The notes below the pieces were generated by a model. The model worked only from the letters and a program-made list of their open reading frames with translations, did not search any database and was not told the DNA's origin. A stretch of DNA of 64,000 bases, taken from NCBI GenBank assembly GCA_905178155.1, contig CAJINV010000020.1, positions 372,001 to 436,000 of the forward strand. The letters run 5' to 3'. The DNA is from Amoebophrya sp. A120. Its lineage: Eukaryota > Protista > Dinoflagellata. The translations under genes and the position numbers were made by a program. How positions within the stretch are numbered: the stretch's first letter is position 1; every line of letters begins with the position of its first letter. Shown here in pieces: positions 1-64,000 of the stretch.

Positions 1-139
1 ACAATCAGGGCTGCAGCAGCACGAGCAGCCTAATTATCAAAACCACTTGCTTGTAGATAAGAAAAAGGGACGAGGAAGGCGGCCGTTTGGCCGGCAAGAA
101 TTTTTCTCGACCAACCGCCTGCTGCATCACTGAAAAATT

Positions 140-1809
140 ATGACGACGGCGCTGGTATCCAGCATGATTTCGGACGAGATTTCTTTCGCCATCGCGGCGG
201 GAATCGGGGTCTGCACGCTCGCCTATCTTCACATGCGGATGACCGGGGGGATGAAAAATCAGGACAAGAAGAATCATGTCGATGCGGCGCAAGAACCTGT
301 ATTGCTGCAGGACGAGGAGCGGCGGGCGGAGCAGCATGCGAATCTTCCTTCTGCGAGGAAAACTACCACGACGAACAAGAACCCTGAAAGAAGATCTTCG
401 TGGTTCAGTGACAATGTCATGGAGCAAAGAAATTCATTTAGTAAGGGCGATGCAAGTAGTTCTTGCAGCAATGCCGATGCTCGGGGCTGCACTGAGACCA
501 AATCTCGCCTCAGTGCCTTTTTCTCATTTTCCGGAGAAAGTGCTTCTACCACATCACACGTTTCGACGGCGAGCGAAAAGACACCAACGACTTCCACGAG
601 TGCGGCGACGAGCAAGGAATCAGTGGGAGGTGGAACAACTACAGCATCCGAGCAGGATCCTCCACTGGATATTAAACCACGGTGGACCAGTTTTTTCTCC
701 GCAGCACCCGCTTCCGGTTGTACTTCTAGTTCTATGAAGATCGCAACCTCCTCCCGACGTCCGGAAGAACTACAACACAATGACGTCGATTGCGGCGCCA
801 GCACGTTTTCGGAGCAAACCGAAGACGACGAGGATTCGGACGAAAGTGTAGCTTCCAGCACGCTCCTCTACTCCACAGGCGGGAATAAAGCCAGCCATTT
901 ACTCTTACCCGATCTCGGGTTTCGGCTCGAAGTCGGCGAACTATCAACTGCAAATATGTCTGGGTCTGGGAGATTGCGAGATTTGTCATGCTAGTCTGGC
1001 ATGACTCTGGGATTTGTATTGCGTGGCAACCAAGAGCTCCTCTAGCCTGTCATGCAAACACGCAATTTCTCATGCGGAATACGCAACAAAGAAGCATGAA
1101 AAAACTTGTGATGCATGGCGGCGCATTACAGTGTCCTTATTATTCAGTGACCTGCATCACACTTTCCAGACCCAGACATTTTTGCATTTGATACGAACAC
1201 CAAATGTACCACGGTAGGATGCAGTTCACGGTCCGCCTGCTCGAGTGGCGCGACAAGAGCCCGAACGAGCAAGTCACTCTCGCAAAAGCCACCCGTTCCT
1301 ATTCCCAGTTCAAAAAGCTGCACAAAACGACCAACAGCAAGCAGCACACGCCGTTTCTGCGCCGCCTGCTGTTCTCGTCCCACGTCAGCAAGGTGCAGCA
1401 GCGGACGGAGTGCCTGCAAAAGTTCTGCGCAAGGTTGCGGGTGTCAGACCGGAATCTGAAGCTGCTGGCGGCGTTCTTGGCTTTGCGGAGTGGAAGTGAG
1501 GAAGAGACGCGGCTCCTCGAAGCGTTCGCGAAGCAAGCGGGTGCGGAAGAATTTTTCTGCTTTGCTGTTCATCTTTCAGGATGTCTTTATTGTCTTGCTC
1601 TTGCGGAAGTTCTGGGTTGTAGTCTTTGTCCTGTCCACGTGGCCTGGACTATTGCTGCACCTCCCCTGCGCATTTTGCTTCTGAAAGTGTACTCCTTTGC
1701 TGTCGTCCACTGCCGCATCATGAAGAAAGCAAGAATGTCCTCGGCGTCACACATACTTACGTGCTTACTTGCTAGTGCATCTGTGTTCGTTGCTCTAGCT
1801 CGCGGCTAG
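140..1809 (+). CDS. N-terminal TM anchor, Ser-rich region and PX(-like) domain protein, split by introner 942-1193; 3' end uncertain
   Basis: Removing element plus one TSD joins ORF 140 to ORF 1204: LGFRLEVGEH-QMYHGRMQFTVRL...ATRSYSQFKKLH...PFLRRLLF...QQRTECLQKFC, a PX-like RxYSxF..LH / R...L..F pattern. Confidence 0.6.
942..1193. mobile_element. Introner/MITE family A (subtype A3), 252 bp
   Basis: TIR tatcaactgcaaatatgtctgggtctgg / ccagacccagacatttttgcatttgata; TSD CGAAC (937-941, 1194-1198). Confidence 0.95.
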
Positions 1810-2092
1810 TCGTACAAAAATTGTCGTGGCATTGGTGTACGTGGCGTATTTTTTACATGGACAGCACTTCTACAAGAGGAAGTAGAAACTCTTCGGCAGG
1901 CACGACACCGTGAGGGGAGTGCGACATTCTGCATTGAGCAAGAGGTGAAAATAGATGGATTGACAGAGCAGACACTTTCAGAAGTGGTGTAGTACGTGAT
2001 GCAACGAGTGCAGTGGCGGGGGTTTGCAATGTCAGTAGGATCGTGGTTATTTCCAATCCGCGCTATTTCCTACAACAACTCCAGGTTTTCTC

Positions 2093-2765
2093 ATGTCATT
2101 TATCCCAATCAACATAGGTTCGGCTTCTACCTCTTGCACTCCCTCGGAAGCTGCAGCAGCAGCAGCAGCAAAACACCGCACCATGCCCGAGGAAGTAGCT
2201 CCCGGCGTCGCGAATGGGTGCGGCTGCGAGGTGGTGGTCCAGGCGACTGCCATCGATGACGACATCGCCAAACACTACAAGAAGGGCGGCTGGTTCGGGG
2301 CGGTGGCGGGCGCGTTCGGGGACAAAAAGACGATGTACTGCCATCACATAACAAGGAGCGGTATAGTTTTCTATGAAGATTTCTTTGTTTTTTCTTCCTC
2401 ACCATTGATGCAGTCTCTCTTGTGGTGCAAAATTTGAATTTGACTTTGGGCGGATCATCGTCTAGAAATCCAAAAATCCACTTGTCATGACCGTCTGGCA
2501 CGATGTTGAACATAAATTCATCCAAGGTGGTTTTGCAGTGAAAGAAGCCAAGGCCCAGGGCCTCTGCTTTTCCACCGAGACGGAAGTCTGGGAGTTTTTG
2601 GGCAAAAAGTGCGGGGGCCGGTTCACGCTGAGGGACTGGGGCACCAAGACCATGGGGTGCGGTGGTCTCGGGGAGAAGGATCACGACGAGACCTGTAACA
2701 CGGAAACCTGTCTTTTTCTCGCAAACAACTTGAAGTGCCCAGTGCCGAGGTGGGCAATCAAATGA
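2093..2765 (+). CDS. Small hypothetical protein, two exons; splice junction unresolved
   Basis: Coding-like ORFs 2093-2437 and 2487-2765 separated by an AT-rich segment. Confidence 0.35.
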
Positions 2766-3601
2766 AAACAGATTTTTATTGCTAATGCCGTGTTCCATGG
2801 ATGGAATCGCAATTCACGAAAGAGATGAAATATTGTACGATACCGATTGAAAAAGGTGGTCATGAACAACTTCTGATATATGAAGAAGAAGACGGTAGCA
2901 AATGTAAAATAGATTCGATCACGTGATGGTGCTGTGGCTGTGCTGTAATGGAAATCTGCTCAAAGTTTTTGAAGCACCGATGGTGAGATATCACACGCGC
3001 AGCTCTGCAGAGAAAAAATTCCGCCGCTAGTACCGCCGGGAAATCACGTTGGCCTTCTGTCATTTCGTTCTGTAGCGGTAGGTTTCTGGTGCAACACGTC
3101 AGGTCAAGAAAATGATCCCAATATTATGTGAGTTCATTGCATTGAAGATCAAACCGCACACTACATCAGCTGAATCATGAATCACGATGAAAGCAAGATC
3201 TTCCCTTCGGTCGTGGTACGGTAAATACCTTCGGTTTCCCGTCACGATTATATTGAATGAATCTAGGAAGATCACCCAGCGGTGAAAACAGTCTGAAGAC
3301 TGCTCATGAAGTGATCACGATAAAAAATCTCAAATTGGTTCTGTATAAGACACAACCCGCCTGACGCACAGACATCGATCTCATCTTTCCCATTCAAAAA
3401 CAGGTCTTCAAGTTGTAGTTGCCTGAAAAAGATAAATCAAGAGCCCGTTTTTTTGTTGAGACATTACCCTACGACGAGTTTTTTTATCACAGAGGTGAAA
3501 AAATATTCACAAGGACGATCAATTTCTGCAACGAACTGAGAAGTTGTCCCATCGCATCTGCTAAGCACTCAGCTACACGCAAAAATATTCTGACCAGTAC
3601 T

Positions 3602-4702
3602 ATGTCGGAGGCAGCAACAGCACAACCGGGATCTACTTCCGGAAAAAGCACCGAAGAGCAGAAGATGGCCGCGCCATCAAGCGCAAGCTCGCGTCCTGCC
3701 CCGCCGAGCAAAACAACTTCTACGGAGTTGCTGAGCCTGGAGAAAGCCATCTCGGAGTCTGGCCTCGGAAGTGCACAGCTTAAATCGATTTCGCAGAAGT
3801 TGCTCCTCGAGGATATTGCCGTTCGAAAAGATGACCACGTCGATAAAAAAGCGGCAGAGAAGACCATACTGAAAAATCCAGCGACACTTGTTTCTTCAAA
3901 CGACGTCGAGCAAAGCCATTCCACGCCCAGCAGCCCCGCGGCGAAGCGGAGGAAACCCTGGATGCAGATGAAGAGCGATGCGGTATCCGGAGGTGACAGC
4001 ACAAGCGGTAGCAAACAGAAAAACGAACCTGTCGAATCCGACGAGTTCCTGACTTCGATGAGCAAATTGCAGAGCTTCCTGGCCACGCACGGAAAGGACC
4101 CCCTGGCGGGCCTGCCGCCGGCGGGGAGCGCCGCTGCGAAACAGGAGGCGGTACAGATCGAGGCGCAGGATCAGGAGGGAAGTGGTGGTTTAAATGGCGG
4201 CCTTCTGGCGGGTGGCGTAAGTGGATTGCTGAATCAGGCAGGGGGATCTTCTCTGTCAACTTCCCTGTTGGACCCCTCGGCGATCACGGTTATGAGCGAC
4301 AACGAGGATGACGACTCCTCTTCCGACGAGGCAGCCTCGACTGCCAGCCACACGCCGTCGTCGGGAAAAGACGCCGAAACAGCAGCTCCAGCTGGAAACC
4401 AGGCATCCGCACCAGCCACGGAACTTGATCAACCGGCAGCTACTTCTACGGAGTCGCAGGGACAAGAGCCGCAAGCTAAGCCAGTTGAAGAACCGCCAGC
4501 GGCGACTTCTGGGGAAAAAAACGAAAATGAAGATGAAGTCGAGCAGGAAACTGACGACGATGAGAGCTGCCCGATGGTAGAGATGCAATTGGGATTGGGT
4601 GTTTTTGACGTGCACGGCAGCGTTCCGCTTGGTATGCAAGTGCCGGAAATCGTCGTGAAGCCTCCACCGGAGGAGGGCGGCGGGGAGATCCGGCTGTCAT
4701 GA
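3602..4702 (+). CDS. Low-complexity acidic protein with DUF4598/NOPCHAP1-like motif
   Basis: ATG at 3602 within ORF 3419-4702; MSKLQSFL and DDDESCPMVEMQLGLGVFDV resemble the IEMxLGLGV signature of DUF4598. Confidence 0.55.
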   Translation: MSEAATAQPGSTSGKSTEEQKMAAPSSASSRPAPPSKTTSTELLSLEKAISESGLGSAQLKSISQKLLLEDIAVRKDDHVDKKAAEKTILKNPATLVSSNDVEQSHSTPSSPAAKRRKPWMQMKSDAVSGGDSTSGSKQKNEPVESDEFLTSMSKLQSFLATHGKDPLAGLPPAGSAAAKQEAVQIEAQDQEGSGGLNGGLLAGGVSGLLNQAGGSSLSTSLLDPSAITVMSDNEDDDSSSDEAASTASHTPSSGKDAETAAPAGNQASAPATELDQPAATSTESQGQEPQAKPVEEPPAATSGEKNENEDEVEQETDDDESCPMVEMQLGLGVFDVHGSVPLGMQVPEIVVKPPPEEGGGEIRLS

Positions 4703-5643
4703 TCGCGCGAAAAGTTGTGAACCTCAAGATGAACAAAGGACCGCTGCGGCTATTCGATTGATGGTCTTTTTATTCGATTCGACAACATCTATCATAAGAA
4801 AATGAAAAATGCTTAGAAAGTCGGAACCACTGGAGGGACGTCGATGGAAAAAATTTTTCTACTTGACGCCTCTTTGTGAAACCCAAGACCATGCTGGCGA
4901 GCTGACGGCGCAGCGACAGCACAGTAGCTGCTGCATGCATTGTCGTGCTCGATACGAGACCTTTCTTGCATAAGTATACTTCTGCGCAACTACCCTCTTG
5001 ATGACTACGAAAGAAAATCAATTCTGGCGTCGCCTCGACACTGATTCTTCTCTATCAGGATGCAAATTCGGATGCCTAGGGTTCTTGATCCTCGCTGCTT
5101 ATCTATCAAGTCGTAGACGTAAGTACTTTTTCTTTTATCAATCGCTTTTTCGTGATAATAAAAAATCGAAAATCGTTTCTTCGTCGTGGTCTGAAGTCGT
5201 TTTTCGTAAAAATTTGCATTCTACGTGTGTCGTTTCGAGACGGACCGACCGAGGGCGAGGGCTAGTGAGGGAGACTTTTCGAAGGTAGTGGTGGAGAGCT
5301 CGTTGCTGAGTTGAATCAGGACATGAAGCATGTACTTTCGAAGAATTCCCCACCACGGCTCGAAGATTTTCGCATCTCTATTTCCGCTGCTCCGTCGTTG
5401 TTTTTTCATAGCTAGTTTGACTAAAGTAAATATGTGAGAAAAAACCCGTGCGGTCGCTTGTTGTTTTGGATAATTCGCGAAAAGAAGATATTATCGAGTG
5501 TCTTTGTCGCATGGCTCAAGAAGAACGTGATGGTGTTTCGCGAGATCTTCCGTGGCCGCATTTCTTCCCACGGGGACGCCGAAAAGCTTCGCAAGGAAAA
5601 GGGGTAAAAACTTCTGCTTAAGCGTGCTTTACAAGAAGCGGGC

Positions 5644-7424
5644 ATGTGGAGGGCGATGACGGATACAACTAGCGGCATAGCAAACCGGTCGTGGAGACCG
5701 CCCCCAACTTCCGGAAAGAAAATTAGCCGCGACCGACTTGGACCAAGGCGAGGTGCCCGCACCTGTGGTCCTCGGGTTACAGGTCTGCTTTCAACATCCC
5801 TGCTGGCGCAGATACCGATCTTATTCTACAAGGTTGCAGTCGTGCTCTGTGCCGCACGAACCTCGCTTGCAGGAGGAGACACGGATTGGCAAGAGGGGCT
5901 GCATGACACAGGAGGACCAGGAGTAGCAACGCTGCCACCAGGTGACATGAAGATACCACCGGTAAGCAGAGCTGCATCGAGTCCAAATGGACAAGAACAC
6001 CCAGGGTATTTGTTCTCATCGGCTGGAGCTGGAGCTGGTGCAGCTCCCGTGCTGCATGCACACGACGAGGACCTCCAAAATGGTCGTCCTATCGACCCGG
6101 GTGCAGGTGCGGGTTCGGAAAATGAAATGTTCGAGGACGGAGAGCAGCTTTTGGATGCCGTGCGTGAAGAGACCGCGGCACAGGCTCTCGCGGACTGGGA
6201 GCACGGCACCTCGTTCCTGGAAAAGGGCCCGTGCTGTGACCCCGTGGAAATGGATGATAGCGGTATAATGATCTTGCAATTTTCACTGTTGACACTGTTC
6301 TTTCGATGTTCTTTTTTGTATAAATGAAGTTTGAAAGTTGCATATTGTTCTATGAAGGCTGAAGTTGTATAGTGAAAGAATGTATCACACGATAAATATC
6401 GAACAGACGGTGTCCGGAGATACAAGCCCGCGCCGTACGAGAAGCCGATGCAGCGAGGCGGGACGCTGGGCGCCAACCGCGGCCGGGGGGCGGACTCCGA
6501 CACACCCGAAGTGAAAGTGTACAAAGACAGCAAAGGAAGAGCGGGGGCGGTGGCTACCAAAATGAAGAACGTGTTCCACTCCACCGCGGGCATGATGGGG
6601 ACCATCAGCGTATTGACAGGAAAAATCCCCTCCCCATATTGAAACGGTATGTCTCCGGAAATTTGTGTTGCTGATTTGAGGTCACAAATCACATTTGTCT
6701 TGCAAGAAGACAAGGGCAGAAGGTTCCGCCATATTATGGAGGCGATTTGTCATGCCGTTGGGCCTAAAAGGGGGCCGCTTGCCATGCTGGACAACTAGAC
6801 CCATACGCCCCCAGCTAGCCCGGGGATCTGGCCGCAGTGCCTTTCTGCAACACAAATCTGATTTGTGTATCCAAATCCAGCATCAGAAGTTTCGTTTTGC
6901 CGTCCCAGGAGCTGTTGTTGCTGTCTTTCGGTAGAAATCACATCGTCCAAATAATCCTACTAGAGTTTACCGGGTATGTGGTAACAGCGAGCATAAGGAC
7001 GTTGGATTTTTGACCGCTTCACAGTACAAGACCGGCACTTTTTGTGTCGGCCCGCCGAAGTTCCGCGTGCGGGTTTAGCAGTCTTCTTTCTCGCGAAAAA
7101 GGTGAGTCTCCTGACCCTTCCGGTCGTCACCACTCCGCCCGCGTTCGTGCTCGCACGGCGCCACGATGACGATGACGATGGTTTAAGTTTTTTAGGTATA
7201 GTCTAAACAGGGACACCCAGCCCTTAGCCATCCAAAATCAGAAGTTTCGTTTTGATATGGGGAGGGGGGATTTTTCCTTTTGATACAGCGACGGCCTATC
7301 AAACTGCACAAAACTGCGTCATCAATGTGACCCTGATCTAGCAAACTTGCACACGACCCGCAAAGAACGGAAAGGAGGAGTTTGCATCTTTGCCGACGGC
7401 AAGAATATGAATAGTTTTAGTTGA
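5644..7424 (+). CDS. Hypothetical secreted or membrane protein; multi-exon, includes composite introner 6611-7285
   Basis: Hydrophobic stretch LLAQIPILFYKVAVVLCAA; TSFLEK motif; element removal gives MMGTIS-DGLSNCTKLRHQCD...NSFS*. Confidence 0.5.
6611..7285. mobile_element. Introner family B carrying a nested 337-bp insertion
   Basis: TIR tattgacaggaaaaatcccctccccatat / atatggggaggggggatttttccttttgata; TSD CAGCG (6606-6610, 7286-7290); homologous to 33275-33603. Confidence 0.9.
6900..7236. mobile_element. Nested insertion with 18-bp TSD (SINE-, LINE-3'- or retrocopy-like)
   Basis: atcagaagtttcgttttg duplicated at 6882-6899 and 7237-7254; insert ends in ...ccatccaaa; absent from the sister B copies. 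Confidence 0.75.
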
Positions 7425-8448
7425 GTCGCAATCTTCTGCATCAGTAAAACATTTATTTGACATAGGGCAAGATGGACCTGTTGTGTCTTTGTTTGTCCTC
7501 AAGGACCAGTAGTTCGGCCTATGGGCGGGCAGTTTTCAGTTTGATAACGCAAACGAAAAACAATCGATAATAGGAAAGCGAGAAACAACGCACGACAACT
7601 ATGTACTCATACTTGTTTTTTGGCCGTCGGTTTATTTCTACTGCGATTTTTGGAAAATTGAAATTCAAATGAAATTAGAGTCTAATTTCCGGTTAACTTC
7701 GAAATTATCTAATTTCCGGTTTCCGGTTACAGACGTATTGAAAAAAGTGACTCTGCAAATGCGATGAATTCTTTATATGGTGGCGCATGCGAGCAACGGA
7801 CAGATTATCCATCGAAGAAAGAAAAACCGCAACAAACAGCATACAAGGAGAATGTGCAGAGGAAATATGAAAGTGAAAATATTGACCGGCTCCCATGAAC
7901 TAATACAACGACCTCTTATCGAGAACCACATATCTTCTACCCCTAGAATTTGTTAAGCGTCGTGATGTCATGCCACTTTGCAGGAGATGAAGGTCCGTCT
8001 GGTGCCACGAGAACTTCGCAGTTACTTGTTGCAAAAGCTTTCAAGAACTGATGAGAATTATGAGTCTAACGGCCACGGAGATCCTCATAGGTCGCTGTTT
8101 ATGGGTTCCGATTTTTTCACTTTGATTTGTTGGGCGGCGGAGTAATGGGAAAACTCGGTGCAGCTAAGGACTTTGTGACTTTATCAAAGTGAAGCGTGTC
8201 GTGCGCGTTTCGATTTCCTTCCTTCCCGCTCAGAACACTACGATGTGACGGTTCTCATGCCATTGTGCATGATCCAGAATGTGTATGTGACGTGGATGGT
8301 GCTCTCCCTTGGGTCGTGTGACGGGAAAGTAAGTACGAATTGGGGCTCCAGCTTTGCGTGAGAGAGAGAAACGAAACTTATCGGTGGTTCTGGGTCTACT
8401 TTCACCGGGGGGAGGGAACAAATTTGCAATCCATACAGTGGGAAGAAA

Positions 8449-11211
8449 GTGTACGACTCGGATTCGGACAATCGGGAAGACGATGCAGATTTCCGGACGG
8501 GAAACGTCGGGTCTGGAGCGCATCAGACCGCCAATGTGGCACGCATGCCCCAACAAACTCAGGTGGAGGCGTTGCCATCCGGGAAAAAGGTGAAACAGGA
8601 TTCCACGGCGGAAACATCGGAAACGGAAGAAGGAAGTACTTTTTTTACAACCGCGTGGTCTTCTATTCATCTTGCTGGCACATTCATTAAGCATGACTAT
8701 TTCCGAAGAAGTAGTAGAAATGACTATCATTCAAAAAGCTTTTTGCGTAACTTGAAATAGAAGCGAGCACACTATTTCAGACTTGAAGTTGAATAGTGAG
8801 AAAGAGAAATCAAATCGAACGTACGAGGAGCGTTGTATTCCTTAGACGCAAGAAGAGAAGCTCCTACAAATTCTTGCACACAACAGGTACAGACGACGAG
8901 GATGAGTCCTGGGATGATGACGAGGAATATATTCACGGGTAAAAAAGTCACCCCCCCCCGCCCATATTAAATTTCCACACGATAATTAATCCGATTTGAT
9001 TCTCGCTGTGGTTTTTCTATCTTCTTACTTGAGTCACCATCGCCAGCAGAATCACACCGGTAGTAGCCTGCTTGACGAGAAAGGATACATAGTGAGTAAC
9101 TACTTCTTGTTCGAAAAGTAGTTCTTTTGGTCTTAGCGGGGGCGTGGCTTTCAACCCAGGATACTAGATTACGACAAACGCAGTAGAAGAGGCGGAGGCG
9201 ACGATAGTTTTGATGTCAGCGAGGGCTACAGCGACGATGGCTACAGTGGAAGCGGCGCGAGTAAAAGTGACGACGGCGACGGCTACAGCGACGACGATGG
9301 TTTATCAAATGTAAAAATGTCTGGGTCTGGAAGAATGCAACTTGTCATGCTAAATCTGAAGCATACAAAAAGCTGTGTTGCATGATTACCAAAGTCGTCC
9401 AGTTTTGGCCAAGTCGGGAGGGAGTTTCTCATGCAGGATAGGCATGAGAGAGAGTGCACAGAATCTGTCATGTTAGGTCCTGCATTACAGACCTCATGGG
9501 TCATGGAAAAGCTGCATGACAAATCGCGCACTCTTCCAGACCCAGACATTTTTGCATTTGATATGGTTACACCGATGACGACAGTGGCGCCGCCAGCAAC
9601 AGCGACAGCGCGACCTCCGAAACGCCGCCCAGTAAGACGAGCAGCAAGACAAGCAAGAGGAAGAAGGCTAGTGCCAGCGCCAGTGCGACGTCCTTCCTGC
9701 AAGAACATCAACTGCAGAAGAAACGAATCGCCAGGAAGAAACAAAAGCAGAAGAAAAAAGCAGCAGCTGCGAAGAAGTTTTACAAGAAGTCCGGCACGCT
9801 AAAATCGGGGAAAATGCAGTCTTTCTTACAACTGCACGAGGAAAGCGAGGACAGTGGTGTACTAGGTCCTGCGCTGCTGGGAGGACAAGCAGGACAACAA
9901 GAACCCGAGATGCTGGACGACCCGCGGCCGACTGCCTTTATTTCCTCCTCAAGAGCAGCTGCACCGTCGAGTTGGAGAAGCAAAAAGAGAAATAAGCTGG
10001 TCGCAGATCCTGGTCTCGAAGACTCGACGTCGTCCGCCTTGGCAGCAGGAAGTAGAACAGCCGTCCAACGAGGGCCTTCAGCGGGCGCCGGGGGAAATAT
10101 GAAAACTCCCAAGGAGGTCATCATGTTGTTGTTGTCCGGAAGTATTGAAACGACTGGAAGAACTACCAGCGGAGATGAAAGTACCAACACAGCCGGGACA
10201 AGTGTGTTGCAGCAGGGCGAGAAGATTCATTTCCCTTCAACATCATTCTTGCCAACATCTTCGTCTCCCACCACCGGTAAGGGTGATGACATGGGTGCAT
10301 CTACTACTGCTGCATCACTAGAACAAGCGGGAGGAGCTGCCACTGAGGAAACAAGAAGCCAGGATGGAGTAGAAGCCGCTTCCTCCCGCACTACAGTGTT
10401 TTTACAACCCGTCGACAGCCGGATTGGGGAAAATGCGGGGAATAGCACGACATTAACGATCTTTCCCTCTTCATCGCTAGAAATTGTACCCGGTAGTAGA
10501 ACAAGCACAACCCCGTCCACATTTCTCGAAGAACAATCCGCCTCTTCTCTTGACTCTGGGTCAAAATCCCAGGAGGATTGGCGAGGAGCAAAAGAAGCCT
10601 CGTCCACTTTAACACCAACATCTTTGGGAGAAGTTACAGGCGAAAGAAGGCTGCACGAGACTGATCGAAAAGATGAAAATGTGGAAGAGCAACAGGGATC
10701 TGCTCCAAATCGATCACTAGAACAAGCGATAGAAACCGAGAACGATGAGCAGCAGCCTGACCTGGAGCCCCCTCTAGTAAAAACGGGGTCGTTGACAACT
10801 GCAGCAGCCCCCTCCTCAAGTTCTTCTTTTCTCCAAGAGCAACAAACTGCACGACTTGAGGGCGGCACGGGGGGCAGCAGAGGAAGCATGGGAGCAGATG
10901 ATGACAATCTAAATCCTCTGCTGAACTACGACGAAGCAACACCTGGTCAAGCGGAGTCAACGGATCATGTCGAGCAGCGAGCAGCTGTCATCACGGGTGA
11001 AGACGTCCTTCCACCTTCTAGCGGAACAAGGCCAAAAACTGCTCTGCGGGGCGCTGGAAGGGTGAGATGGCCGCAAGTAGCAGCAGTGCAAGGCGGAACA
11101 ACGACAGCTGCGGTGGGCACAGCAGAAGGAGGTAGCTCGGCTGCTGCCGGAATGACTGAAACGCCAGTTGTGCGGAAAACCAATTTGCGGGGCGGGATGA
11201 AAAACTTGTAG
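8449..11211 (+). CDS. Large acidic, Ser/Thr-rich low-complexity protein with repeated S/T-F-L-Q/E motifs; 5' end unresolved
   Basis: Exons join in frame: SETEEGS|TDDEDESWDDDEEY|YDKRS...DDGY|TDDDS...KMQSFLQ (ORF 9814-11211). Confidence 0.6.
8930..9163. mobile_element. Degenerate introner
   Basis: TIR tattcacgggtaaaaaagtcacccccc vs reverse complement tatcctgggttgaaagccacgccccc; eroded TSD GAATA/CTAGA; removing element plus 5 nt keeps the frame. Confidence 0.7.
9303..9563. mobile_element. Introner family A (A2), 261 bp
   Basis: TIR tatcaaatgtaaaaatgtctgggtctggaaga; TSD TGGTT. Confidence 0.95.
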
Positions 11212-12214
11212 GTCGCTGTTTTTCCTCCAGCTGCGTTGAATTTCAAGAAAAGTTTCAAAGAAATTAAACAGAACATTTAATGTACCTGATGCAGATTTAC
11301 ACTACGTTTGTTGATGCTCACAATGAATCTTGATTTTACTTGCTAACAAATTCAGTCAAAGTCGCAATTCCAAATTACACTAGATTGCGCAAAGGTACAA
11401 CTAGGTCTTGCCGATTGCATTGTACAAAAATCTCAGTTTCTTGTCAATCTTGTAATGTACACCATTGCCAAAAAAAATCGTATCCGTATACTCTTTTCTT
11501 GTATGATGTACCAAAATTGTATCGGAAATTCAACTTAAGTTTTCTGGCAACAGGAAAGATATGCTTAACATAACAAGGAAAGCACCAGCAGGGGTGCCGG
11601 CTTTGCTTTTTTATTGCTTTCCTTGGAAAAGGTTTTAAATCGTTCGCGTTCGTATTATAGCAGAGGAGAGATTTTTTCCCTTCGTGTCGGCTGTCGGACA
11701 ACATTCGTAATCGTCATCGTTTTGCTCGGAGCAGAGAGTTGATGTCTTCGGATAAAAGAAGAGCGAGACACGATTGAAGTCGTGATTTCTAGCTGTTGTT
11801 TTCAAGATAGAACGGTCGTGCTCTTTTCTTTTTGATCGTTCTTCACTCCGCCTTCAGGTCAACTCCAAATCGAAGATTCTTTTCTTTTGTGGCGCAACCG
11901 CAACAAAGTACTGGCGCAGCAGCCACCTTCACATAAGTTAGTAGGTGCCTCTAACCTGGCTTGCATATTATTCGGCGTATTAGCTGTCGTGAGGTGCATC
12001 TGTACTGCAGATTGATTTTATCTGTAGTTCATTCATTGGCTACAAGAAGCCTGGTGTACTTCCGCCTCTTTTCCTATTGCACAAATGCGCAAGATGAAGA
12101 CGGATGATGTACTAGAGCCTGTCCTTCTTTGAAGTTGTGGGAGCACGACCGCGGGGGAACGCTGTTAAGCCGCATTTTAAGGAAAAACTACCGTAGAAAC
12201 CTACCACGTGCAAG

Positions 12215-15200
12215 ATGTCGGACGACGACAGTGAGGGGGGCGGTGATAACATTTTCGCTGCTGCAGGGGATGTTGACCAAGGAGAAAAACCTGCACCGAA
12301 AGCCGTCCCGCAAGCCCGGGGGAGCATGAGCGCTCTGCTTGCGAAGTTCAACCCGTTAAGCAGCAGCAGTGGTGCAACTAAACCAGGCTCTCGAGGAGGA
12401 GCTGCGACATCAGCTGCAAGTGGAAACAATCATGCAAACAGCAGTTTTTCATCAACATCTGAGCAGCAGACGCAGGCAGCAGCAAGTCAAGAAGATAAAG
12501 AGTCCTCCGCGGGAGCTGCATCGAAAGCTTTTTCCACCTCAACCTCCGCAGCTCCGACCCACCTCCCGGCGAACTTCCAGCAGCAGTTGGAGAATTCCAA
12601 GGTCTGCTTTTGCCACAACACGCTGGAGGCCAACGTGGAGCGCGCGAAGCCCTGGGACGCGCAGACGCCGAGCGTGCTCATTGGCCACTTCTTCTTCACC
12701 TCGGCTTTCGACAGCGGGAACGGGGGGCGCATCATGCGCGTGCCCAAGCCCAAGCCGCTGTCCATGGGGTACGAACCCGTTTCGGAGGACCCGGTGTGTT
12801 ACGACCCCTGGGAATACCACGTGTGGGTCTCGCCCGACTGTGCGAACACGATTCACCAGAGCACCTGTCGGACGTGGTTCTACTTCCGGGTCACCTCGGC
12901 GGAAACAAGCTACGTGAGCGAAAAGCCCGAAGAGGAAGAAAGCGGGGGAGGACCGGCGGGCAGCGCTACTTCGGAGGGGCAGGGGAACGGAAAGAAACTG
13001 CCGCGTAATCAAGATGTAGTTTTGATGTTCATCATGGTCCGCGTGGAAGCTGTTTTTGCATCTCATGTAAAGAGTAGCGGAGGTGACAGAGCACCACGAG
13101 CTAGGACTCGAGAAACAGAAAATGCGTACGTTTTTTCGACAAACAAACCCAGGTATCCACCCCATGCACTTGGTAGTGCGCGGGATGCAGAATCAGTCGA
13201 GGCTCTACAAGGAAAACTACTCGGTCTGGATGCGGTTTGTGGACGGGCCGTGGCACCGTGTGCCAAACATGACGGGTCCGAATCCGCAGGCGGCAACTCC
13301 CCGAGCATCTGGTGTGGACCACAAACTCGGCCAGAAAATTGGGCGCATCGGAACGGCGAGCGGCGGGTCGCGGGCGTATACTTAGGTTTTTCTGGAAGGT
13401 CTCTACTAACTTCGCTGTAGTTACTCCGAACAGCCCCGAAGCTGGAGTCTTGGCTGATGCGCGTTAGCGATTCTTTTGAATCCGAGTTCGAGTCTTCTTG
13501 CATTGGCAGTCGTATTGTTTCAGCTTTTTGGTAAATTATCTTCGTAAAGCACAAATCTCATTTTTCAGTTCCACCGCCAGCGGGGAGGCGAAGACCGAGG
13601 CGCTGATGCGGCAGACCATGCAGCACCAGATCGCGCAGCAGCAGCAGGTGGAAGCGGTGTGGCACGACCCGCACCAGGGCGGGACCGGGTTGAGTTTGCA
13701 CTTCGTCGCGCCGATACCGCTGGACAGCACACCCGTGGAGTTCGCGTTCTGCGTGCCCTTTTCCCACACGGACATGGAAACTTACCTAGCGAGAATCGAG
13801 CGCCAGTTTTTAGCGTACGACAAAGCTCTCTTTGACAGAAATGCTGCGGAGGCGTGCGGCATCACGAGTGGAGGCGCAGGAGCAGCCGGAAGCAAGGAAC
13901 AAGCAGGTGGATCTTCTTCGTTCAGTAATGCTGCAGCGGCAGCCGACCAGCAGCGCCCGAAGACAACTTCCTCGGTTAGTTTTTGATTGAAGCTTTCGTT
14001 TGTTTCATCCTGTTTCTGATGAACCACTGCGGAGCCTTGTTTCTTTGTAGATCTGATGAATTTGACAGAAGTAGTGTCAATTACAATTTGAAATCAACTA
14101 TCCCGCGCAGCAACGAATCATAGAAGGCACCAAAATAAAGAACCGTTTTATATCAGGTTCCAGTAGGAAGCGCGACCGGCAACATCAAGCAAGACAACAG
14201 CCAGTCCGAAGAAAGCCAGCGGGACCGATCGTTTTCCTCCGACGGGGTCCCGGCGAGCATCCTTTCCTCTAGCTCGAAATACGCAAAAACGGGAGGGAAC
14301 TTCCGTCTCAGCGCTGCAAGCAACCCCATGAACTGGGTGCCGACGAGGCTCTTGCCCAGTTCCGCAAGCAATTCAGCCTCGAGTTCGGAAGCAGGTGCTG
14401 GGAAAAATGGTGACAGCGCGGAGAACAGTACTACTTCATCGTCTTCATCGAGGCCGTCGAGTTCTTCAAGCGTGCAACAATTATCCTCGAGCAACGTCTC
14501 CTCGTCCTCAGCCGCCGTATATGGCAGTGCCGCTGGTGGCAACGGCTTCGCGAATGGTGACACGAATCAGAATCCTTTGATAACCGGTAACAGCCTGTCC
14601 AGCAGCTCCTCAACCTCGCGGTCGTCTTCGAGAAACCGGAGCGGGTCTGCTACTTTTTCGGCCTTTTCCGTCCCCCCAGTTCCCTTCAATTTCCGGACGA
14701 TCTCAGGGCTGAACAACTTCGAATCCATCACGAAACTCGATCATCTCGACAGCGAGGAAAGGCTGTTTTTCTTCCCGTATGCATTACAAATATGTCTGGG
14801 TCTGGAAGAATGCAAGACCTGTCATGCACATTTTGCATGACCCATGATGTCTGTGATGCATGCCCTAGCATCACAGACTTTTTGAGGGCTTTCTGATGCG
14901 TAAAGTGCATGACAAAGGCCCTCTCCGCGTAGCACAGACTCGACTGCTCTTACTGGTCATGCAATACAAATTTTTTTGGAATCCAAATGCAGCATCACAA
15001 GTTGCCATCTTCCAGACCCAGACATGTTTGCATTTGTTGATATCCCGACGAAACAACACCACCGCGGCATGCCGATGCCGCCGAAGGGGCAGAACGTGTT
15101 TCTGCGGGTGGAGAAATTTTGCAAGAGCTTGCAGGGGAGAGACCTGTATTTGATGACGATCACGGACAAGCGGCTGTTTCAATTCGACCCGCACGAGGCA

Positions 15201-17915
15201 AAGAATCTCGGGAAATTGAACGAAGCGCTGAAACTCCGCCCGGCGTGCTTTTTATCCGCAAGAGTGCACCCCGGCGAGACGCCGGGCCAATTTGCGTGGC
15301 TGGGGATGATCCAATTCCTCCTCTCCGACGACGAACGAGCCGAAGCTTTACGGAGAGCCTTCGTGTTCCGCTGCATCCCGATTTTGAATCCCGATGGGGT
15401 CGCCTTAGGCCACTACCGCATGAACAGCCGCGGGCAGAACCTGAACCGGTTCTACTCGAAATCCTCCGCGAGCGAGCACGAGGGCGTGCACCACGCCATG
15501 CGGTTTCTGACCGAGACCTTGCGGAAAAATTTGTTTTTTTACCTAGATTTCCACGCACACGCAACTAGGCGCGGGATTTTTCTCTTCGGAAACAACGTCA
15601 CCGGGAAATCTCTACAGCTCGGGCAGGACCTGGTCGTGGAGCAAGCGTGGAACGTGACGTACAGCCAAATGGCCGCTTTGAATTCGCCGTATTTCGAGAC
15701 CGAAGGGTGCAATTTTCAAATCAAAAACCAACTCGGCGTGCCGGGAGGGAGTGGTGGGAGCGGCGGTGGAAATAATTCGAAAAATGTTCTGTCCTCGACT
15801 ACTGCTTCCAGTACCGGCGCCAGTACGCCGACGGGGGGTAGTGCTAGTGGTTCAACCGCCAATCAGAATAACGTCGGTTCGGAATTGGGAAAGGACGGAA
15901 CGGGCAGGGTCGCCGTGCACAACCACTGCAATGTGGTGCATTCCTACACGCTTGAGTGTAACTACAACAGCATCAATATCTAAGAAAAAAACTGTGTTTT
16001 TGTAGGCGTCTTGGAGTGATAGCATGACAAATATGTTCTGCATGACATCACAGAAAGCCTGTCATGCACAGCTAGCACGTGAAAACAGATTTGGAAGGAG
16101 GACGTCGTGGCTGTCTGGCATGACAAGTGTAAACTGTTTTGCATTTTTTGCATCACAGACTTTCACCTACACTCATAGGTTTTCTTTTGCATAATCAACC
16201 CGGCCTCCTCCTCTATCAAAACTCGGTGGAACGGGGGCAACTGGGATCCGGACTTCGGCCCGGTCACCTTTTTCTACGATGTGAACAGCTGGGTGCAGGT
16301 GGGGGAGGCGCTCGCGATTTCTCTACTCGACATGTACGGGCACAACTGCCGGAGTCGCTTGTTGAATCTGCGGCAAAATTCTCTGTCCGGCTACTTCGCG
16401 GACCGGCATCAGGTTTTGCGGCGCGAACTCGCTACGTTAACCAACTCTCATCCGTCGCAGGCGGCCATGGCAGCGGCAAGTCGAAAAAACAGTGTGGCGA
16501 ACGAAAGGAAGAACAATAATGCGAAGGACAATATTAAAGACGACTGGAACAGTAGCACTGCAAGCCCAACAAAGAACGGAGGTGCTGGCCAGGAGAAGGA
16601 CTCCCAAGACAAAGCGAAGACAAAAACAAAAACAAGTATCAAAGTCGCGCCCAGCGCTGCGGTCAGTATTGAGCACGTCGGTAACCACCTCTACAAGGAG
16701 CCGTGGCAGCACGGCAATAGAAACAGTTCCAATTCATCTTCCAATTCGGGTGCTGACGTCAGCACCACCGCCAGTAGTACTAACCAGAGCCGACTGAGCA
16801 GCGCGGCGAGCAGCGCCTCTTCTAGTAGTGCGAGTAGCACAAGTCAAGCGGGAGATAGGGACAACAACAGTCATCAAGCGGGCTCAGCATCAGGTTCTGC
16901 AGCGAACAATAAGGGCGGATCTTCAGCGCAACCATCTTCCATCTACCTAATGTACAACCAAAATGGCTCCGAAAACAGTACCGCGGCCCCCTCGGACACA
17001 GAGACCGCGATGTCCCAGACCGACGGGGAGGAGTACCGATGGGAGGATCTCGTGCACAAACAAGAGATCGTGCCCAAGCACATCGGGACCATGAATTTAG
17101 CTGACCTGTTGAAGCGCGAACAAGCCTGTGCCGAGAAGTGCTGCTTGTGGAAGCAGAGTAGTACTGGTGGATCAACATCATCGTCGAAGAAGGCTGCGAG
17201 CAAAATAAACGCAGCCTCGTTGCCGAAGGGATGTTTTAACGTGTTGAAGGAGCACGATAGCGTCACCAGAGTGTTGCCCGAAACACTGCAGAGGATACTT
17301 GCAAAAATCGCAGCGGAGCAGCAGAATTTGGTGGGGAGTGGTGGTGGTTCAGCATCTTCAACCGCGGGAGCAGGAGGTGGTTTGGCGGGACAGAACGCAG
17401 CAGCTCCGGGAGCCGGATTGATACAGGGTAGTAGTTCATCCAAAAGCCCACGAACAGCGACAGTGGGAGATGCCAAAGAAGCCGCAAAGATGAGCAGGCA
17501 ACCGTTTGTCACCCTTCGTGTGTCCTCCGCCTCTTCTGCTGCTGCTGCGGTGCCAGATATTACGGCGAACAAAGACGTGACCACCTCTGCAGTCGCGATA
17601 CCGCTGGTCGTCGGGGGAAAAAGTACGCAGCAGGACAATTCGTCATCGTCCGACAACTCCTACTCGACGAACCAAAAACAGCTATCCTCCACCAACCCAG
17701 AGCAACAAACCATTGTCGCGGTAACGACAAAGAAGCCCGCCGCAGGGAAGGCGAAAGCGAAACTCGCGAAGGCAGTGCGCGCGGTTTCCAGGGCGCGTAG
17801 CTTGAGCAAAAATGCGGGCAGCAAAAAGAAACCGTCAAAGGAAAAAGACGACCACGGGCCGCAGCTAAATGCGTCAGGGAATAAGGGGTCGAAGAATGGC
17901 GGGGGTGACGGGTGA
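12215..17915 (+). CDS. AGBL5: Cytosolic carboxypeptidase 5-like tubulin deglutamylase (M14D, Nna1/CCP family); exons approx. 12215-13004, 13153-13375, 13569-13974, 14157-14777, 15048-15976, 16199-17915
   Basis: FTSAFDSGN, TWFYFRV, FAFCVPFS, SARVHPGETP, NPDGVALGHYR, NLNR, DFHAHA, YTLECNYN, QVGEALAISLLD; three GT-AG introns and two introners. Confidence 0.88.
14778..15042. mobile_element. Introner family A (A1), 265 bp
   Basis: atgtctgggtctggaaga TIR; TSD TCCCG; removal gives RLFFFP-TKQHHRG. Confidence 0.95.
15977..16193. mobile_element. Introner family C, 217 bp
   Basis: tatctaagaaaaaaactgtg ... cataggttttcttttgcata; TSD ATCAA; removal gives CNYNSIN-PASS. Confidence 0.9.
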
Positions 17916-18893
17916 TGAAATTTTGAAATAATTCGGGTAAAAACCGATATGGACGACGATATTCTAGTGTACTAATTGGATCGATGAATTTTTTTTTCCG
18001 AGTTCTTTCTGCGGCAACGGTATCTAATGGCACTCGTTCTTCACATGAAGAACCCATTCATTGTATAATACATGAAAAAGATACCGGTAGCATGCACAAT
18101 TCGGAGCTCTCTTTGTTCTTAGAACTTGTTTGAGACCTTAGCCATTAAAACCTAAACCAGATTTAATCACCACACTAGCGCTCCTACTGCTGGTGCGCGT
18201 CAAAACCTTGAAAACCTATAAATTTCTTGCTTGATGATGATGTTTCTATTATACCACGACGGTACTCGGGTTCTTCTTCGATTTGCTACCAGACTTCTTC
18301 GGAGTTGCCTTCGAGAATTTAGGCTCTATGTATGAAAATCTCATGCGCGGTGTCAGAATATTCTTTTATGCCGTGTATGCTCTTCCACCCTGGTATGCAT
18401 CAAACGACGTTGTCCAAGAACGAGTACACCGCTGAACTTTTTCAAATTTTCGTCTTGTTTGCGACTTGCAGAATCATGCGCAAGTCCAAGGAAAAACAAA
18501 AACAAGGTAAAATCGCGGACAGTTGTCTTGAACTCCTTAGTTTCAAGAATTGCGACCTTATTTTCAGGTTCGGAGTCGTGTGTGAGAATATGAACTTTAT
18601 TCTGCGCGACCGTCGTTGATCTTTTACTTTTAGTTTTACTGAGTGACAAAGACGCACACGCACTAAGTTATTGTGCTTCGGCTCACGAGTGCGAAAAATA
18701 AAGGAAGTCTTCACCGGAGTTGTCTTTGAGTTGTGCGGAAAGGAAGACGGGAGGGGTGAGAGCATTTATTTTGTGCAAAAAGAGACAATCTCGTCGTGGT
18801 CGTCAGAAAAAAAATGCGGATGTTTTTTATTTGTGATGGTTCTTCATCTTCTAGAGAGTAGAGACTCACTTTTATCGTGCTTTTCTTACAAAA

Positions 18894-21800
18894 ATGCGTA
18901 GGCCCGTCTTGGAGGAGCTCACGTCGTTTGTAGGTACAGTAGGTACAACCACTTTGGAAAAAATCCAAACCATGTCTACTTCCCCTGGAGCGGCCAACGC
19001 CGCTGTGGAGCAGCGTTTCTTCGACATGCTGGATGCAGATGTGAAACGGCTCGGCTCCACAACGGAAACGGAAGAGCCGGAGCGGACAAGCTTTGTAAAA
19101 GAGGCGGCTACAACAACTTCTGCAAAGGACCACGATATTTTCACCTCTAGTAGTTCACCTGCCTCCCTCCCCCTTTCCGACCACTCCGCGTCCCAGCTGG
19201 TGACGCTGATTACGAAGAAGACCGCCGAGGTTGAGGAAGCGGCGCAGTCGTGGACCCGGAGGCTGATGGCGCACCGTAGCACGGGGATGGCGAACCAGGG
19301 CGGGACTAACAGTATTAGTACTGCCGGTGTAAGTCCGGCGCTGCACCAGCTGGCCCTGTCCTCTGGGCTGTTCCACAGTGAGGGAGATGGTAACAACTAC
19401 CCGGAAGATGACGAGGGATTGTATCACCCTCGCGCTGCGAGAGAAAAATTCGGGAACACGGCGACCGGTGCGACAAGTGGCACAACTACTGGTTCCTCTT
19501 CTTTGACAACTACGACCATGAATCCTGGTATTTCATCCGTCCGCCCCGCCCCGGCCGCGGACGACATCCTCGACGCGCCGCCTCCGTATGGATTGCAAAA
19601 ATGTCTTTGTCGGGAAGATTGCAGCTTCTCATGCTGAATCCGAATCATGCAAAAGTCTGTGTTGCATGAGTGCCAAAAGCTGTCCACTTTCGACCAAGTT
19701 GGGACGGAGTTTCTCATGCAGGATAGGCATGAAAGAGACATCACAGACTCTGTCATGCTAGGTCCCGCATTCCAGACCTCAAGGGTCATGGAAAACCTGC
19801 ATGACAAGTTCACACTCTTCCAGACCTAGACATTTTTGCATTTCATACCCTGTTGAGCAAGCTGATGACCTCCGCGTCCAGCAGCGTGTCTGCGCGGGCG
19901 AGCCGGTTCAGCAGTGGTTCTTACCAGGGCGGTCAGGAGGTGGGGACTAGCGGCTCTTCTGCAATCAATTCTGCGGTTGTACTAGCTAGTGGGGCGAACA
20001 ATGCTAATCAAAAACAAGAGCCAAAAATCTCCTGGATGACCAGACTTGTTCCATCATCAGCATCTTCCGCGGATCTACAAAGTAAATCCTCGCCGAACAA
20101 AGCTGCGATATTGTTTCCCAGTTCGACCTCTTCCTCCCCATCGAAGTTCCCGCAGCACTTTCGCAACCCCGCACACGAGGCGTATAACCACGCTCTGGAG
20201 TTCTATCCAGGAGCTGCTCCCGGCGGCGAGAGGAATACTAAGTCCCAATCGGGCGAAGACTTTTCCACGACCTGCGCCAGCTCGTCCAAGGGGAGTTCCT
20301 CGAGTAATTTCCGGAACACGATTCTCGATCAGCAAAATTTGCTGCTCACAGGAACGACATCGAACACAGTTCTGGGAGGAAATAACTATCGCGAGGAGGA
20401 CCAAGCTGCAGCTGGTGGGCTTCTTCACTACAATCAGGAAAAATCGCTTGCGACGTTTTACAATCCGAAGATCTTCGACTACCAGAAAGAGGAGGAACTT
20501 TACGCGCAGAATCTGCAACTACTACAGTCGAGGTCCAGCACTGCAAGTTCCACCGGAGGGGGAGCCGGTAATATGAATAACGTCTTCGCTGGAGCAGGAA
20601 CATCAAGCGGTGGTCGTCCAAAGTCCAGCTTTGGCACGACGACAGTCGCGACGGTTTTACCCGGTTCTAGCGACCAAGAAGATATACTGGGCGTTTCCAT
20701 GTCCGCAGGGACAACTTCTGCTGCAACGAAGGCTGGCAGTATTGGAACAATCACAGCATCAAATCTCTTGATGTCCCCGTCTGCCTCGAAAGCCGTTCTT
20801 GCAGGGGGCACGTCGAGTAGCTCTTCCTCTTTCCGTGATTATCGGCGAAAAAGTCCCTTTCTCGGGCGGGCACGGGAAGCTGCACGGGCGGAAGCGTTGA
20901 GGGCGGCCGCGGTTGCGGAGCAGGCGGAAATTGTGTCCTTGCGAGATGAGCAAAGTGGCACGGTTTTTTCACGCGCAGAGGCCGCACGGGGATCGAAAAG
21001 TATACTTTGACGGGTTTTCGTTTTCTTTTGGGCGTCGAAGATTCATATGTTCTTGTGCCTGTTGCATGGTAAGTAAATAGCCGGTCGTTTTTGCTACATG
21101 CTTGCTTGCTTGTACGGAGTTCCTACTCGTGAAGACACCACTCTTACTCATTTATTCCTGTGATTCCTATCAACAGACGCCACGAGATCCTCTGCCTCCT
21201 CATCGCACCAACTCGGAGATGGACATCAACAGTCTCCAGCGGGTGGAGGTCTCTACTGGTCAACCAAGCGCACCTCGTCTCCTTCCAAAAACCTGCATTT
21301 TGCGAGCCTGAACAGCGACCGGTATTTGTCCAATATGTACAGCACCAGCCCGAGCAAGAAGTATGACGGGGACATTCTAGGTTACAGCAAGAACCACCTG
21401 AATGTCATGCGCCGGGAAAACGGCGCGGACATTTTGGAATACGCAGCGAGGACATCACGTTATGGGATATCGCAAGAGCTACCGGCTGCAGGAGACGACT
21501 TCGCCGAGGCAGAGGCCCAACGACTTCTTTTTCTTGCGAAAATGCAAGGGGCGGAAGGAGTTTCTCCGAACGGAAATCAAAAGCAACGCACACCGCTGTA
21601 CCAAATTCCTCCATTGCCGCCACCAGCGCAGCTGTCTTCTCATGGTGCCTCCGCGTCCTCGAAGAAGCAGAACAACTTTCCCAAGCCTGAGTGGTCTCCG
21701 GAAATTGATAAGTTTTTGCAGTCCACCTCTGTTTCGAGCAGCAGGTCTGGTGCAGGAGAACAGCAGCAGCTGCAGCTCCGCTTGAAACAAGCACAGGAAA

Positions 21801-22642
21801 ATAACCCGCCGCTCGGGCATTCGCAGCTGATGATTCCCGGCAGTATTAGCAAAGTGTCCGGGGCGGGGACCCCTTCTGCGACCCCAGGACTACAGCACGA
21901 GCCGTTGACTATGAGCAGCAGAGTGCTGTCTGCGCCGACGTCGACGTCGTATACCGGACAACTGGTGGCGCACATGGGAGGTGGAGCAGGAAGTTATAGA
22001 GGGCAAACTAACAGTATGAGTATTCGGTTGCAAGACCAATACCCTCCGGCGCATTCCGCTTTTGATAATTCAATAATCTCCACACCCTACGAGGAATATG
22101 CGTCGAGGCCCTACGCGGTTTCCAATTCGTCGAGGCAGTTGCTACAACTCCAGCAGAACAACATGCTGAACCAGTCTACAACTTCACAGCCCTTTCGCTC
22201 TGCGTCGTCCAGCAGAGGCGTGCTCGGACCGAGAAGATTCTCAACCGAGCAGGAGAATCTTGATTTAGATCAGCAGGAGCTTTTTTACGACCCCTCCCGC
22301 GTGTACGTGGATCACGGGCGAAAATACGACGAACCGCCGAAACGCAGTCCGCGCTGGTGGGAGACGGAGTTCAAACCGCCCGCGAGGGTCGTTTCGAGCG
22401 CCTCGCGCTGCACGACGCCGGCTGCTGGCGGTGTGCACAGCGGAATGATGAGTCACGCATTATCTGCTTCTGCTTCGTACAGTGCCTGTAGCACCCCGGG
22501 ACTGCTGGCCCGGAAGCGCAGCAGCGGTAATATCATTTTCCCGGGCACCCCGAGCGTTGCGGGGGGCGCCTTGCAAACCGCGAGGAGCACCAGTGGTTCG
22601 GTCAGCGGCAGCACGAGCTTGGGGCGCAGCTCCAGGTATTAG
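18894..22642 (+). CDS. Large Ser/Gly-rich low-complexity hypothetical protein (3 exons)
   Basis: ORFs 18894, 19853 and 21326 join in frame via introner 19587-19847 and a GT-AG intron near 21000-21176. Confidence 0.6.
19587..19847. mobile_element. Introner family A (A2), diverged
   Basis: Homologous to 9303-9563; imperfect TSD CTCCG/CCCTG; removal of element plus 5 nt restores the frame. Confidence 0.88.
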
Positions 22643-23609
22643 TATACATAGTAAAAGTCGATACCTTAGATTTATTTGCAAAAGAAAACCCCCGCTCTTA
22701 CTTTGAAGGATATTTGTGAGTCAGAGGCTGGCAGTCTCGTGTTGAAGTTGAAGTTTTGAAAAATTTATTTTCAGTTCCATTGATAAAAATCGCAGGCGGC
22801 GCAGCCGTAGCTCCTCCAAGCGAGCTCGAACGCCAACGGTAGCTCCGCCGGTCCTGGACGGGAAACCACTGCATGCGTATTGACTGGAGTTTACTTTGTA
22901 TTCGTTGATTTTTTTGCATGATTCATGCACGGAATATAAAACATACTGCAGTGTACTTGTGAACTCACTAAATTCATCAATCAGATTCCACGCACCCGCT
23001 CCGGCCGGAACCTGGGGCCCGTCCCTTGTCAAGCTGAACACGCACATCTACCCGGAGCAGCGACTGACACGTAGTTAATTACTCTTAGGTAGTTAGTGAC
23101 GAAGCGCTGGCTATTCCAACTCAGAGCACGCCTGTGCTACAAATTTGCTTTTCGTTTTTGATTTTGTGCAGCACCACTTCGGAAATCTATATGTGCAAAA
23201 AAAAACCTAATCCGTAAAACTACAGGGCACAAAGACAAAGTGTACGACAAAGTCACCGACGCGCACTTTAAAGTTCCGCTAAACCCCCGGAGTTTCCAGC
23301 AGCACAGCGAGGCCATGCGAAAGTTCCGACACCAGACGCGGGATCGGGGCTGGGTGCCGTGATAGGGTTAAACTGCCCCCTCGTTGCTCCGTTTTAACGG
23401 TTTTTTGACGAACACGGACTACATCTACGACAGCCTTGAGCATTGCTGACTACAACAGCCTTGAGCTTTGGATGAAAATTGAATGCCTCCTCACTGACAA
23501 CGCGCGTATGGTTTTTATTGAATCGCGAAGTAATATGAAAGACGCAAATCTGATCAAACAGAGGGGGAATAGATGAGCCAGCTCCCAGTACTTTTCAGGC
23601 CATTTTTCT

Positions 23610-24584
23610 TATGGGGTCGTCAACGTTGTATTTGCCTCAGACCGTAAAAAAAATTCTGCGCGCATTTTTTCGCGGCGCAAAGCTAGTAAACCTGTGCACG
23701 CTAGTGAGGGGCTGACTTGAACGCGGTTTGTTTTAGCTAGCTTGTCAGCAGCAGTGCTCTAGTAGGTAAGTGAGTATTGACGCGAAGGGGGGTGGGGCGC
23801 TGGGGGTTCTTCTGTGGCTGATGTTTTCACCTAGAAAACGCCGGGCGCGCGCAATATTTTGCTCCGCTTCCCCGATTGCTCTCTCCGTGCAGGTATTTGC
23901 CGCTATGGCCTGGATCAGCGTGTGAGGCTGGCGCCCCGAGAGATGTCTACACAGGCCCTGGCCTCGTCGTCTCTAGCGGGCACCACGCATATATGTTGGC
24001 CGCGAAGGCCTTTCCGGAGCCCTTCCAAAAAGGGGGGGCCGGAGGGGTGCCCGGAACCCTAAAAAAAAGCCTATTGATTTTTCTTCGAATCACGATGGTG
24101 CTACCCCTCCCCAAAAGGGGTCCCGGAACCCCTCTGGGAACCCTTCCCGAAAGGCTCTCGGGCTTTTCGCATTTTGACGAAAAAGCCGCAAAGGCAAAAA
24201 GCGCGCGCGCCTGCCGGTACACGCGCGCACAGTTGCGCCAACTTAGAAACAAGGGAAGGCGCAGCCGCGGCCGGTTCCGTTTGCGCCCTCGACTCCGACC
24301 GACTTGCACAGATTGAGGCCCATTGTCTAGCGGCTGGACTGCAAGAGGACCTGCTGCAGCACCTCCAAGCTGCAGGGGCACTCCGAGGCAACTCCGTGGA
24401 GCAGCAGCGCCGGATAGCTCCGTCTTTAGCCACTGAGAAGGGCTGCGAAGAAGCTAACTAGGTCATTAGGTGTGCAACACAGTGGGGGGCTATACGTGTG
24501 CAACATGATGGATATCAAATACAAAAAAAGGCGCGCGGAACATTTTTTACAGCTTGAGGCAAATACAAGTTTGACGACGCCATA
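23610..24584. mobile_element. Intergenic 975-bp non-autonomous TIR DNA transposon with introner-type ends
   Basis: About 60-bp TIR tatggggtcgtcaacgttgtatttgcctcagaccgtaaaaaaaattctgcgcgc vs reverse complement tatggcgtcgtcaaacttgtatttgcctcaagctgtaaaaaatgttccgcgcgc; TSD TTTCT (23605-23609, 24585-24589). Confidence 0.88.
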
Positions 24585-24679
24585 TTTCTCGCGGACTTGT
24601 GTTCTTGACTAAGCGCGGATGTGTGCTCATTTTTCCCGAGTGTATTCTAGTGGTATTGTTCGTTGACCTTCAGCCTCGG

Positions 24680-26003
24680 TATGGCCATGTATGGTGGTAC
24701 GTATCCGCACTTTAGCGATCTACTTCAATGCCTTTATACGACTGCAGAAGACCACAACGCGGCGCAAAACGCTGCCCCGGGGGCCGCAGCCATGCGAACC
24801 AGGCCGAGCTGACCCGCCGCGGCGTTGACCTGAGGGAGGAGGTTTCGCGCCGTTCCTACCTGCGGCGCCGACCACGCAGCGCCGCGGCCCCCCCCGCCGG
24901 CCGCGGAAAGCGTACGCACCTCCCGACGCGGCAAACTCCTGACCGAGTTGCTGCGCGGCTATTGCAGCGCCCTGCTTTTCAGTTTGACGCGTGGAGGCGA
25001 GGCCGCCCTGCCCGAAGTTTCGCCGGAAAGCAATGCCCTGCGAGGCCCGCTGCGGTGCTTCTTGCGCGATCGGCGCGAGCGATGCCCCCAAGGATTTCGC
25101 TGGTGGCGCGCTCGCTCCCCGAGCCCCCCGTGCGGCGCAGACTCCCAACACAAGAATAATCGAAGCGAAAGGAGCGGACTTCTCGACGGAGGTCACGCGG
25201 GCCAAAGAAAAAGAAACCCCGGAGGGCTCGCCGGCGTATTGGGCGAGTATTTATCGGCCGGCGCCTTCCTGAGTTCATTCAGGACGCTGCGCGCAAGGCG
25301 GCACGGAGGCGCCAAAACAGAGGGGCGCCCTGTGGCTCGAGTGTGTCGGGGAAGCGAGGAGGGAGCTGGGTTCCTAGGGCCCTCAGAACGATGCGTGGCC
25401 CGGAATGAAAGCGAAGGCGGGAAGCGGGCCCGGGTACTCTACGAACACGGGACGGGGGCCCCTGTCACGATAGAGCAGCTTGCCGGGTCCTACATGAGGC
25501 GCGAGGGCGAGAGGCCGCATAAGGGCCCAGTCGTGCAGCTGCGGCGTCCAGGCGATGCCCTCCGCGGTGCTGTGCCGCCAGAACAAGGAACGCAAGCGCG
25601 GGCCCTCCTCGGGCCTCCTGCTCCAGGGCCGGCATTTAGCAAGCCAGCGCGCGGTGGCTCAGCATGCCGACGCGCGTCAGGCGGCGGGGCCGCCGCCGGG
25701 TGAAAGTCAGCGCACGCCGCCCGCGCCTGGGGCCCGCCGCCCGCCCTTCGGGGGCGGGGTGCGGTGCGTGCGATGCGGCCGCCGCCGGCGCTCGCACGCG
25801 CGGGCCACCAAGCCGTGCCGCGCGGCCAAGGGTAAGTAGCGCCCGCCCAGGGCTTTGCAATTCATCGGTGCGGCCGGGCGCGCCCTGTCTCCGGCCGCGT
25901 GTTCGGGCGTTTGCGCGCCGGTCCGGGGAGCCGGACCGGAGGGCCGCGCCCAGTGAAAAGCATCGGCGTGAACTCGCGACCGCCGCCTATGCGGCTGGCT
26001 ATA
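24680..26003. mobile_element. Candidate old, GC-rich TIR element
   Basis: Abrupt GC-rich block bounded by tatggcca... / ...tggctata with weak further inverted similarity; flanks CTCGG/TTTGG. Confidence 0.4.
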
Positions 26004-26219
26004 TTTGGATGGTGTTATGTCTATGTGCTCGTGTTTGTAGTCAATGCGCGACACCGGAAGGGCCGACGCGTGGTCTTTCCCCCACTGTAACGACTGTCAG
26101 CGCCATTGTGTCTTCTTCTAGCTCATGACGGCCGTGTGCGCTGGTATGTATCCGAGTGCTAGTGATGCAGCATGCGACGTTTGTCAGCGAGACATTGAGA
26201 CACAACAAGACAAAATAGA

Positions 26220-27701
26220 ATGCCCTCGTCCCCCGACACGGCACCGGACTTTTCGTCCCGGGCTCTGCCGCCCGCGGAACCGAGTACCTTGGCTTCCGAC
26301 AGACGGAAAAAATGGTGGCTGGGTGTGGCCTACATCCTGATTGTTGCGGTCATTTGGACGGCGGCGAGTGTTTTGAAGCAGTTTATCTTCCACACCATGG
26401 AGTTTAACCACCCGCTGTTTGTGACCGTGTTCTGCAACGCATGCTATGTCGTGCAATTTTTCTCTGTGTTTGTCGTCACGTGGAGAGGGAAACAGAAAAA
26501 AAGTGGACAAGCGGCCCGCAGTGCGGAAAGACGTGGAGATGACAAGAGCCCTGCTGTTGATCCGGAGAACCCAGACGAGGAAGCTGACTGGCCAACAGCG
26601 CAGTACAACGAGAACGCTCAACATAGTCCGGGAGGAGCGGTATCGTCTTCAGAAATCGGCGTAGCGGTCGATCAGCCAGCAGTACTACCTCATCTAGCAG
26701 GGATCACAGTCGCAGACGACAACACAACAACTGCCACAGACGGAACAAGTACAGCAACAAGCACCTTCGAAAGACCACTGATAGCCAATCAGGGAACGAC
26801 AAATCATAATCACGAAACAAACATATTAACCGAACAGCGGCCGAGAATTTGGGACCGACGGCACGCTTTTCTCGCACTGTTGATCTCCCCGATCTGGTTC
26901 ATCGCGCAGTGGAGCTACGCGCAAGGCCTGAATTTGACCAGTGTCACCTCCTCGACGGTGATATCCACAACGAGTTGCGTGCCGACGTTTTTGCTGTCGC
27001 TCTTGTTTCTGCGAGAAAAACAGACCGGGGCGAAGTGGCTCGGCGTCATTTTCTGCGTTGTGGGAAATGTGATTGTCGCACTGTCATCATCCGGTGCGCC
27101 GGGTGGAGAAGCGAGTACAACAGGAACCACTTCCGGTGAAGCGAACAACAAGCCGACTACCATGTCATCTGATACAACTGCAGCTACCTCTAGTACTTCC
27201 AGCAAAGAGGACGAACTCTTTCTCTTCCTACTTTCATCGTCCCAAACAACTTCCGGTGCTAAAGACGCGACCCTGGTCGGGGACGTTCTGTGCCTCATCA
27301 GCACGGTGTTCTACGCCAGCTACGTGACGATTATCAAAAAGCACGTGACGAAACCCCTCTGGCTGTTCGCGTACCTAGGGCTGTACGTGTTCATTATCGG
27401 GTTCCCCTTGGCTTACGCGTTCGACCCCGAGCCTTTCCACGAATTAAACTGGACGATTGTCGGGCTACTACTTCTGAACGGCATCGGCGACAACGTGTTG
27501 GCGCAGTACTTCTGGGCCTACGCCGTGCTGTACAGTTCGCCGACCGTGGCGACCGTCGGACTGTCTTTCACGATACCGCTTTCCATGCTGTCCGACTTGT
27601 TCTTCAGCAGCGTCGGGGTGAGTATATGGCAAGTGCTGGCGGCGATAAGTGTCACTTTTGGATTCGTGATCTTGTCGATGAACAGTAGCAGCTCTGCGTG
27701 A
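26220..27701 (+). CDS. SLC35F5/THI74-like EamA (DMT) transporter, intronless
   Basis: IWTAASVLKQFIF, WFIAQWSY, LTSVTSSTVISTTS, GDVLCLISTVFYASY, YFWAYAV..SSPTVATVGLSFTIPLSML; about 10 TM segments. Confidence 0.9.
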   Translation: MPSSPDTAPDFSSRALPPAEPSTLASDRRKKWWLGVAYILIVAVIWTAASVLKQFIFHTMEFNHPLFVTVFCNACYVVQFFSVFVVTWRGKQKKSGQAARSAERRGDDKSPAVDPENPDEEADWPTAQYNENAQHSPGGAVSSSEIGVAVDQPAVLPHLAGITVADDNTTTATDGTSTATSTFERPLIANQGTTNHNHETNILTEQRPRIWDRRHAFLALLISPIWFIAQWSYAQGLNLTSVTSSTVISTTSCVPTFLLSLLFLREKQTGAKWLGVIFCVVGNVIVALSSSGAPGGEASTTGTTSGEANNKPTTMSSDTTAATSSTSSKEDELFLFLLSSSQTTSGAKDATLVGDVLCLISTVFYASYVTIIKKHVTKPLWLFAYLGLYVFIIGFPLAYAFDPEPFHELNWTIVGLLLLNGIGDNVLAQYFWAYAVLYSSPTVATVGLSFTIPLSMLSDLFFSSVGVSIWQVLAAISVTFGFVILSMNSSSSA

Positions 27702-28294
27702 TCGGGAATTTTCTTCAAAAAACAAAGCCGTTGGTCGCTTTTCAACCGAAAGAACGAGATTGATAAATGAACCGCTTCATCTCCGAGAGAGCTGCCGACG
27801 TCTTGGCACTTTTTTCGCAAGAATGTTTTTTTGGCCTGTACGACGAACAAACAGCACGAATTATGTACGATGAGTAAAAAGGCCGCGTTCTCAAATTGGA
27901 AATCGCTATCATTTCGCCCTGAGTCTTTGGATGGGTACTGATGAAAAAATCGGTGTATGTTCCTATCGTGTACCAGCAGGTCCCCCACCCCGCACTAGGC
28001 CCAACCCGTTTTCGAAATACCCCCCAAGGAAAATACGTGATTGAGTTGTGCAAAAAGTTCGTCCGCAATCGCCCATACGCATACCATGATTGCTTTTTGC
28101 CGGTTTATGTATCCCATTCGCTACCCCTTGTCTACTTTATCGCTTAATATCACCTCCCCACGCATTTGGGTTAGTACTTATTTCTACACTTAGATGAGAA
28201 GCACCATTATAACAGCCCCTCTCTGGTACTGGTGACCTCGTCATCCTCAATCTCCCAAAAGGAGTACCATTTATCACTTCCCAACCTCTACAGA

Positions 28295-30241
28295 ATGCCG
28301 GTCCAGGATCTCGACCTCCAAGCGGTCGCGGAACCGCACGATTTTTTCGCGCCGCCGGAATCTCGGGAGGACCGCGAGGCGCTGGGCTGTGGCTCCGTTT
28401 TCATGACGGTGCTCCTCTGGGTATCCTTACTCTCAAGCGGAGTGTATTTCTACTCGGATAGCTACAATAGGAGTTACCTCCTGTCCCTCGTCGGACTGAG
28501 CGACCCGCCGCGAGCAAGCAGGCCCTTTGTGGACATAGATGAGTCGTCCCCGTTTATTTCAACACAACTTCATCCCGCCCGAGATCGCTATTACGGAGCA
28601 GACAACTATTTTGACGACACTCAACAGCTCCGCACCACCGGTACAACTAGTTCGTCTACGTTCGGCAACGAATTCCTGCTAGACGCGTCCTCTCGAGAGG
28701 ACACCACGCACCAAACTATCCTGGTTTTTCTCGCGGTGATTTACTTCGCCTATCTCCTCCACGCGTGCTGCTGTGCGACGACAGCGGATTACGTTGCCAA
28801 CGTTTACAGCGAGTCGGAGTTCGAGGCGTATCTAAACGAGGTAAAATCGTCCAAGCCGCGAATAACGTGGAGCATCCGGTGCTACCACTACGAAACGCGG
28901 TACGAAACGACGCACGAGACGGACTCTGAGGGCCGCACCCGCACCAGAACGCAGAGCAAGAGAGTCGAGGTCACGACGCACCGGGCGCAGGAACGGTTTC
29001 CGGTTTCTTTTTCCTTGGATCACACCTTCACCTACACGGAAAAGGTGCGAGCGAGGCTCCGGGCGGTGGCTTTGCGACGGGCAGCGGCCGTGGAAAGGAT
29101 ACGGAATAGTGGGATTCTGGCGAATCCTGCTGGTGATAATGCTAGTGGTGCATCAACATCCTCGCAACCGCTGAGGCAGTTTGTCGACGGGGATGACCCA
29201 GGGCAGGAGAATACTATCACAAGGGGACGACAAGCGGCAGCCGGGGGAAATGATAACCGAGAGGACGAATCTGAGATGGACGTGTGCGTGATCTGTATGG
29301 ACCGCCCCGCGTTGTTTAAGTTTCTCCCCTGCAACCACCAAATTGTCTGCGGCTCGTGTGGGAACGAGTGGATGCAACAGAACGGCACGTGCTGCATCTG
29401 CCGGGAGACGGTGAACGAGTGCGTGGACGCGGCCGTGTTGGAACAAGTGGAGCAGTTTCTGAACAATAGCGCGCGTGGTGCAGGAGGAGCTCCTGGTGCT
29501 GGGGGTTCTTCCTCTAGTAACCCACTGCTATCGCAGTTTCAGTCCGGCGGGACAACAACAGGAGCATTTGGAGTCAATTCGACCTCTGCTCGCAGTGCAA
29601 CCACAAGCGTGTCCTTCATCCTGGTCGAATTTCCCTTGGACTTAAAACCGCGAGATTCCACGACCCGAAATCGGATCGAAAGGATGAAAAATGACTTTTA
29701 CCGGCGCAACCGTTGGGACACGCATCAGGAAACGTCCGAGTCGAAAGGGTTAGACTTCAAGTACTAGACGGAAAAATGCCCCCTCCCCATATTAAAACAC
29801 AATTTCTGATGCTGGATTTGAATACACAAATCACATTTGTGTTGCAGTAGAGGACTGCACGCAGATCCTAAGCCTAGGCAAGGGCCTTTTGGTCTAGGCG
29901 TCTAGCATGGTACACGGTTACTCTGTAGGCCTTACAGCATTACAAAGCGCCTGCATAACGCGGCGGACAGCCTGTGTGTGCCTTCTTGCAAGACAGACCC
30001 GATCTGTGGTCATAAATGCGCATCACGTGATGGGCTTTCAATATGGGGAGGAGGGACTTTGCCTTGCAATATCAAGTTCCTGGCCCGGGTGTCGTTTTAC
30101 CCGGGGAGCCGAAAACCACCGTGGTTGAGCAAGTGGCGGTACTACGTCTTCAGCCTTTTTGGTTTCGCTTTGTACTACCGCTATCGATTACTGCATTCTG
30201 GGAGGAAGGAAAATTGGTGGGTCACGAAGAGATTTTCGTGA
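28295..30241 (+). CDS. TMEM151-family membrane protein with an inserted RING finger
   Basis: PRITWSIRCYHY...RVEVTTHRAQERF and FYRRNRWD...DFK-FLARV...PPWL..WRYYVFSLFG (after introner removal); CVICMD...PCNHQIVCGSC...CCICR. Confidence 0.75.
29762..30071. mobile_element. Introner family B, opposite orientation to 6611 and 33275
   Basis: ggaaaaatgccccctccccatatt / aatatggggaggagggactttgcc; TSD TCAAG. Confidence 0.9.
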
Positions 30242-30800
30242 GAAATAAGTATAATAAAACTAAAACGGCTAGTGTTTGTTCATACATCATCTCTCCCACG
30301 TAAGAAATTGAATTTACCTCAGTTGATTCCTAGTTTCTCCAACAGGGTGCAATGAATTTGTTTTTACATGCTCATGATGAAAGTCAAAAACTGTGTGAAA
30401 ATTAAAGACTCTGGCACTTCAGCGCCCAGGCAGAGGTTGCTGCGTTTCTTTTCAAGATTACCATGGCACGAGACCAACCATCCTAGCGATTACTATATCA
30501 AACTTCGCACGAAGTAGGCGAAGCAAGCGGGGCCTTCGCTCATGCTACGTTAGGAATTTGTGTTCGCAAGAAGGTGTATACTAAAATAGTTTCACGTGAC
30601 AAGGAGGGGACGGAGCAGTACTGAGGATGCGCGTGAAATCGAGCGAGGTAGTGGGTAGATAAGAGAACAGCAAGAGTAGTAGGATCACCAAATGCAACTT
30701 TCCAGAATCATTCTCATACGCATCGCGACGACTTACTAGCCAGACGATAGCGCAAAGAGGAGCGCACAAGAATACTACAGGAGGTACGCGAAGGAACACC

Positions 30801-33660
30801 ATGATGACAACTTTGGCTCCGGTTATTTCTTGCGCAGGCTTCCGGCCTAGAGCAGTACGTTTCTTGCTGTGTACTTTCCTGTTGCAACTCCTGCCACCGC
30901 ATTATGCAATATCTCTGGGCATGAAGTTGAAGCACAGGTCGTACCAGCCGATTTTGCCGATCTCCGTGCGGACGCGCGATGGACGGCGACCACCAGCAGG
31001 GGCGCCGCCTGTACAACACATCATGGCTAGTAGTGCTATGATAGCCGCACAGGCTAGTAATTTTGGCGCAACATCTACAACCTCGGCGTCAAGTGCCGCG
31101 GGAGTGCTAGGTGCGTTCAATTCAGTAGGGGGACCACCTCCCGCTTCGAACTTGCAGCGCTCTTTGCCTTTTGACCGCCTCGAGCCCCCTCGTTCGGTGC
31201 AGCTGCCATCCAGTCCAGATGCAGCCACTAGTTCGTCGACACGCGGCACTGTCAGCGATGGCCCGGCAGCTCCGTTGAATGCAGGGGCGACGTCGACGTC
31301 GAGTCATCTGACCGGAAACTCTGGCAGCGAGGGGAACAATGATAGTGACACAGATGACCGCGACTCGGATAATTCAGGTTCCATGTCCAGCAGGAGCAGT
31401 TCGGGCATCAGTACCGTTTCAGAATCTGAAGACAGCGAGGACGACGAGGACAGCCTCGGCAACGACCTAACCCCCGAGCAGGTCCGGGCGGATCTCCGCC
31501 CTACCACAACTACCCCGCCAGACGCGCAGCACCGCTGTTTTGTTTGTCTAGAAGACGACAAAGACCGTCCGCTGCTCCGGTTTTGCGGCCGATGCAACGC
31601 GAGGTGCCACAGCGACTGCTGGCAGGAGCACCGAGCGACTAAAGTACACGTGTCCGGGATCTACCGGGACAGTCCCTACGAGGTCGGGTCCGCAGTCAAG
31701 TGCCCGCTGTGCCGCGGGATGCTCCTGGGCGTCGCGCGGGAGAAGGTCGCACTGCTCTTCCCGCACGACTTGTGTACGAATCAGATCGCGGCGACGGCAG
31801 TCCTGAATTGGTACACCCCGCCCCCAAGGAACGGCCGCAGACCGCCGAGCGAACCGTGGGAGGAAATGCTGTTAGCGATCCTGCTCGGCAGCAGCGAACC
31901 GGAGCGGATTTACCCCATGCGGGGGTCGAAGCGGTATAAAGAATTGAGTAACATCCTTTACCGGAGGGAGGCCGCAGAAGATTTGCCCTGGCTCCGGAAA
32001 CTTTTCAAAAAGTACAACTCCGCTGTGCACGAGCCGCGGGATACGAGCAGGACGGCGAGAAGACATCAACATCAGCGAGAGGCGACCGTTTGGAAGGTGC
32101 GGAGGTGCAATGAGCGGATTCTACAGAGGTGGTTCGAGAAAAAGCAACGGGAGAAGGAGGAACGCCAAAATAGGAGCCTTCTGAACTACGCCAGAACCAT
32201 TGCAGTTTCCTCAGTGGACCTGGACGACGATGAGAGAAGCAATGACGACGATGTCGAAGGTGGGAACTACACTGGCAGCAGCAGCAGCATCAAACTCGGC
32301 CGCCCAGCAGCGAACAAGAGATCATGTCTACACCCGGTCGCGAAGTTTTTCTCTACTAGTATGAGAACATCAACCGCGCCGGATCATGGTCAAAATTCCC
32401 GCGCCGGCGAACAGGAGAGCAAGAGCTCTGATCATGTTCGCCACTGTGCTCGGTTTTCTACACTCCTGGCAAGAAATCTGGCGCAAAACTGCTGGACTTT
32501 GACCGACAGTTGTTGCTGCTGCGGCGACTCATCGGCAAGAAATGACCCGAAGCAACTCTTCAACCGCGGACAAGATTTTTTGCACCGGACAATGCCGCAC
32601 GCGGCCGTCCATGTAGGGAACGCAAAAGTACTATCGTGGATTAGTATGCGGTTTGTGCATCATGATATTAACAAGGAAAATGCAAATGATATGAGTTATG
32701 GACTTCGGCATGCATATTCCGATAGCACCAAATCACAGCTGTCATGCATCGTTGCAATCCGTACGACCGCGATAGTACTCTTTGGCACAGGATACCCGGC
32801 CTGCGACCGTAACTGCGAGTGTGCGGGGTTCTGCCTGGTCTTGGGCGTTGCGGGGACTGCGACGGCCGCCAGCTACGCCACGGAGCAAATGGACTGTGTC
32901 TCCTGTTGTTTCTCCGCCACGGGTCTCTCCTGCGCGGGGCTTCTGGCCCCCCGAATCCTGTGCTACGCGTGTTACTGGGGGCACCAGTGCGGCGCGTTCA
33001 CGGGCGAGGACTGTGCGCGGTGCGTGAACGCGTCCTCGTGGAGTTGGTTGCGAACTGCTTACAACACGATTTGCTGCACGAAGAACCCGCAACTACGACT
33101 ACCAACAGTCCGGGAGGAAAGAAAAGCCTTCGAGAAGGAGCAGCGGACGCGGGAGAAGGAGCACGATCTCTCACGGCTGTTGCAGATCGACTACCCGTTG
33201 AGCATGCGGCGGCGGGACTGCCTGCAGCGCCTCGACGGTTGCGAGTTTGCACCCTGTTGCTGCTGTCCCCAGGTTATCGTAAGGAAAAATCCCCCCTCCC
33301 CATATCGAAAACGTATCCGTCTGAAAATTTGTGATGCGCATTTGCGACCTCAAATCCTGTCTGTCTTGCAAGAAGGCAAGTCCAGAAAGCGTTCCGCATT
33401 TTGCAGGCGGTTTGTGATGCTGTTTGGCTTAGTTAGAGCATACACGTTTGTCATGCTAGGCGCCTACGTCAAAACCTCTCGACTGAGGCTTGCCATATGC
33501 CTGCATTTCTCTACTGCAAGACAAATCTGATTTGTGTATGGAAATCCAGCATCAGAGCCTTCCTTCGTTTCGATATGGGGAGGGGGGATTTTTCCTTTTG
33601 ATACAGGTGGGGCTTTGCTGTTTAGACGCGTGGGAGGAAGCGACGAAAGCGGCGGGTTGA
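30801..33660 (+). CDS. RING-CH (RINGv)-type zinc-finger, Cys-rich membrane protein
   Basis: CFVC...FCGRCNARCHSDC...CPLC; hydrophobic N-terminus; Cys-rich TM region; true end CCCPQV-GLCCLDAWEEATKAAG* after introner removal. Confidence 0.65.
32632..32774. mobile_element. Cryptic in-frame introner with 4-bp TSD
   Basis: tatcgtgg... / ...ccgcgata; TSD GTAC; 143+4 = 147 nt with no stop; contains gtcatgc. Confidence 0.65.
33275..33603. mobile_element. Introner family B, 329 bp
   Basis: TIR aaggaaaaatcccccctccccatatcgaaa; TSD CAGGT. Confidence 0.95.
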
Positions 33661-34491
33661 CTGGTGTTGATCAGACCCCGGATCGATGAAGTTTCACTGC
33701 CTTAGTTGTTTGTACACAAGACAATGTGCCATGGATCATGGTGTCGGTAAAAATTTGCTTGTGAATATAGGTTATTTCACTTGAAAGATTGTTCGAAGTC
33801 GTCAGGTAAAATTGCATTTTGCTGCACGGAGGTCGTGACCTTCCGAGTTACGTCGCTATTGATTGTTTGAAAAACGAAAGGAATACAGATAGATTTTGAT
33901 GTTTTTGCGAAACGAATACTTGGATACTTTGTTTTTAGAGCGGTAATGGCTCATCTCTCGTTTTTGTCGTCAGCGAAATGTTTCAACCAAAACTTTAGAT
34001 TTTCTGCTAACTTTCGAAATTATGAATCGAGTTGTCATACTCAGACACATACTCAGGCGTGCTTTTTGCAACGCCGTCACGACGGGAAAAGGCAGTTCGT
34101 GTGGTCCACGCGACGGACGGCCTTCCGTGCCTTTGAGAAATCTCTCATGGCCCTCTTCGACCGTTCAAAGTATCATTTATTTTTCGTTTACTCTGAGCGT
34201 ACTCGTTGTATTGAAGGAAGTTTCACACATTCATACGTGAGCGCACCGTCGAGGACTACGAGCTGTCTGTTTGGTTTTGGCTTCGTTGTTTTCGTCTTCG
34301 TTTTTGCGAGAAAGGTGTGCCACTTTTACTTCCCCAATCGTTCGCGTGTTTGGCGGTTTGTGTGTGAGCAGTAAGTAGGGCAGGCTACGTACCGGATGAA
34401 AGTTTATAGTTATGTTGTAAACTACATGGTCAATAAGGGTCGCCACTAGTTTTCAGTGGGAAAAAGAGAAATCAAAAAGGTCGTGCCCATC

Positions 34492-37400
34492 ATGTCGTCG
34501 TCCCTTTATTGGGAGCGCACCATGTGTGTGTACGACCACATCCAGCCGATTCTGACTTCTGACAACCGCGTCAACTTGGACAAGGCGCTGGACCAGTTTG
34601 CGGCGTCCAACGACCATATGCTGGTAAAGGAAGCAGCATTGGCGTTGGGACATGGCAGTGGGTATTAACGAGTTACAGTTGACCAACGTGTGACGTCAGC
34701 TTGATGTGCACAACTAGGTTCTTTCAGTTTGGAGCAAATGACAATTCTGTATCTGTTATGTGTGAGTGTGGAGGCGAGTTAAATTTGGAACAACGATTGA
34801 ATCACAGGCACAAAACGTACGTGGACATCGACACTTTTCTGGCCTGTCTCCAAAAACGTGTGTCCGCGTACGGCGGACGGTGGGGCGAAGCCGCGACATC
34901 GAAACTGTTCTGTGGTTTGGACGAACAGACGGAACATCAAGCTGCAACGGGCGCCGGGGGGAGCAACAGCAACAGCAACGGTACTTCTGCATCAGGCGCG
35001 ACATCATCAAAGCCAGACACAGGCGTCGGTGTGGTAGAAACTGGAGCTGAAAAAAATCAACGAAATACTACTTTTCCTAATCCCTCGAACAACCAAAACT
35101 CCAACCGGCGGAACATCCAGCCGTACCCACTGGGGTCCAGTCCACGGCGGAGGGGAATAAACCTTCGGAATGTACAAAACGCGCAGCAGACGAGGGTAAC
35201 CACATCAAGCAACGGTCTGTATTCCGCCTCCCCCACGCCTAGGGACGACGAGTTGTTTTACGGACACGCGCGCAGCTCGTGGCAGAACGGGGGCGGGCTG
35301 GAGTTGACCTACAGCTGGAATAAAAACGTGAAGAATAATTACAACAATAGCGGCCAAGATCATTTTGTTCTAGGACATCAAAACCAAAAGCCAACACAGA
35401 CCGGGGCAACGCCGTCGAGCAGCTCCACGGCGGGAACAAGAAGTCGAGGGCATCAGCATGGTAATGTAAACAAGAACTACACGACCCACGGTGCCAACAA
35501 ATCCAATCTGCGGAAAAATCAGGCGATTTTCGCGACCACGACTCCGAGTGACGCGAAGAGGACGCAGGATGTTGAACCTCAGCAGGTGGGTAGAAGCAGG
35601 AGTGGCACGACAGGCACAACTTCTGGTAACAAGAGTAACTTTAACCCGCCGCCTCCGCAATTGAACGGCAGCAAAAAGTCGACGCGGTCTTCTTCCATGG
35701 GGCGGCGGGGGAATTCCAAGCTGTCCACAGATGAGCCGATTGACTACACCACGACGGATTTAGAAGTGTCTTCAGTTCCAGAAGTGGAACAACCAGAAAT
35801 CATGAGGCCGCACACGACCAGCACGACTACAACCTCCAGGCCTCCAAACGCCGGCGTGCCGATCGTTCTGACGAACCCAGGGCCAGCACGTAGTAGTACT
35901 GCTACTGTGTTGACCACGACGACGCCAGGATTACATGGGCCGCAAGGCGGAACAGTTTCTTCATCTACCCAGGAGGGCGTAGTGGGCCACAACAACACGA
36001 CTCTATTCCCAGCCCCTGCCCCATCGAACGAGAAGTACGCTGTATCTGCGCGGGCGAGATACATCTCCGAGTTTTGCGAGGTCATGCTGAACAACAACAG
36101 TATTCCGACCGGCTCCCCCGGCGCGACCTTCAGTCCCTTCCAGCCGTTTCCGGTAGTTCTCGGCGCGGCGAGTGGCGCGCGCCAGGAAGACGATGCGGAG
36201 TACCAAAGCCCCGGTCGTTCTTTGCAGCTGCTGACAAAAGCTCAAAAAAATAAAGCGGGAACTACAGTGTCGAAAAACTCTTCGAAAGCATCGAAAGTTT
36301 CCTCTTTGTCTGGTTCGGGAAGCAGCAAGCTTTCTGCTGATGCTCTGTCTGCGTCGCAGCCGGCGAACTTCACAACTGGCGGGCGGCAACATCGGCAGAA
36401 CACCAGACAAGGCAGGAAAACGGTAGAACACTACCAGACTGCAGTGAACGGCGGTGAGTCAAACGTGAAGAATGATGATTATCCAGGGCGAGGGACGAGC
36501 TCCTTGTCTTCCGCACAGGCAAAAAGCATCCCAGCACAGAGCAAACCTGCAACGATCGCGAGCGGCAGCAATAATACCTCGCGAAACCTGTTTTCGAAGA
36601 ACCGTATCTCAACCGCGTCGAGCAGCGCCCAGCATCCGCAAGGAAACAATCGCACACGCCCGCAGACCGCCGGTGGTCAAGCTGGTCAACACCCGCAGCG
36701 CGGAAGTAGACCGCAACAGCTTCCGCACCCAAATACACTTCATGGCCAGCATCAGTACTACCCTCAGCGGCAGCGCCCTAGAGCCGGCGCACCTACTCGA
36801 CCCGCCTCGCCTCCCGCGGACGAGTTTGCGGAAAGTTTTTTCAGCGATTATCATGAGTTGCGAGAAGTGGCGCTCGAGAGGCGAAAACGGGAACACGAGA
36901 TTGTGTCCTCGAAGTTCTCCCACTTGCACAGCGGTCAACCGCGCCGGAGTCGGAGCACGGAGCAAGGCAGAAGTGGGAAAAGGATGGTGAACCAAAAGGG
37001 CAGGCCCGACTTGTATTATGGGATCTTTCCCTCGCCATCTCCAGAGAGCAAGCGACGGGATCGGGCGAGGTATCTTTGGTTTGCTTTAGCTAGTTGTGAG
37101 TTGCAGGTTGGTATATTCGCGTCCGACGTGTTGGTTCACAATGCAAATGTGCCGTGATGAACCTACTTCGTGCATCTTTTTACGTTCTATCAGGCACAAC
37201 GACGCAGCAGGAGCACCAGGAAGATTCTATCCCCCCGCGCCACCCGGTCAGCAATTCGTGCCGGCGCCGCGGACCACTGGAGGAGCTGTTGATCCGTACC
37301 ACGCAAGAACGCCCGATCAACGTGCTGTGCCACCCGAAATCGCCCACGACCCGCAGCTATCAACTGTAAAAATGTCTGGGTCTGGAAGAGTGCATGTTTG

Positions 37401-40400
37401 TCATGCTTGTCTGGCATGACTCTCAAATCTGTCATGCACGTTACCCAAGAGCGCCACTTTTCTGTCATGCAGAAACGCAGTCTGTCATGCCGAATGGGCA
37501 ACACCTAGAGGCTCAGAATCTTGTCATGCTGAGCCAGCACTTGTGGCCTCCTCATGATACGCCACCCAGCATCACAAGTTTCCAGACCCAGACACTTTTG
37601 CATTTGATAGCAGCTTCTCGAGGAGTTCTATGAGTTTCTGTCGCAAAATATCACACAGAAAAAGGCAGGCAGGTTTGTCATGCAAAAATCAATACGCAAA
37701 AAAAGTTGTGTTGCGCATCCTAAACAGCATGCTATGGGGCCGCCCATGACAGATCTTTCTGGGTATTTATTTTTGCATTGCAAATATGCTTTTTTCTCTG
37801 GGATACAAAAGAACCAGAACAACCCGAAGCAGCAGGCTGTCCGGGTGAAAACCCCGTCGTACCGCATCGACACGCCGCCGCAAGACTGGTACTATGGATA
37901 CGATGAAAGGCACGACCTGTCGCCCACCTCCAGGGGGGAAAATGAAAATCATCTGCACGGATATTACGACGAGGCGCACGAAGCCAGCGGCGAACAAATG
38001 GACAAGCTTTTCTGCAGTAGTGTCGGTGCGGCGAACAAGGGGACAAGTTCTTCTCAAAAACCAGCGAGCAGTCAAATACAAACCCAAGTCCCTTTGTCCC
38101 CTCGCGGCCGGAGCCGGGGGGCCTACGGGCAAGCGCAGGTCAACAAAAACCACCGCGCGGCTGCATCTGGACAACTACATCAGAAGTTCTTCTTCCAGGG
38201 GGACAAAGACGATTATGAATACCCTGTTCGTCGTCGTTCAGCTTCAGGCGAGGACAAGAAAGTCGAAGCTTCTCCAGACACGGAGGAAGACAGCGAGCGC
38301 CTCGGATACAGCTTCGTGCCGGGCGGCGCGCGCCGACCCCTGTCGAAAAGACCCCTGGAGCCGTCGCCGGAGGTGCTGCAGGGGTCGCCGGAGGTCAAGG
38401 TCATGATGGCCGCCGCAACTACGAGGAATGGAAATCCAACTCCACCACAAACAAAAAATATTATGAAATCGTTGCATGCGGTCACTGAGGAGAGCGGGCA
38501 CCAGCAGCAGAACGAGAGTTGTGATCAGCCTTCATTTATCCCCGGCCATCTTGCAGGAGGTTCAGGACCACCCGCCAGCCACTGCGCCAACGCCGGCGCC
38601 GGAGAGATTTTGGAGGCGGAATTTCAGATGAGCGGGCAGCAGCTGCAAGTAGGGGGCGGAAGGAACAACATCAAAGTGAGCGGCGAACAATTACTGTATC
38701 AGAAATATAGCCCGGAAGATGCCGTAGAGGATGTTGTAGCGCAAGCGGAGCAGCTACTGGACAGCAGCCAGATCGAGCTGAATCACAAACCAGTAGAACA
38801 TCAACCGGAAAGAACAGAAGAAATAAACGCAGGATCAACATCTTCAGCGAACCCCTTGTTGGATGATAGCGACGTGATCTTCCCCACGATAAGCGGCGTT
38901 CCGTTCGTTGCGGAGCACCAGCCGTCCTCGTACGAAGTGCGAGACACGCTGCCGCCGTTCGCCTTCGGCTACCACGAAAGAGTAGAGTCGACGGAACGGA
39001 CGGGCACGGGTGCGGGTTCATCTTCTGCTGATCATAACGGCGTCGGTGCGGGAACAGCTGATGAGGGAAATTATGTGAACAATGACTACCAAGCGCAGAA
39101 GGGAAGATCATCAACACCTCACTCCGGTCCCAGCTCCTCGTCAAGTAGGAAGAATGGCGAAAACATAAACGGCACGACTTACCAGGGACGGGCTGAAGGA
39201 GGACAAATTAAAGACTCCTCGCCGACGCAACTTCCAGCGCAACAGCAGTCGCCACAAGGGCTGCTGCTGGGACAACGGAACCGGAACTACTTGAGCGGGC
39301 TGAGCTTGCAGAAGGGAAACATGAACTCGGACACGAATATTCTGTCGATCCTGCCCTCGAAACAGTCCGCAAAGTCGAGTGGCACAAGGACTCCCGCCGG
39401 AAGTCCGCAGGTCGTGTGGTTTGTAGTTTGTAGAGATGAAGAATGTAATACGGGTTTCGGATTTAGGATCATTAGGGATCTTTCGTTCATGGCAGCAAAA
39501 CAAAGTTGTTGATGTGCAGCTTGGCGGCTGTGATCTACTTTCGGGTTAACTATGATTAGACAGTCTTCATCCTCAAATCTCGACTCATTTAAACACAGGC
39601 GCCGAATTCGTGTTTTGTGAATAACAAACCTCCTTCCTCCACGACTGCGACCGTGCAACGGCAGTTCACACACGCGCGCATGGTGGCGCTGAGCAAGGAA
39701 AACGCGGACTCGGTGGAGATAGTACCTCCGCCGGCACCCACGGGGGTATTGCGGGGGCGGCCAAGGTATCAAATGTAAAAATGTCTGGGTCTGGAAGAAT
39801 GCAACTTGTCATGCTAAATCTGAAGCATGCAAAAATCTGTGTTGCATGCTTACCAAAAGCTGTCTACTTTTGACCTAATCGAGAGGCCGTTTCTCATGCA
39901 GGATAGGCATTAGAAAGTTCTCGCAGAATCTGTCATGCTAGCTCCGGCATTCCAGACCTCATGGGTCACGGAAAAGCAGCATGACAAATCGCGCATTCTT
40001 CCAGATCCAGACATTTTTACACTTGATACAAGGTCCAAGACTGCGTCGAGTTTTGGTGCGGACTCGAAAGGGACAACGGACGGCAGTCCGGAGCGGCAGG
40101 GAAGAGGTATTGGGGGAAGATATATGACTTTTATACCCAAGTACCACAAGTGCAAAGGGGAAGATCCTCGGAACAAATGTCGGGTTTTTTTGCTCTTGCT
40201 CGATCTGATTTAATATTTGTTTCATCTGCGAGATCAAGAAAGAAAAAAAATCACGCACAGATCCGGGGGAGGCAAGCGGTCTGGCGCTGCAGTACTCGAC
40301 GGAGTTAAACTTCCGAAATCTGCTTCGGGGCGGGGTAGAGCAAAATCCGGACAACAGCGGCTTTCTCTCCGCCCGCTCACGCCCAAGGCCTTCGAGACAA

Positions 40401-40438
40401 CTGTCTCCACCGATGTTTTCAAGCCCAAGGCCGGATAG
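34492..40438 (+). CDS. Very large low-complexity hypothetical protein; several GT-AG introns and 3 introners
   Basis: ORFs 34456, 34701, 37096, 37680, 39935 and 40217 join in frame, e.g. AHDPQ-LLEEFYEFLSQ-KNQNN and RGRPR-SKTAS. Confidence 0.6.
37358..37609. mobile_element. Introner family A (A3), 252 bp
   Basis: Sister of 942-1193; TSD GCAGC. Confidence 0.95.
37649..37805. mobile_element. Introner family D, 157 bp
   Basis: tatcacacagaaaaag / cttttttctctgggata; TSD CAAAA; inverted homolog of 59898-60070. Confidence 0.9.
39767..40028. mobile_element. Introner family A (A2), 262 bp
   Basis: Family A TIR; TSD CAAGG (allows a perfect GT-AG intron). Confidence 0.95.
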
Positions 40439-41625
40439 GGAAACCAGGAGGCGGCAAAGTACCAACTTTTTTGGCATGTTGAATTGGTTTTGATTGCTGT
40501 ATCGATAGTAGTGTTAATATTCGTTTTTTTGGTCATCTGGTAGTAGCTAACTTTTTCCAAACGAACTACACTTACCAGAGTACAAGCACAAGTTTTCGCG
40601 GTCCCTTGGTTGGCAAGAAGCGCTGCGGACTGCGGACCCGGAATTCCGGAAGCCTTTTCGCACGGACATGAATCCCTCGTCGCGCTGGACGGAGTTCGGC
40701 TCTTCGCAAATGCTGTCGCGATCGGTTCAGGATCGAAGCCAGTGAGGCGGGGGGAACTGGAGTAGAAAATACGTTTGTCGTATTCAAAATTAGTGAAAAA
40801 ATCTCGTCCTGAAGAACTGCTGCTAATCCCATAGTACCCAACGAAGAAAGTATTGCCCATTAACATATTCATCGCCTACGGCACTTCTGACAGACTGAGC
40901 TGTCGGTTCGATTGTGAAGTTTTAAGTCAACGATACAGGATCGCTCGCTCGCCTTCTTCTTTCGGACTTGTGATGGTAATACACTCTCAGAAAGAAACCA
41001 AGATAAGTGCTTCTGCGTACTGGTGCTTTCAATACCGCAACGGAAATGGGAGCCTTTCAAAGATGAATGCACCGCCGCGTGGTCCACCTGCAGCCGTTCA
41101 ATACGATAGGACATGTTTTTGCAGCAAATTTGTGACTCGTGGAAAAGTGAATTTATCACTACACTGAGCGCGACCTCCACGGTCGCATTCGCAACCGCGT
41201 CCTAATCTGAAACAAATCGGGAAGCTTCGTCGTCAGGAAGAAAGTTGTTGTCCCTGAGTCGTCTTGGTCGTAGTCGTTGTCGTCATTCAGTCGTCGGCAT
41301 TGTGTGTTGTACAGTCGTGGACGCGGCTAGAGAAGATCCCCTTCGCTTCATCTTTCTTCCGGTCGAGTCGTTACCTCCTCACTCAATGTCGCGACTACGT
41401 AGTTTGTGACCCTGTCTTCATCGAATTTACTAAAGGCAATATCGATTGTGCACTGAACAATCTCATTTGCCGCATGTGCTTGTGTGAACGTCATACCCAA
41501 TGGAAGTGCCAAAATATTGGAATTGCAGGACTTAGCAAGGTTGTAATCATTTGTCTAAATCCGAGTACATATTAGAGTTTTAGTATTCGTCTTTCCGGCC
41601 GTGACGACCCTGCTCCGCACAAGAA

Positions 41626-43642
41626 ATGGGCGTCGTTTCACAAAACAACGCAGAAGTGGTGCTGAGTTTCCGCACACCCATTGACACGACAATAAGCTCT
41701 TCGGACGAGTTTACGGTATGATTTGTTCGACTGGAAGAGCACAACGCAGCTATTCCAAAGAATTTGATTTGGCATGCAAAAAGCCATGCATCTATAATTT
41801 CTCGCGTCGTCGTACCTGCGAACGAACACAATCAACAACAAACAGGTCAGCTGCGTGAATGATTTCGCGAGCTGTAACAACAAGTGCAACATCAAATACG
41901 GCCACGACCCCGCGAAGCTGGAGGCGTGCAAAATCTCCACCGCGAAGCACTTTCTGAAGGGTGGCGGAGCGGGGTTTGCCTGCTTTTGGAAGGGGGCAAC
42001 GGTAAAAACAAGTGTACACGTTCATGTATGTGAGTTGTAGAATGGGACTGATAGTCATCTTTCGATAGGTCAAATAAAGAACCACCAACGCGTGTTATTC
42101 AATTTCTGAAGACAACCACGAACACGATCAACATCTGCAAGGAGCAATGCATCAAATCACATTCCTTAATAGGTCGAAGTCGCTGACTGCGAGTTTGGTT
42201 CCAATGCGCGGGTGGTGGAATTGCAGCACCTCAGACCTCACCAGTTTGTGCGTACCGGCGAGAAGCACTTCGAGCCGGTGCTGGGTTTCCTGCATCGAGA
42301 TCTGGAGCGGGAGTGTACTTTTGTATGCGTCCGCGTGGAAAGTGCAAGTGGGCGATCTGAAACTGGATGCGACACAGGGCTTTACCTCACACCGGGGCAT
42401 TTGGTATTTTTTATTCGCATTTTCGCAAATTTCGCGTACGTAGTTCTTGGTTAGATCCTTGTTCTCTTGTCGAAGAAGTTACAGCGGATGTACAGATTTG
42501 CTAGCTGAGATCATGAAGAATGTACGATCTTCATCTTTTAAACTTACGGACAAGAACCATCAAGCGAAACTGTTCCTCTTCACCAGGTTTTCGCCCGAGA
42601 ATCCGAAAAAGAGGCTTTATTCGCAAAGCCGGCGATACACTTGAGACCAAACACCGACTGCGTGCAGTACTACTGCCAGGAGATGGAGAAAACTAACACG
42701 ACCAGCGGGAAAAGGAAATACTCCTGCGATGCCCGAGTGAAAGCGGTGCACCCAGTCTTCTTAGATGGCAAGAACAGCCACGAAGACGACCAACGGGCCG
42801 AGGCCACGGAGGTCAGCAGCAGTAGCTGCCACAGTAGAGGCCCGCCGAAAACAAGGATTGGATTCAACCAAACCAAAATCGTCCACAATTCCACACGACG
42901 GAGGCAGCTGTTGAGCAGAAGTAGGGCGAATTGTTCCTCGTCCTTTCTGGAGCGGCCGAAAGTTGGGATTGTCGCACCGCTCACTTTTTCCGGTCAGATC
43001 ATCGTGAACAACGTACTGTGCAGCTGCTACGCGGACATTCCACACCACCCCTTCTGCCACATGCTCTCCCAGCCGTTCAGGATGCTTGCGTGGAAATACT
43101 ACGAGCGGAAAAAGCAGAGTAAATGCGGACTATGGGATGAGGAAGATGCTGTTGCTGATTCTGCGAAGAAGCAGGTGCGGGTTTCCTCCTCGACGACGGA
43201 AGTTGTATCCACGCCGGCTTTACTCCAGGAACACGACAGTGAAGAAGATATCTCCACCAGGTGTGCGACCGCCGGGCAATTGCGCAAAGGGGAGAAGCTC
43301 CTCGCCCATTTTCGTTCGTTTCTCGATGCAGGGAGCCTACACCTAGGAACTACGTCGTGCGAGGAGGAAGCAGGGTCTTTGCGTGGTACTACTTCAACAT
43401 GTTCAACATGTAACATGGAAGCGGAATCTGCCGAGACGACGACGAGTTTGGTTTCGACGACTGCAACGTCACTGGCACTTCTTTGTGATCTTTTCGAAGA
43501 AAACAGAAAGCTTTGTTCAAATTACTGCACGGACACGATTGTAGAGCTTTTTTTGTTAAATCACGACACCCACGTAGAAGTACCTCTACCTTTTTCTGCT
43601 AGTTTACTTGAAAGGAAAAAGCAAAAATATCCTGAGAAATAA
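41626..43642 (+). CDS. Hedgehog-type Hog (Hint plus SRR-like) autoprocessing protein; exons approx. 41626-41715, 41846-42001, 42173-42403, 42587-43642
   Basis: GFA-CFWKGAT|VEV...VLGFLHRD, LYLTPGHL|VF (TxxH), GIVAPLTFSGQIIVNNVLCSCYA, HPFCHMLSQPFR. Confidence 0.85.
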
Positions 43643-44101
43643 TTTTTGCATTGATGTTCGACAGTGACCTTCTATTCGGATGAATAATACGTGTGCAATG
43701 TGTAGCGTAATACAAGAAATAATGAGCAAAATTTGTTTTCGCTGTTGAAACAGCAGCAAGCCCAAGCGCATCTTCATCAGGCGTCACCAGTGGCGTTCTA
43801 CTTGTTTGAGAGGTGAACCAGTATCACCTAGGTGCCATCAGCGATGGACGACGAAGTCAATTGCCGGTTGATCAAGAACAGGTTGGTAGAAAAATAGAAG
43901 AGGATTGTAATGCCTTCGAGAGGTGGTTTCCAGGTTCAGTATACCAGCATAGGCACGCCGCCAGTGACAGCGATCCCCTCGTGTGAGCGATTCTGATTCA
44001 GGTGGGCTTGAGAGTGTGTAAAGCATGCGACTGTGAGACGATTGAGGTCTTCAGAGTGACGAGGAGAACCGCGAGACGGCAAACAAAAGCAGTTCGGAAC
44101 C

Positions 44102-47100
44102 ATGGTGGCGAGACCTCCGAGCGGACGGCCGACTTCCGCACCGGGGGCGAGGCGAAGTGGCGGCGGCGCGCGGGCCTCGTCCAGCAGCAATGCTTACCTA
44201 GGCGCCGGGGGAGGTAAAAAGATGATGTCCTGTGTGGTCTAGGCGCCTATCGTGTCTGCGGGTATGATTCATCAGGATTTGCAAATACAACAGAGCTTAG
44301 TTGTATCCCCACCATCAAAGAAAATAAAAGTCGCAAATCTATATCACTACAACATCAGACGGCGGCGCCGGCTCATCTTCGGGTTGGAACGGCACTGGGA
44401 AAAGCAGTTTGGGTTTCAGCCACACAGCCACTTCATCCGCCGCGGTACCCAATCCCAACAAGATCCAGCTAAGGGAGTCCAAAGTCCTTTCCGGGAGGGA
44501 GCGGCTGACGGACGTGGAAACTTTGGAGGATCTGTATTTCAACACGCGGAAAGACCTGCGCAAATTGGAAACCATCTGCGAAGCCCTGCAAACCGAAATC
44601 CACGAGTTGGAGGCGGTGGAGTACCATATGCATTGCAAAAGTATCGTACATTCTCGTGCACGTGCTATTGCAGTCATGCATGAATAAAAAGCTGCCTCCT
44701 GAGGTAAAGATCAGCATTTCAAATCCCACTTTTCCTTCTGACCAAAATTTATTGCAGTGCAATTTTCACTAGAACTAGTAAGTGCGATCATGATACTTTT
44801 GCAATGCATAAGCCAGAAAGACAAGCAGCTTTACGACTTGCTGCTGACCGCAAAAACGATCGGGCACTGGGAGAAGGACATTCACAACGTGCGGAGCGAC
44901 CTGGAACTCCTTTCCGAAGCCAAGAAAAAGACGTCAGAACTGCGGGAGCTAGTGGAGGAAAGAGAATTGGCGATAACCTCGATCTATCAAAAGTACTTAA
45001 AAATGTCTGGGTTTGGAAGAATCCGAACTTGTGATGCTGCATTTGGATTCCAAAAAAATCTGTGTTGCATGAGTAATAAAGGGAATGCAATTTTTGCTAC
45101 GCTGAGAGGGCATTTGTCATGCGGAATAGGCATCAAGAAGCCCTCAAAAAATCTTTATTGCTAGGGTATGCATCACAGACATCATGGCCCATGCAAAACG
45201 TGCATGACAAGTGTCAGAATCTTCCAGACCCAGACACTTTTGATATGCATACGATCACGAAGCAGTTGAAGCAGTCCCGCGCTGCGCAGCTGGAACAGGA
45301 GGTTATCAAATGCAAAAGTGTCTGGATCTGGAAGATTGCCAGATTTGTCATGCATACTTTGTATGACCCACGCTGCCTGTAATGCATGGCCTAGCATCAC
45401 AGATTTTCAGAGGGCTTTCTGGTGCCTATTCCGCAACAGAAATGCCCTCTCAGCGTAGCACAAAGTGGACCCCTTTTGTTGGTCACCCAATACAGATTTT
45501 TTCAGAATCCAAAGACAGCATCACAAGTTGCATTCTTCCAGACCCAGACACATTTGCAACGCATAGAGGTGGCAAAGATGCAAGAACTCGTGAAAACGAC
45601 CAAAGTGCAATACGAGCAGTTCTTATCAAACAAAAAAAGTTCGTCACGATCACTCATGCGCATTTTTGCAATACAAAATTGTTTGTCATGCGTAAAAATG
45701 CATCACAGCCAAACTTCATAAGGGATTTCCCTAGTGTTTCTGCAATACAAGGAAAATTTGTGATGCTAAGAAAATTTGTAATGCAAAGCCTGCAAGTTAG
45801 TGACTGTGACAAACTTTTTTCTCTCCATAGTTCTGCGACGAAACCGTGCTCGCGAAAACGAAGCATATCAACTGCAAAAATGTCTGGGTCTGGAAGATTT
45901 CCAGGTTTGTCATGCATATTTTGAATGACCCATGATGTCCGTGATGCATGCCCTAGCATCACAGATTTTTCAAGAACTTTGCGATGCCTCTATCGCATGA
46001 GAAATGCCGTCTCCGCGTAGCACAAACTGGAGTCCTCTTGCTGGTCGTGCAATACAAATCTTTTTAGAATCCAGAGACAGCATGACAAGTTTAGATTCTT
46101 CCAGACCCAGACATATTTGCAATCTATAAAGCAGCTGCACACGCAGATCCACAAGGTATGGCAGGACACGCATTTACTGCAGACGCAACTGACGGAACTG
46201 TTTCAAAAACAGAACCGGATCCAGGAGTCGACGGATCTGAAGCAAATGCAGATGAACGAAAACGAAACCCAGATCGAGACGTTGCAGGGCAAAATGAAAG
46301 AGATCGAAGAGAAGGAGCAACTGGCAGAGCAAAGGCTGGACGAGCAGCTAAGCAACGTAGAGGAAGCCATCGCGGAAGCAGAGATGAGAACGAAGGAGAA
46401 GTACTGGTTTTTGCTTTGATAGATAAGTTCGATTGATTTCGATTTGAATAGCTCGTAATTGATGGTGTTCGATATGAATAGCTCGTAAGTGATTTTGTCG
46501 TGTGTGTGCTGATGACCATGAAGGTTCGTCAGAGAAGAAAAAAACCGAAACAGCTCCGACCAGCTGCAACAGCGGCGTCACAAGGAGCAGGTGGAGGTAA
46601 AAAAGCTCGAACACCCACCGCTCGGCGACCGAGAAAATTTCTACGTGTCCAGCAAGAGCCTCGGGTCCAGCGCGTTTCGAAATGCGCCGCCCGAACTGAA
46701 AAGCGCGCTGCTGGCCATGAAACATCTGCGCACCACCATGCTGTCGCAGAGTAACCAGAGCGCGATTTGTCCCGAGAGTGTAATAGCGAAAGCGCTGGAA
46801 AAGTGCGTGCCGGCAAAACAGCTCAGTATTCAGATTTGGAATTGTTGCTTTCGTTGTACTAGAAGATGTAGGTGGGATAGGTACGAAGTAAGTACTTACA
46901 TTCAATTTGGGAAGTTGCATGCATGATCCTATCTAAAGAAGTTGCAGAACAAAGGCTAGACGCGTCTAGGTCTAGGATCACAACCGCACATCCCACATCA
47001 CAATCCAGGCCCCGAGCGGTTCATACAGATGCTGCGAAAAACCGCGCCGCATTTGTTTTCCAATGGGGAGCTCAGGATACTGGATTTCGACATAGCCCTG

Positions 47101-48097
47101 CACAATTTTGACCAGGAGGTGATAAAACCGCAGGCGATCCGCGAGGCCTGCCGGGCACTGAGAAAAAAGTGCATTGAAAAGCGCGTATTTTTGGAATCTA
47201 CCTTTTTTTTGCTACCAGATCCCTTGAAAGATTTGCGGGTCAGGGTCTATATACCTACTATTAGATTCAGTGCTACTCTTCAACTCCAGTTCGAAATAGT
47301 TCGCTTTGAATGTTCATTTTCCCATCCTGATTCATTCCCACCAGGTTTCTGAGAAGACGGTGAAGGAGATCCTGCGTAAGTCCGGGAGCACTCATATCCT
47401 GAGTAAAAATGTCCCCGCACCAGAGTCAAGATGGAAAATTTGCTAGGCACATCAGCCACCTTTGGTTGTTTCGCATGACAAGTTTCGATCCTGATAGTGT
47501 AATCCTGTTGAGCTAGTTCTGAAGCATCACAGATCTAGAGCATCATGCTGGTTCCAGCATCACAAATTCCAAAACACGACGAGAAAATAGTTCTCATGGG
47601 GCTCCGCATGAGAAACTGTTTTGGCATGCGGATTGGCATGACAACTGAACTCTGGGGTGGAGACGTATTTACTCAGAATAACTCAGATCGGCAGTTTTTT
47701 CCTTCGCGTGGACCTGGAGCCCATCTACATTGACACGCTGCTCCACACGCTTCGTGCCTACGGCGGGACAAGCACGGAAAACAACATGGGCTCCTGTCGA
47801 CTGGCGCTGTTTTTAGACCCCTGGCAGACGTCAACCGTCGCGGATGACATTCAGCTCTGTGATTTCTTCTTTACCAATCAAAAACGCAGCATCAACAGCG
47901 TTGGACAGAAGGAGTTCGAGGCAAAGGTCGACAAGGTGTCCGAGTACAAGCAGTACGAGCTGGAGCATTTGTTTCTGCTGTTTTCCGACTCCCAGGAGCG
48001 AATTGAGTTGCGCATGCCCATAAAGAACGTGAAAAACAATCCGCTTTTGCTCTCCCAACTGACGCACCAAAAACTCGTGGCTACGGGGGGAAAGTGA
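44102..48097 (+). CDS. Coiled-coil hypothetical protein interrupted by 6 introners and several other introns
   Basis: In-frame joins EY-QKDKQ, ITSI-TKQLK, EQEV-AKMQE, EQF-CDETV, TKQ-LHTQ, STQ-IGSFF. Confidence 0.65.
44627..44810. mobile_element. Introner family F, 184 bp
   Basis: Perfect 19-bp TIR tatgcattgcaaaagtatc; imperfect TSD TACCA/AGCCA. Confidence 0.88.
44985..45251. mobile_element. Introner family A (A1, reverse orientation)
   Basis: Family A TIR; TSD CGATC. Confidence 0.93.
45304..45565. mobile_element. Introner family A (A1)
   Basis: Family A TIR; TSD GAGGT. Confidence 0.93.
45624..45829. mobile_element. Introner family E, 206 bp
   Basis: tatcaaacaaaaaaagttcgtcac / gtgacaaacttttttctctccata; TSD GTTCT. 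Confidence 0.88.
45866..46128. mobile_element. Introner family A (A1)
   Basis: Family A TIR; TSD AAGCA. Confidence 0.93.
47395..47680. mobile_element. Introner family G, 286 bp
   Basis: tatcctgagtaaaaatgtccccgcaccagag / ctctggggtggagacgtatttactcagaata; TSD ACTCA. Confidence 0.93.
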
Positions 48098-48916
48098 CTG
48101 AGCACATACATATGATAAATTTTCTGAGCTGCAGCATGTTGGCGTCGGTCGTGCCCGGTCTGCCTCACAGGGTTGATGTTGCGCGGGGAACTACGCCAGA
48201 CCTTGCGCAAAGAAAGACGTACTGCCCTCTTTGGGAACAACCCGAAGAAAGCAAAGACCTCGGAGGATCATGATGAAGTTCACTAGAATTATCGGGCGCA
48301 TGATTTATTTCAAGCGGATGCAGAACTCGTCGTGTTCTTCGGTCGGGACTCTAGAAGACTGCAGCGCTTGGTGCAGGAATCGATGGTCGTGTTTGTGATT
48401 TGGTGTGTGGATGTTATGGTTGCTTTGCTTTGTATTTTCTTTTTTTTTCCGATTCCGCTGTACGTGTGCCGTTTATCGTTGCATGATTCCAGGCACCAAG
48501 CAGGATCATGATCATGAAATGAGATCAATTTGTTCTTGGTCTGTTGTGGCCTTTGATACCTAAACAAGCAGCGGATCATCGCGCGCCCCACGTCAGGATC
48601 CGAAATCAGGCTCTAATGCTTTTAAGTGCTGGCACTTTGATATCGGATTGCTGACCTCCCCTGACGCCAGAAACAGTGCTGATGGACGAATGAAAACAAA
48701 TATTTTCGGCACTAACATCCAAAAGAAAAAGTACGTATACGAACGTGCTGCAATTTTATTCCTGTCGGCCCCATTGTTTTAGCCAATTTGGTGAAAAAAT
48801 ACGATTTTCTCGCCTGTTTTCCTCGACGACTAAACAAAAGAGAGTTTGGAAAATTTCGTATGTAATTTTGCCGATTTCTTTCATCATTGCCTATACTTTA
48901 AAAAAATTGAGAAAAG

Positions 48917-49562
48917 ATGTTCCCCAGTTTTCTCCTGTACCCTATTTGGCTTCTCGCCTCCCTGCTTTTCCCGGCGGTGCAAAGTTTGCAGGCCCTACAC
49001 ACAGAGGAGCCCGCTACGATGAAGGTACGTGTACAACATAGTAGTCGTGTTTCATCTTTCTGTTGAGATGCTATCTCAACACTCATTGCTACACCAATGC
49101 CAGGTGGCTTGCGCCAAATGCAGGTGCACCAAAAATGCAGAGACTGGTAATATACTTGAACCTACGTCGGTGTAACGCTGCATGACAGAGTTGTAGATTC
49201 TAGCACGACAGGAGCTTGATGAAGACGACCTCTAATAATTGAAAACGAAACCTCCAAAACAGCTTTGGCTTTTCTACTGGGTACTGTACGCCGTCGCCAG
49301 CTGGGTGTGGAATTACACCTTTATCCCACTAATCCTGGAGCTTCCGTTCTACGTGGTCTCAACCCTGCTTTTCGACCTCTTTTTCGAGGCGCAGATCGCC
49401 GTGGTCGTCCTTCTGGTCTACCCGAAATTTGCCTACCTGGACAAATTGCTGACCTTTGTCACCCAAAAGGAAGTGGAAGCCGTGGTAAAGCAGTACGTGC
49501 AACTAGCGCAGCAGAAGGGGGAAGCACTGCTGGCGCAGTATGTGGACAAGAAGAAGAAGTGA
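48917..49562 (+). CDS. TB2/DP1/HVA22 (REEP/Yop1) family ER-shaping protein; GT-AG intron 49025-49262
   Basis: LLFPAVQSLQAL...TMK|LWLFYWVLYA...LPFY. Confidence 0.8.
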
Positions 49563-50307
49563 AGCAGATGATACTCCGGTGAATAGACGGGTAGGGGCAG
49601 CGGTCTCCACTTCTACTCCCACTGCTCCTTGTCTATTGCGGGAATAAAGCGAGCAACGGAAGAACCCGGAGGACGCACGTAGCACTGCTCCAAAAAAATT
49701 CTCCAGTTGCCTCATCTTTTTTGAGAATACATAGTGACCACGATCTACTTCGCGAGAAATAAGAAATCTGAAGCGACCTCTCAATCCTCTCCGAACGTGT
49801 TTGCTCTTACTTGTAGAGAGCGCTTTCAAACTGACCGAAATTGACTTGGTGCTTGTTCAACTACAGTATTGGTATCTGGATCTGTAATGTCTCGATCATG
49901 CCCTGGCCCTGGGTGAACTTTTAGAGATCGTACTTTCACAGATCATGCTTTCCACTTTCTTTTCCTGCATCAGCTTCTTATCACACTTCCAGCCGAGGAG
50001 TAAAAGATGTGCGAAATCCTGATGATCCAGAAGTTTGCGAAATTGGATGCCTATGAATGTGTGAATATGTGTTTCTTTATCCAATAAAGATACACGATTT
50101 CTGGTCGATTTCAAAGTTCATGAGATATTCCACAAATCTTTTGCTTTTCACAGCGACAAGAAGTAAAATGACTTTTGGCAACTACAGCGCAATTTAAAAG
50201 CAAGCGACACCTATGATTGGACGATTCTGATTTTGAAAGCAAAAGGCCTATATTCTCTCTCGTCCTGTCTGTTCAGCATTTCTAAGTAGTAAAAACGCAT
50301 TACCATC

Positions 50308-51451
50308 ATGGCGGAGGGGACCGCGATAGATCCAGCGGATCAGACGCAGCTGGATTACAAGGCGCAGCCGCCAAAGGTCAGATTTCGCAACTACTACCCA
50401 AAAACACCAGCGCTCCAGGCGGGCGTGCAACAGCGACTCACAACGACAGAAATAGAACAACAGGTACTGAGCTTTTGCAACGCGACGTTTTATTTTTGTG
50501 GCAAATTATCACCCAGCGCAGCAAGAGAAACATTAGACACGTTGTTGCGTTCGCATGACAAGTTTTGCACCGATTGAGGCATCTTAAATTTGTGATGCGT
50601 AGAAGAGCTATATGACAACGGAAAAAGTGACGCAGATTTGGCATGACAAAGATATAACTGTAACAAACACCCCAGATCGACAGCATCCTGGAGGCGAACC
50701 AGGAGGCTTTGGACAAGAAGGACTGGATGGCGCCGACCGCGTCGAAGAAGAACTGGGACATCATATCCTGAGTAAAAACGTACCCACACCAGAGTTGTAA
50801 TGCAGATTTGCAAAGACAGGAAGACTTGTAATGCGCATCCCCATGATAGCCGTTTCCAGTCGTGTTTTGGAATTTGTGATGCTGTGAACAGGATGAGCAG
50901 ATGAATCAGTGATGCGGCTGCACTTGCTAACCTGCACTACCCTGCATAGTGCAACTTGTCATGCGTGACTCACAAAACTCCTAGGTTTGTGTTGCAAAAT
51001 CCCCATCCTGACTCTGGTGTGGGTGCGTTTTTACTCAGGATACATCAAGCGGGATTTTACACGGAAACTGCAGAAGCTGGAGAAGAGAACGGAAACCGCC
51101 ATGGTGAAACTGATTCGGAAGCAACTGCTCGAGTCCCAGGGGAAGGCGGCGGCCGCCACAGCGCAGACGGAAGAAGAAGAAAAACAGTTGACCGAGGAAG
51201 CTCTACTCTCCGGCAGCAAAGCGTCCGGCTCGTCTTTGAAGCAAGACATTTTGCAGGAGGAAGACAGGATAAGAAACGGGTCCTCCGCCGCGGGGTCGAG
51301 CTCCAGCCGAGCGCCAAACCAGGTGGACGTAGAGATGCCGGATGCGAACGAGGACGGAGACGTTCGGCAAGACGGCAGTGAAGCCATGAAACAGTTCGGA
51401 AGACAGCTGGCAGAGATGCGCGACGAAGATTTGCTGAGTGATTCAGATTGA
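50308..51451 (+). CDS. CCDC12: Spliceosome-associated Cwf18/CCDC12; exons 50308-50463, 50676-50763, 51048-51451
   Basis: VRFRNYYP and KKNWDI-KRDFTRKLQKLEKRTETAMVKLIR. Confidence 0.85.
50764..51042. mobile_element. Introner family G, 279 bp
   Basis: TIR tatcctgagtaaaaacgtacccacaccagagt; TSD CATCA. Confidence 0.95.
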
Positions 51452-52296
51452 TCATAATCCAAGATAGAACCTGTAGAGGCTCTTGGAACTACACGACATC
51501 GTCATGAATCAAGTGTTGTACCACGAAAACGAAGTACCAAGTACCAAGAAAGCGCCAAGGGATTTGTTCCAAGAAATAATGCCACGCGTGCAAGTAGACC
51601 CTCCAGATGGGCGTGGTCGCAATGGTGTTGCGGGCGTTTTGTTCATGTCGATGTTCGATCCAAGACTAGTTGGGCTCCCGAGGAGGAAATTAGTTATGGA
51701 GACGATCACAAAAAGTCAGGGGCTTTGACTGCTGCAAAAATGCTTTTTTTTTGTGTGCTTGAAGGTGAATGAAGGGATCACGATCTGTGGATAGTCTTGT
51801 TGTTTGGGGTAAGTTAACGGTTTACTTGTGTCGAGGTTCCGAATTGAATCACTTGGTGACGACAGTACCAAAATCAAGTTGTTGAAGTTTTTTCTGCTCT
51901 GCCTTTTGTAAAAGTAGACGGGGATGTAGTTGATGATGAAGATCCGCACCCGCACGACCTTTATCTACTGTGTAGTTTGTGGACCTAAAAAAGAAGTTCA
52001 AATCGGTTGAGGTTTTTAAGTTGGTGAAAAAAGCAAGCAGCTAGGGAGTTTTGTGTTTTGAAAATAGGAGCCGTGTCATCTGACGCTTGCACTTGCGGTA
52101 AACGATCTTGTAAGAAGAGTAGGTCTTCTTGTTTTATTTCAATTGTTATCTTCATACAAACACAAACCCAAAGCGGCACGTGATGTGAATGCATATCTGA
52201 CAGGTATATAATCTATATTTGAGTCATCCTCATCTCCGCGGCGCAGAGGGGAAGAAGAATCTGTCGCTTCTAAAAAGATCAGCAATTCACTGCACC

Positions 52297-55200
52297 ATGG
52301 ACTACTACACGACAAGAACTGCGGATCAGCATGATCTCTGGGCACCACCAGAAGACGCACCGTATTGGCGCGTCTCCCGAGACTGCACCGAATGCAGTCG
52401 CACTTTGGCATGCTACGAGGCTTCGCCAAGTTTCAGCAGCGACGGGGCCGACAACATCGCGCGAAGTCACCCCTTGCACGAAAGGGACCGCGGAAGAATG
52501 CACGGGGACAGCTTTCGCCCGATTAATTTTGACCAATACAAGAAGCTCACTGTGCAGACGCTGCTGTGCGAATTCAAACCTCCTGCAGGAGCAAAAGCAT
52601 CTTCCGGGTCGTCCTCGTCCTCCTCCTCTTCTTTCTCCGGAGTTGTAGATCCTCCTGCGAAACAAGAAGCCGGTCGAAGCGGGATAAAGAAAACGACTCC
52701 CAGCAGCACCATAAAACCAGCGACAGCAGGCCCGGAGGAGCCCACGCGAGGACCACCGGAGGAAGAGAGACCAAGTAGACGGAACAAGCTGATCATTCCG
52801 GAAAAACGCGATTTCGTTGAAGTTGGCACGTCTTACTACGACACGCTCGCGCAGTGCTGCTACCCGGAGCAGATGGAGCGTGACGGGAGTAGCAATTGCT
52901 ACTATTTGGAGTCCTGCTACCAGCTCAAGTACAGCAATTGCGAGAAGTGGCTCGGTTTACCCACAGCCACCGGCATCAGCATCGACGCCATTCCGCAAAA
53001 CGTGGAGATGCTGCCCCGAACCTCGAACAATTTCACGAAAATCGCGAAGCCGGTAGCCGGAAGAGCGATGGACGTGGCGGAGCGGGCGCGCGTGGACTTT
53101 CTGCGAAAGGACCACTTGCGGGACAAGGTCTTGCAGTTCTGGGACAGCAAGGGGTGGCTGGTCCCGTGGGACATCTGCTACAACCAGGCCGCTCAGAATA
53201 TGGCGTTCTCAATCGTTACATTCTCAACTGTTACATCGATTTGTAATGCAAGAACGGCAAAACTAAAAGGGGTGACCTTGCGCGTATTGCATGACAGATT
53301 CGGCGCAGATTCTCAGCCTGTGTGGCTCTTCGAGAATTTGTCATGCGAAGCAGCTTGATCGTGTCAATTCTGATTGTAATTTTGCATGACAAATCACGTA
53401 ACAGTTGTGAATGTAACATTTGAGAACGCCATACAGAAAAATCGCGTTTGGGAGCAGGATTTTACGGATCCTTGCTTTCTCGACTGGCTTTACCGCCAGG
53501 AGAACCCAACTCTGGCGGACTTTTTGCCACACAAGAAGAAGAATTCGTGCGCGGATGAAAATAGTACCACGACCGGAGGTAATGGTAACAGTAACTCCAG
53601 CTCCAGGGTAACGCGGGCGGATAGCACGACAGCGAGCACGACCGCGGAAGGTGGGAGCTCCACGAGGCAAAGTGTGGACAATTTGATAGAGGATGTCGAG
53701 GCGGTGGCCGCTGGACGAGGAGGGCCACAGCAGCCAGAAACAGAATGGGGTACAGAAAGATTTTTGTGTTTGTGATTTACTGTGTGTCAGGGCGATCATG
53801 CAGTAGTTTCTCGCGGCCCCTGATTTGTTTCCTCATTGCGCGTTCACGATTTAGTTTTGCAGCCCTGGTTCTTGTGCAGGACTTCTGATCATGATGAACT
53901 ACTGCCTTCTACATTTGCGAAGCCACGGAACAACGAAACATAGGTGTAGAAGAAGGCGACGATCACGATACGCAGGCGAAGATGAACATCACCACCTCCG
54001 GCGCCAAAGTAGAAGAACCTCGAGATCTTCATGAAGGCCCCGCCTCGCTGCTGCACGATGTGCCGAAAGAAGTCGCGGAGCAGAAGGTAGCAGAGTGGCG
54101 AGAAAAGGACGAAGCGGAGAAAAATAGCACCCCGTTGCCGGACAACCACGTCTACCTCTACGGGCTTTTGCCTGAAAAAATGCACGAGATGCGCAAAGCG
54201 GAGGAGACGGCAACACCTTGCGCCGAGCACGGAGTGCCCAACTGCAAAAGATGCTCCTTCGTTGGGGCCCGCACCTGCGCGACGTCGTCGATCAATGAGC
54301 CCACCAAGTACCTGCTGGAACTGCTTTCCTACAACAACATGCTGCACCTGCTGAAGCGGCAAACGGTGGAAACCGAGGCTCTGTCCTCGATTTTACGGAG
54401 GCACAAAGTGCTCATGGTCGACACGCTGCTACGCAATTGCGAAAAAAGACCAGTGTCGAGGACGCAGTCGCAACAAGGTCTGCGTGATAATGTGATGTGA
54501 AGACTTGTTTTTGCCTGCTTAAGACATCTGTTGAGCAGACATGTAAGTATTGATTTGATTTCGGGCTGCAGCTCTTCTCTTTATCCGACAAATAAGCGTA
54601 TTTGTGTTCTTGCCCATACATAGTCAACTGCTCCTGCAAAACGAAAACTCGGCGACTGCCACCTTTGCTGGACTGGTTTATTTTTCAACCACTTGCATAA
54701 GCCAAGTTGGATTTGGAAGGTGCGGATGGTGAAATTCTGCGGGATTTGATGTGGAACCATTTTCAGAAGTTTGGCCTGCTCTCCCTGCCGCGCTTGATCA
54801 TTTTCGAGGCGAACGCCACCAACTGGGCCGAGGCGCAGATGATTATCCTGAGTAAAAACGTACCCACACCATAGTCAAGATGGGGAATCGGCTAGACAAG
54901 TCCACAAGTTTTGGCTGTTTTGCATGACAAATTTGCATTCGTAGTGTAGTGCGGTTTGAGCTAGCTCAGCAGCATCACAGATCTAGCATACCATGCTGAT
55001 TGGAGCATGACAAATTGCAAAACACGGCTAGAAAATGCTTCTCATGGGGCTCCGCATGAGAAACATTTTCAGCATGCAGATTTGCATTACAACTCTGGTG
55101 TGGGTACGTTTTTACTCAGGATAATGATGTTGCAGTCCCTGGAGTCCTGGTTTGGGTACAAAACCCAAGACTTCTTCTACCAGGGAATGCGCAAATGCCA

Positions 55201-55927
55201 CCCGGCTAGTATCCTGAGTAAAAACGTACCCACACCAGAGTTGTCATGCGACTTTGCCATGACAGGAACATTTGTGATGCGCAACCCCATGACAGGCATT
55301 TTCAATCGTGTTTGGGAATTTGTAATGCTGTAAACAGGAGCAGCAGATCGATTTGTGATGCGGCTTTCCTTGCTAACTTGCACTACCTTACGGACTGAAA
55401 CTTGTCATGCGTGACTCACAAAACTCCTAGGCTTGTGTTGCAAAATCCCCATCCTGACTCTGGTGTGGGTACGTTTTTACTCAGGATAGCTAGCGCGGGC
55501 CAGGTCTCGGACATGAAGGTGGAGCTACCGGAGGAGGTGGAGAGGGTGAAGCAGAAACTGTGGGAGGAGGTCATCTATCACATGGAAAAAATGTCTGGGT
55601 CTGGAAGAATGCAACTTGTGATGCTGCATTTGGATTCCAAAAGAATTTGTGTTGCGTGAGTACCTAAGGAAAGGCAATTTTTGCTACGCTGAGAAGGCAT
55701 TTGTCATGCGGAATACGCATCAAGAAGCCCTCAAAAAATCTGTATTGCTAGGGGATGCATCACAGACATCATGGCTCATGCAAGACGTGCGTGACAAGTG
55801 TCAGAATCTTCCAGACCCAGACATTCTTACAGTTGATATCATCCAGGTGTTTCACACGCTGGAGGAGCAAGAGCAGCGGCAGATGAATCGAGCGAAGGAA
55901 CAGGAAAAAAGGAAAAATTTTTTATGA
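52297..55927 (+). CDS. FkbM-like SAM-dependent methyltransferase, expanded; 5 introners and a GT-AG intron
   Basis: DFVEVGTSYYDTL, GISIDAIP, VDTL-KLDLEGADGEIL, LIIFEAN. Confidence 0.6.
53199..53433. mobile_element. Introner family H, 235 bp
   Basis: Long TIR tatggcgttctcaatcgttacattctcaactgttac; TSD CAGAA. Confidence 0.93.
54430..54699. mobile_element. Degenerate introner
   Basis: tacgcaattgcgaaaaaagaccagt vs reverse complement tatgcaagtggttgaaaaataaaccagt; TSD eroded (GCTGC/AGCCA); removal of element plus 5 nt keeps the frame. Confidence 0.65.
54844..55123. mobile_element. Introner family G, 280 bp
   Basis: Family G TIR; TSD ATGAT. Confidence 0.95.
55210..55488. mobile_element. Introner family G, 279 bp, opposite orientation to 54844
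   Basis: Perfect TIR of about 32 bp; TSD GCTAG. Confidence 0.95.
55576..55838. mobile_element. Introner family A (A1, reverse orientation)
   Basis: Family A TIR; TSD TCATC. Confidence 0.95.
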
Positions 55928-56098
55928 CATAAAAAATTGATGACTGCTCTTTGATGTTCTCGTTTTCGTCTAACACGAATGAATGTACACACTATTGAAG
56001 AAGATTCCCAAAACCACCCTATTCAGAAAGGTTTTGGCCAAGAAGAACATACACTGTAAATGTACACAGTATAATGATGTTGTTGTTGAAATGAACAA

Positions 56099-56307
56099 TA
56101 TCCAAGAAAAAAACTGTGTAAGTGTAACTTTCTTTGAGGAACAGCATCACAAATTTGCTCTGCATGACAGAGAAAATCTGTCGTGCGTGGCTTGTAAGGG
56201 AAAATACACATGAAAAGAGGGCCGCATGGTTGTCCGGCATGACAGGTGTATCTCTGCTGCATGTTCTGCAACACAAATTTACACTTACACAGTTTTTTTC
56301 TTGCATA
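56099..56307. mobile_element. Family C element in probable 3'UTR or intergenic DNA
   Basis: TIR tatccaagaaaaaaactgtgtaagtgtaa; TSD AACAA. Confidence 0.93.
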
Positions 56308-56907
56308 AACAACCAGCACGAACGTGACAGCGACTTTCTGGAACGACGGACATTTTTACACATCTGAAAACGATATTGATGAAGAAGAACCAACAAACGA
56401 GAAAAACGATTTTTGCATCACAAACTTTATCTTGGTGTTTCGCTTGTTGTTGTACTTGTCTTTCCAAAAACCCGGCCGGTTCTAGCGAAGATCCAAAAAA
56501 CCAAAACGATACGTGTGGGCACTTCGGGTTTTTCACATGGTCTTTTTCGTATCTATAGCGATCATTGTACAATTAGGGTTTAAGGATTTAGGGTCTCTCC
56601 ACATCTTGAGCAAGAATTGTGCGCGCGCGTTTTTACCGCTCTCCCATCTACTCAGCAGGATGCGCTTGAAACATTTACGATCATACCGAGCTCGATCAAG
56701 TTATTTAGCTGCGCTTCTAACGGCTTCAGCTTCTTCGTGCGAAAAATTGCAGATTCATTTTCATGATCCATTGTTATACTGTTGAGTAAAACTACTCCAA
56801 CGCTAGATGAGACCCGTTTTCCGGCACAAGGCAAAAAAAAATATGTTCATCACAAGCACCACTCAACAGAAACACGACCAGACTGACAAAAGGAACGCAA
56901 GATCATC

Positions 56908-58050
56908 ATGTTGGCCCCGCGCCGCCTGCCTTTCCTCGCGACCACCTCCGGATACTACCTTCGTTTTTTACTAGCCGGGCTCTGTTGTGGTGCGGTTTTT
57001 CCCACGGAGAAACTCCTTCCCGACGAATACTTCCTCGCAAGCTTTTGCCTTCTCTTCGCGCTGTCAAATTTGGTCGCGTATGAAAGCAAAAATTGGCTAC
57101 AGACCGGCAACTTCACCTGTGGCGTTTTGACCGGGCAAGTACTTTGTCGAATCGCGGCCCGGCTATGTTCTTCCAGTGATAGTAGTACAACTAGCGGAGA
57201 CAGCAGTGCTGGAAATGATGCTGAACGACCAGCCTGGGATCAGTTCCTGTCGTGGGGCAGCAAGAACAGAGGAGGACTAGCGTCATCTACTACTTCCGAT
57301 CAAGATAATATTCCGTTCCGCACCGGGGTGATCGATGTGGATTTGTTCCTCTTGCAGGTCCTGCTCTTCCACGTGTTCGAGTTCTATTTTGTGGCGACGT
57401 TTCACCCCGAGGAGGTGACTTTTGGCAGTTTCGTATTCAACCCGGTGCCGTATCATTTGTACGGCATTGTGCTGCTTTCCGCGGTGTTGGAGCGGCATTT
57501 TTTTTGGGAGAGGATTATTTCGGGCCTATCGTCACCAGTGGACGTCTTGTTGTTTCGTGGAGATGAAAATTATAGTGAAACAACAACAAGCGTATCTACT
57601 TCCGTAACATCATCAGCCTTGGCGCAAAGAACACCACCGCACAACCCAACGAGCTTCACTATCGGGATTGTCCTCGCGTTTTCCGGACTACTTTTCCGGG
57701 TCGCCGCACTGTGGACGGCGGGCAACAACTTTTCTCACGTGGTGCGCACGGAGCGGGAGAAGAGTCACCAGTTGATTACCAAGGGCGTCTACGCGATCTT
57801 TCGCCACCCGGCTTACGTCGGCTGGCTGGTTTGGTCGGTGGGTACCCAGTTGATACTGGGGAATCGCGTGAATTTTTTTCTCTATCTTCTCATCGGCTAC
57901 GTCTTTCTCTACCGAAGAATACCGGTCGAAGAACATTTTTTGCTGAGCTTTTTTGGCTCGCAGTACTTGGAGTATGCGAAGACCGTACCCTGCGGCATAC
58001 CCTTTGCGTCCGACATCGACGCCTATCATCGGAAAAACAAAAAGCAATAA
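56908..58050 (+). CDS. ICMT: Protein-S-isoprenylcysteine O-methyltransferase (Ste14), intronless
   Basis: FHVFEFY, TAGNNFSHVV, HQLITKGVYAIFRHPAYVGWLVWSVGTQLILGN, RIPVEEHFLLSFFGSQYLEY. Confidence 0.95.
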   Translation: MLAPRRLPFLATTSGYYLRFLLAGLCCGAVFPTEKLLPDEYFLASFCLLFALSNLVAYESKNWLQTGNFTCGVLTGQVLCRIAARLCSSSDSSTTSGDSSAGNDAERPAWDQFLSWGSKNRGGLASSTTSDQDNIPFRTGVIDVDLFLLQVLLFHVFEFYFVATFHPEEVTFGSFVFNPVPYHLYGIVLLSAVLERHFFWERIISGLSSPVDVLLFRGDENYSETTTSVSTSVTSSALAQRTPPHNPTSFTIGIVLAFSGLLFRVAALWTAGNNFSHVVRTEREKSHQLITKGVYAIFRHPAYVGWLVWSVGTQLILGNRVNFFLYLLIGYVFLYRRIPVEEHFLLSFFGSQYLEYAKTVPCGIPFASDIDAYHRKNKKQ

Positions 58051-58387
58051 TAGGAATGCAGTGTCGTGGTCGGACGACGTGACGTGGTGCGTGCGAAGTT
58101 GCGCTTGCTTTAAACCGGTGTTCCTGGTTCTGCTTCTGATATCGGTCGTCGTTGTCTCGGTTCGTGTCGTCTGCCTTTGGGATTTTTAAGTTGTACCCGC
58201 CACCATGAAAGACGGTGTTATTTCGGTCTTGGTTTGGAAAATAGCGAGACAAAAGTAGCTTCAACGCCCTCCGAGCCACGAAAAAAGTCGAAGCAAAAGC
58301 GAAGCTTCCACTTCTGCCACCCCGGCTTCACAACTTCTCGACCGTTCTTAATACAGAACCGGGTCTGCGCACGAAAAAACGAGAGCC

Positions 58388-61030
58388 ATGTCTTGTTCGT
58401 CGCTCCTCCCTCGTTTTTTCCCCACGACAGCATCTTCAGTAGCCCTGCTTATCTCGTGGGTGCTCCTCCTCGTCCACACTGCGACTCCATCCGAGGCCAA
58501 AAGTTCAAGCCAGGCGGAACCGGTTTCGATCGCGCCCGCCGCCGGGGATCCGGGCGGCTTCATGGACGAAGACGGCAATCACCAGGGGTTTCTGGACGAC
58601 GAGACTGGCGAAGACGATGACGATCTCGACGGTAGCTTCTCGTTGGACGAAATGGAGCTCGCGGCGGACGAGCTGCTGGCGCAGTCCGTTCGGTCCGGCG
58701 CGATCGACGTGTCTGCCAGTGCGAAATTGCTTGACAACGGCGTGCAGCAGGTCGCCAGCAGTGAGGAGTATCTCCAACAATTTTCCCTAGCGGGCAGTGA
58801 TACCATCGGAGGATCAACACAAGCTGCACGTGTACAACAACTCGGGCAAAGCCAGGCCGGGCTGACGGTGAAGACCGCGCCGGGCGGGGAGCTCGTGGAC
58901 CAGGGGGTGACCGCGGCTTCCAGTATGGAGATGAAGAACGGGGTATTGGTGTACAAGGAGGATGAGAGTAGTACTCCGGAAGGAGCAGGAGATAGAGCGG
59001 CAGCAGACCTTGTTGAGCGGGAGCAGACGAAATTGGAGCAACTGACGCAGGAATTATCCGAAACGCAGAAAAGGCACAATCAGTTCAAGGACCAGCTGCG
59101 GGAGACCGCGAAAAAGGAGCAGACCAAGAAGATGAACAAACAAAAAAACAAAAAGACGCTTTCCGGGTTTCTGACCAAGTGGAAGAATTTCGCCACCGAC
59201 TGGTTTCAGCCCGGGTACTGCCGCGAGGCCAAGCGTTCCACGAACTACCACACTGCGGAGAACTGCTATTCGCCCTCGCGCTGCTCTATCCAAGAAAAAC
59301 GCTATGTGAGTGTAAATCTGTCATGTAGAAAATGCAAATTGTCATGCTGGATATGCGTCATAGAAGGCCACTTTCATACCTGTTTTCACGTGCTAGTCGC
59401 GCATGACAGGTTTTCCTTGTAATGTAAAAACGAATATAGTGATGCTGCTTTTCCGTACAAAGTTAATACACATGCTCACAGTTTTTTTCTTGGATATGCT
59501 CGGACCCCCGGATCCGGCAAGTCTGCCTCACGCAGGGCTTCGTGCAGATATCAGATGCAAAAATTTCTGGGTCTAGAACAAAGCAACTTGTCATGCTAAA
59601 TGTGAATCAGGCAAAAAACTGTGTTGCATGATTGGCAAAAGTTGTGCACTCTTGATGTAAGTAATCGAGAGGCAGTTTCTCATGCAGAATAGGCATTAGA
59701 ATTAGAAAGGTCTCGTCGCAGAATCTGTCATGCTATGTCCTACATGCCAGACCTCATGGGCCATGGAAAACCTGCATGACAAATCTGGCGATCTTCCAGA
59801 CCCAGGCACTTTTGCAATCCATAGCAGATGACCGACAACTACGTCCTGTTCAAGTCCGGGAACGGGTGCCGGGCGGCGCCCGTCACCGAGGTGGATGTAT
59901 CCCCGAGAAAAACGCGGGCAGGGCATATTTGTAAATGCAAAAACAAATACACAGAAAAATTTGTCATGGGTGGTCCCATAGCGTGCTGCTTCGGGTATGC
60001 AGTGCAGATTTTTTTTGCGTATTTATTTTTGCAATACAAATATGCCCTGCCAGCTTTTTTCTGTGTGATAGGATGCGAAAACCGGGCGGGTGATCCGGAA
60101 GAACCAGAACGCCTGCGTGCCGCTGCGGCACTACTGCGCCATGCAGTGGGACGGCATTTCCTGCGGGGAACTGGAGGGCTGCGAGTGGGTCGTCACGGGG
60201 CGAGTATCAAATGTAAAAATGTCTGGGTTTGGAAGAATGCAACTTGTCATGCTAAATCTGAAGCATGCAAAAATCTGTGTTGCATGATTACCAAAAGTCG
60301 TCCAGTTTTGACCAAGTCGCGAGGGAGTTTCTCATGCAGGCTAGGCATGAGAGAGATCGCACAGAATCTGTCATGCTAGGTCCTGCATTCCAGACCAGAC
60401 CTCATGGGTCATGGAAAAGCTGCGTGACAAGTCGCGCATTCTTCCAGACCCAGACATTTTTACATTTGATAGCGAGGGGAGGAAAGCATAAGCAACCAGG
60501 CAGGTGGGTCCTCGTCGACGGAGGTGGGAGCAGCCGCTGTGGAGGATGTTGATCCTAGTGTTGCTCCTGTTGAGAAAAAAAACGAAAACCCACCCCGTCT
60601 TTCCTGGCGAAATTACGAGACAACAATCCCGGGCGTTGCCTACCTGCTGCCGGACCTGCCCTGCGACCCGCTGCCCACCGCTCGTCGCGCGCGGCGGGAG
60701 CCGTGTTTCTTAAAGGAGCCGAAGGCGGTCGACAAAAAGAGTTGGTGGTACTGGTTCCTCACCAGCCGGGTGACGAAACTCAGCACGTCCGCACAGTGGC
60801 GCTACGAGAGGCTGACGCGCCGCGATTTGTCCTACAATGTCCCGCGGAACGACTGCGGCAGGTGCAAGGAGGTCTCGACCCACTGCTACGAGAATTCCCA
60901 GTGTTGCAGCAATAAGTGTGCCGTCGGTCCGGGATTGTATAGCTTCACGCACAAAAAAAGATGCCAGCCGGTGGCGGGGGAGCAAGGATATCCCTCTGTG
61001 AGTGAAGGGGGCATTACCGTGTCGGTGTAA
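58388..61030 (+). CDS. Secreted protein: signal peptide, acidic/coiled-coil region, Cys-rich C-terminus; 4 introners
   Basis: VALLISWVLLLVHTA; joins RCS-DPR, VQ-MTD, VD-AKT, GR-GEE; C-terminal Cx6Cx5CCx3Cx14C. Confidence 0.7.
59287..59496. mobile_element. Introner family C, 210 bp
   Basis: tatccaagaaaaa TIR; TSD TGCTC. Confidence 0.93.
59549..59823. mobile_element. Introner family A (A2), 275 bp
   Basis: Family A TIR; TSD GCAGA. Confidence 0.93.
59898..60070. mobile_element. Introner family D, 173 bp
   Basis: tatccccgagaaaaa / ttttttctgtgtgata; TSD GGATG. Confidence 0.92.
60205..60471. mobile_element. Introner family A (A2), 267 bp
   Basis: Perfect TIR of about 36 bp; TSD GCGAG. Confidence 0.95.
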
Positions 61031-61320
61031 CGCGTATAATTCTGGTGTACACATTTATAAACCGTGTGTTTCTGAGTAGAACCAGAAGTGAAATCCACCA
61101 GCTCGTCGGCCAGTAGAAATGACCAGATACTATTGCACGGAATGTTGTAGCAATAATCTCCGTGCGGGATCATGAAGATGAGATGACAATTTCTCCTTTT
61201 CGCCTGTGTACAAAGTAGCTTCTGTTTTAGTGAAACGGCTTCATAAAAACAATGCACCACTACCACTTTTTCTACATCAATGTGATGATTGCAAAACGCA
61301 AACGAAACTGATCGCTTGTA

Positions 61321-61400
61321 GAACAAACAAGCTCGCCCAATGTACTAGGACAAGTTTCATGAACAAACAAGCCCGCCCAATGTACTAGTACAAGTTTCAT
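61321..61400. repeat. Tandem duplication, 2 x 40 bp
   Basis: gaacaaacaagc(t/c)cgcccaatgtactag(g/t)acaagtttcat twice. Confidence 0.85.
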
Positions 61401-62131
61401 CATGAACAATGTAAGTAGGTCTCTCCTGTGCATCTTCTTTGTCTGCAAAAGGAAAAGGAAAACAAAAAAATGTGCTGAAGATCAATAATTAAACGAAGCT
61501 CTCAGAGTCAGAAGGCAAATGCCGCTTCAGTTTAGGAACATTGTCTGGATTTCGTTTTCGCTGCTATGAAGGAGTACTCGACAGCTGCTTTCGTGTTCTT
61601 ATCTCATCCTTCGCGCGCGCGGCCCGAGATACACTCCATCGCGCCCCTTGCTACTGCAGCATGAAGCACCAGATAGTATATTCTTGAGTCGTTCTTGCCC
61701 GCTATCGCCAAGAGGAGAGCCAAATCGCCCTGCACCAGAGATAGAATTTGGATTATCGAGAGAGCCTTGAAAGAAAAAAACAATTCGGTCGTTTGGGTGA
61801 CTCACTGGTCGAAGATGGAACCACATTAAAGTCGTGATCGCGCCGGGGTAAGTAGTCTCGACCTCCACGTCGTGGCACGAGAGAGGCGCTGCGCATAAAC
61901 GAACAGGCTCCTCTAAGTTGTACTTCACTCGTAGTTTGTTCAATGCTGGTGGTACGTAGACGTATGCTCGTTGTATCTTAAACCGGCGCGAGATGAAAGA
62001 CTAGAGCTCGTGTTCGAGAGGAAGAAGTCTGGTGGACCACTTTCGCAAGAAACTGTTCGTTCTCCAGCTACCTTGTGGGGAAATATACAGCACTTTAAGA
62101 GAACGTCCAGGTAAAAACAATCATCTCCAAA

Positions 62132-64000
62132 ATGGCGATGACCACGAAGCAACACAGCCGAAATGCGGCACTGAGGCAAGAGGTAACGCTATCTGCGGAG
62201 GAGGAAAAAAGGGCCAAGGAACTGTACTTTGTTTTCATGTTGATCGCAGTCCGTCATGTGCTTGATGTTTGTGTTTACCCTTCGAACGTAATGAATACGA
62301 GCACTGGGATATTGTTATCCCCCCATTGTTCCAATGGATTTGGTATTATCCGAAATGAAATACTCACTAGATTCGGCGTGTACGACTACGATAAATCAGA
62401 CAGCGTATCACCTGCAAGTGAGCGTCAGGGAATCGGAAGAACTTTTCCTTTAAAAATTTGTCCTCTTGCTACTTGTTTTACTATGCATGGGCATGGGAAA
62501 TGAGTTCGTGCCATGGACTCATTTTCTTTGTTTAAGCTAAGCTTTGTGTGCGTATTCTGTTCTTCCCATGGAACGGTGACGCCTATTTGCATTGCATACA
62601 CTATCTCACCGGATGAGATGCGCGATCTTCTCACCGAGTTGGGCTTCAACATCGCAGACGAGTCCATCACACTCGTAATATCACAATACGGTACATCTTT
62701 TGTTGGACATTTCAGCTGAGGACTTTTTTGCTTTTCAAGAACTCGGAACAAATACCAGTATTGCAGCGCAATTTCACCAGCCAAGTGTGGACATCAGAGT
62801 AGAAACTCAGTTTTCTAGAACGATGTTGATGCTAGTGCTGTTTTGTCTATAGCGATGTCAAAGATCTTGATCTTCACTGACCGACAACAGCTGCGGATCC
62901 TAACAAAGTGACTTTTGCGGAGTTCAAGGGAATATACGTGGAATTCCTCGCCCAAATGCCGTCCGCGCTGAGGAAAAAGAACATGGCCGGAGCCTGCCGA
63001 CCATGCGTAAAAATACAATTAATTGGCTACCACGCTTTTTGTTTGCGAACGTTCTTGTATGGATCAACGCCAGGCTTTTACCGGTCGTGAAACTAGCGAT
63101 TTTTTTTTGCCATGATTCGGAGGGTTTGATGGCATCTCATCTGTTTTTGAAAAATCTATCAGCATCAAGACGTATACTTCACGGAAGCGAGTTACCGATC
63201 CGCGTTATCAAATTGATGCAAATGTGTCAATATCTACTTGGCTAGGGTAAAAAAAAAACCTCACTTAGTGGCTGCAGAATCAAAAACAGGCCGTGAAGCA
63301 GCTGCACCCATGCTAAGGCGCTGCATTGTGACATCATTGCATATTTATGTAATTTATTAGTATCTTCTGCATGTAGTTAGATGCTTCCCTAAAAAGAGCA
63401 GAAGATCTTCGAAGTAGTAGTGGTGCAACTTGTTCGGTGGAGAGCACGAGTATCTTGCATTTTTCCCGAGGCATCAAGTCAGAAACGACACTTGCAGAAC
63501 AAGTCCATAACTCTTCAAGGCGTACGACTTCGATGCAAGCGGCACGCTGGAACGATCGGAACTGAGTGCGTTGCTGTTCGATCTCGGTATTGATTGACGT
63601 TTATCCCATCAGTTTTGATGCAGCATATCGTAATGTTTTTGTTTATGTTTTTGAATACTATCCAGAGAACCGAAGCGTGACTACCTAAATCGCAAAAGGT
63701 GTACACATCCACTTTTTCCGAATTATATACCAGGTATGCCAGACGTTTACGGAGACAATTACAGCACGCTAATGGACGAGGCTTTCTCTGTGGTGGACTG
63801 GGATCACTCAGAATCGCTGGACTTCCAATATAACCCGCTCAGGTGTTACAATCTCAAACGTTACAATAGAACATAGAAATCTGTGATGCAAGAGTGCATG
63901 ATCTAGCCAACTCTCATAGGATTGTGCATGACAAGTTCCGGAGCCCCAAACATCACTACAATCTGGCGAAATTTGTATTGCAAAAGGTGGAACGCTGTGC
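62132..64000 (+). CDS. Multi-EF-hand calcium-binding protein, runs off the window end
   Basis: FGVYDYDKSD(S)ISPDEMRDLL, FKAYDFDASGTLERSELSALL, FSVVDWDHSESLDF. Confidence 0.75.
62406..62598. mobile_element. Degenerate introner inside an EF-hand loop
   Basis: tatcacctgcaagtgagcgtca vs reverse complement tatgcaatgcaaataggcgtca; eroded TSD CAGCG/CACTA. Confidence 0.7.
63829..64000. mobile_element. Probable introner, truncated by the window end
   Basis: Begins with TAT directly after coding SLDFQ; contains gtgatgc and gcatgacaa motifs. Confidence 0.55.

What the first reader, a model, noticed from the sequence alone, without database searches (positions are those of the whole stretch)
942..62598. 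Multi-family TIR transposons acting as non-canonical introns
Seen: 32 elements in at least 8 unrelated TIR families share TAT(rarely TAC)...ATA termini; 26 have a perfect 5-bp TSD. Thirty lie in CDS, and removing element plus one TSD restores the frame each time, including conserved motifs (CCP5, Cwf18 WDIKRD, TMEM151). Most TSDs (CGAAC, ATCAA, CATCA, TCATC, ACTCA, CAAAA) offer no GT-AG boundary in any frame-restoring register. Established: similar IR/DR-bounded non-canonical introners were reported in Amoebophrya (Farhat et al. 2021), with the excision mechanism unresolved as far as I know. Inference: a splicing route keyed to element ends or hairpin structure makes insertions neutral.
Basis: partly seen in the sequence, partly recalled or inferred. 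Interest (0 to 1): 0.9.

Follow-up and report, generated by a model that had tools for sequence, protein, structure and literature searches.

The report
Transposon introns cut by fixed ruler
In the marine parasite Amoebophrya A120, small hairpin transposons already described as odd introns are missing from RNA contigs together with one copy of their 5-base target duplication, and all five informative junctions fit a cut one base before and four bases after the element, a likely fixed rule that would let them land anywhere in a gene without harm.

Summary
Observation confirmed. The window is Amoebophrya sp. A120. It holds 34 complete TA..ATA inverted-repeat elements; 26 have a perfect 5-bp TSD and 32 lie in coding sequence. 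They match the introner elements Farhat et al. 2021 described in this strain, so the system is known.

RNA contigs (one sample) lack element plus 5 nt at 13 sites: 8 as direct joints, 5 by exact length. DNA contigs keep them.

Not found in the papers searched: five copies with decayed TSDs all fit one register, a cut 1 nt before the terminal TAT and 4 nt after ATA (1+4 = TSD length); two fix it uniquely. Nearby in-frame GT or AG alternatives go unused at six sites. In 153 oriented copies from another assembly, no G or AG enrichment appears. Farhat left the boundary 'variable/unknown'.

The geometry resembles Euglena's fixed-spacer code. The catalyst is untested: altered spliceosome about 0.5 (element donors NTAT match host GTAY), dedicated non-spliceosomal route about 0.35. 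'Unrelated families' is overstated: all share end motifs, most a heptamer. The scan noted a similar element in Prorocentrum (e1-7693921, unchecked).

The parts
942..1193 (+). Element, family 1 (12 copies, both orientations), TSD CGAAC, in CDS
   Evidence: outside both RNA stretches
6611..7285 (+). Element, family 2, 675 bp, TSD CAGCG, in CDS
   Evidence: outside both RNA stretches
7297..7546 (+). Decayed element, flanks CGGCC/ACGCA, in CDS
   Evidence: no RNA
8930..9163 (+). Decayed element, flanks GAATA/CTAGA (AT..AG at -1/+4), in CDS
   Evidence: no RNA
9303..9563 (+). Element, family 1, TSD TGGTT, in CDS
   Evidence: no RNA
14778..15042 (+). Element, family 1 (reverse orientation), TSD TCCCG, in CCP5/AGBL5 gene
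   Evidence: joint skips 270 in 4 of 4 runs; model equals P0001
15977..16193 (+). Element, family 3, TSD ATCAA, in CCP5 just after the SYTLECNYN motif
   Evidence: joint skips 222 in 4 of 4 runs; AT5.2 protein P0002 is colinear across it
19587..19847 (+). Element, family 1, flanks CTCCG/CCCTG; informative, intron 19586-19851 (k 4-6)
   Evidence: joint 19585-19852 in X1 only, 1 of 4 runs
23610..24584 (.). 975-bp element, TSD TTTCT, intergenic; two ORFs without Pfam hit
   Evidence: no end-to-end joint
29762..30071 (+). Element, family 2, TAC start, TSD TCAAG, in RING/TMEM151-like gene
   Evidence: joint skips 315 in 4 of 4 runs
32614..32794 (+). Decayed element, TAG start, flanks CCATG/CCCGG; informative, intron 32613-32798 (k 4-5)
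   Evidence: joint 32612-32799 in 4 of 4 runs; 3' end matches an element end in L072; 5' end set after seeing RNA
33275..33603 (+). Element, family 2, TSD CAGGT (GT-AG also possible at k=3)
   Evidence: joint skips 334 in 4 of 4 runs
37358..37609 (+). Element, family 1, TSD GCAGC, in CDS
   Evidence: no RNA
37649..37805 (+). Element, family 4, TSD CAAAA, in CDS
   Evidence: no RNA
39767..40028 (+). Element, family 1, TSD CAAGG (GT-AG at k=4)
   Evidence: no RNA
44627..44810 (+). Element, flanks TACCA/AGCCA, in 618-aa coiled-coil gene
   Evidence: RNA rows cut
44985..45251 (+). Element, family 1, TSD CGATC
   Evidence: RNA rows cut
45304..45565 (+). Element, family 1, TSD GAGGT (GT-AG possible at k=3)
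   Evidence: RNA rows cut
45624..45829 (+). Element, TSD GTTCT
   Evidence: 95% copy in L024; RNA rows cut
45866..46128 (+). Element, family 1, TSD AAGCA
   Evidence: RNA rows cut
47395..47680 (+). Element, family 5, TSD ACTCA
   Evidence: X1 piece starts at 47681 in mid-record, one-sided
50764..51042 (+). Element, family 5, TSD CATCA, splits the Cwf18 WDIKRD motif
   Evidence: X1 piece one-sided
53199..53433 (+). Element, TSD CAGAA, in FkbM gene
   Evidence: X1 record 4 gap of 315 nt equals removal of element+5
54430..54699 (+). Decayed element, TAC start, flanks GCTGC/AGCCA; informative, intron 54429-54703 (k=4)
   Evidence: X1 piece ends at 54428; P0121 allows k 3-4; homologues L/V/I in 27 of 27, then K in 21 of 27
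54844..55123 (+). Element, family 5, TSD ATGAT
   Evidence: RNA rows cut
55210..55488 (+). Element, family 5, TSD GCTAG
   Evidence: RNA rows cut
55576..55838 (+). Element, family 1, TSD TCATC
   Evidence: RNA rows cut
56099..56307 (.). Element, family 3, TSD AACAA, between genes
59287..59496 (+). Element, family 3, TSD TGCTC
   Evidence: X1 record 6 gap of 245 nt equals removal of four elements+5 each
59549..59823 (+). Element, family 1, TSD GCAGA
   Evidence: X1 record 6
59898..60070 (+). Element, family 4, TSD GGATG; in-frame GT..ATAG alternative not used
60205..60471 (+). Element, family 1, TSD GCGAG; in-frame GT..ATAG alternative not used
62406..62598 (+). Decayed element, flanks CAGCG/CACTA, in EF-hand gene; intron 62405-62602, k=4 uniquely
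   Evidence: joint 62404-62603 with zero ambiguity, X1
63206..63509 (+). Strongly decayed element, flanks CGCGT/ACTCT; intron 63205-63513 (k 4-6); a GT at k=3 is not used
   Evidence: joint 63204-63514, X1; ends defined after seeing RNA; weak stem
63829..64000 (+). Element cut by the window end
   Evidence: 82% match to an element in L028

Best explanation
These are the known A120 introner elements, short transposons with TAT..ATA inverted ends and a 5-bp target duplication that RNA contigs lack together with one duplication copy, likely cut out at fixed distances from the element ends (1 nt before TAT, 4 nt after ATA) and likely by the host's altered spliceosome. Steps: (1) inferred: an integrase-like transposase from elsewhere inserts them in either orientation, with no target preference, duplicating 5 bp. 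(2) Predicted: the inverted ends fold into a 20-30 bp stem that brings the exons together. (3) Shown at five junctions, generalised by inference: the intron is N-TAT...ATA-NNNN; because 1+4 equals the TSD length, the exon is restored exactly whatever the flanking bases. (4) Inferred: the element's TA(T) stands in for positions +2 to +4 of the host donor GTA(T/C); base +1 and the acceptor AG are not read, and the 3' cut is set by distance from the stem. Odds by step: RNA-level removal 0.95; -1/+4 as the general rule 0.8; spliceosome as catalyst 0.5.
For: RNA joints at 8 elements and exact gap lengths at 5 more. The same contigs splice GT-AG introns, so they are RNA-derived. Register classes (k = left-TSD bases kept): 62406 {4}, 54430 {4}, 32614 {4,5}, 19587 {4-6}, 63206 {4-6}. 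By hand, a random register fits all five with probability about 1/970, or about 0.006 over six candidate registers. In-frame GT-AG alternatives go unused at 19587, 32614, 62406, 63206, 59898 and 60205. Family-1 copies of both orientations are removed. Host donors are GTA in 26 of 28 and GTAY in 21 of 28 (377 of 3476 GT sites in the window are GTAY); element donors are NTAT in 29 of 32. Elements fold with median z -6.0 and paired ends; canonical introns have z 0.0. All nine top A120 boundary classes in Farhat Table S4 have T at +2. [quoted passage not shown] 298 copies in L001-L132: 227 perfect 5-bp TSD, 0 with 4, 6 or 7 bp, and three 8-bp (5+3) duplications among 19 poorly matching copies.
Against: Only five informative junctions; two are unique, one of these one-sided, and the ends of 63206 and the 5' end of 32614 were set after seeing RNA. 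RNA evidence is contigs of one sample (X1-X4), and three informative joints rest on X1 alone. Against the spliceosome: no enrichment of G at +1 (31% vs 22-37% at neighbouring positions) or AG at -2/-1 (15 of 153 vs 11-20 elsewhere); all first/last base pairings occur, although splicing normally needs a terminal non-Watson-Crick pair; the stem would hide the donor and branch region. 63206 has no end stem in its best fold (2.8 kcal/mol higher when forced). The Table S4 pattern may reflect aligner bias. No transposase was found.
Confidence: 0.5

Rival explanations
1. Same -1/+4 rule, but a dedicated non-spliceosomal machine (structure-specific nuclease plus ligase) measures from the TAT/ATA stem, converging on the euglenid nonconventional-intron pathway and releasing circles or linear RNA.
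For: Indifference to the +1, -2 and -1 bases, and adjacent GT/AG left unused; strong terminal stems; the Euglena code N3-CDG..CH'G-N5-6 uses fixed spacers around paired triplets and is thought separate from the spliceosome.
Against: Element donor +2 to +4 equals the host donor consensus; apparent U1 loss accompanies these introns; Fritillaria shows a spliceosome can adapt. No candidate enzyme was identified.
Confidence: 0.35
2. The cut slides within the target duplication (direct-repeat guided or variable register); -1/+4 is only common.
For: At perfect TSDs the register cannot be seen; Farhat describes sites as variable, with IRs 1-5 nt from splice sites; three 8-bp duplications exist.
Against: All five informative junctions fit k=4; copies with 0-2 matching TSD bases are still removed exactly; no 4-, 6- or 7-bp duplication among 298 copies.
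Confidence: 0.1
3. Reverse-transcriptase template switching across hairpins flanked by direct repeats makes false introns; the genes are broken or retain the inserts.
For: Direct repeats plus strong structure are the known signature (PMC4176328 passages); all RNA evidence here is cDNA.
Against: Joints with 0-2 nt of repeat (62406, 32614, 19587, 63206) fall in the same register; retention truncates 27 of 32 CDS cases, including CCP5, Cwf18 and the EF-hand gene; the AT5.2 orthologue is colinear with the spliced form; FkbM motif residues fit k 3-4.
Confidence: 0.03
4. The elements are removed from DNA, like ciliate TA-bounded internal eliminated sequences (recalled analogy).
For: TA termini and precise loss.
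Against: DNA-like run X5 has contigs at single-copy depth (about 43) that run into the elements and through 59287, and no precise-excision joint among the rows shown; 392 joint rows were hidden.
Confidence: 0.02

Closest known systems
Amoebophrya A120 introner elements / non-canonical introns (Farhat et al. 2021, PMC7789003)
   Same: Same strain; IR starting TAT + 7 nt + A-run, DR of 3-5 nt, about 240 nt, 29,850 copies in 1,954 families, RNA-supported, no GT-AG.
   Different: Nothing in the elements. The paper calls the splice position relative to the hairpin variable/unknown; here decayed copies point to a fixed -1/+4 register with GT and AG unused.
A120 introner families in Gozashti et al. 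2025 (PMC12130899)
   Same: Classed as TIR DNA; fam38 is listed as 'Ginger; 5-bp TSD, TA/TA termini'.
   Different: In the 22 of 58 A120 rows seen, boundaries are mixed and labelled by co-option class; no fixed register is stated. I did not match window copies to their family numbers.
Euglenid nonconventional introns (PMC12501133; review PMC11282704)
   Same: MITE-like origin, paired terminal triplets at fixed spacers from the cuts, longer spacer on the 3' side, no GT-AG, unknown machinery.
   Different: CAG/CTG with spacers 3 and 5-6 plus a purine at the exon start, against TAT/ATA with spacers 1 and 4 and no purine rule; different supergroup; circles are shown there and untested here.
Fritillaria borealis non-canonical introns (PMC13326754)
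   Same: TIR/TSD-derived introns that escape GT-AG.
   Different: Mostly AG-AC/AG-AT ends, duplicated U2AF, U1 retained; here the terminal dinucleotides are free.
IS3EU/GingerRoot DNA transposons (PMC10045372)
   Same: TA..TA termini, TIRs.
   Different: TSD usually 6 bp there; 5 bp here (0 of 298 with 6).

Membership tests
Amoebophrya A120 introner elements | Located in the A120 genome | tested here: met
   Exon 15048-15971 is 100% identical to A120 protein P0001; P0121 likewise
Amoebophrya A120 introner elements | IR begins TAT, seven variable bases, then an A-run | tested here: met
   TAT at 65 of 68 ends; A at positions 11-15 in 51-60 of 68
Amoebophrya A120 introner elements | Direct repeat of 3-5 nt at the boundaries | tested here: met
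   26 of 34 perfect 5-bp; 227 of 298 in L001-L132
Amoebophrya A120 introner elements | Repeated in families | tested here: met
   5 multi-copy groups in the window, up to 92% identical; up to 97% to copies in another assembly
Amoebophrya A120 introner elements | Removed from RNA with non-GT-AG ends | tested here: met
   13 of 34 shown, 3 one-sided, 18 not seen or not examined
Non-autonomous TIR transposon (MITE) | TIRs, constant TSD, no transposase | tested here: met
   two ORFs of the 975-bp copy have no Pfam hit
IS3EU/GingerRoot | TA..TA termini | tested here: met
IS3EU/GingerRoot | TSD usually 6 bp | tested here: not met
   0 of 298 with 6 bp
IS3EU/GingerRoot or Ginger | Integrase-like DDE transposase in an autonomous partner | not testable with these tools
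   No genome held; no long-ORF TIR copy in 384 kb of loci
U2-type spliceosomal intron | GT/GC-AG termini | tested here: not met
   Possible in any register for 3 of 34 and 9 of 153
U2-type spliceosomal intron | Donor +2 to +4 matches the host consensus | tested here: met
   NTAT 29 of 32 vs GTAY 21 of 28
U2-type spliceosomal intron | Lariat with branch adenosine; snRNP dependence | not testable with these tools
   No raw reads of this strain were available
Euglenid nonconventional intron | Paired terminal triplets at fixed spacers from the cuts | tested here: met
   Spacers 1 and 4 at five informative junctions; small sample
Euglenid nonconventional intron | CDG/CH'G motif, spacers 3 and 5-6, purine at exon start | tested here: not met
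   TAT/ATA; first exon base is purine in 21 of 32 only
Euglenid nonconventional intron | Excised as full-length circle | not testable with these tools
   Needs RNase R or long-read RNA data
Self-splicing or other Rfam RNA | Match to a covariance model | tested here: not met
   0 Rfam hits at gathering threshold in 64 kb

The most novel reading that the evidence does not exclude
A120 has a second, non-spliceosomal splicing machine that acts as a ruler on a TAT/ATA RNA stem (1 nt on the 5' side, 4 nt on the 3' side) and so neutralises any transposon whose TSD equals 1+4. Euglena's 3+5 code would be the same solution reached independently for 8-bp-TSD elements: a general 'spacer sum = TSD length' rule.
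Probability: 0.3. Interest if true: 0.88.

Novelty: already known. Interest (0 to 1): 0.5.

Why it matters
About two thirds of A120 introns are non-canonical and their excision is unexplained. A fixed code (N-TAT...ATA-NNNN) turns that open question into direct tests: where to look for a branch point or circle junction, and which bases and spacers to mutate. It would also allow some 30,000 ambiguous intron boundaries to be re-annotated, and explain how tens of thousands of insertions without target preference are tolerated in coding sequence. Either outcome, a spliceosome blind to +1 and AG or a separate machine, bears on the limits of intron recognition.

Tried and rejected
No whole genome is held for the window, and the L loci's records are not searchable, so no autonomous element or snRNA could be sought. 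The run search listed no holder on record as RNA. In one search, 392 joint rows were hidden, so nine elements in that stretch have no RNA reading. No joint removing the intergenic element 23610 was seen. Direction of TSD mismatches in 34 oriented copies gave no usable register signal (L5=G in 6, R5=G in 1 of 11 mismatches at position 5). The stop-codon test over registers excluded only k=1 at one site. Canonical acceptors show no fixed A or ATA at -5 to -7 beyond an A-rich background (16 of 28 and 15 of 28), and canonical intron ends are not degraded TIRs (4.5 of 15 matches vs 4.9 in controls), so a branch point at the terminal A has no support. No target-site preference. No PDB relative of P0121; no Rfam hit. 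The coding model used for orientation included one gene in the wrong frame; it still oriented 31 of 32 window copies correctly in leave-one-gene-out tests. 105 of 298 copies were dropped as unoriented before the counts. Template switching and DNA-level excision were considered and rejected (see rivals).

Full report
Identity. Exon 15048-15971 is 100% identical to an annotated Amoebophrya sp. A120 protein (P0001, CCP5/AGBL5). The model of gene 52297-55927 equals A120 protein P0121. All modelled genes lie on the + strand.

The elements. End-pair scans found 23 TA[TC]..[AG]TA pairs with a perfect 5-bp TSD and TIR >=12/20, against 0,0,0,0,1 in five shuffles. A looser scan and RNA joints bring the list to 34 complete elements of 157-975 bp: 26 with perfect TSDs and 8 decayed. 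32 are in CDS. Bodies form 15 BLAST groups; family 1 has 12 copies in both orientations. All share TAT[CG]-N6-AAAAA ends, and an internal heptamer is about 20-fold denser inside elements (84 in 9,586 bp vs 21 in 54,414 bp). Of 33 folded copies (the 975-bp one skipped), median z is -6.0 with about 23 end-to-end pairs; 28 canonical introns give z 0.0 and about 4 pairs. A GT/GC-AG boundary exists in some TSD register for 3 of 34. Retaining an element truncates the ORF in 27 of 32 cases. Frame restoration alone proves little, since it follows from any TSD insertion.

RNA. Runs X1-X4 (contigs, one sample) splice ordinary GT-AG introns, so they are RNA-derived. They skip element+5 nt at 14778, 15977, 29762, 32614 and 33275 in 4 of 4 runs and at 19587 in 1 of 4. 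X1 skips 62406 and 63206. Its record 6 has a 245-nt gap, which by hand arithmetic equals removal of 59287, 59549, 59898 and 60205 with one TSD each; its record 4 has a 315-nt gap that fits 53199. 47395, 50764 and 54430 are seen from one side. Eight elements lay outside both stretches, nine had their rows cut, and intergenic 23610 showed no joint. DNA-like run X5 runs into and through elements at single-copy depth. Raw reads X8 and X9 did not map usefully.

The register. With k = left-TSD bases kept in the exon, decayed copies give 62406 k=4 (zero ambiguity), 54430 k=4 (piece ends at 54428; annotation allows 3-4; homologues have L/V/I in 27 of 27 and then K in 21 of 27), 32614 k=4-5, and 19587 and 63206 k=4-6. 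So the intron is N-TAT...ATA-NNNN. By hand from the classes, a random register would fit all five with probability about 0.006 after allowing six choices. Caveats: n=5, one case is one-sided, three rest on X1 alone, and the ends of 63206 and the 5' end of 32614 were set after seeing RNA (that TA and ATA sit at the expected places there is itself a check). In-frame GT-AG alternatives exist and are unused at six sites, including G|TAT..ATAG at 59898 and 60205 and a GT one base further left at 63206.

Larger sample. A TIR pattern search returned 132 loci (384 kb) from another assembly carrying the same families at up to 97% identity. TSD-blind detection gave 298 copies: 227 perfect 5-bp, 40 at 4/5, 12 at 3/5, 19 at 2/5 or less, and none with a 4-, 6- or 7-bp TSD. 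Three of the 19 show an 8-bp duplication, one of them in non-coding-like context; this fits frame-preserving selection on a fixed cut, or an enzyme quirk. 193 of 298 were oriented by a coding model. In their 153 perfect copies G at intron +1 (31%) and AG at -2/-1 (15) are not enriched, and GT/GC-AG is possible in 9. This sample detects only large enrichment.

Mechanism. Shown: removal from RNA with one TSD; the same register at five sites; orientation independence; neighbouring GT and AG unused. Inferred: cuts are measured from the element ends, and since 1+4 equals the TSD the exon is restored at any target. For the spliceosome: host donors are GTA in 26 of 28 and GTAY in 21 of 28 (10 of the 28 introns RNA-supported, the rest from ORF models), element donors NTAT in 29 of 32, and U1 was not found in A120/A25 but is present in canonical strain Kv. 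Against it: free +1, -2 and -1 bases, no residual selection, and a stem that would hide the signals. I put the altered spliceosome at 0.5 and a dedicated euglenid-like route at 0.35.

Literature, and what I saw. PMC7789003: abstract, sections 10, 11, 12, 16, 32, 36, and supplement passages (Tables S4, S5, S7; legends of Figs S19-S25). Its figures are not held, so the logos of Fig. 3 and Fig. S23 may already hint at the register; the legend calls it variable and unknown. PMC12130899: passages and 22 of 58 A120 rows of supplementary file 8; files 13 and 14 were not searched. PMC12501133: abstract, sections 8 and 12. PMC11282704: passages and section 6. PMC13326754: abstract and section 30. Passages only: PMC10045372, PMC12787238, PMC12005148, PMC12621601, PMC11453091, PMC4176328. 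The preprint of Roy et al. was seen as a listing only. Searches showed no paper stating the -1/+4 rule; subscription journals are not covered. The ciliate IES analogy and the link of Euglena's 3+5 spacers to 8-bp TSDs are recalled or inferred, from no call.

Verdict. Real, correctly described and already known as a system. The new part is a candidate splice code resting on five junctions, which makes the open mechanism testable. Interest 0.5.

Noticed in passing
window 42542-43642 (+): ORF with a Hint module (PF01079, E 5.7e-11); the upstream exons were not resolved.
   Followed up: no
window 24700-26100: GC-rich stretch (65% in the 24001-26000 bin) beside the 975-bp element; no Pfam hit in its 289-aa frame, no match in L loci.
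   Followed up: partly
window 50464-50675: Canonical GT-AG intron of Cwf18 carries three element-type heptamers; possibly an old element turned canonical. No match in L loci.
   Followed up: partly
window 8929-9167: Decayed element reads AT..AG in the -1/+4 register, a possible intermediate toward a canonical intron; no RNA check.
   Followed up: partly
window 50308-51451: A splicing-factor gene (Cwf18-like) itself needs element removal inside its conserved motif.
   Followed up: partly
L030:3329-3608, L063:2085-2443, L002:2123-2341: Elements with 8-bp rather than 5-bp duplications.
   Followed up: partly
window 26220-27701 and 56908-58050: Element-free, intronless EamA transporter and ICMT genes, each within one RNA contig.
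   Followed up: no
window 28295-30241: Gene combining a weak TMEM151-like region with a C3HC4 RING finger.
   Followed up: no

What the first reader, a model, noticed from the sequence alone, without database searches (positions are those of the whole stretch)
8929..62602. Eroded TSDs point to one splice register: N|TAT...ATA-NNNN|
With perfect TSDs the junction is ambiguous, but five old copies have diverged TSDs. Taking 4 nt from the left copy and 1 nt from the right gives the best protein in the informative cases: 54430 gives VDTL-K-LDLEG (FkbM-like LKxDxEG), 62406 gives the EF loop DYDKSDSISPDE with a GT donor, and 8930 gives EEYY with a newly arisen TAG acceptor. 19587 (GT donor) and 44627 are compatible, and 39767 becomes perfect GT-AG in this register. 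The element's TA would thus supply the +2U/+3A of a donor, leaving +1 and the acceptor dinucleotide free. This would suggest a relaxed spliceosome rather than a wholly separate machinery (inference).
Basis: inference. Interest (0 to 1): 0.85.

Follow-up and report, generated by a model that had tools for sequence, protein, structure and literature searches.

The report
Hairpin transposon introns with fixed cuts
Small hairpin-shaped transposons that pepper the genes of what is likely the marine parasite Amoebophrya are removed from its RNA without the usual GT-AG signals; at the one site where RNA shows the cut it lies one base before the hairpin, which likely holds for all copies and would let the normal splicing machine read the transposon's first bases as its own start signal.

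Summary
The elements are real: 32 in the window, 5-nt TSD, TAT...ATA ends, 26 with perfect and 6 with eroded TSDs. They fit the published Amoebophrya A120 introners (PMC7789003), whose cut position the paper calls variable or unknown. RNA contigs remove element plus one TSD, and at 54429 the upstream exon ends exactly at 54428, which only the proposed 4+1 register gives (one sample; 3' side inferred from frame). Ordinary GT-AG introns here start GTAT (10 of 21; 8 of 20 in a second assembly; background 4-5%), which the element's TAT copies only in this register. Two elements are perfect GT-AG in the 3+2 register against one in 4+1, and an indirect coding test went against (14 of 38). The other four junctions were not seen in RNA. 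The published dinucleotide table is no support: aligner sliding reproduces it. Verdict: one register likely (0.7), relaxed U2 spliceosome given that register plausible (0.65), untested. The scan noted a similar signal-free hairpin intron in another dinoflagellate (e1-7693921).

The parts
54429..54703 (+). Old introner, predicted intron CT..CC (TIR body 54430-54699; TSD copies 0 of 5 alike); 5' cut shown by RNA, 3' cut inferred from frame
   Evidence: RNA contigs X1 rec 4 and X3 rec 10 end the exon at 54428 and continue elsewhere; only k=4 gives that end; open model; DNA-like run X5 spans the element
62405..62602 (+). Old introner in a small EF-hand-like gene, predicted intron GT..CT (TIR body 62406-62598)
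   Evidence: weak EF-hand protein hits (E 0.06-1.6); junction not seen in RNA
8929..9167 (+). Old introner, predicted intron AT..AG (TIR body 8930-9163)
   Evidence: junction not seen in RNA
19586..19851 (+). Introner with eroded TSD, predicted intron GT..CT (TIR body 19587-19847)
   Evidence: junction not seen in RNA
44626..44814 (+). Introner with eroded TSD, predicted intron AT..CC (TIR body 44627-44810); k=2 to 5 give the same mRNA
32613..32798 (+).
39766..40032 (+). Perfect-TSD introner that is GT-AG at k=4 (junction ambiguous)
33275..33603 (+). Perfect-TSD introner that is GT-AG at k=3, TT-GG at k=4
45304..45565 (+). Perfect-TSD introner that is GT-AG at k=3, TT-GG at k=4
59287..60471 (+). 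Four perfect-TSD introners in one gene (59287-59496, 59549-59823, 59898-60070, 60205-60471), each removed with one TSD copy
   Evidence: RNA contigs hold 245 nt between 59281 and 60472 in both runs; predicted exon sum 245
942..56307 (+). The other 19 perfect-TSD introners: 942, 6611, 9303, 14778, 15977, 23610, 29762, 37358, 37649, 44985, 45624, 45866, 47395, 50764, 53199, 54844, 55210, 55576, 56099 (TIR starts)
   Evidence: RNA pieces begin at 47681 and 51042 as expected after removal
49025..49262 (+). Canonical GT-AG intron (GTACGT..AAACAG), control that X1 and X3 are spliced RNA
   Evidence: joint 49022>49261 in X1 and X3, not in X5
53750..53943 (+). Canonical GT-AG intron (GTACAG donor)
   Evidence: RNA piece starts at 53943, equal to its leftmost placement

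Best explanation
These are MITE-like transposons with 5-nt target duplications and TAT...ATA inverted ends that are removed from the RNA together with one target copy; the 5' cut is one base before the element at the one site RNA resolves and likely at all, and the normal U2-type spliceosome is likely the machine, reading the element's U-A-U as positions +2 to +4 of this organism's GUAU donor while tolerating any base at +1 and at the acceptor. Shown: element anatomy, insertion in both orientations with no site preference, net removal of element plus 5 nt, the 5' cut at 54428|54429, the GTAT donor consensus of predicted canonical introns. Inferred: the same register everywhere; a 3' cut 4 nt past the final ATA (forced by frame once the 5' cut is fixed); the terminal stem brings the ends together and stands in for G+1, AG and perhaps U1. 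Untested: lariat chemistry, branch point, snRNA pairing. Register 0.7; spliceosome given register about 0.65.
For: RNA exon end 54428 in two runs, and 7 of 7 other checkable piece ends equal the computed leftmost placement, so the tool's ends are exact. Net removal: 245 = 245 nt over four elements; 78 of 99 frame-callable elements keep frame with one TSD. Canonical donors predicted with no donor model beyond GT: GTAT 10 of 21 in the window (background 4.6%, P 1e-8) and 8 of 20 in loci of a second assembly (4.0%, P 5e-7); only k=4 lays TAT on +2..+4. Both orientations in the largest family, 26 and 22, as a symmetric TAT end predicts. The 54430 copy is cut there although its region folds no better than shuffles (z -0.55; a young copy z -9.4) and its first three bases are predicted unpaired. 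No G.U-over-A.C bias in stems (127 against 138). Hand-picked end mutations: sense-5' ends vary mostly at +4, sense-3' ends mostly in the TA (P 0.10; 0.035 with three window cases). PMC7789003 reports a near-complete spliceosome in A120 with snRNP27 undetected; PMC10581693 ties its loss to +4U donors in yeasts.
Against: One resolved junction, 5' side only, two runs of one sample, contigs not reads. Coding-score test on 38 TSD mismatches: 14 agree with k=4, the worst of six registers (best k=0, 22); P 0.002 if the intron copy always carried the change, 0.027 at two thirds, 0.07 under chance. Two window elements are GT-AG at k=3, one at k=4. No drift to G+1 or AG: at position 5, left G in 2 and right G in 3 of 8 mismatches. 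L136 has an AAT sense-5' end with a perfect TSD. The automatic tally of end changes shows no asymmetry at the first base (8 and 8 of 209). PMC7789003 Fig. 3 legend calls the cut variable. Canonical introns keep GT-AG and show no such hairpin (stem score 3 or less in 20 of 21), which fits two machines as well as one.
Confidence: 0.47

Rival explanations
1. Same fixed register, but a separate hairpin-measuring nuclease/ligase (or a second, specialised spliceosome) cuts 1 nt before and 4 nt after the stem, as suggested for euglenid nonconventional introns; the GTAT match is coincidence or a relic.
For: No base preference at +1, -2, -1 or for the -1/+1 pair (chi-square P 0.67); all 32 window copies keep some terminal pairing (cofold -8 to -42 kcal/mol); canonical introns form a separate hairpin-free class; U1 snRNA not detected in A25 or A120 (PMC7789003), but found in the GT-AG species (PMC12005148).
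Against: TAT equals +2..+4 of the canonical donor in exactly the register RNA shows; no G.U bias in stems; the 54430 cut is precise though its outermost three pairs are predicted open.
Confidence: 0.23
2. The cut slides within the TSD, each locus using whichever register looks most like GT-AG; perfect TSDs hide this and 54428 is one draw.
For: PMC7789003 Fig. 3 and Fig. S23 legends (variable; IR 1-5 nt from the sites); GT-AG at k=3 in 33275 and 45304, AG at k=2 in 44627 and 54430; coding test favours no register; Polarella introners use several registers (bioRxiv 2020.10.14.339549).
Against: At 54430 the RNA ignores the k=2 option that would give an AG acceptor and uses CT..CC. Simulated aligner sliding inside a perfect TSD reproduces the published class table (7 of top 9, Spearman 0.8), so the published variability may be an alignment effect. 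No enrichment of GT or AG anywhere in 143 TSDs.
Confidence: 0.25
3. The junctions are artefacts: reverse-transcriptase jumps across hairpins between direct repeats, or excision at DNA level.
For: Hairpin plus direct repeat is the classic setting for such jumps (recalled). X1 and X3 are RNA by the tool's guess only.
Against: Removal restores long open frames in every gene modelled (4 of 4); the 54428 end has no repeat to jump on (0 of 5); run X5 spans the 54430 and 62406 elements intact and lacks the canonical joint that X1 and X3 show.
Confidence: 0.05

Closest known systems
Introner elements / non-canonical introns of Amoebophrya sp. A120 (Farhat et al. 2021, PMC7789003)
   Same: IR starting TAT, seven variable bases, then AAA; 3-5 nt direct repeats; about 240 nt; repeated families; non-GT-AG ends. 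Almost certainly the same elements.
   Different: The text and legends I read give no single cut register and call it variable or unknown; the fixed N|TAT...ATA-NNNN| rule and its match to a GTAT canonical donor are not stated there. Figures 3, S19 and S23 could not be seen and may show part of it.
TIR/TSD introners of Aureococcus, Micromonas, Symbiodinium, Polarella (PMC9860276; bioRxiv 2020.10.14.339549)
   Same: Non-autonomous DNA transposons spliced with one TSD copy; Polarella class 12 (5-nt TSD) builds a donor from the last TSD base plus the first element base.
   Different: Those carry or co-opt G(T/C/A) and AG and so need a fitting target site; here no target-site filter is seen at either end.
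Non-canonical introns of the tunicate Fritillaria borealis (PMC11282704 review; PMC13326754)
   Same: Transposon-derived, non-GT-AG, attributed to an altered U2 spliceosome (duplicated U2AF, changed m6A on U1 and U6).
   Different: Fritillaria ends have their own consensus (AG-AC, AG-AT) and U1 is present; here +1 and the acceptor look free.
Euglenid nonconventional introns (PMC11282704 review)
   Same: Terminal stem close to both cuts, longer overhang at the 3' side, TSD-like repeats, no GT-AG.
   Different: Stem motif CAG at +4..6 and CTG at -8..-6, pyrimidine|purine junctions, excised as full-length circles; no match to the canonical donor reported in what I read.

Membership tests
Amoebophrya A120 introner elements (PMC7789003) | Terminal inverted repeats starting TAT, seven variable bases, three or more A | tested here: met
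   TAT in 177 of 180 sense-5' ends (TA was required by the search), A at positions 11-13 in 173-178 of 180
Amoebophrya A120 introner elements (PMC7789003) | Direct repeats of 3-5 nt at the borders | tested here: met
   205 of 252 with perfect 5-nt TSD
Amoebophrya A120 introner elements (PMC7789003) | Repeated families, spliced out of RNA with non-canonical ends | tested here: met
   42 clusters among 205 copies, largest 64; removal in RNA contigs; GT-AG possible in any register for only 3 of 32 window copies
Amoebophrya A120 introner elements (PMC7789003) | Window comes from that organism | not testable with these tools
   No genome is held; assignment rests on the motif match alone
U2-type spliceosomal intron | GT/GC donor and AG acceptor | tested here: not met
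   k=4 gives GT-AG in 1 of 32 (window) and 6 of 180 (loci); the RNA-resolved donor is CT
U2-type spliceosomal intron | Match to the organism's donor consensus at +2..+4 | tested here: met
   GTAT 10 of 21 and 8 of 20 predicted canonical donors; holds for the elements only if k=4
U2-type spliceosomal intron | Branch point, lariat, snRNP dependence | not testable with these tools
   No snRNA gene in the window (0 Rfam hits); no read-level RNA of this strain
Euglenid-type nonconventional intron | CAG/CTG stem at +4..6 and -8..-6; pyrimidine|purine junctions | tested here: not met
   Stem starts TAT at +2 and ends ATA at -5; no junction base preference
Euglenid-type nonconventional intron | Excision as full-length circles | not testable with these tools
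   needs RNase R or circle RT-PCR
MITE (non-autonomous TIR DNA transposon) | Short, TIRs, fixed-length TSD, many copies, both orientations | tested here: met
MITE (non-autonomous TIR DNA transposon) | Autonomous partner with transposase and the same ends | not tested
   no genome held; PMC7789003 found no transposase in A120, PMC12130899 assigns diverse TIR transposons (passages)

The most novel reading that the evidence does not exclude
This parasite's major spliceosome needs only U-A-(U) at +2..+4 and counts four bases past a terminal hairpin to find the acceptor, with no requirement for G+1 or the AG, so any insertion of this transposon, at any site and in either orientation, is an instant intron; the 'signal-free, variable' splice sites in the literature are one rule blurred by aligners.
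Probability: 0.4. Interest if true: 0.8.

Novelty: new variant of a known kind. Interest (0 to 1): 0.55.

Why it matters
How Amoebophrya removes tens of thousands of non-GT-AG introns has been open since 2021 and was framed as having no splice signature. A single register turns it into testable statements: which bases are read (+2U, +3A, +4U), which are free (+1, -2, -1), where to look for a branch point, and which snRNA or protein changes to expect. It would also correct gene models, explain why insertions need no target filter, and show a spliceosome doing exon ligation without the terminal G and AG contacts thought near-universal (recalled knowledge).

Tried and rejected
Table S4 of PMC7789003 (all nine top A120 classes are NT-NN) first looked like strong support. 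Rejected: the gene models used BLAT, and simulated sliding to the best partial GT..AG match reproduces the 13 listed classes (sum 26.9% against 23.8%, 7 of top 9) better than true k=4 (12.0%, 3 of 9). The A25 classes (all TT-NN, IR starting TTA) would also put U at +2 and A at +3, but the same bias may apply; kept as a lead only. Protein searches for cDNA-derived or orthologous junction residues found nothing usable: no hits, three distant multi-repeat proteins (not fetched). The FkbM label got no Pfam or NCBIfam hit on separate exons; it rests on a recalled motif. GC-to-AT polarity of mismatches: 17 for, 14 against k=4, inconclusive. A model-free GTAT test in the loci was too noisy (15 of 196 against 10 of 237, P 0.15). 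Run X9 (raw RNA reads, same species label) laid 149 reads, 144 at 90-95% identity, nearly all on one element: uninformative. No RNA holder is on record as RNA. No whole genome or longer record was available. No Rfam or tRNA hits.
Full report
What is there. The window is eukaryotic, 50.9% GC. A TIR scan and a profile built from it find 32 complete elements of 157-975 nt with TAT...ATA ends between 5-nt direct repeats; 26 have perfect and 6 eroded repeats. A pattern scan of metagenome contigs returned 144 loci (256 kb) of one public assembly, JACKZZ01, with the same families (up to 96.8% identity) and no shared flanks. In loci plus window, 205 of 252 elements found without using the TSD have a perfect 5-nt one. 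The end motif matches the introners described for Amoebophrya A120 (PMC7789003 section 11); no genome is held to confirm the organism.

Are they spliced? Runs X1 and X3 (one sample, contigs, RNA by guess) show a GT-AG joint at 49022>49261 that run X5 lacks, and X5 has even depth and spans elements, so X1 and X3 behave as RNA and X5 as DNA. Both RNA runs hold 245 nt between 59281 and 60472; removing four elements with one TSD each predicts 245. In 78 of 99 elements with a callable frame on both sides, keeping one TSD keeps frame; 21 gave another phase. Four gene models spliced this way are open.

The register. Let k be the number of TSD bases taken from the left copy. With a perfect TSD all k give one mRNA. 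39767 is GT-AG at k=4, but 33275 and 45304 are GT-AG at k=3. The real test is RNA. In both runs the exon piece ends at 54428 and the contig goes on. The tool places joints leftmost, and 7 of 7 other checkable piece ends equal the computed position, so the end is exact; k=0 to 5 predict 54424 to 54429, and only k=4 gives 54428. The intron therefore starts C-T-A-C, one base before the TIR. Its 3' end was not displayed; frame and motif spacing point to 54703 (CC), passing over the AG that k=2 would offer. The other four junctions were not seen in RNA.

Why this register. A gene-structure program with no donor model beyond GT predicted 38 introns in the window; the 21 of 100-230 nt were kept (17 dropped by length, mostly long joins across genes). 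Ten start GTAT, 16 GTA, one has +5G; background for GTAT is 4.6%. In the second assembly 8 of 20 start GTAT, background 4.0% (filtered by length, GC and absence of element motifs). These introns are predictions; two canonical ones are RNA-backed and both start GTAC. Only k=4 places the element's TAT on +2..+4. PMC7789003 lists snRNP27 as undetected in both strains, and PMC10581693 links its loss to +4U donors in yeasts; the link here is inference.

What is free. Elements were oriented by a coding model trained on the window (25 of 142 same-locus pairs disagree, so roughly one call in ten is wrong). Among 163 perfect TSDs, G at position 5 is 46, not enriched, AG at 3-4 is 18 against 15, 14, 12, and the -1/+1 pair is unbiased. 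Both orientations occur, 26 and 22. So insertions are kept without G+1 or AG.

Results against. A coding-score comparison of left and right bases at 38 mismatches in 31 elements agrees with k=4 only 14 times, the lowest of six registers; no register beats chance (best 22). Per-site power is 0.61, giving P 0.002 to 0.07 by assumption. There is no drift to G+1 or AG with erosion. Of 33 rows with a non-TAT end I kept 13 clean single substitutions by eye: sense-5' ends 2 in the TA and 5 at +4, sense-3' ends 5 and 1 (P 0.10; 0.035 adding three window cases); one 5' case makes a GC donor (L002), one makes AA (L136), which breaks the +2U rule. The unfiltered tally shows 8 and 8 at the first base. This is weak.

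The published table. Table S4's top A120 classes are all NT-NN, as k=4 predicts and leftmost or rightmost placement does not. But the models used BLAT, and sliding to the best partial GT..AG match inside a perfect TSD reproduces the table better than true k=4 (my own simple model of sliding). So the table is no support, and the paper's 'variable' sites are no strong refutation either.

Mechanism. Best guess: transposition duplicates five bases; the transcript folds a terminal stem (young copy z -9.4); the U2-type spliceosome takes N-U-A-U as a donor and ligates four bases past the stem, removing element plus one TSD. How the 3' site is measured is unknown: the stem end, or a branch point at a fixed place in the inverted repeat, whose reverse strand also supplies a U-run about 15-19 nt upstream, are candidates (inference). 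The rival, a hairpin-measuring enzyme as proposed for euglenids, predicts a fixed register too; against it stand the GTAT coincidence, no G.U bias (127 against 138) and the precise cut at the decayed 54430 copy. Sliding registers remain possible because only one junction is resolved.

Literature seen. PMC7789003: outline, passages, sections 10, 11, 12, 16, 25, supplement passages and part 3 of 5 of its file; figures not held, and Fig. 3, S19 and S23 may bear on novelty. [quoted passage not shown] PMC11282704: passages and section 6. Passages only: PMC9860276, PMC12130899, PMC11453091, PMC10581693, PMC12005148, PMC13326754, bioRxiv 2020.10.14.339549. Searches listed no paper whose title or read text states a fixed register for these introns; subscription papers and unread supplements were not covered. 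An earlier scan note (e1-7693921) describes a signal-free hairpin intron in Prorocentrum cordatum; I did not check it.

Verdict. Known elements, a likely new and testable rule about them. Register 0.7, relaxed spliceosome overall 0.47, interest 0.55.

Noticed in passing
window 32614-32794: Sixth eroded-TSD copy (CCATG/CCCGG, starts TAG); lies in an unbroken ORF (30663-33530) and element plus TSD is a multiple of 3, so it could be spliced or read through.
   Followed up: partly
window 44811-44815 and 54700-54704: Two unrelated old copies have the same right 5-mer AGCCA, with AG directly after the final ATA, though their left copies differ.
   Followed up: partly
window 6611-7285: Introner enlarged by about 355 nt between two copies of a 25-nt repeat (6875, 7230); a further candidate old element follows at 7297-7546.
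   Followed up: partly
window 23610-24584 and 24700-26100: 975-nt element with 61-nt TIRs and perfect TSD between genes, followed by a GC-rich stretch (70.8% at 25-26 kb).
   Followed up: no
window 56099-56307: Introner that lies after the predicted stop codon (about 55925), so probably in a 3' UTR.
   Followed up: partly
window 50308-51451: Gene with a weak cwf18 splicing-factor hit (E 0.016, below cut-off) that itself carries an introner at 50764.
   Followed up: no
window 42629-43639: ORF with a Hint module hit (E 5e-11).
   Followed up: no
window 12215-17915, 26220-27701, 28295-30241, 56908-58050: Cytosolic carboxypeptidase (M14), EamA transporter, RING/TMEM151-like and ICMT methyltransferase genes by Pfam.
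   Followed up: no
window 60205-60291: Run X9 raw RNA reads carry an 87-nt piece like this element (90-95% alike) with other sequence on both sides (66 and 117 loose ends): perhaps an element fragment kept in a transcript of another strain.
   Followed up: no
L045 1829-2108; L104 74-328: Copies whose flanking repeat is offset from the TIR by 2-3 extra bases at one end; useful natural tests of how the cut is measured.
   Followed up: no
L002 1359-1507; L136 301-562: Perfect-TSD copies with a changed sense-5' first base: one gives a GC donor at k=4, the other AA.
   Followed up: partly
predicted canonical introns, window and loci: Donors mostly lack +5G (1 of 21; 3 of 20), suggesting altered or relaxed U6/U1 pairing.
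   Followed up: partly
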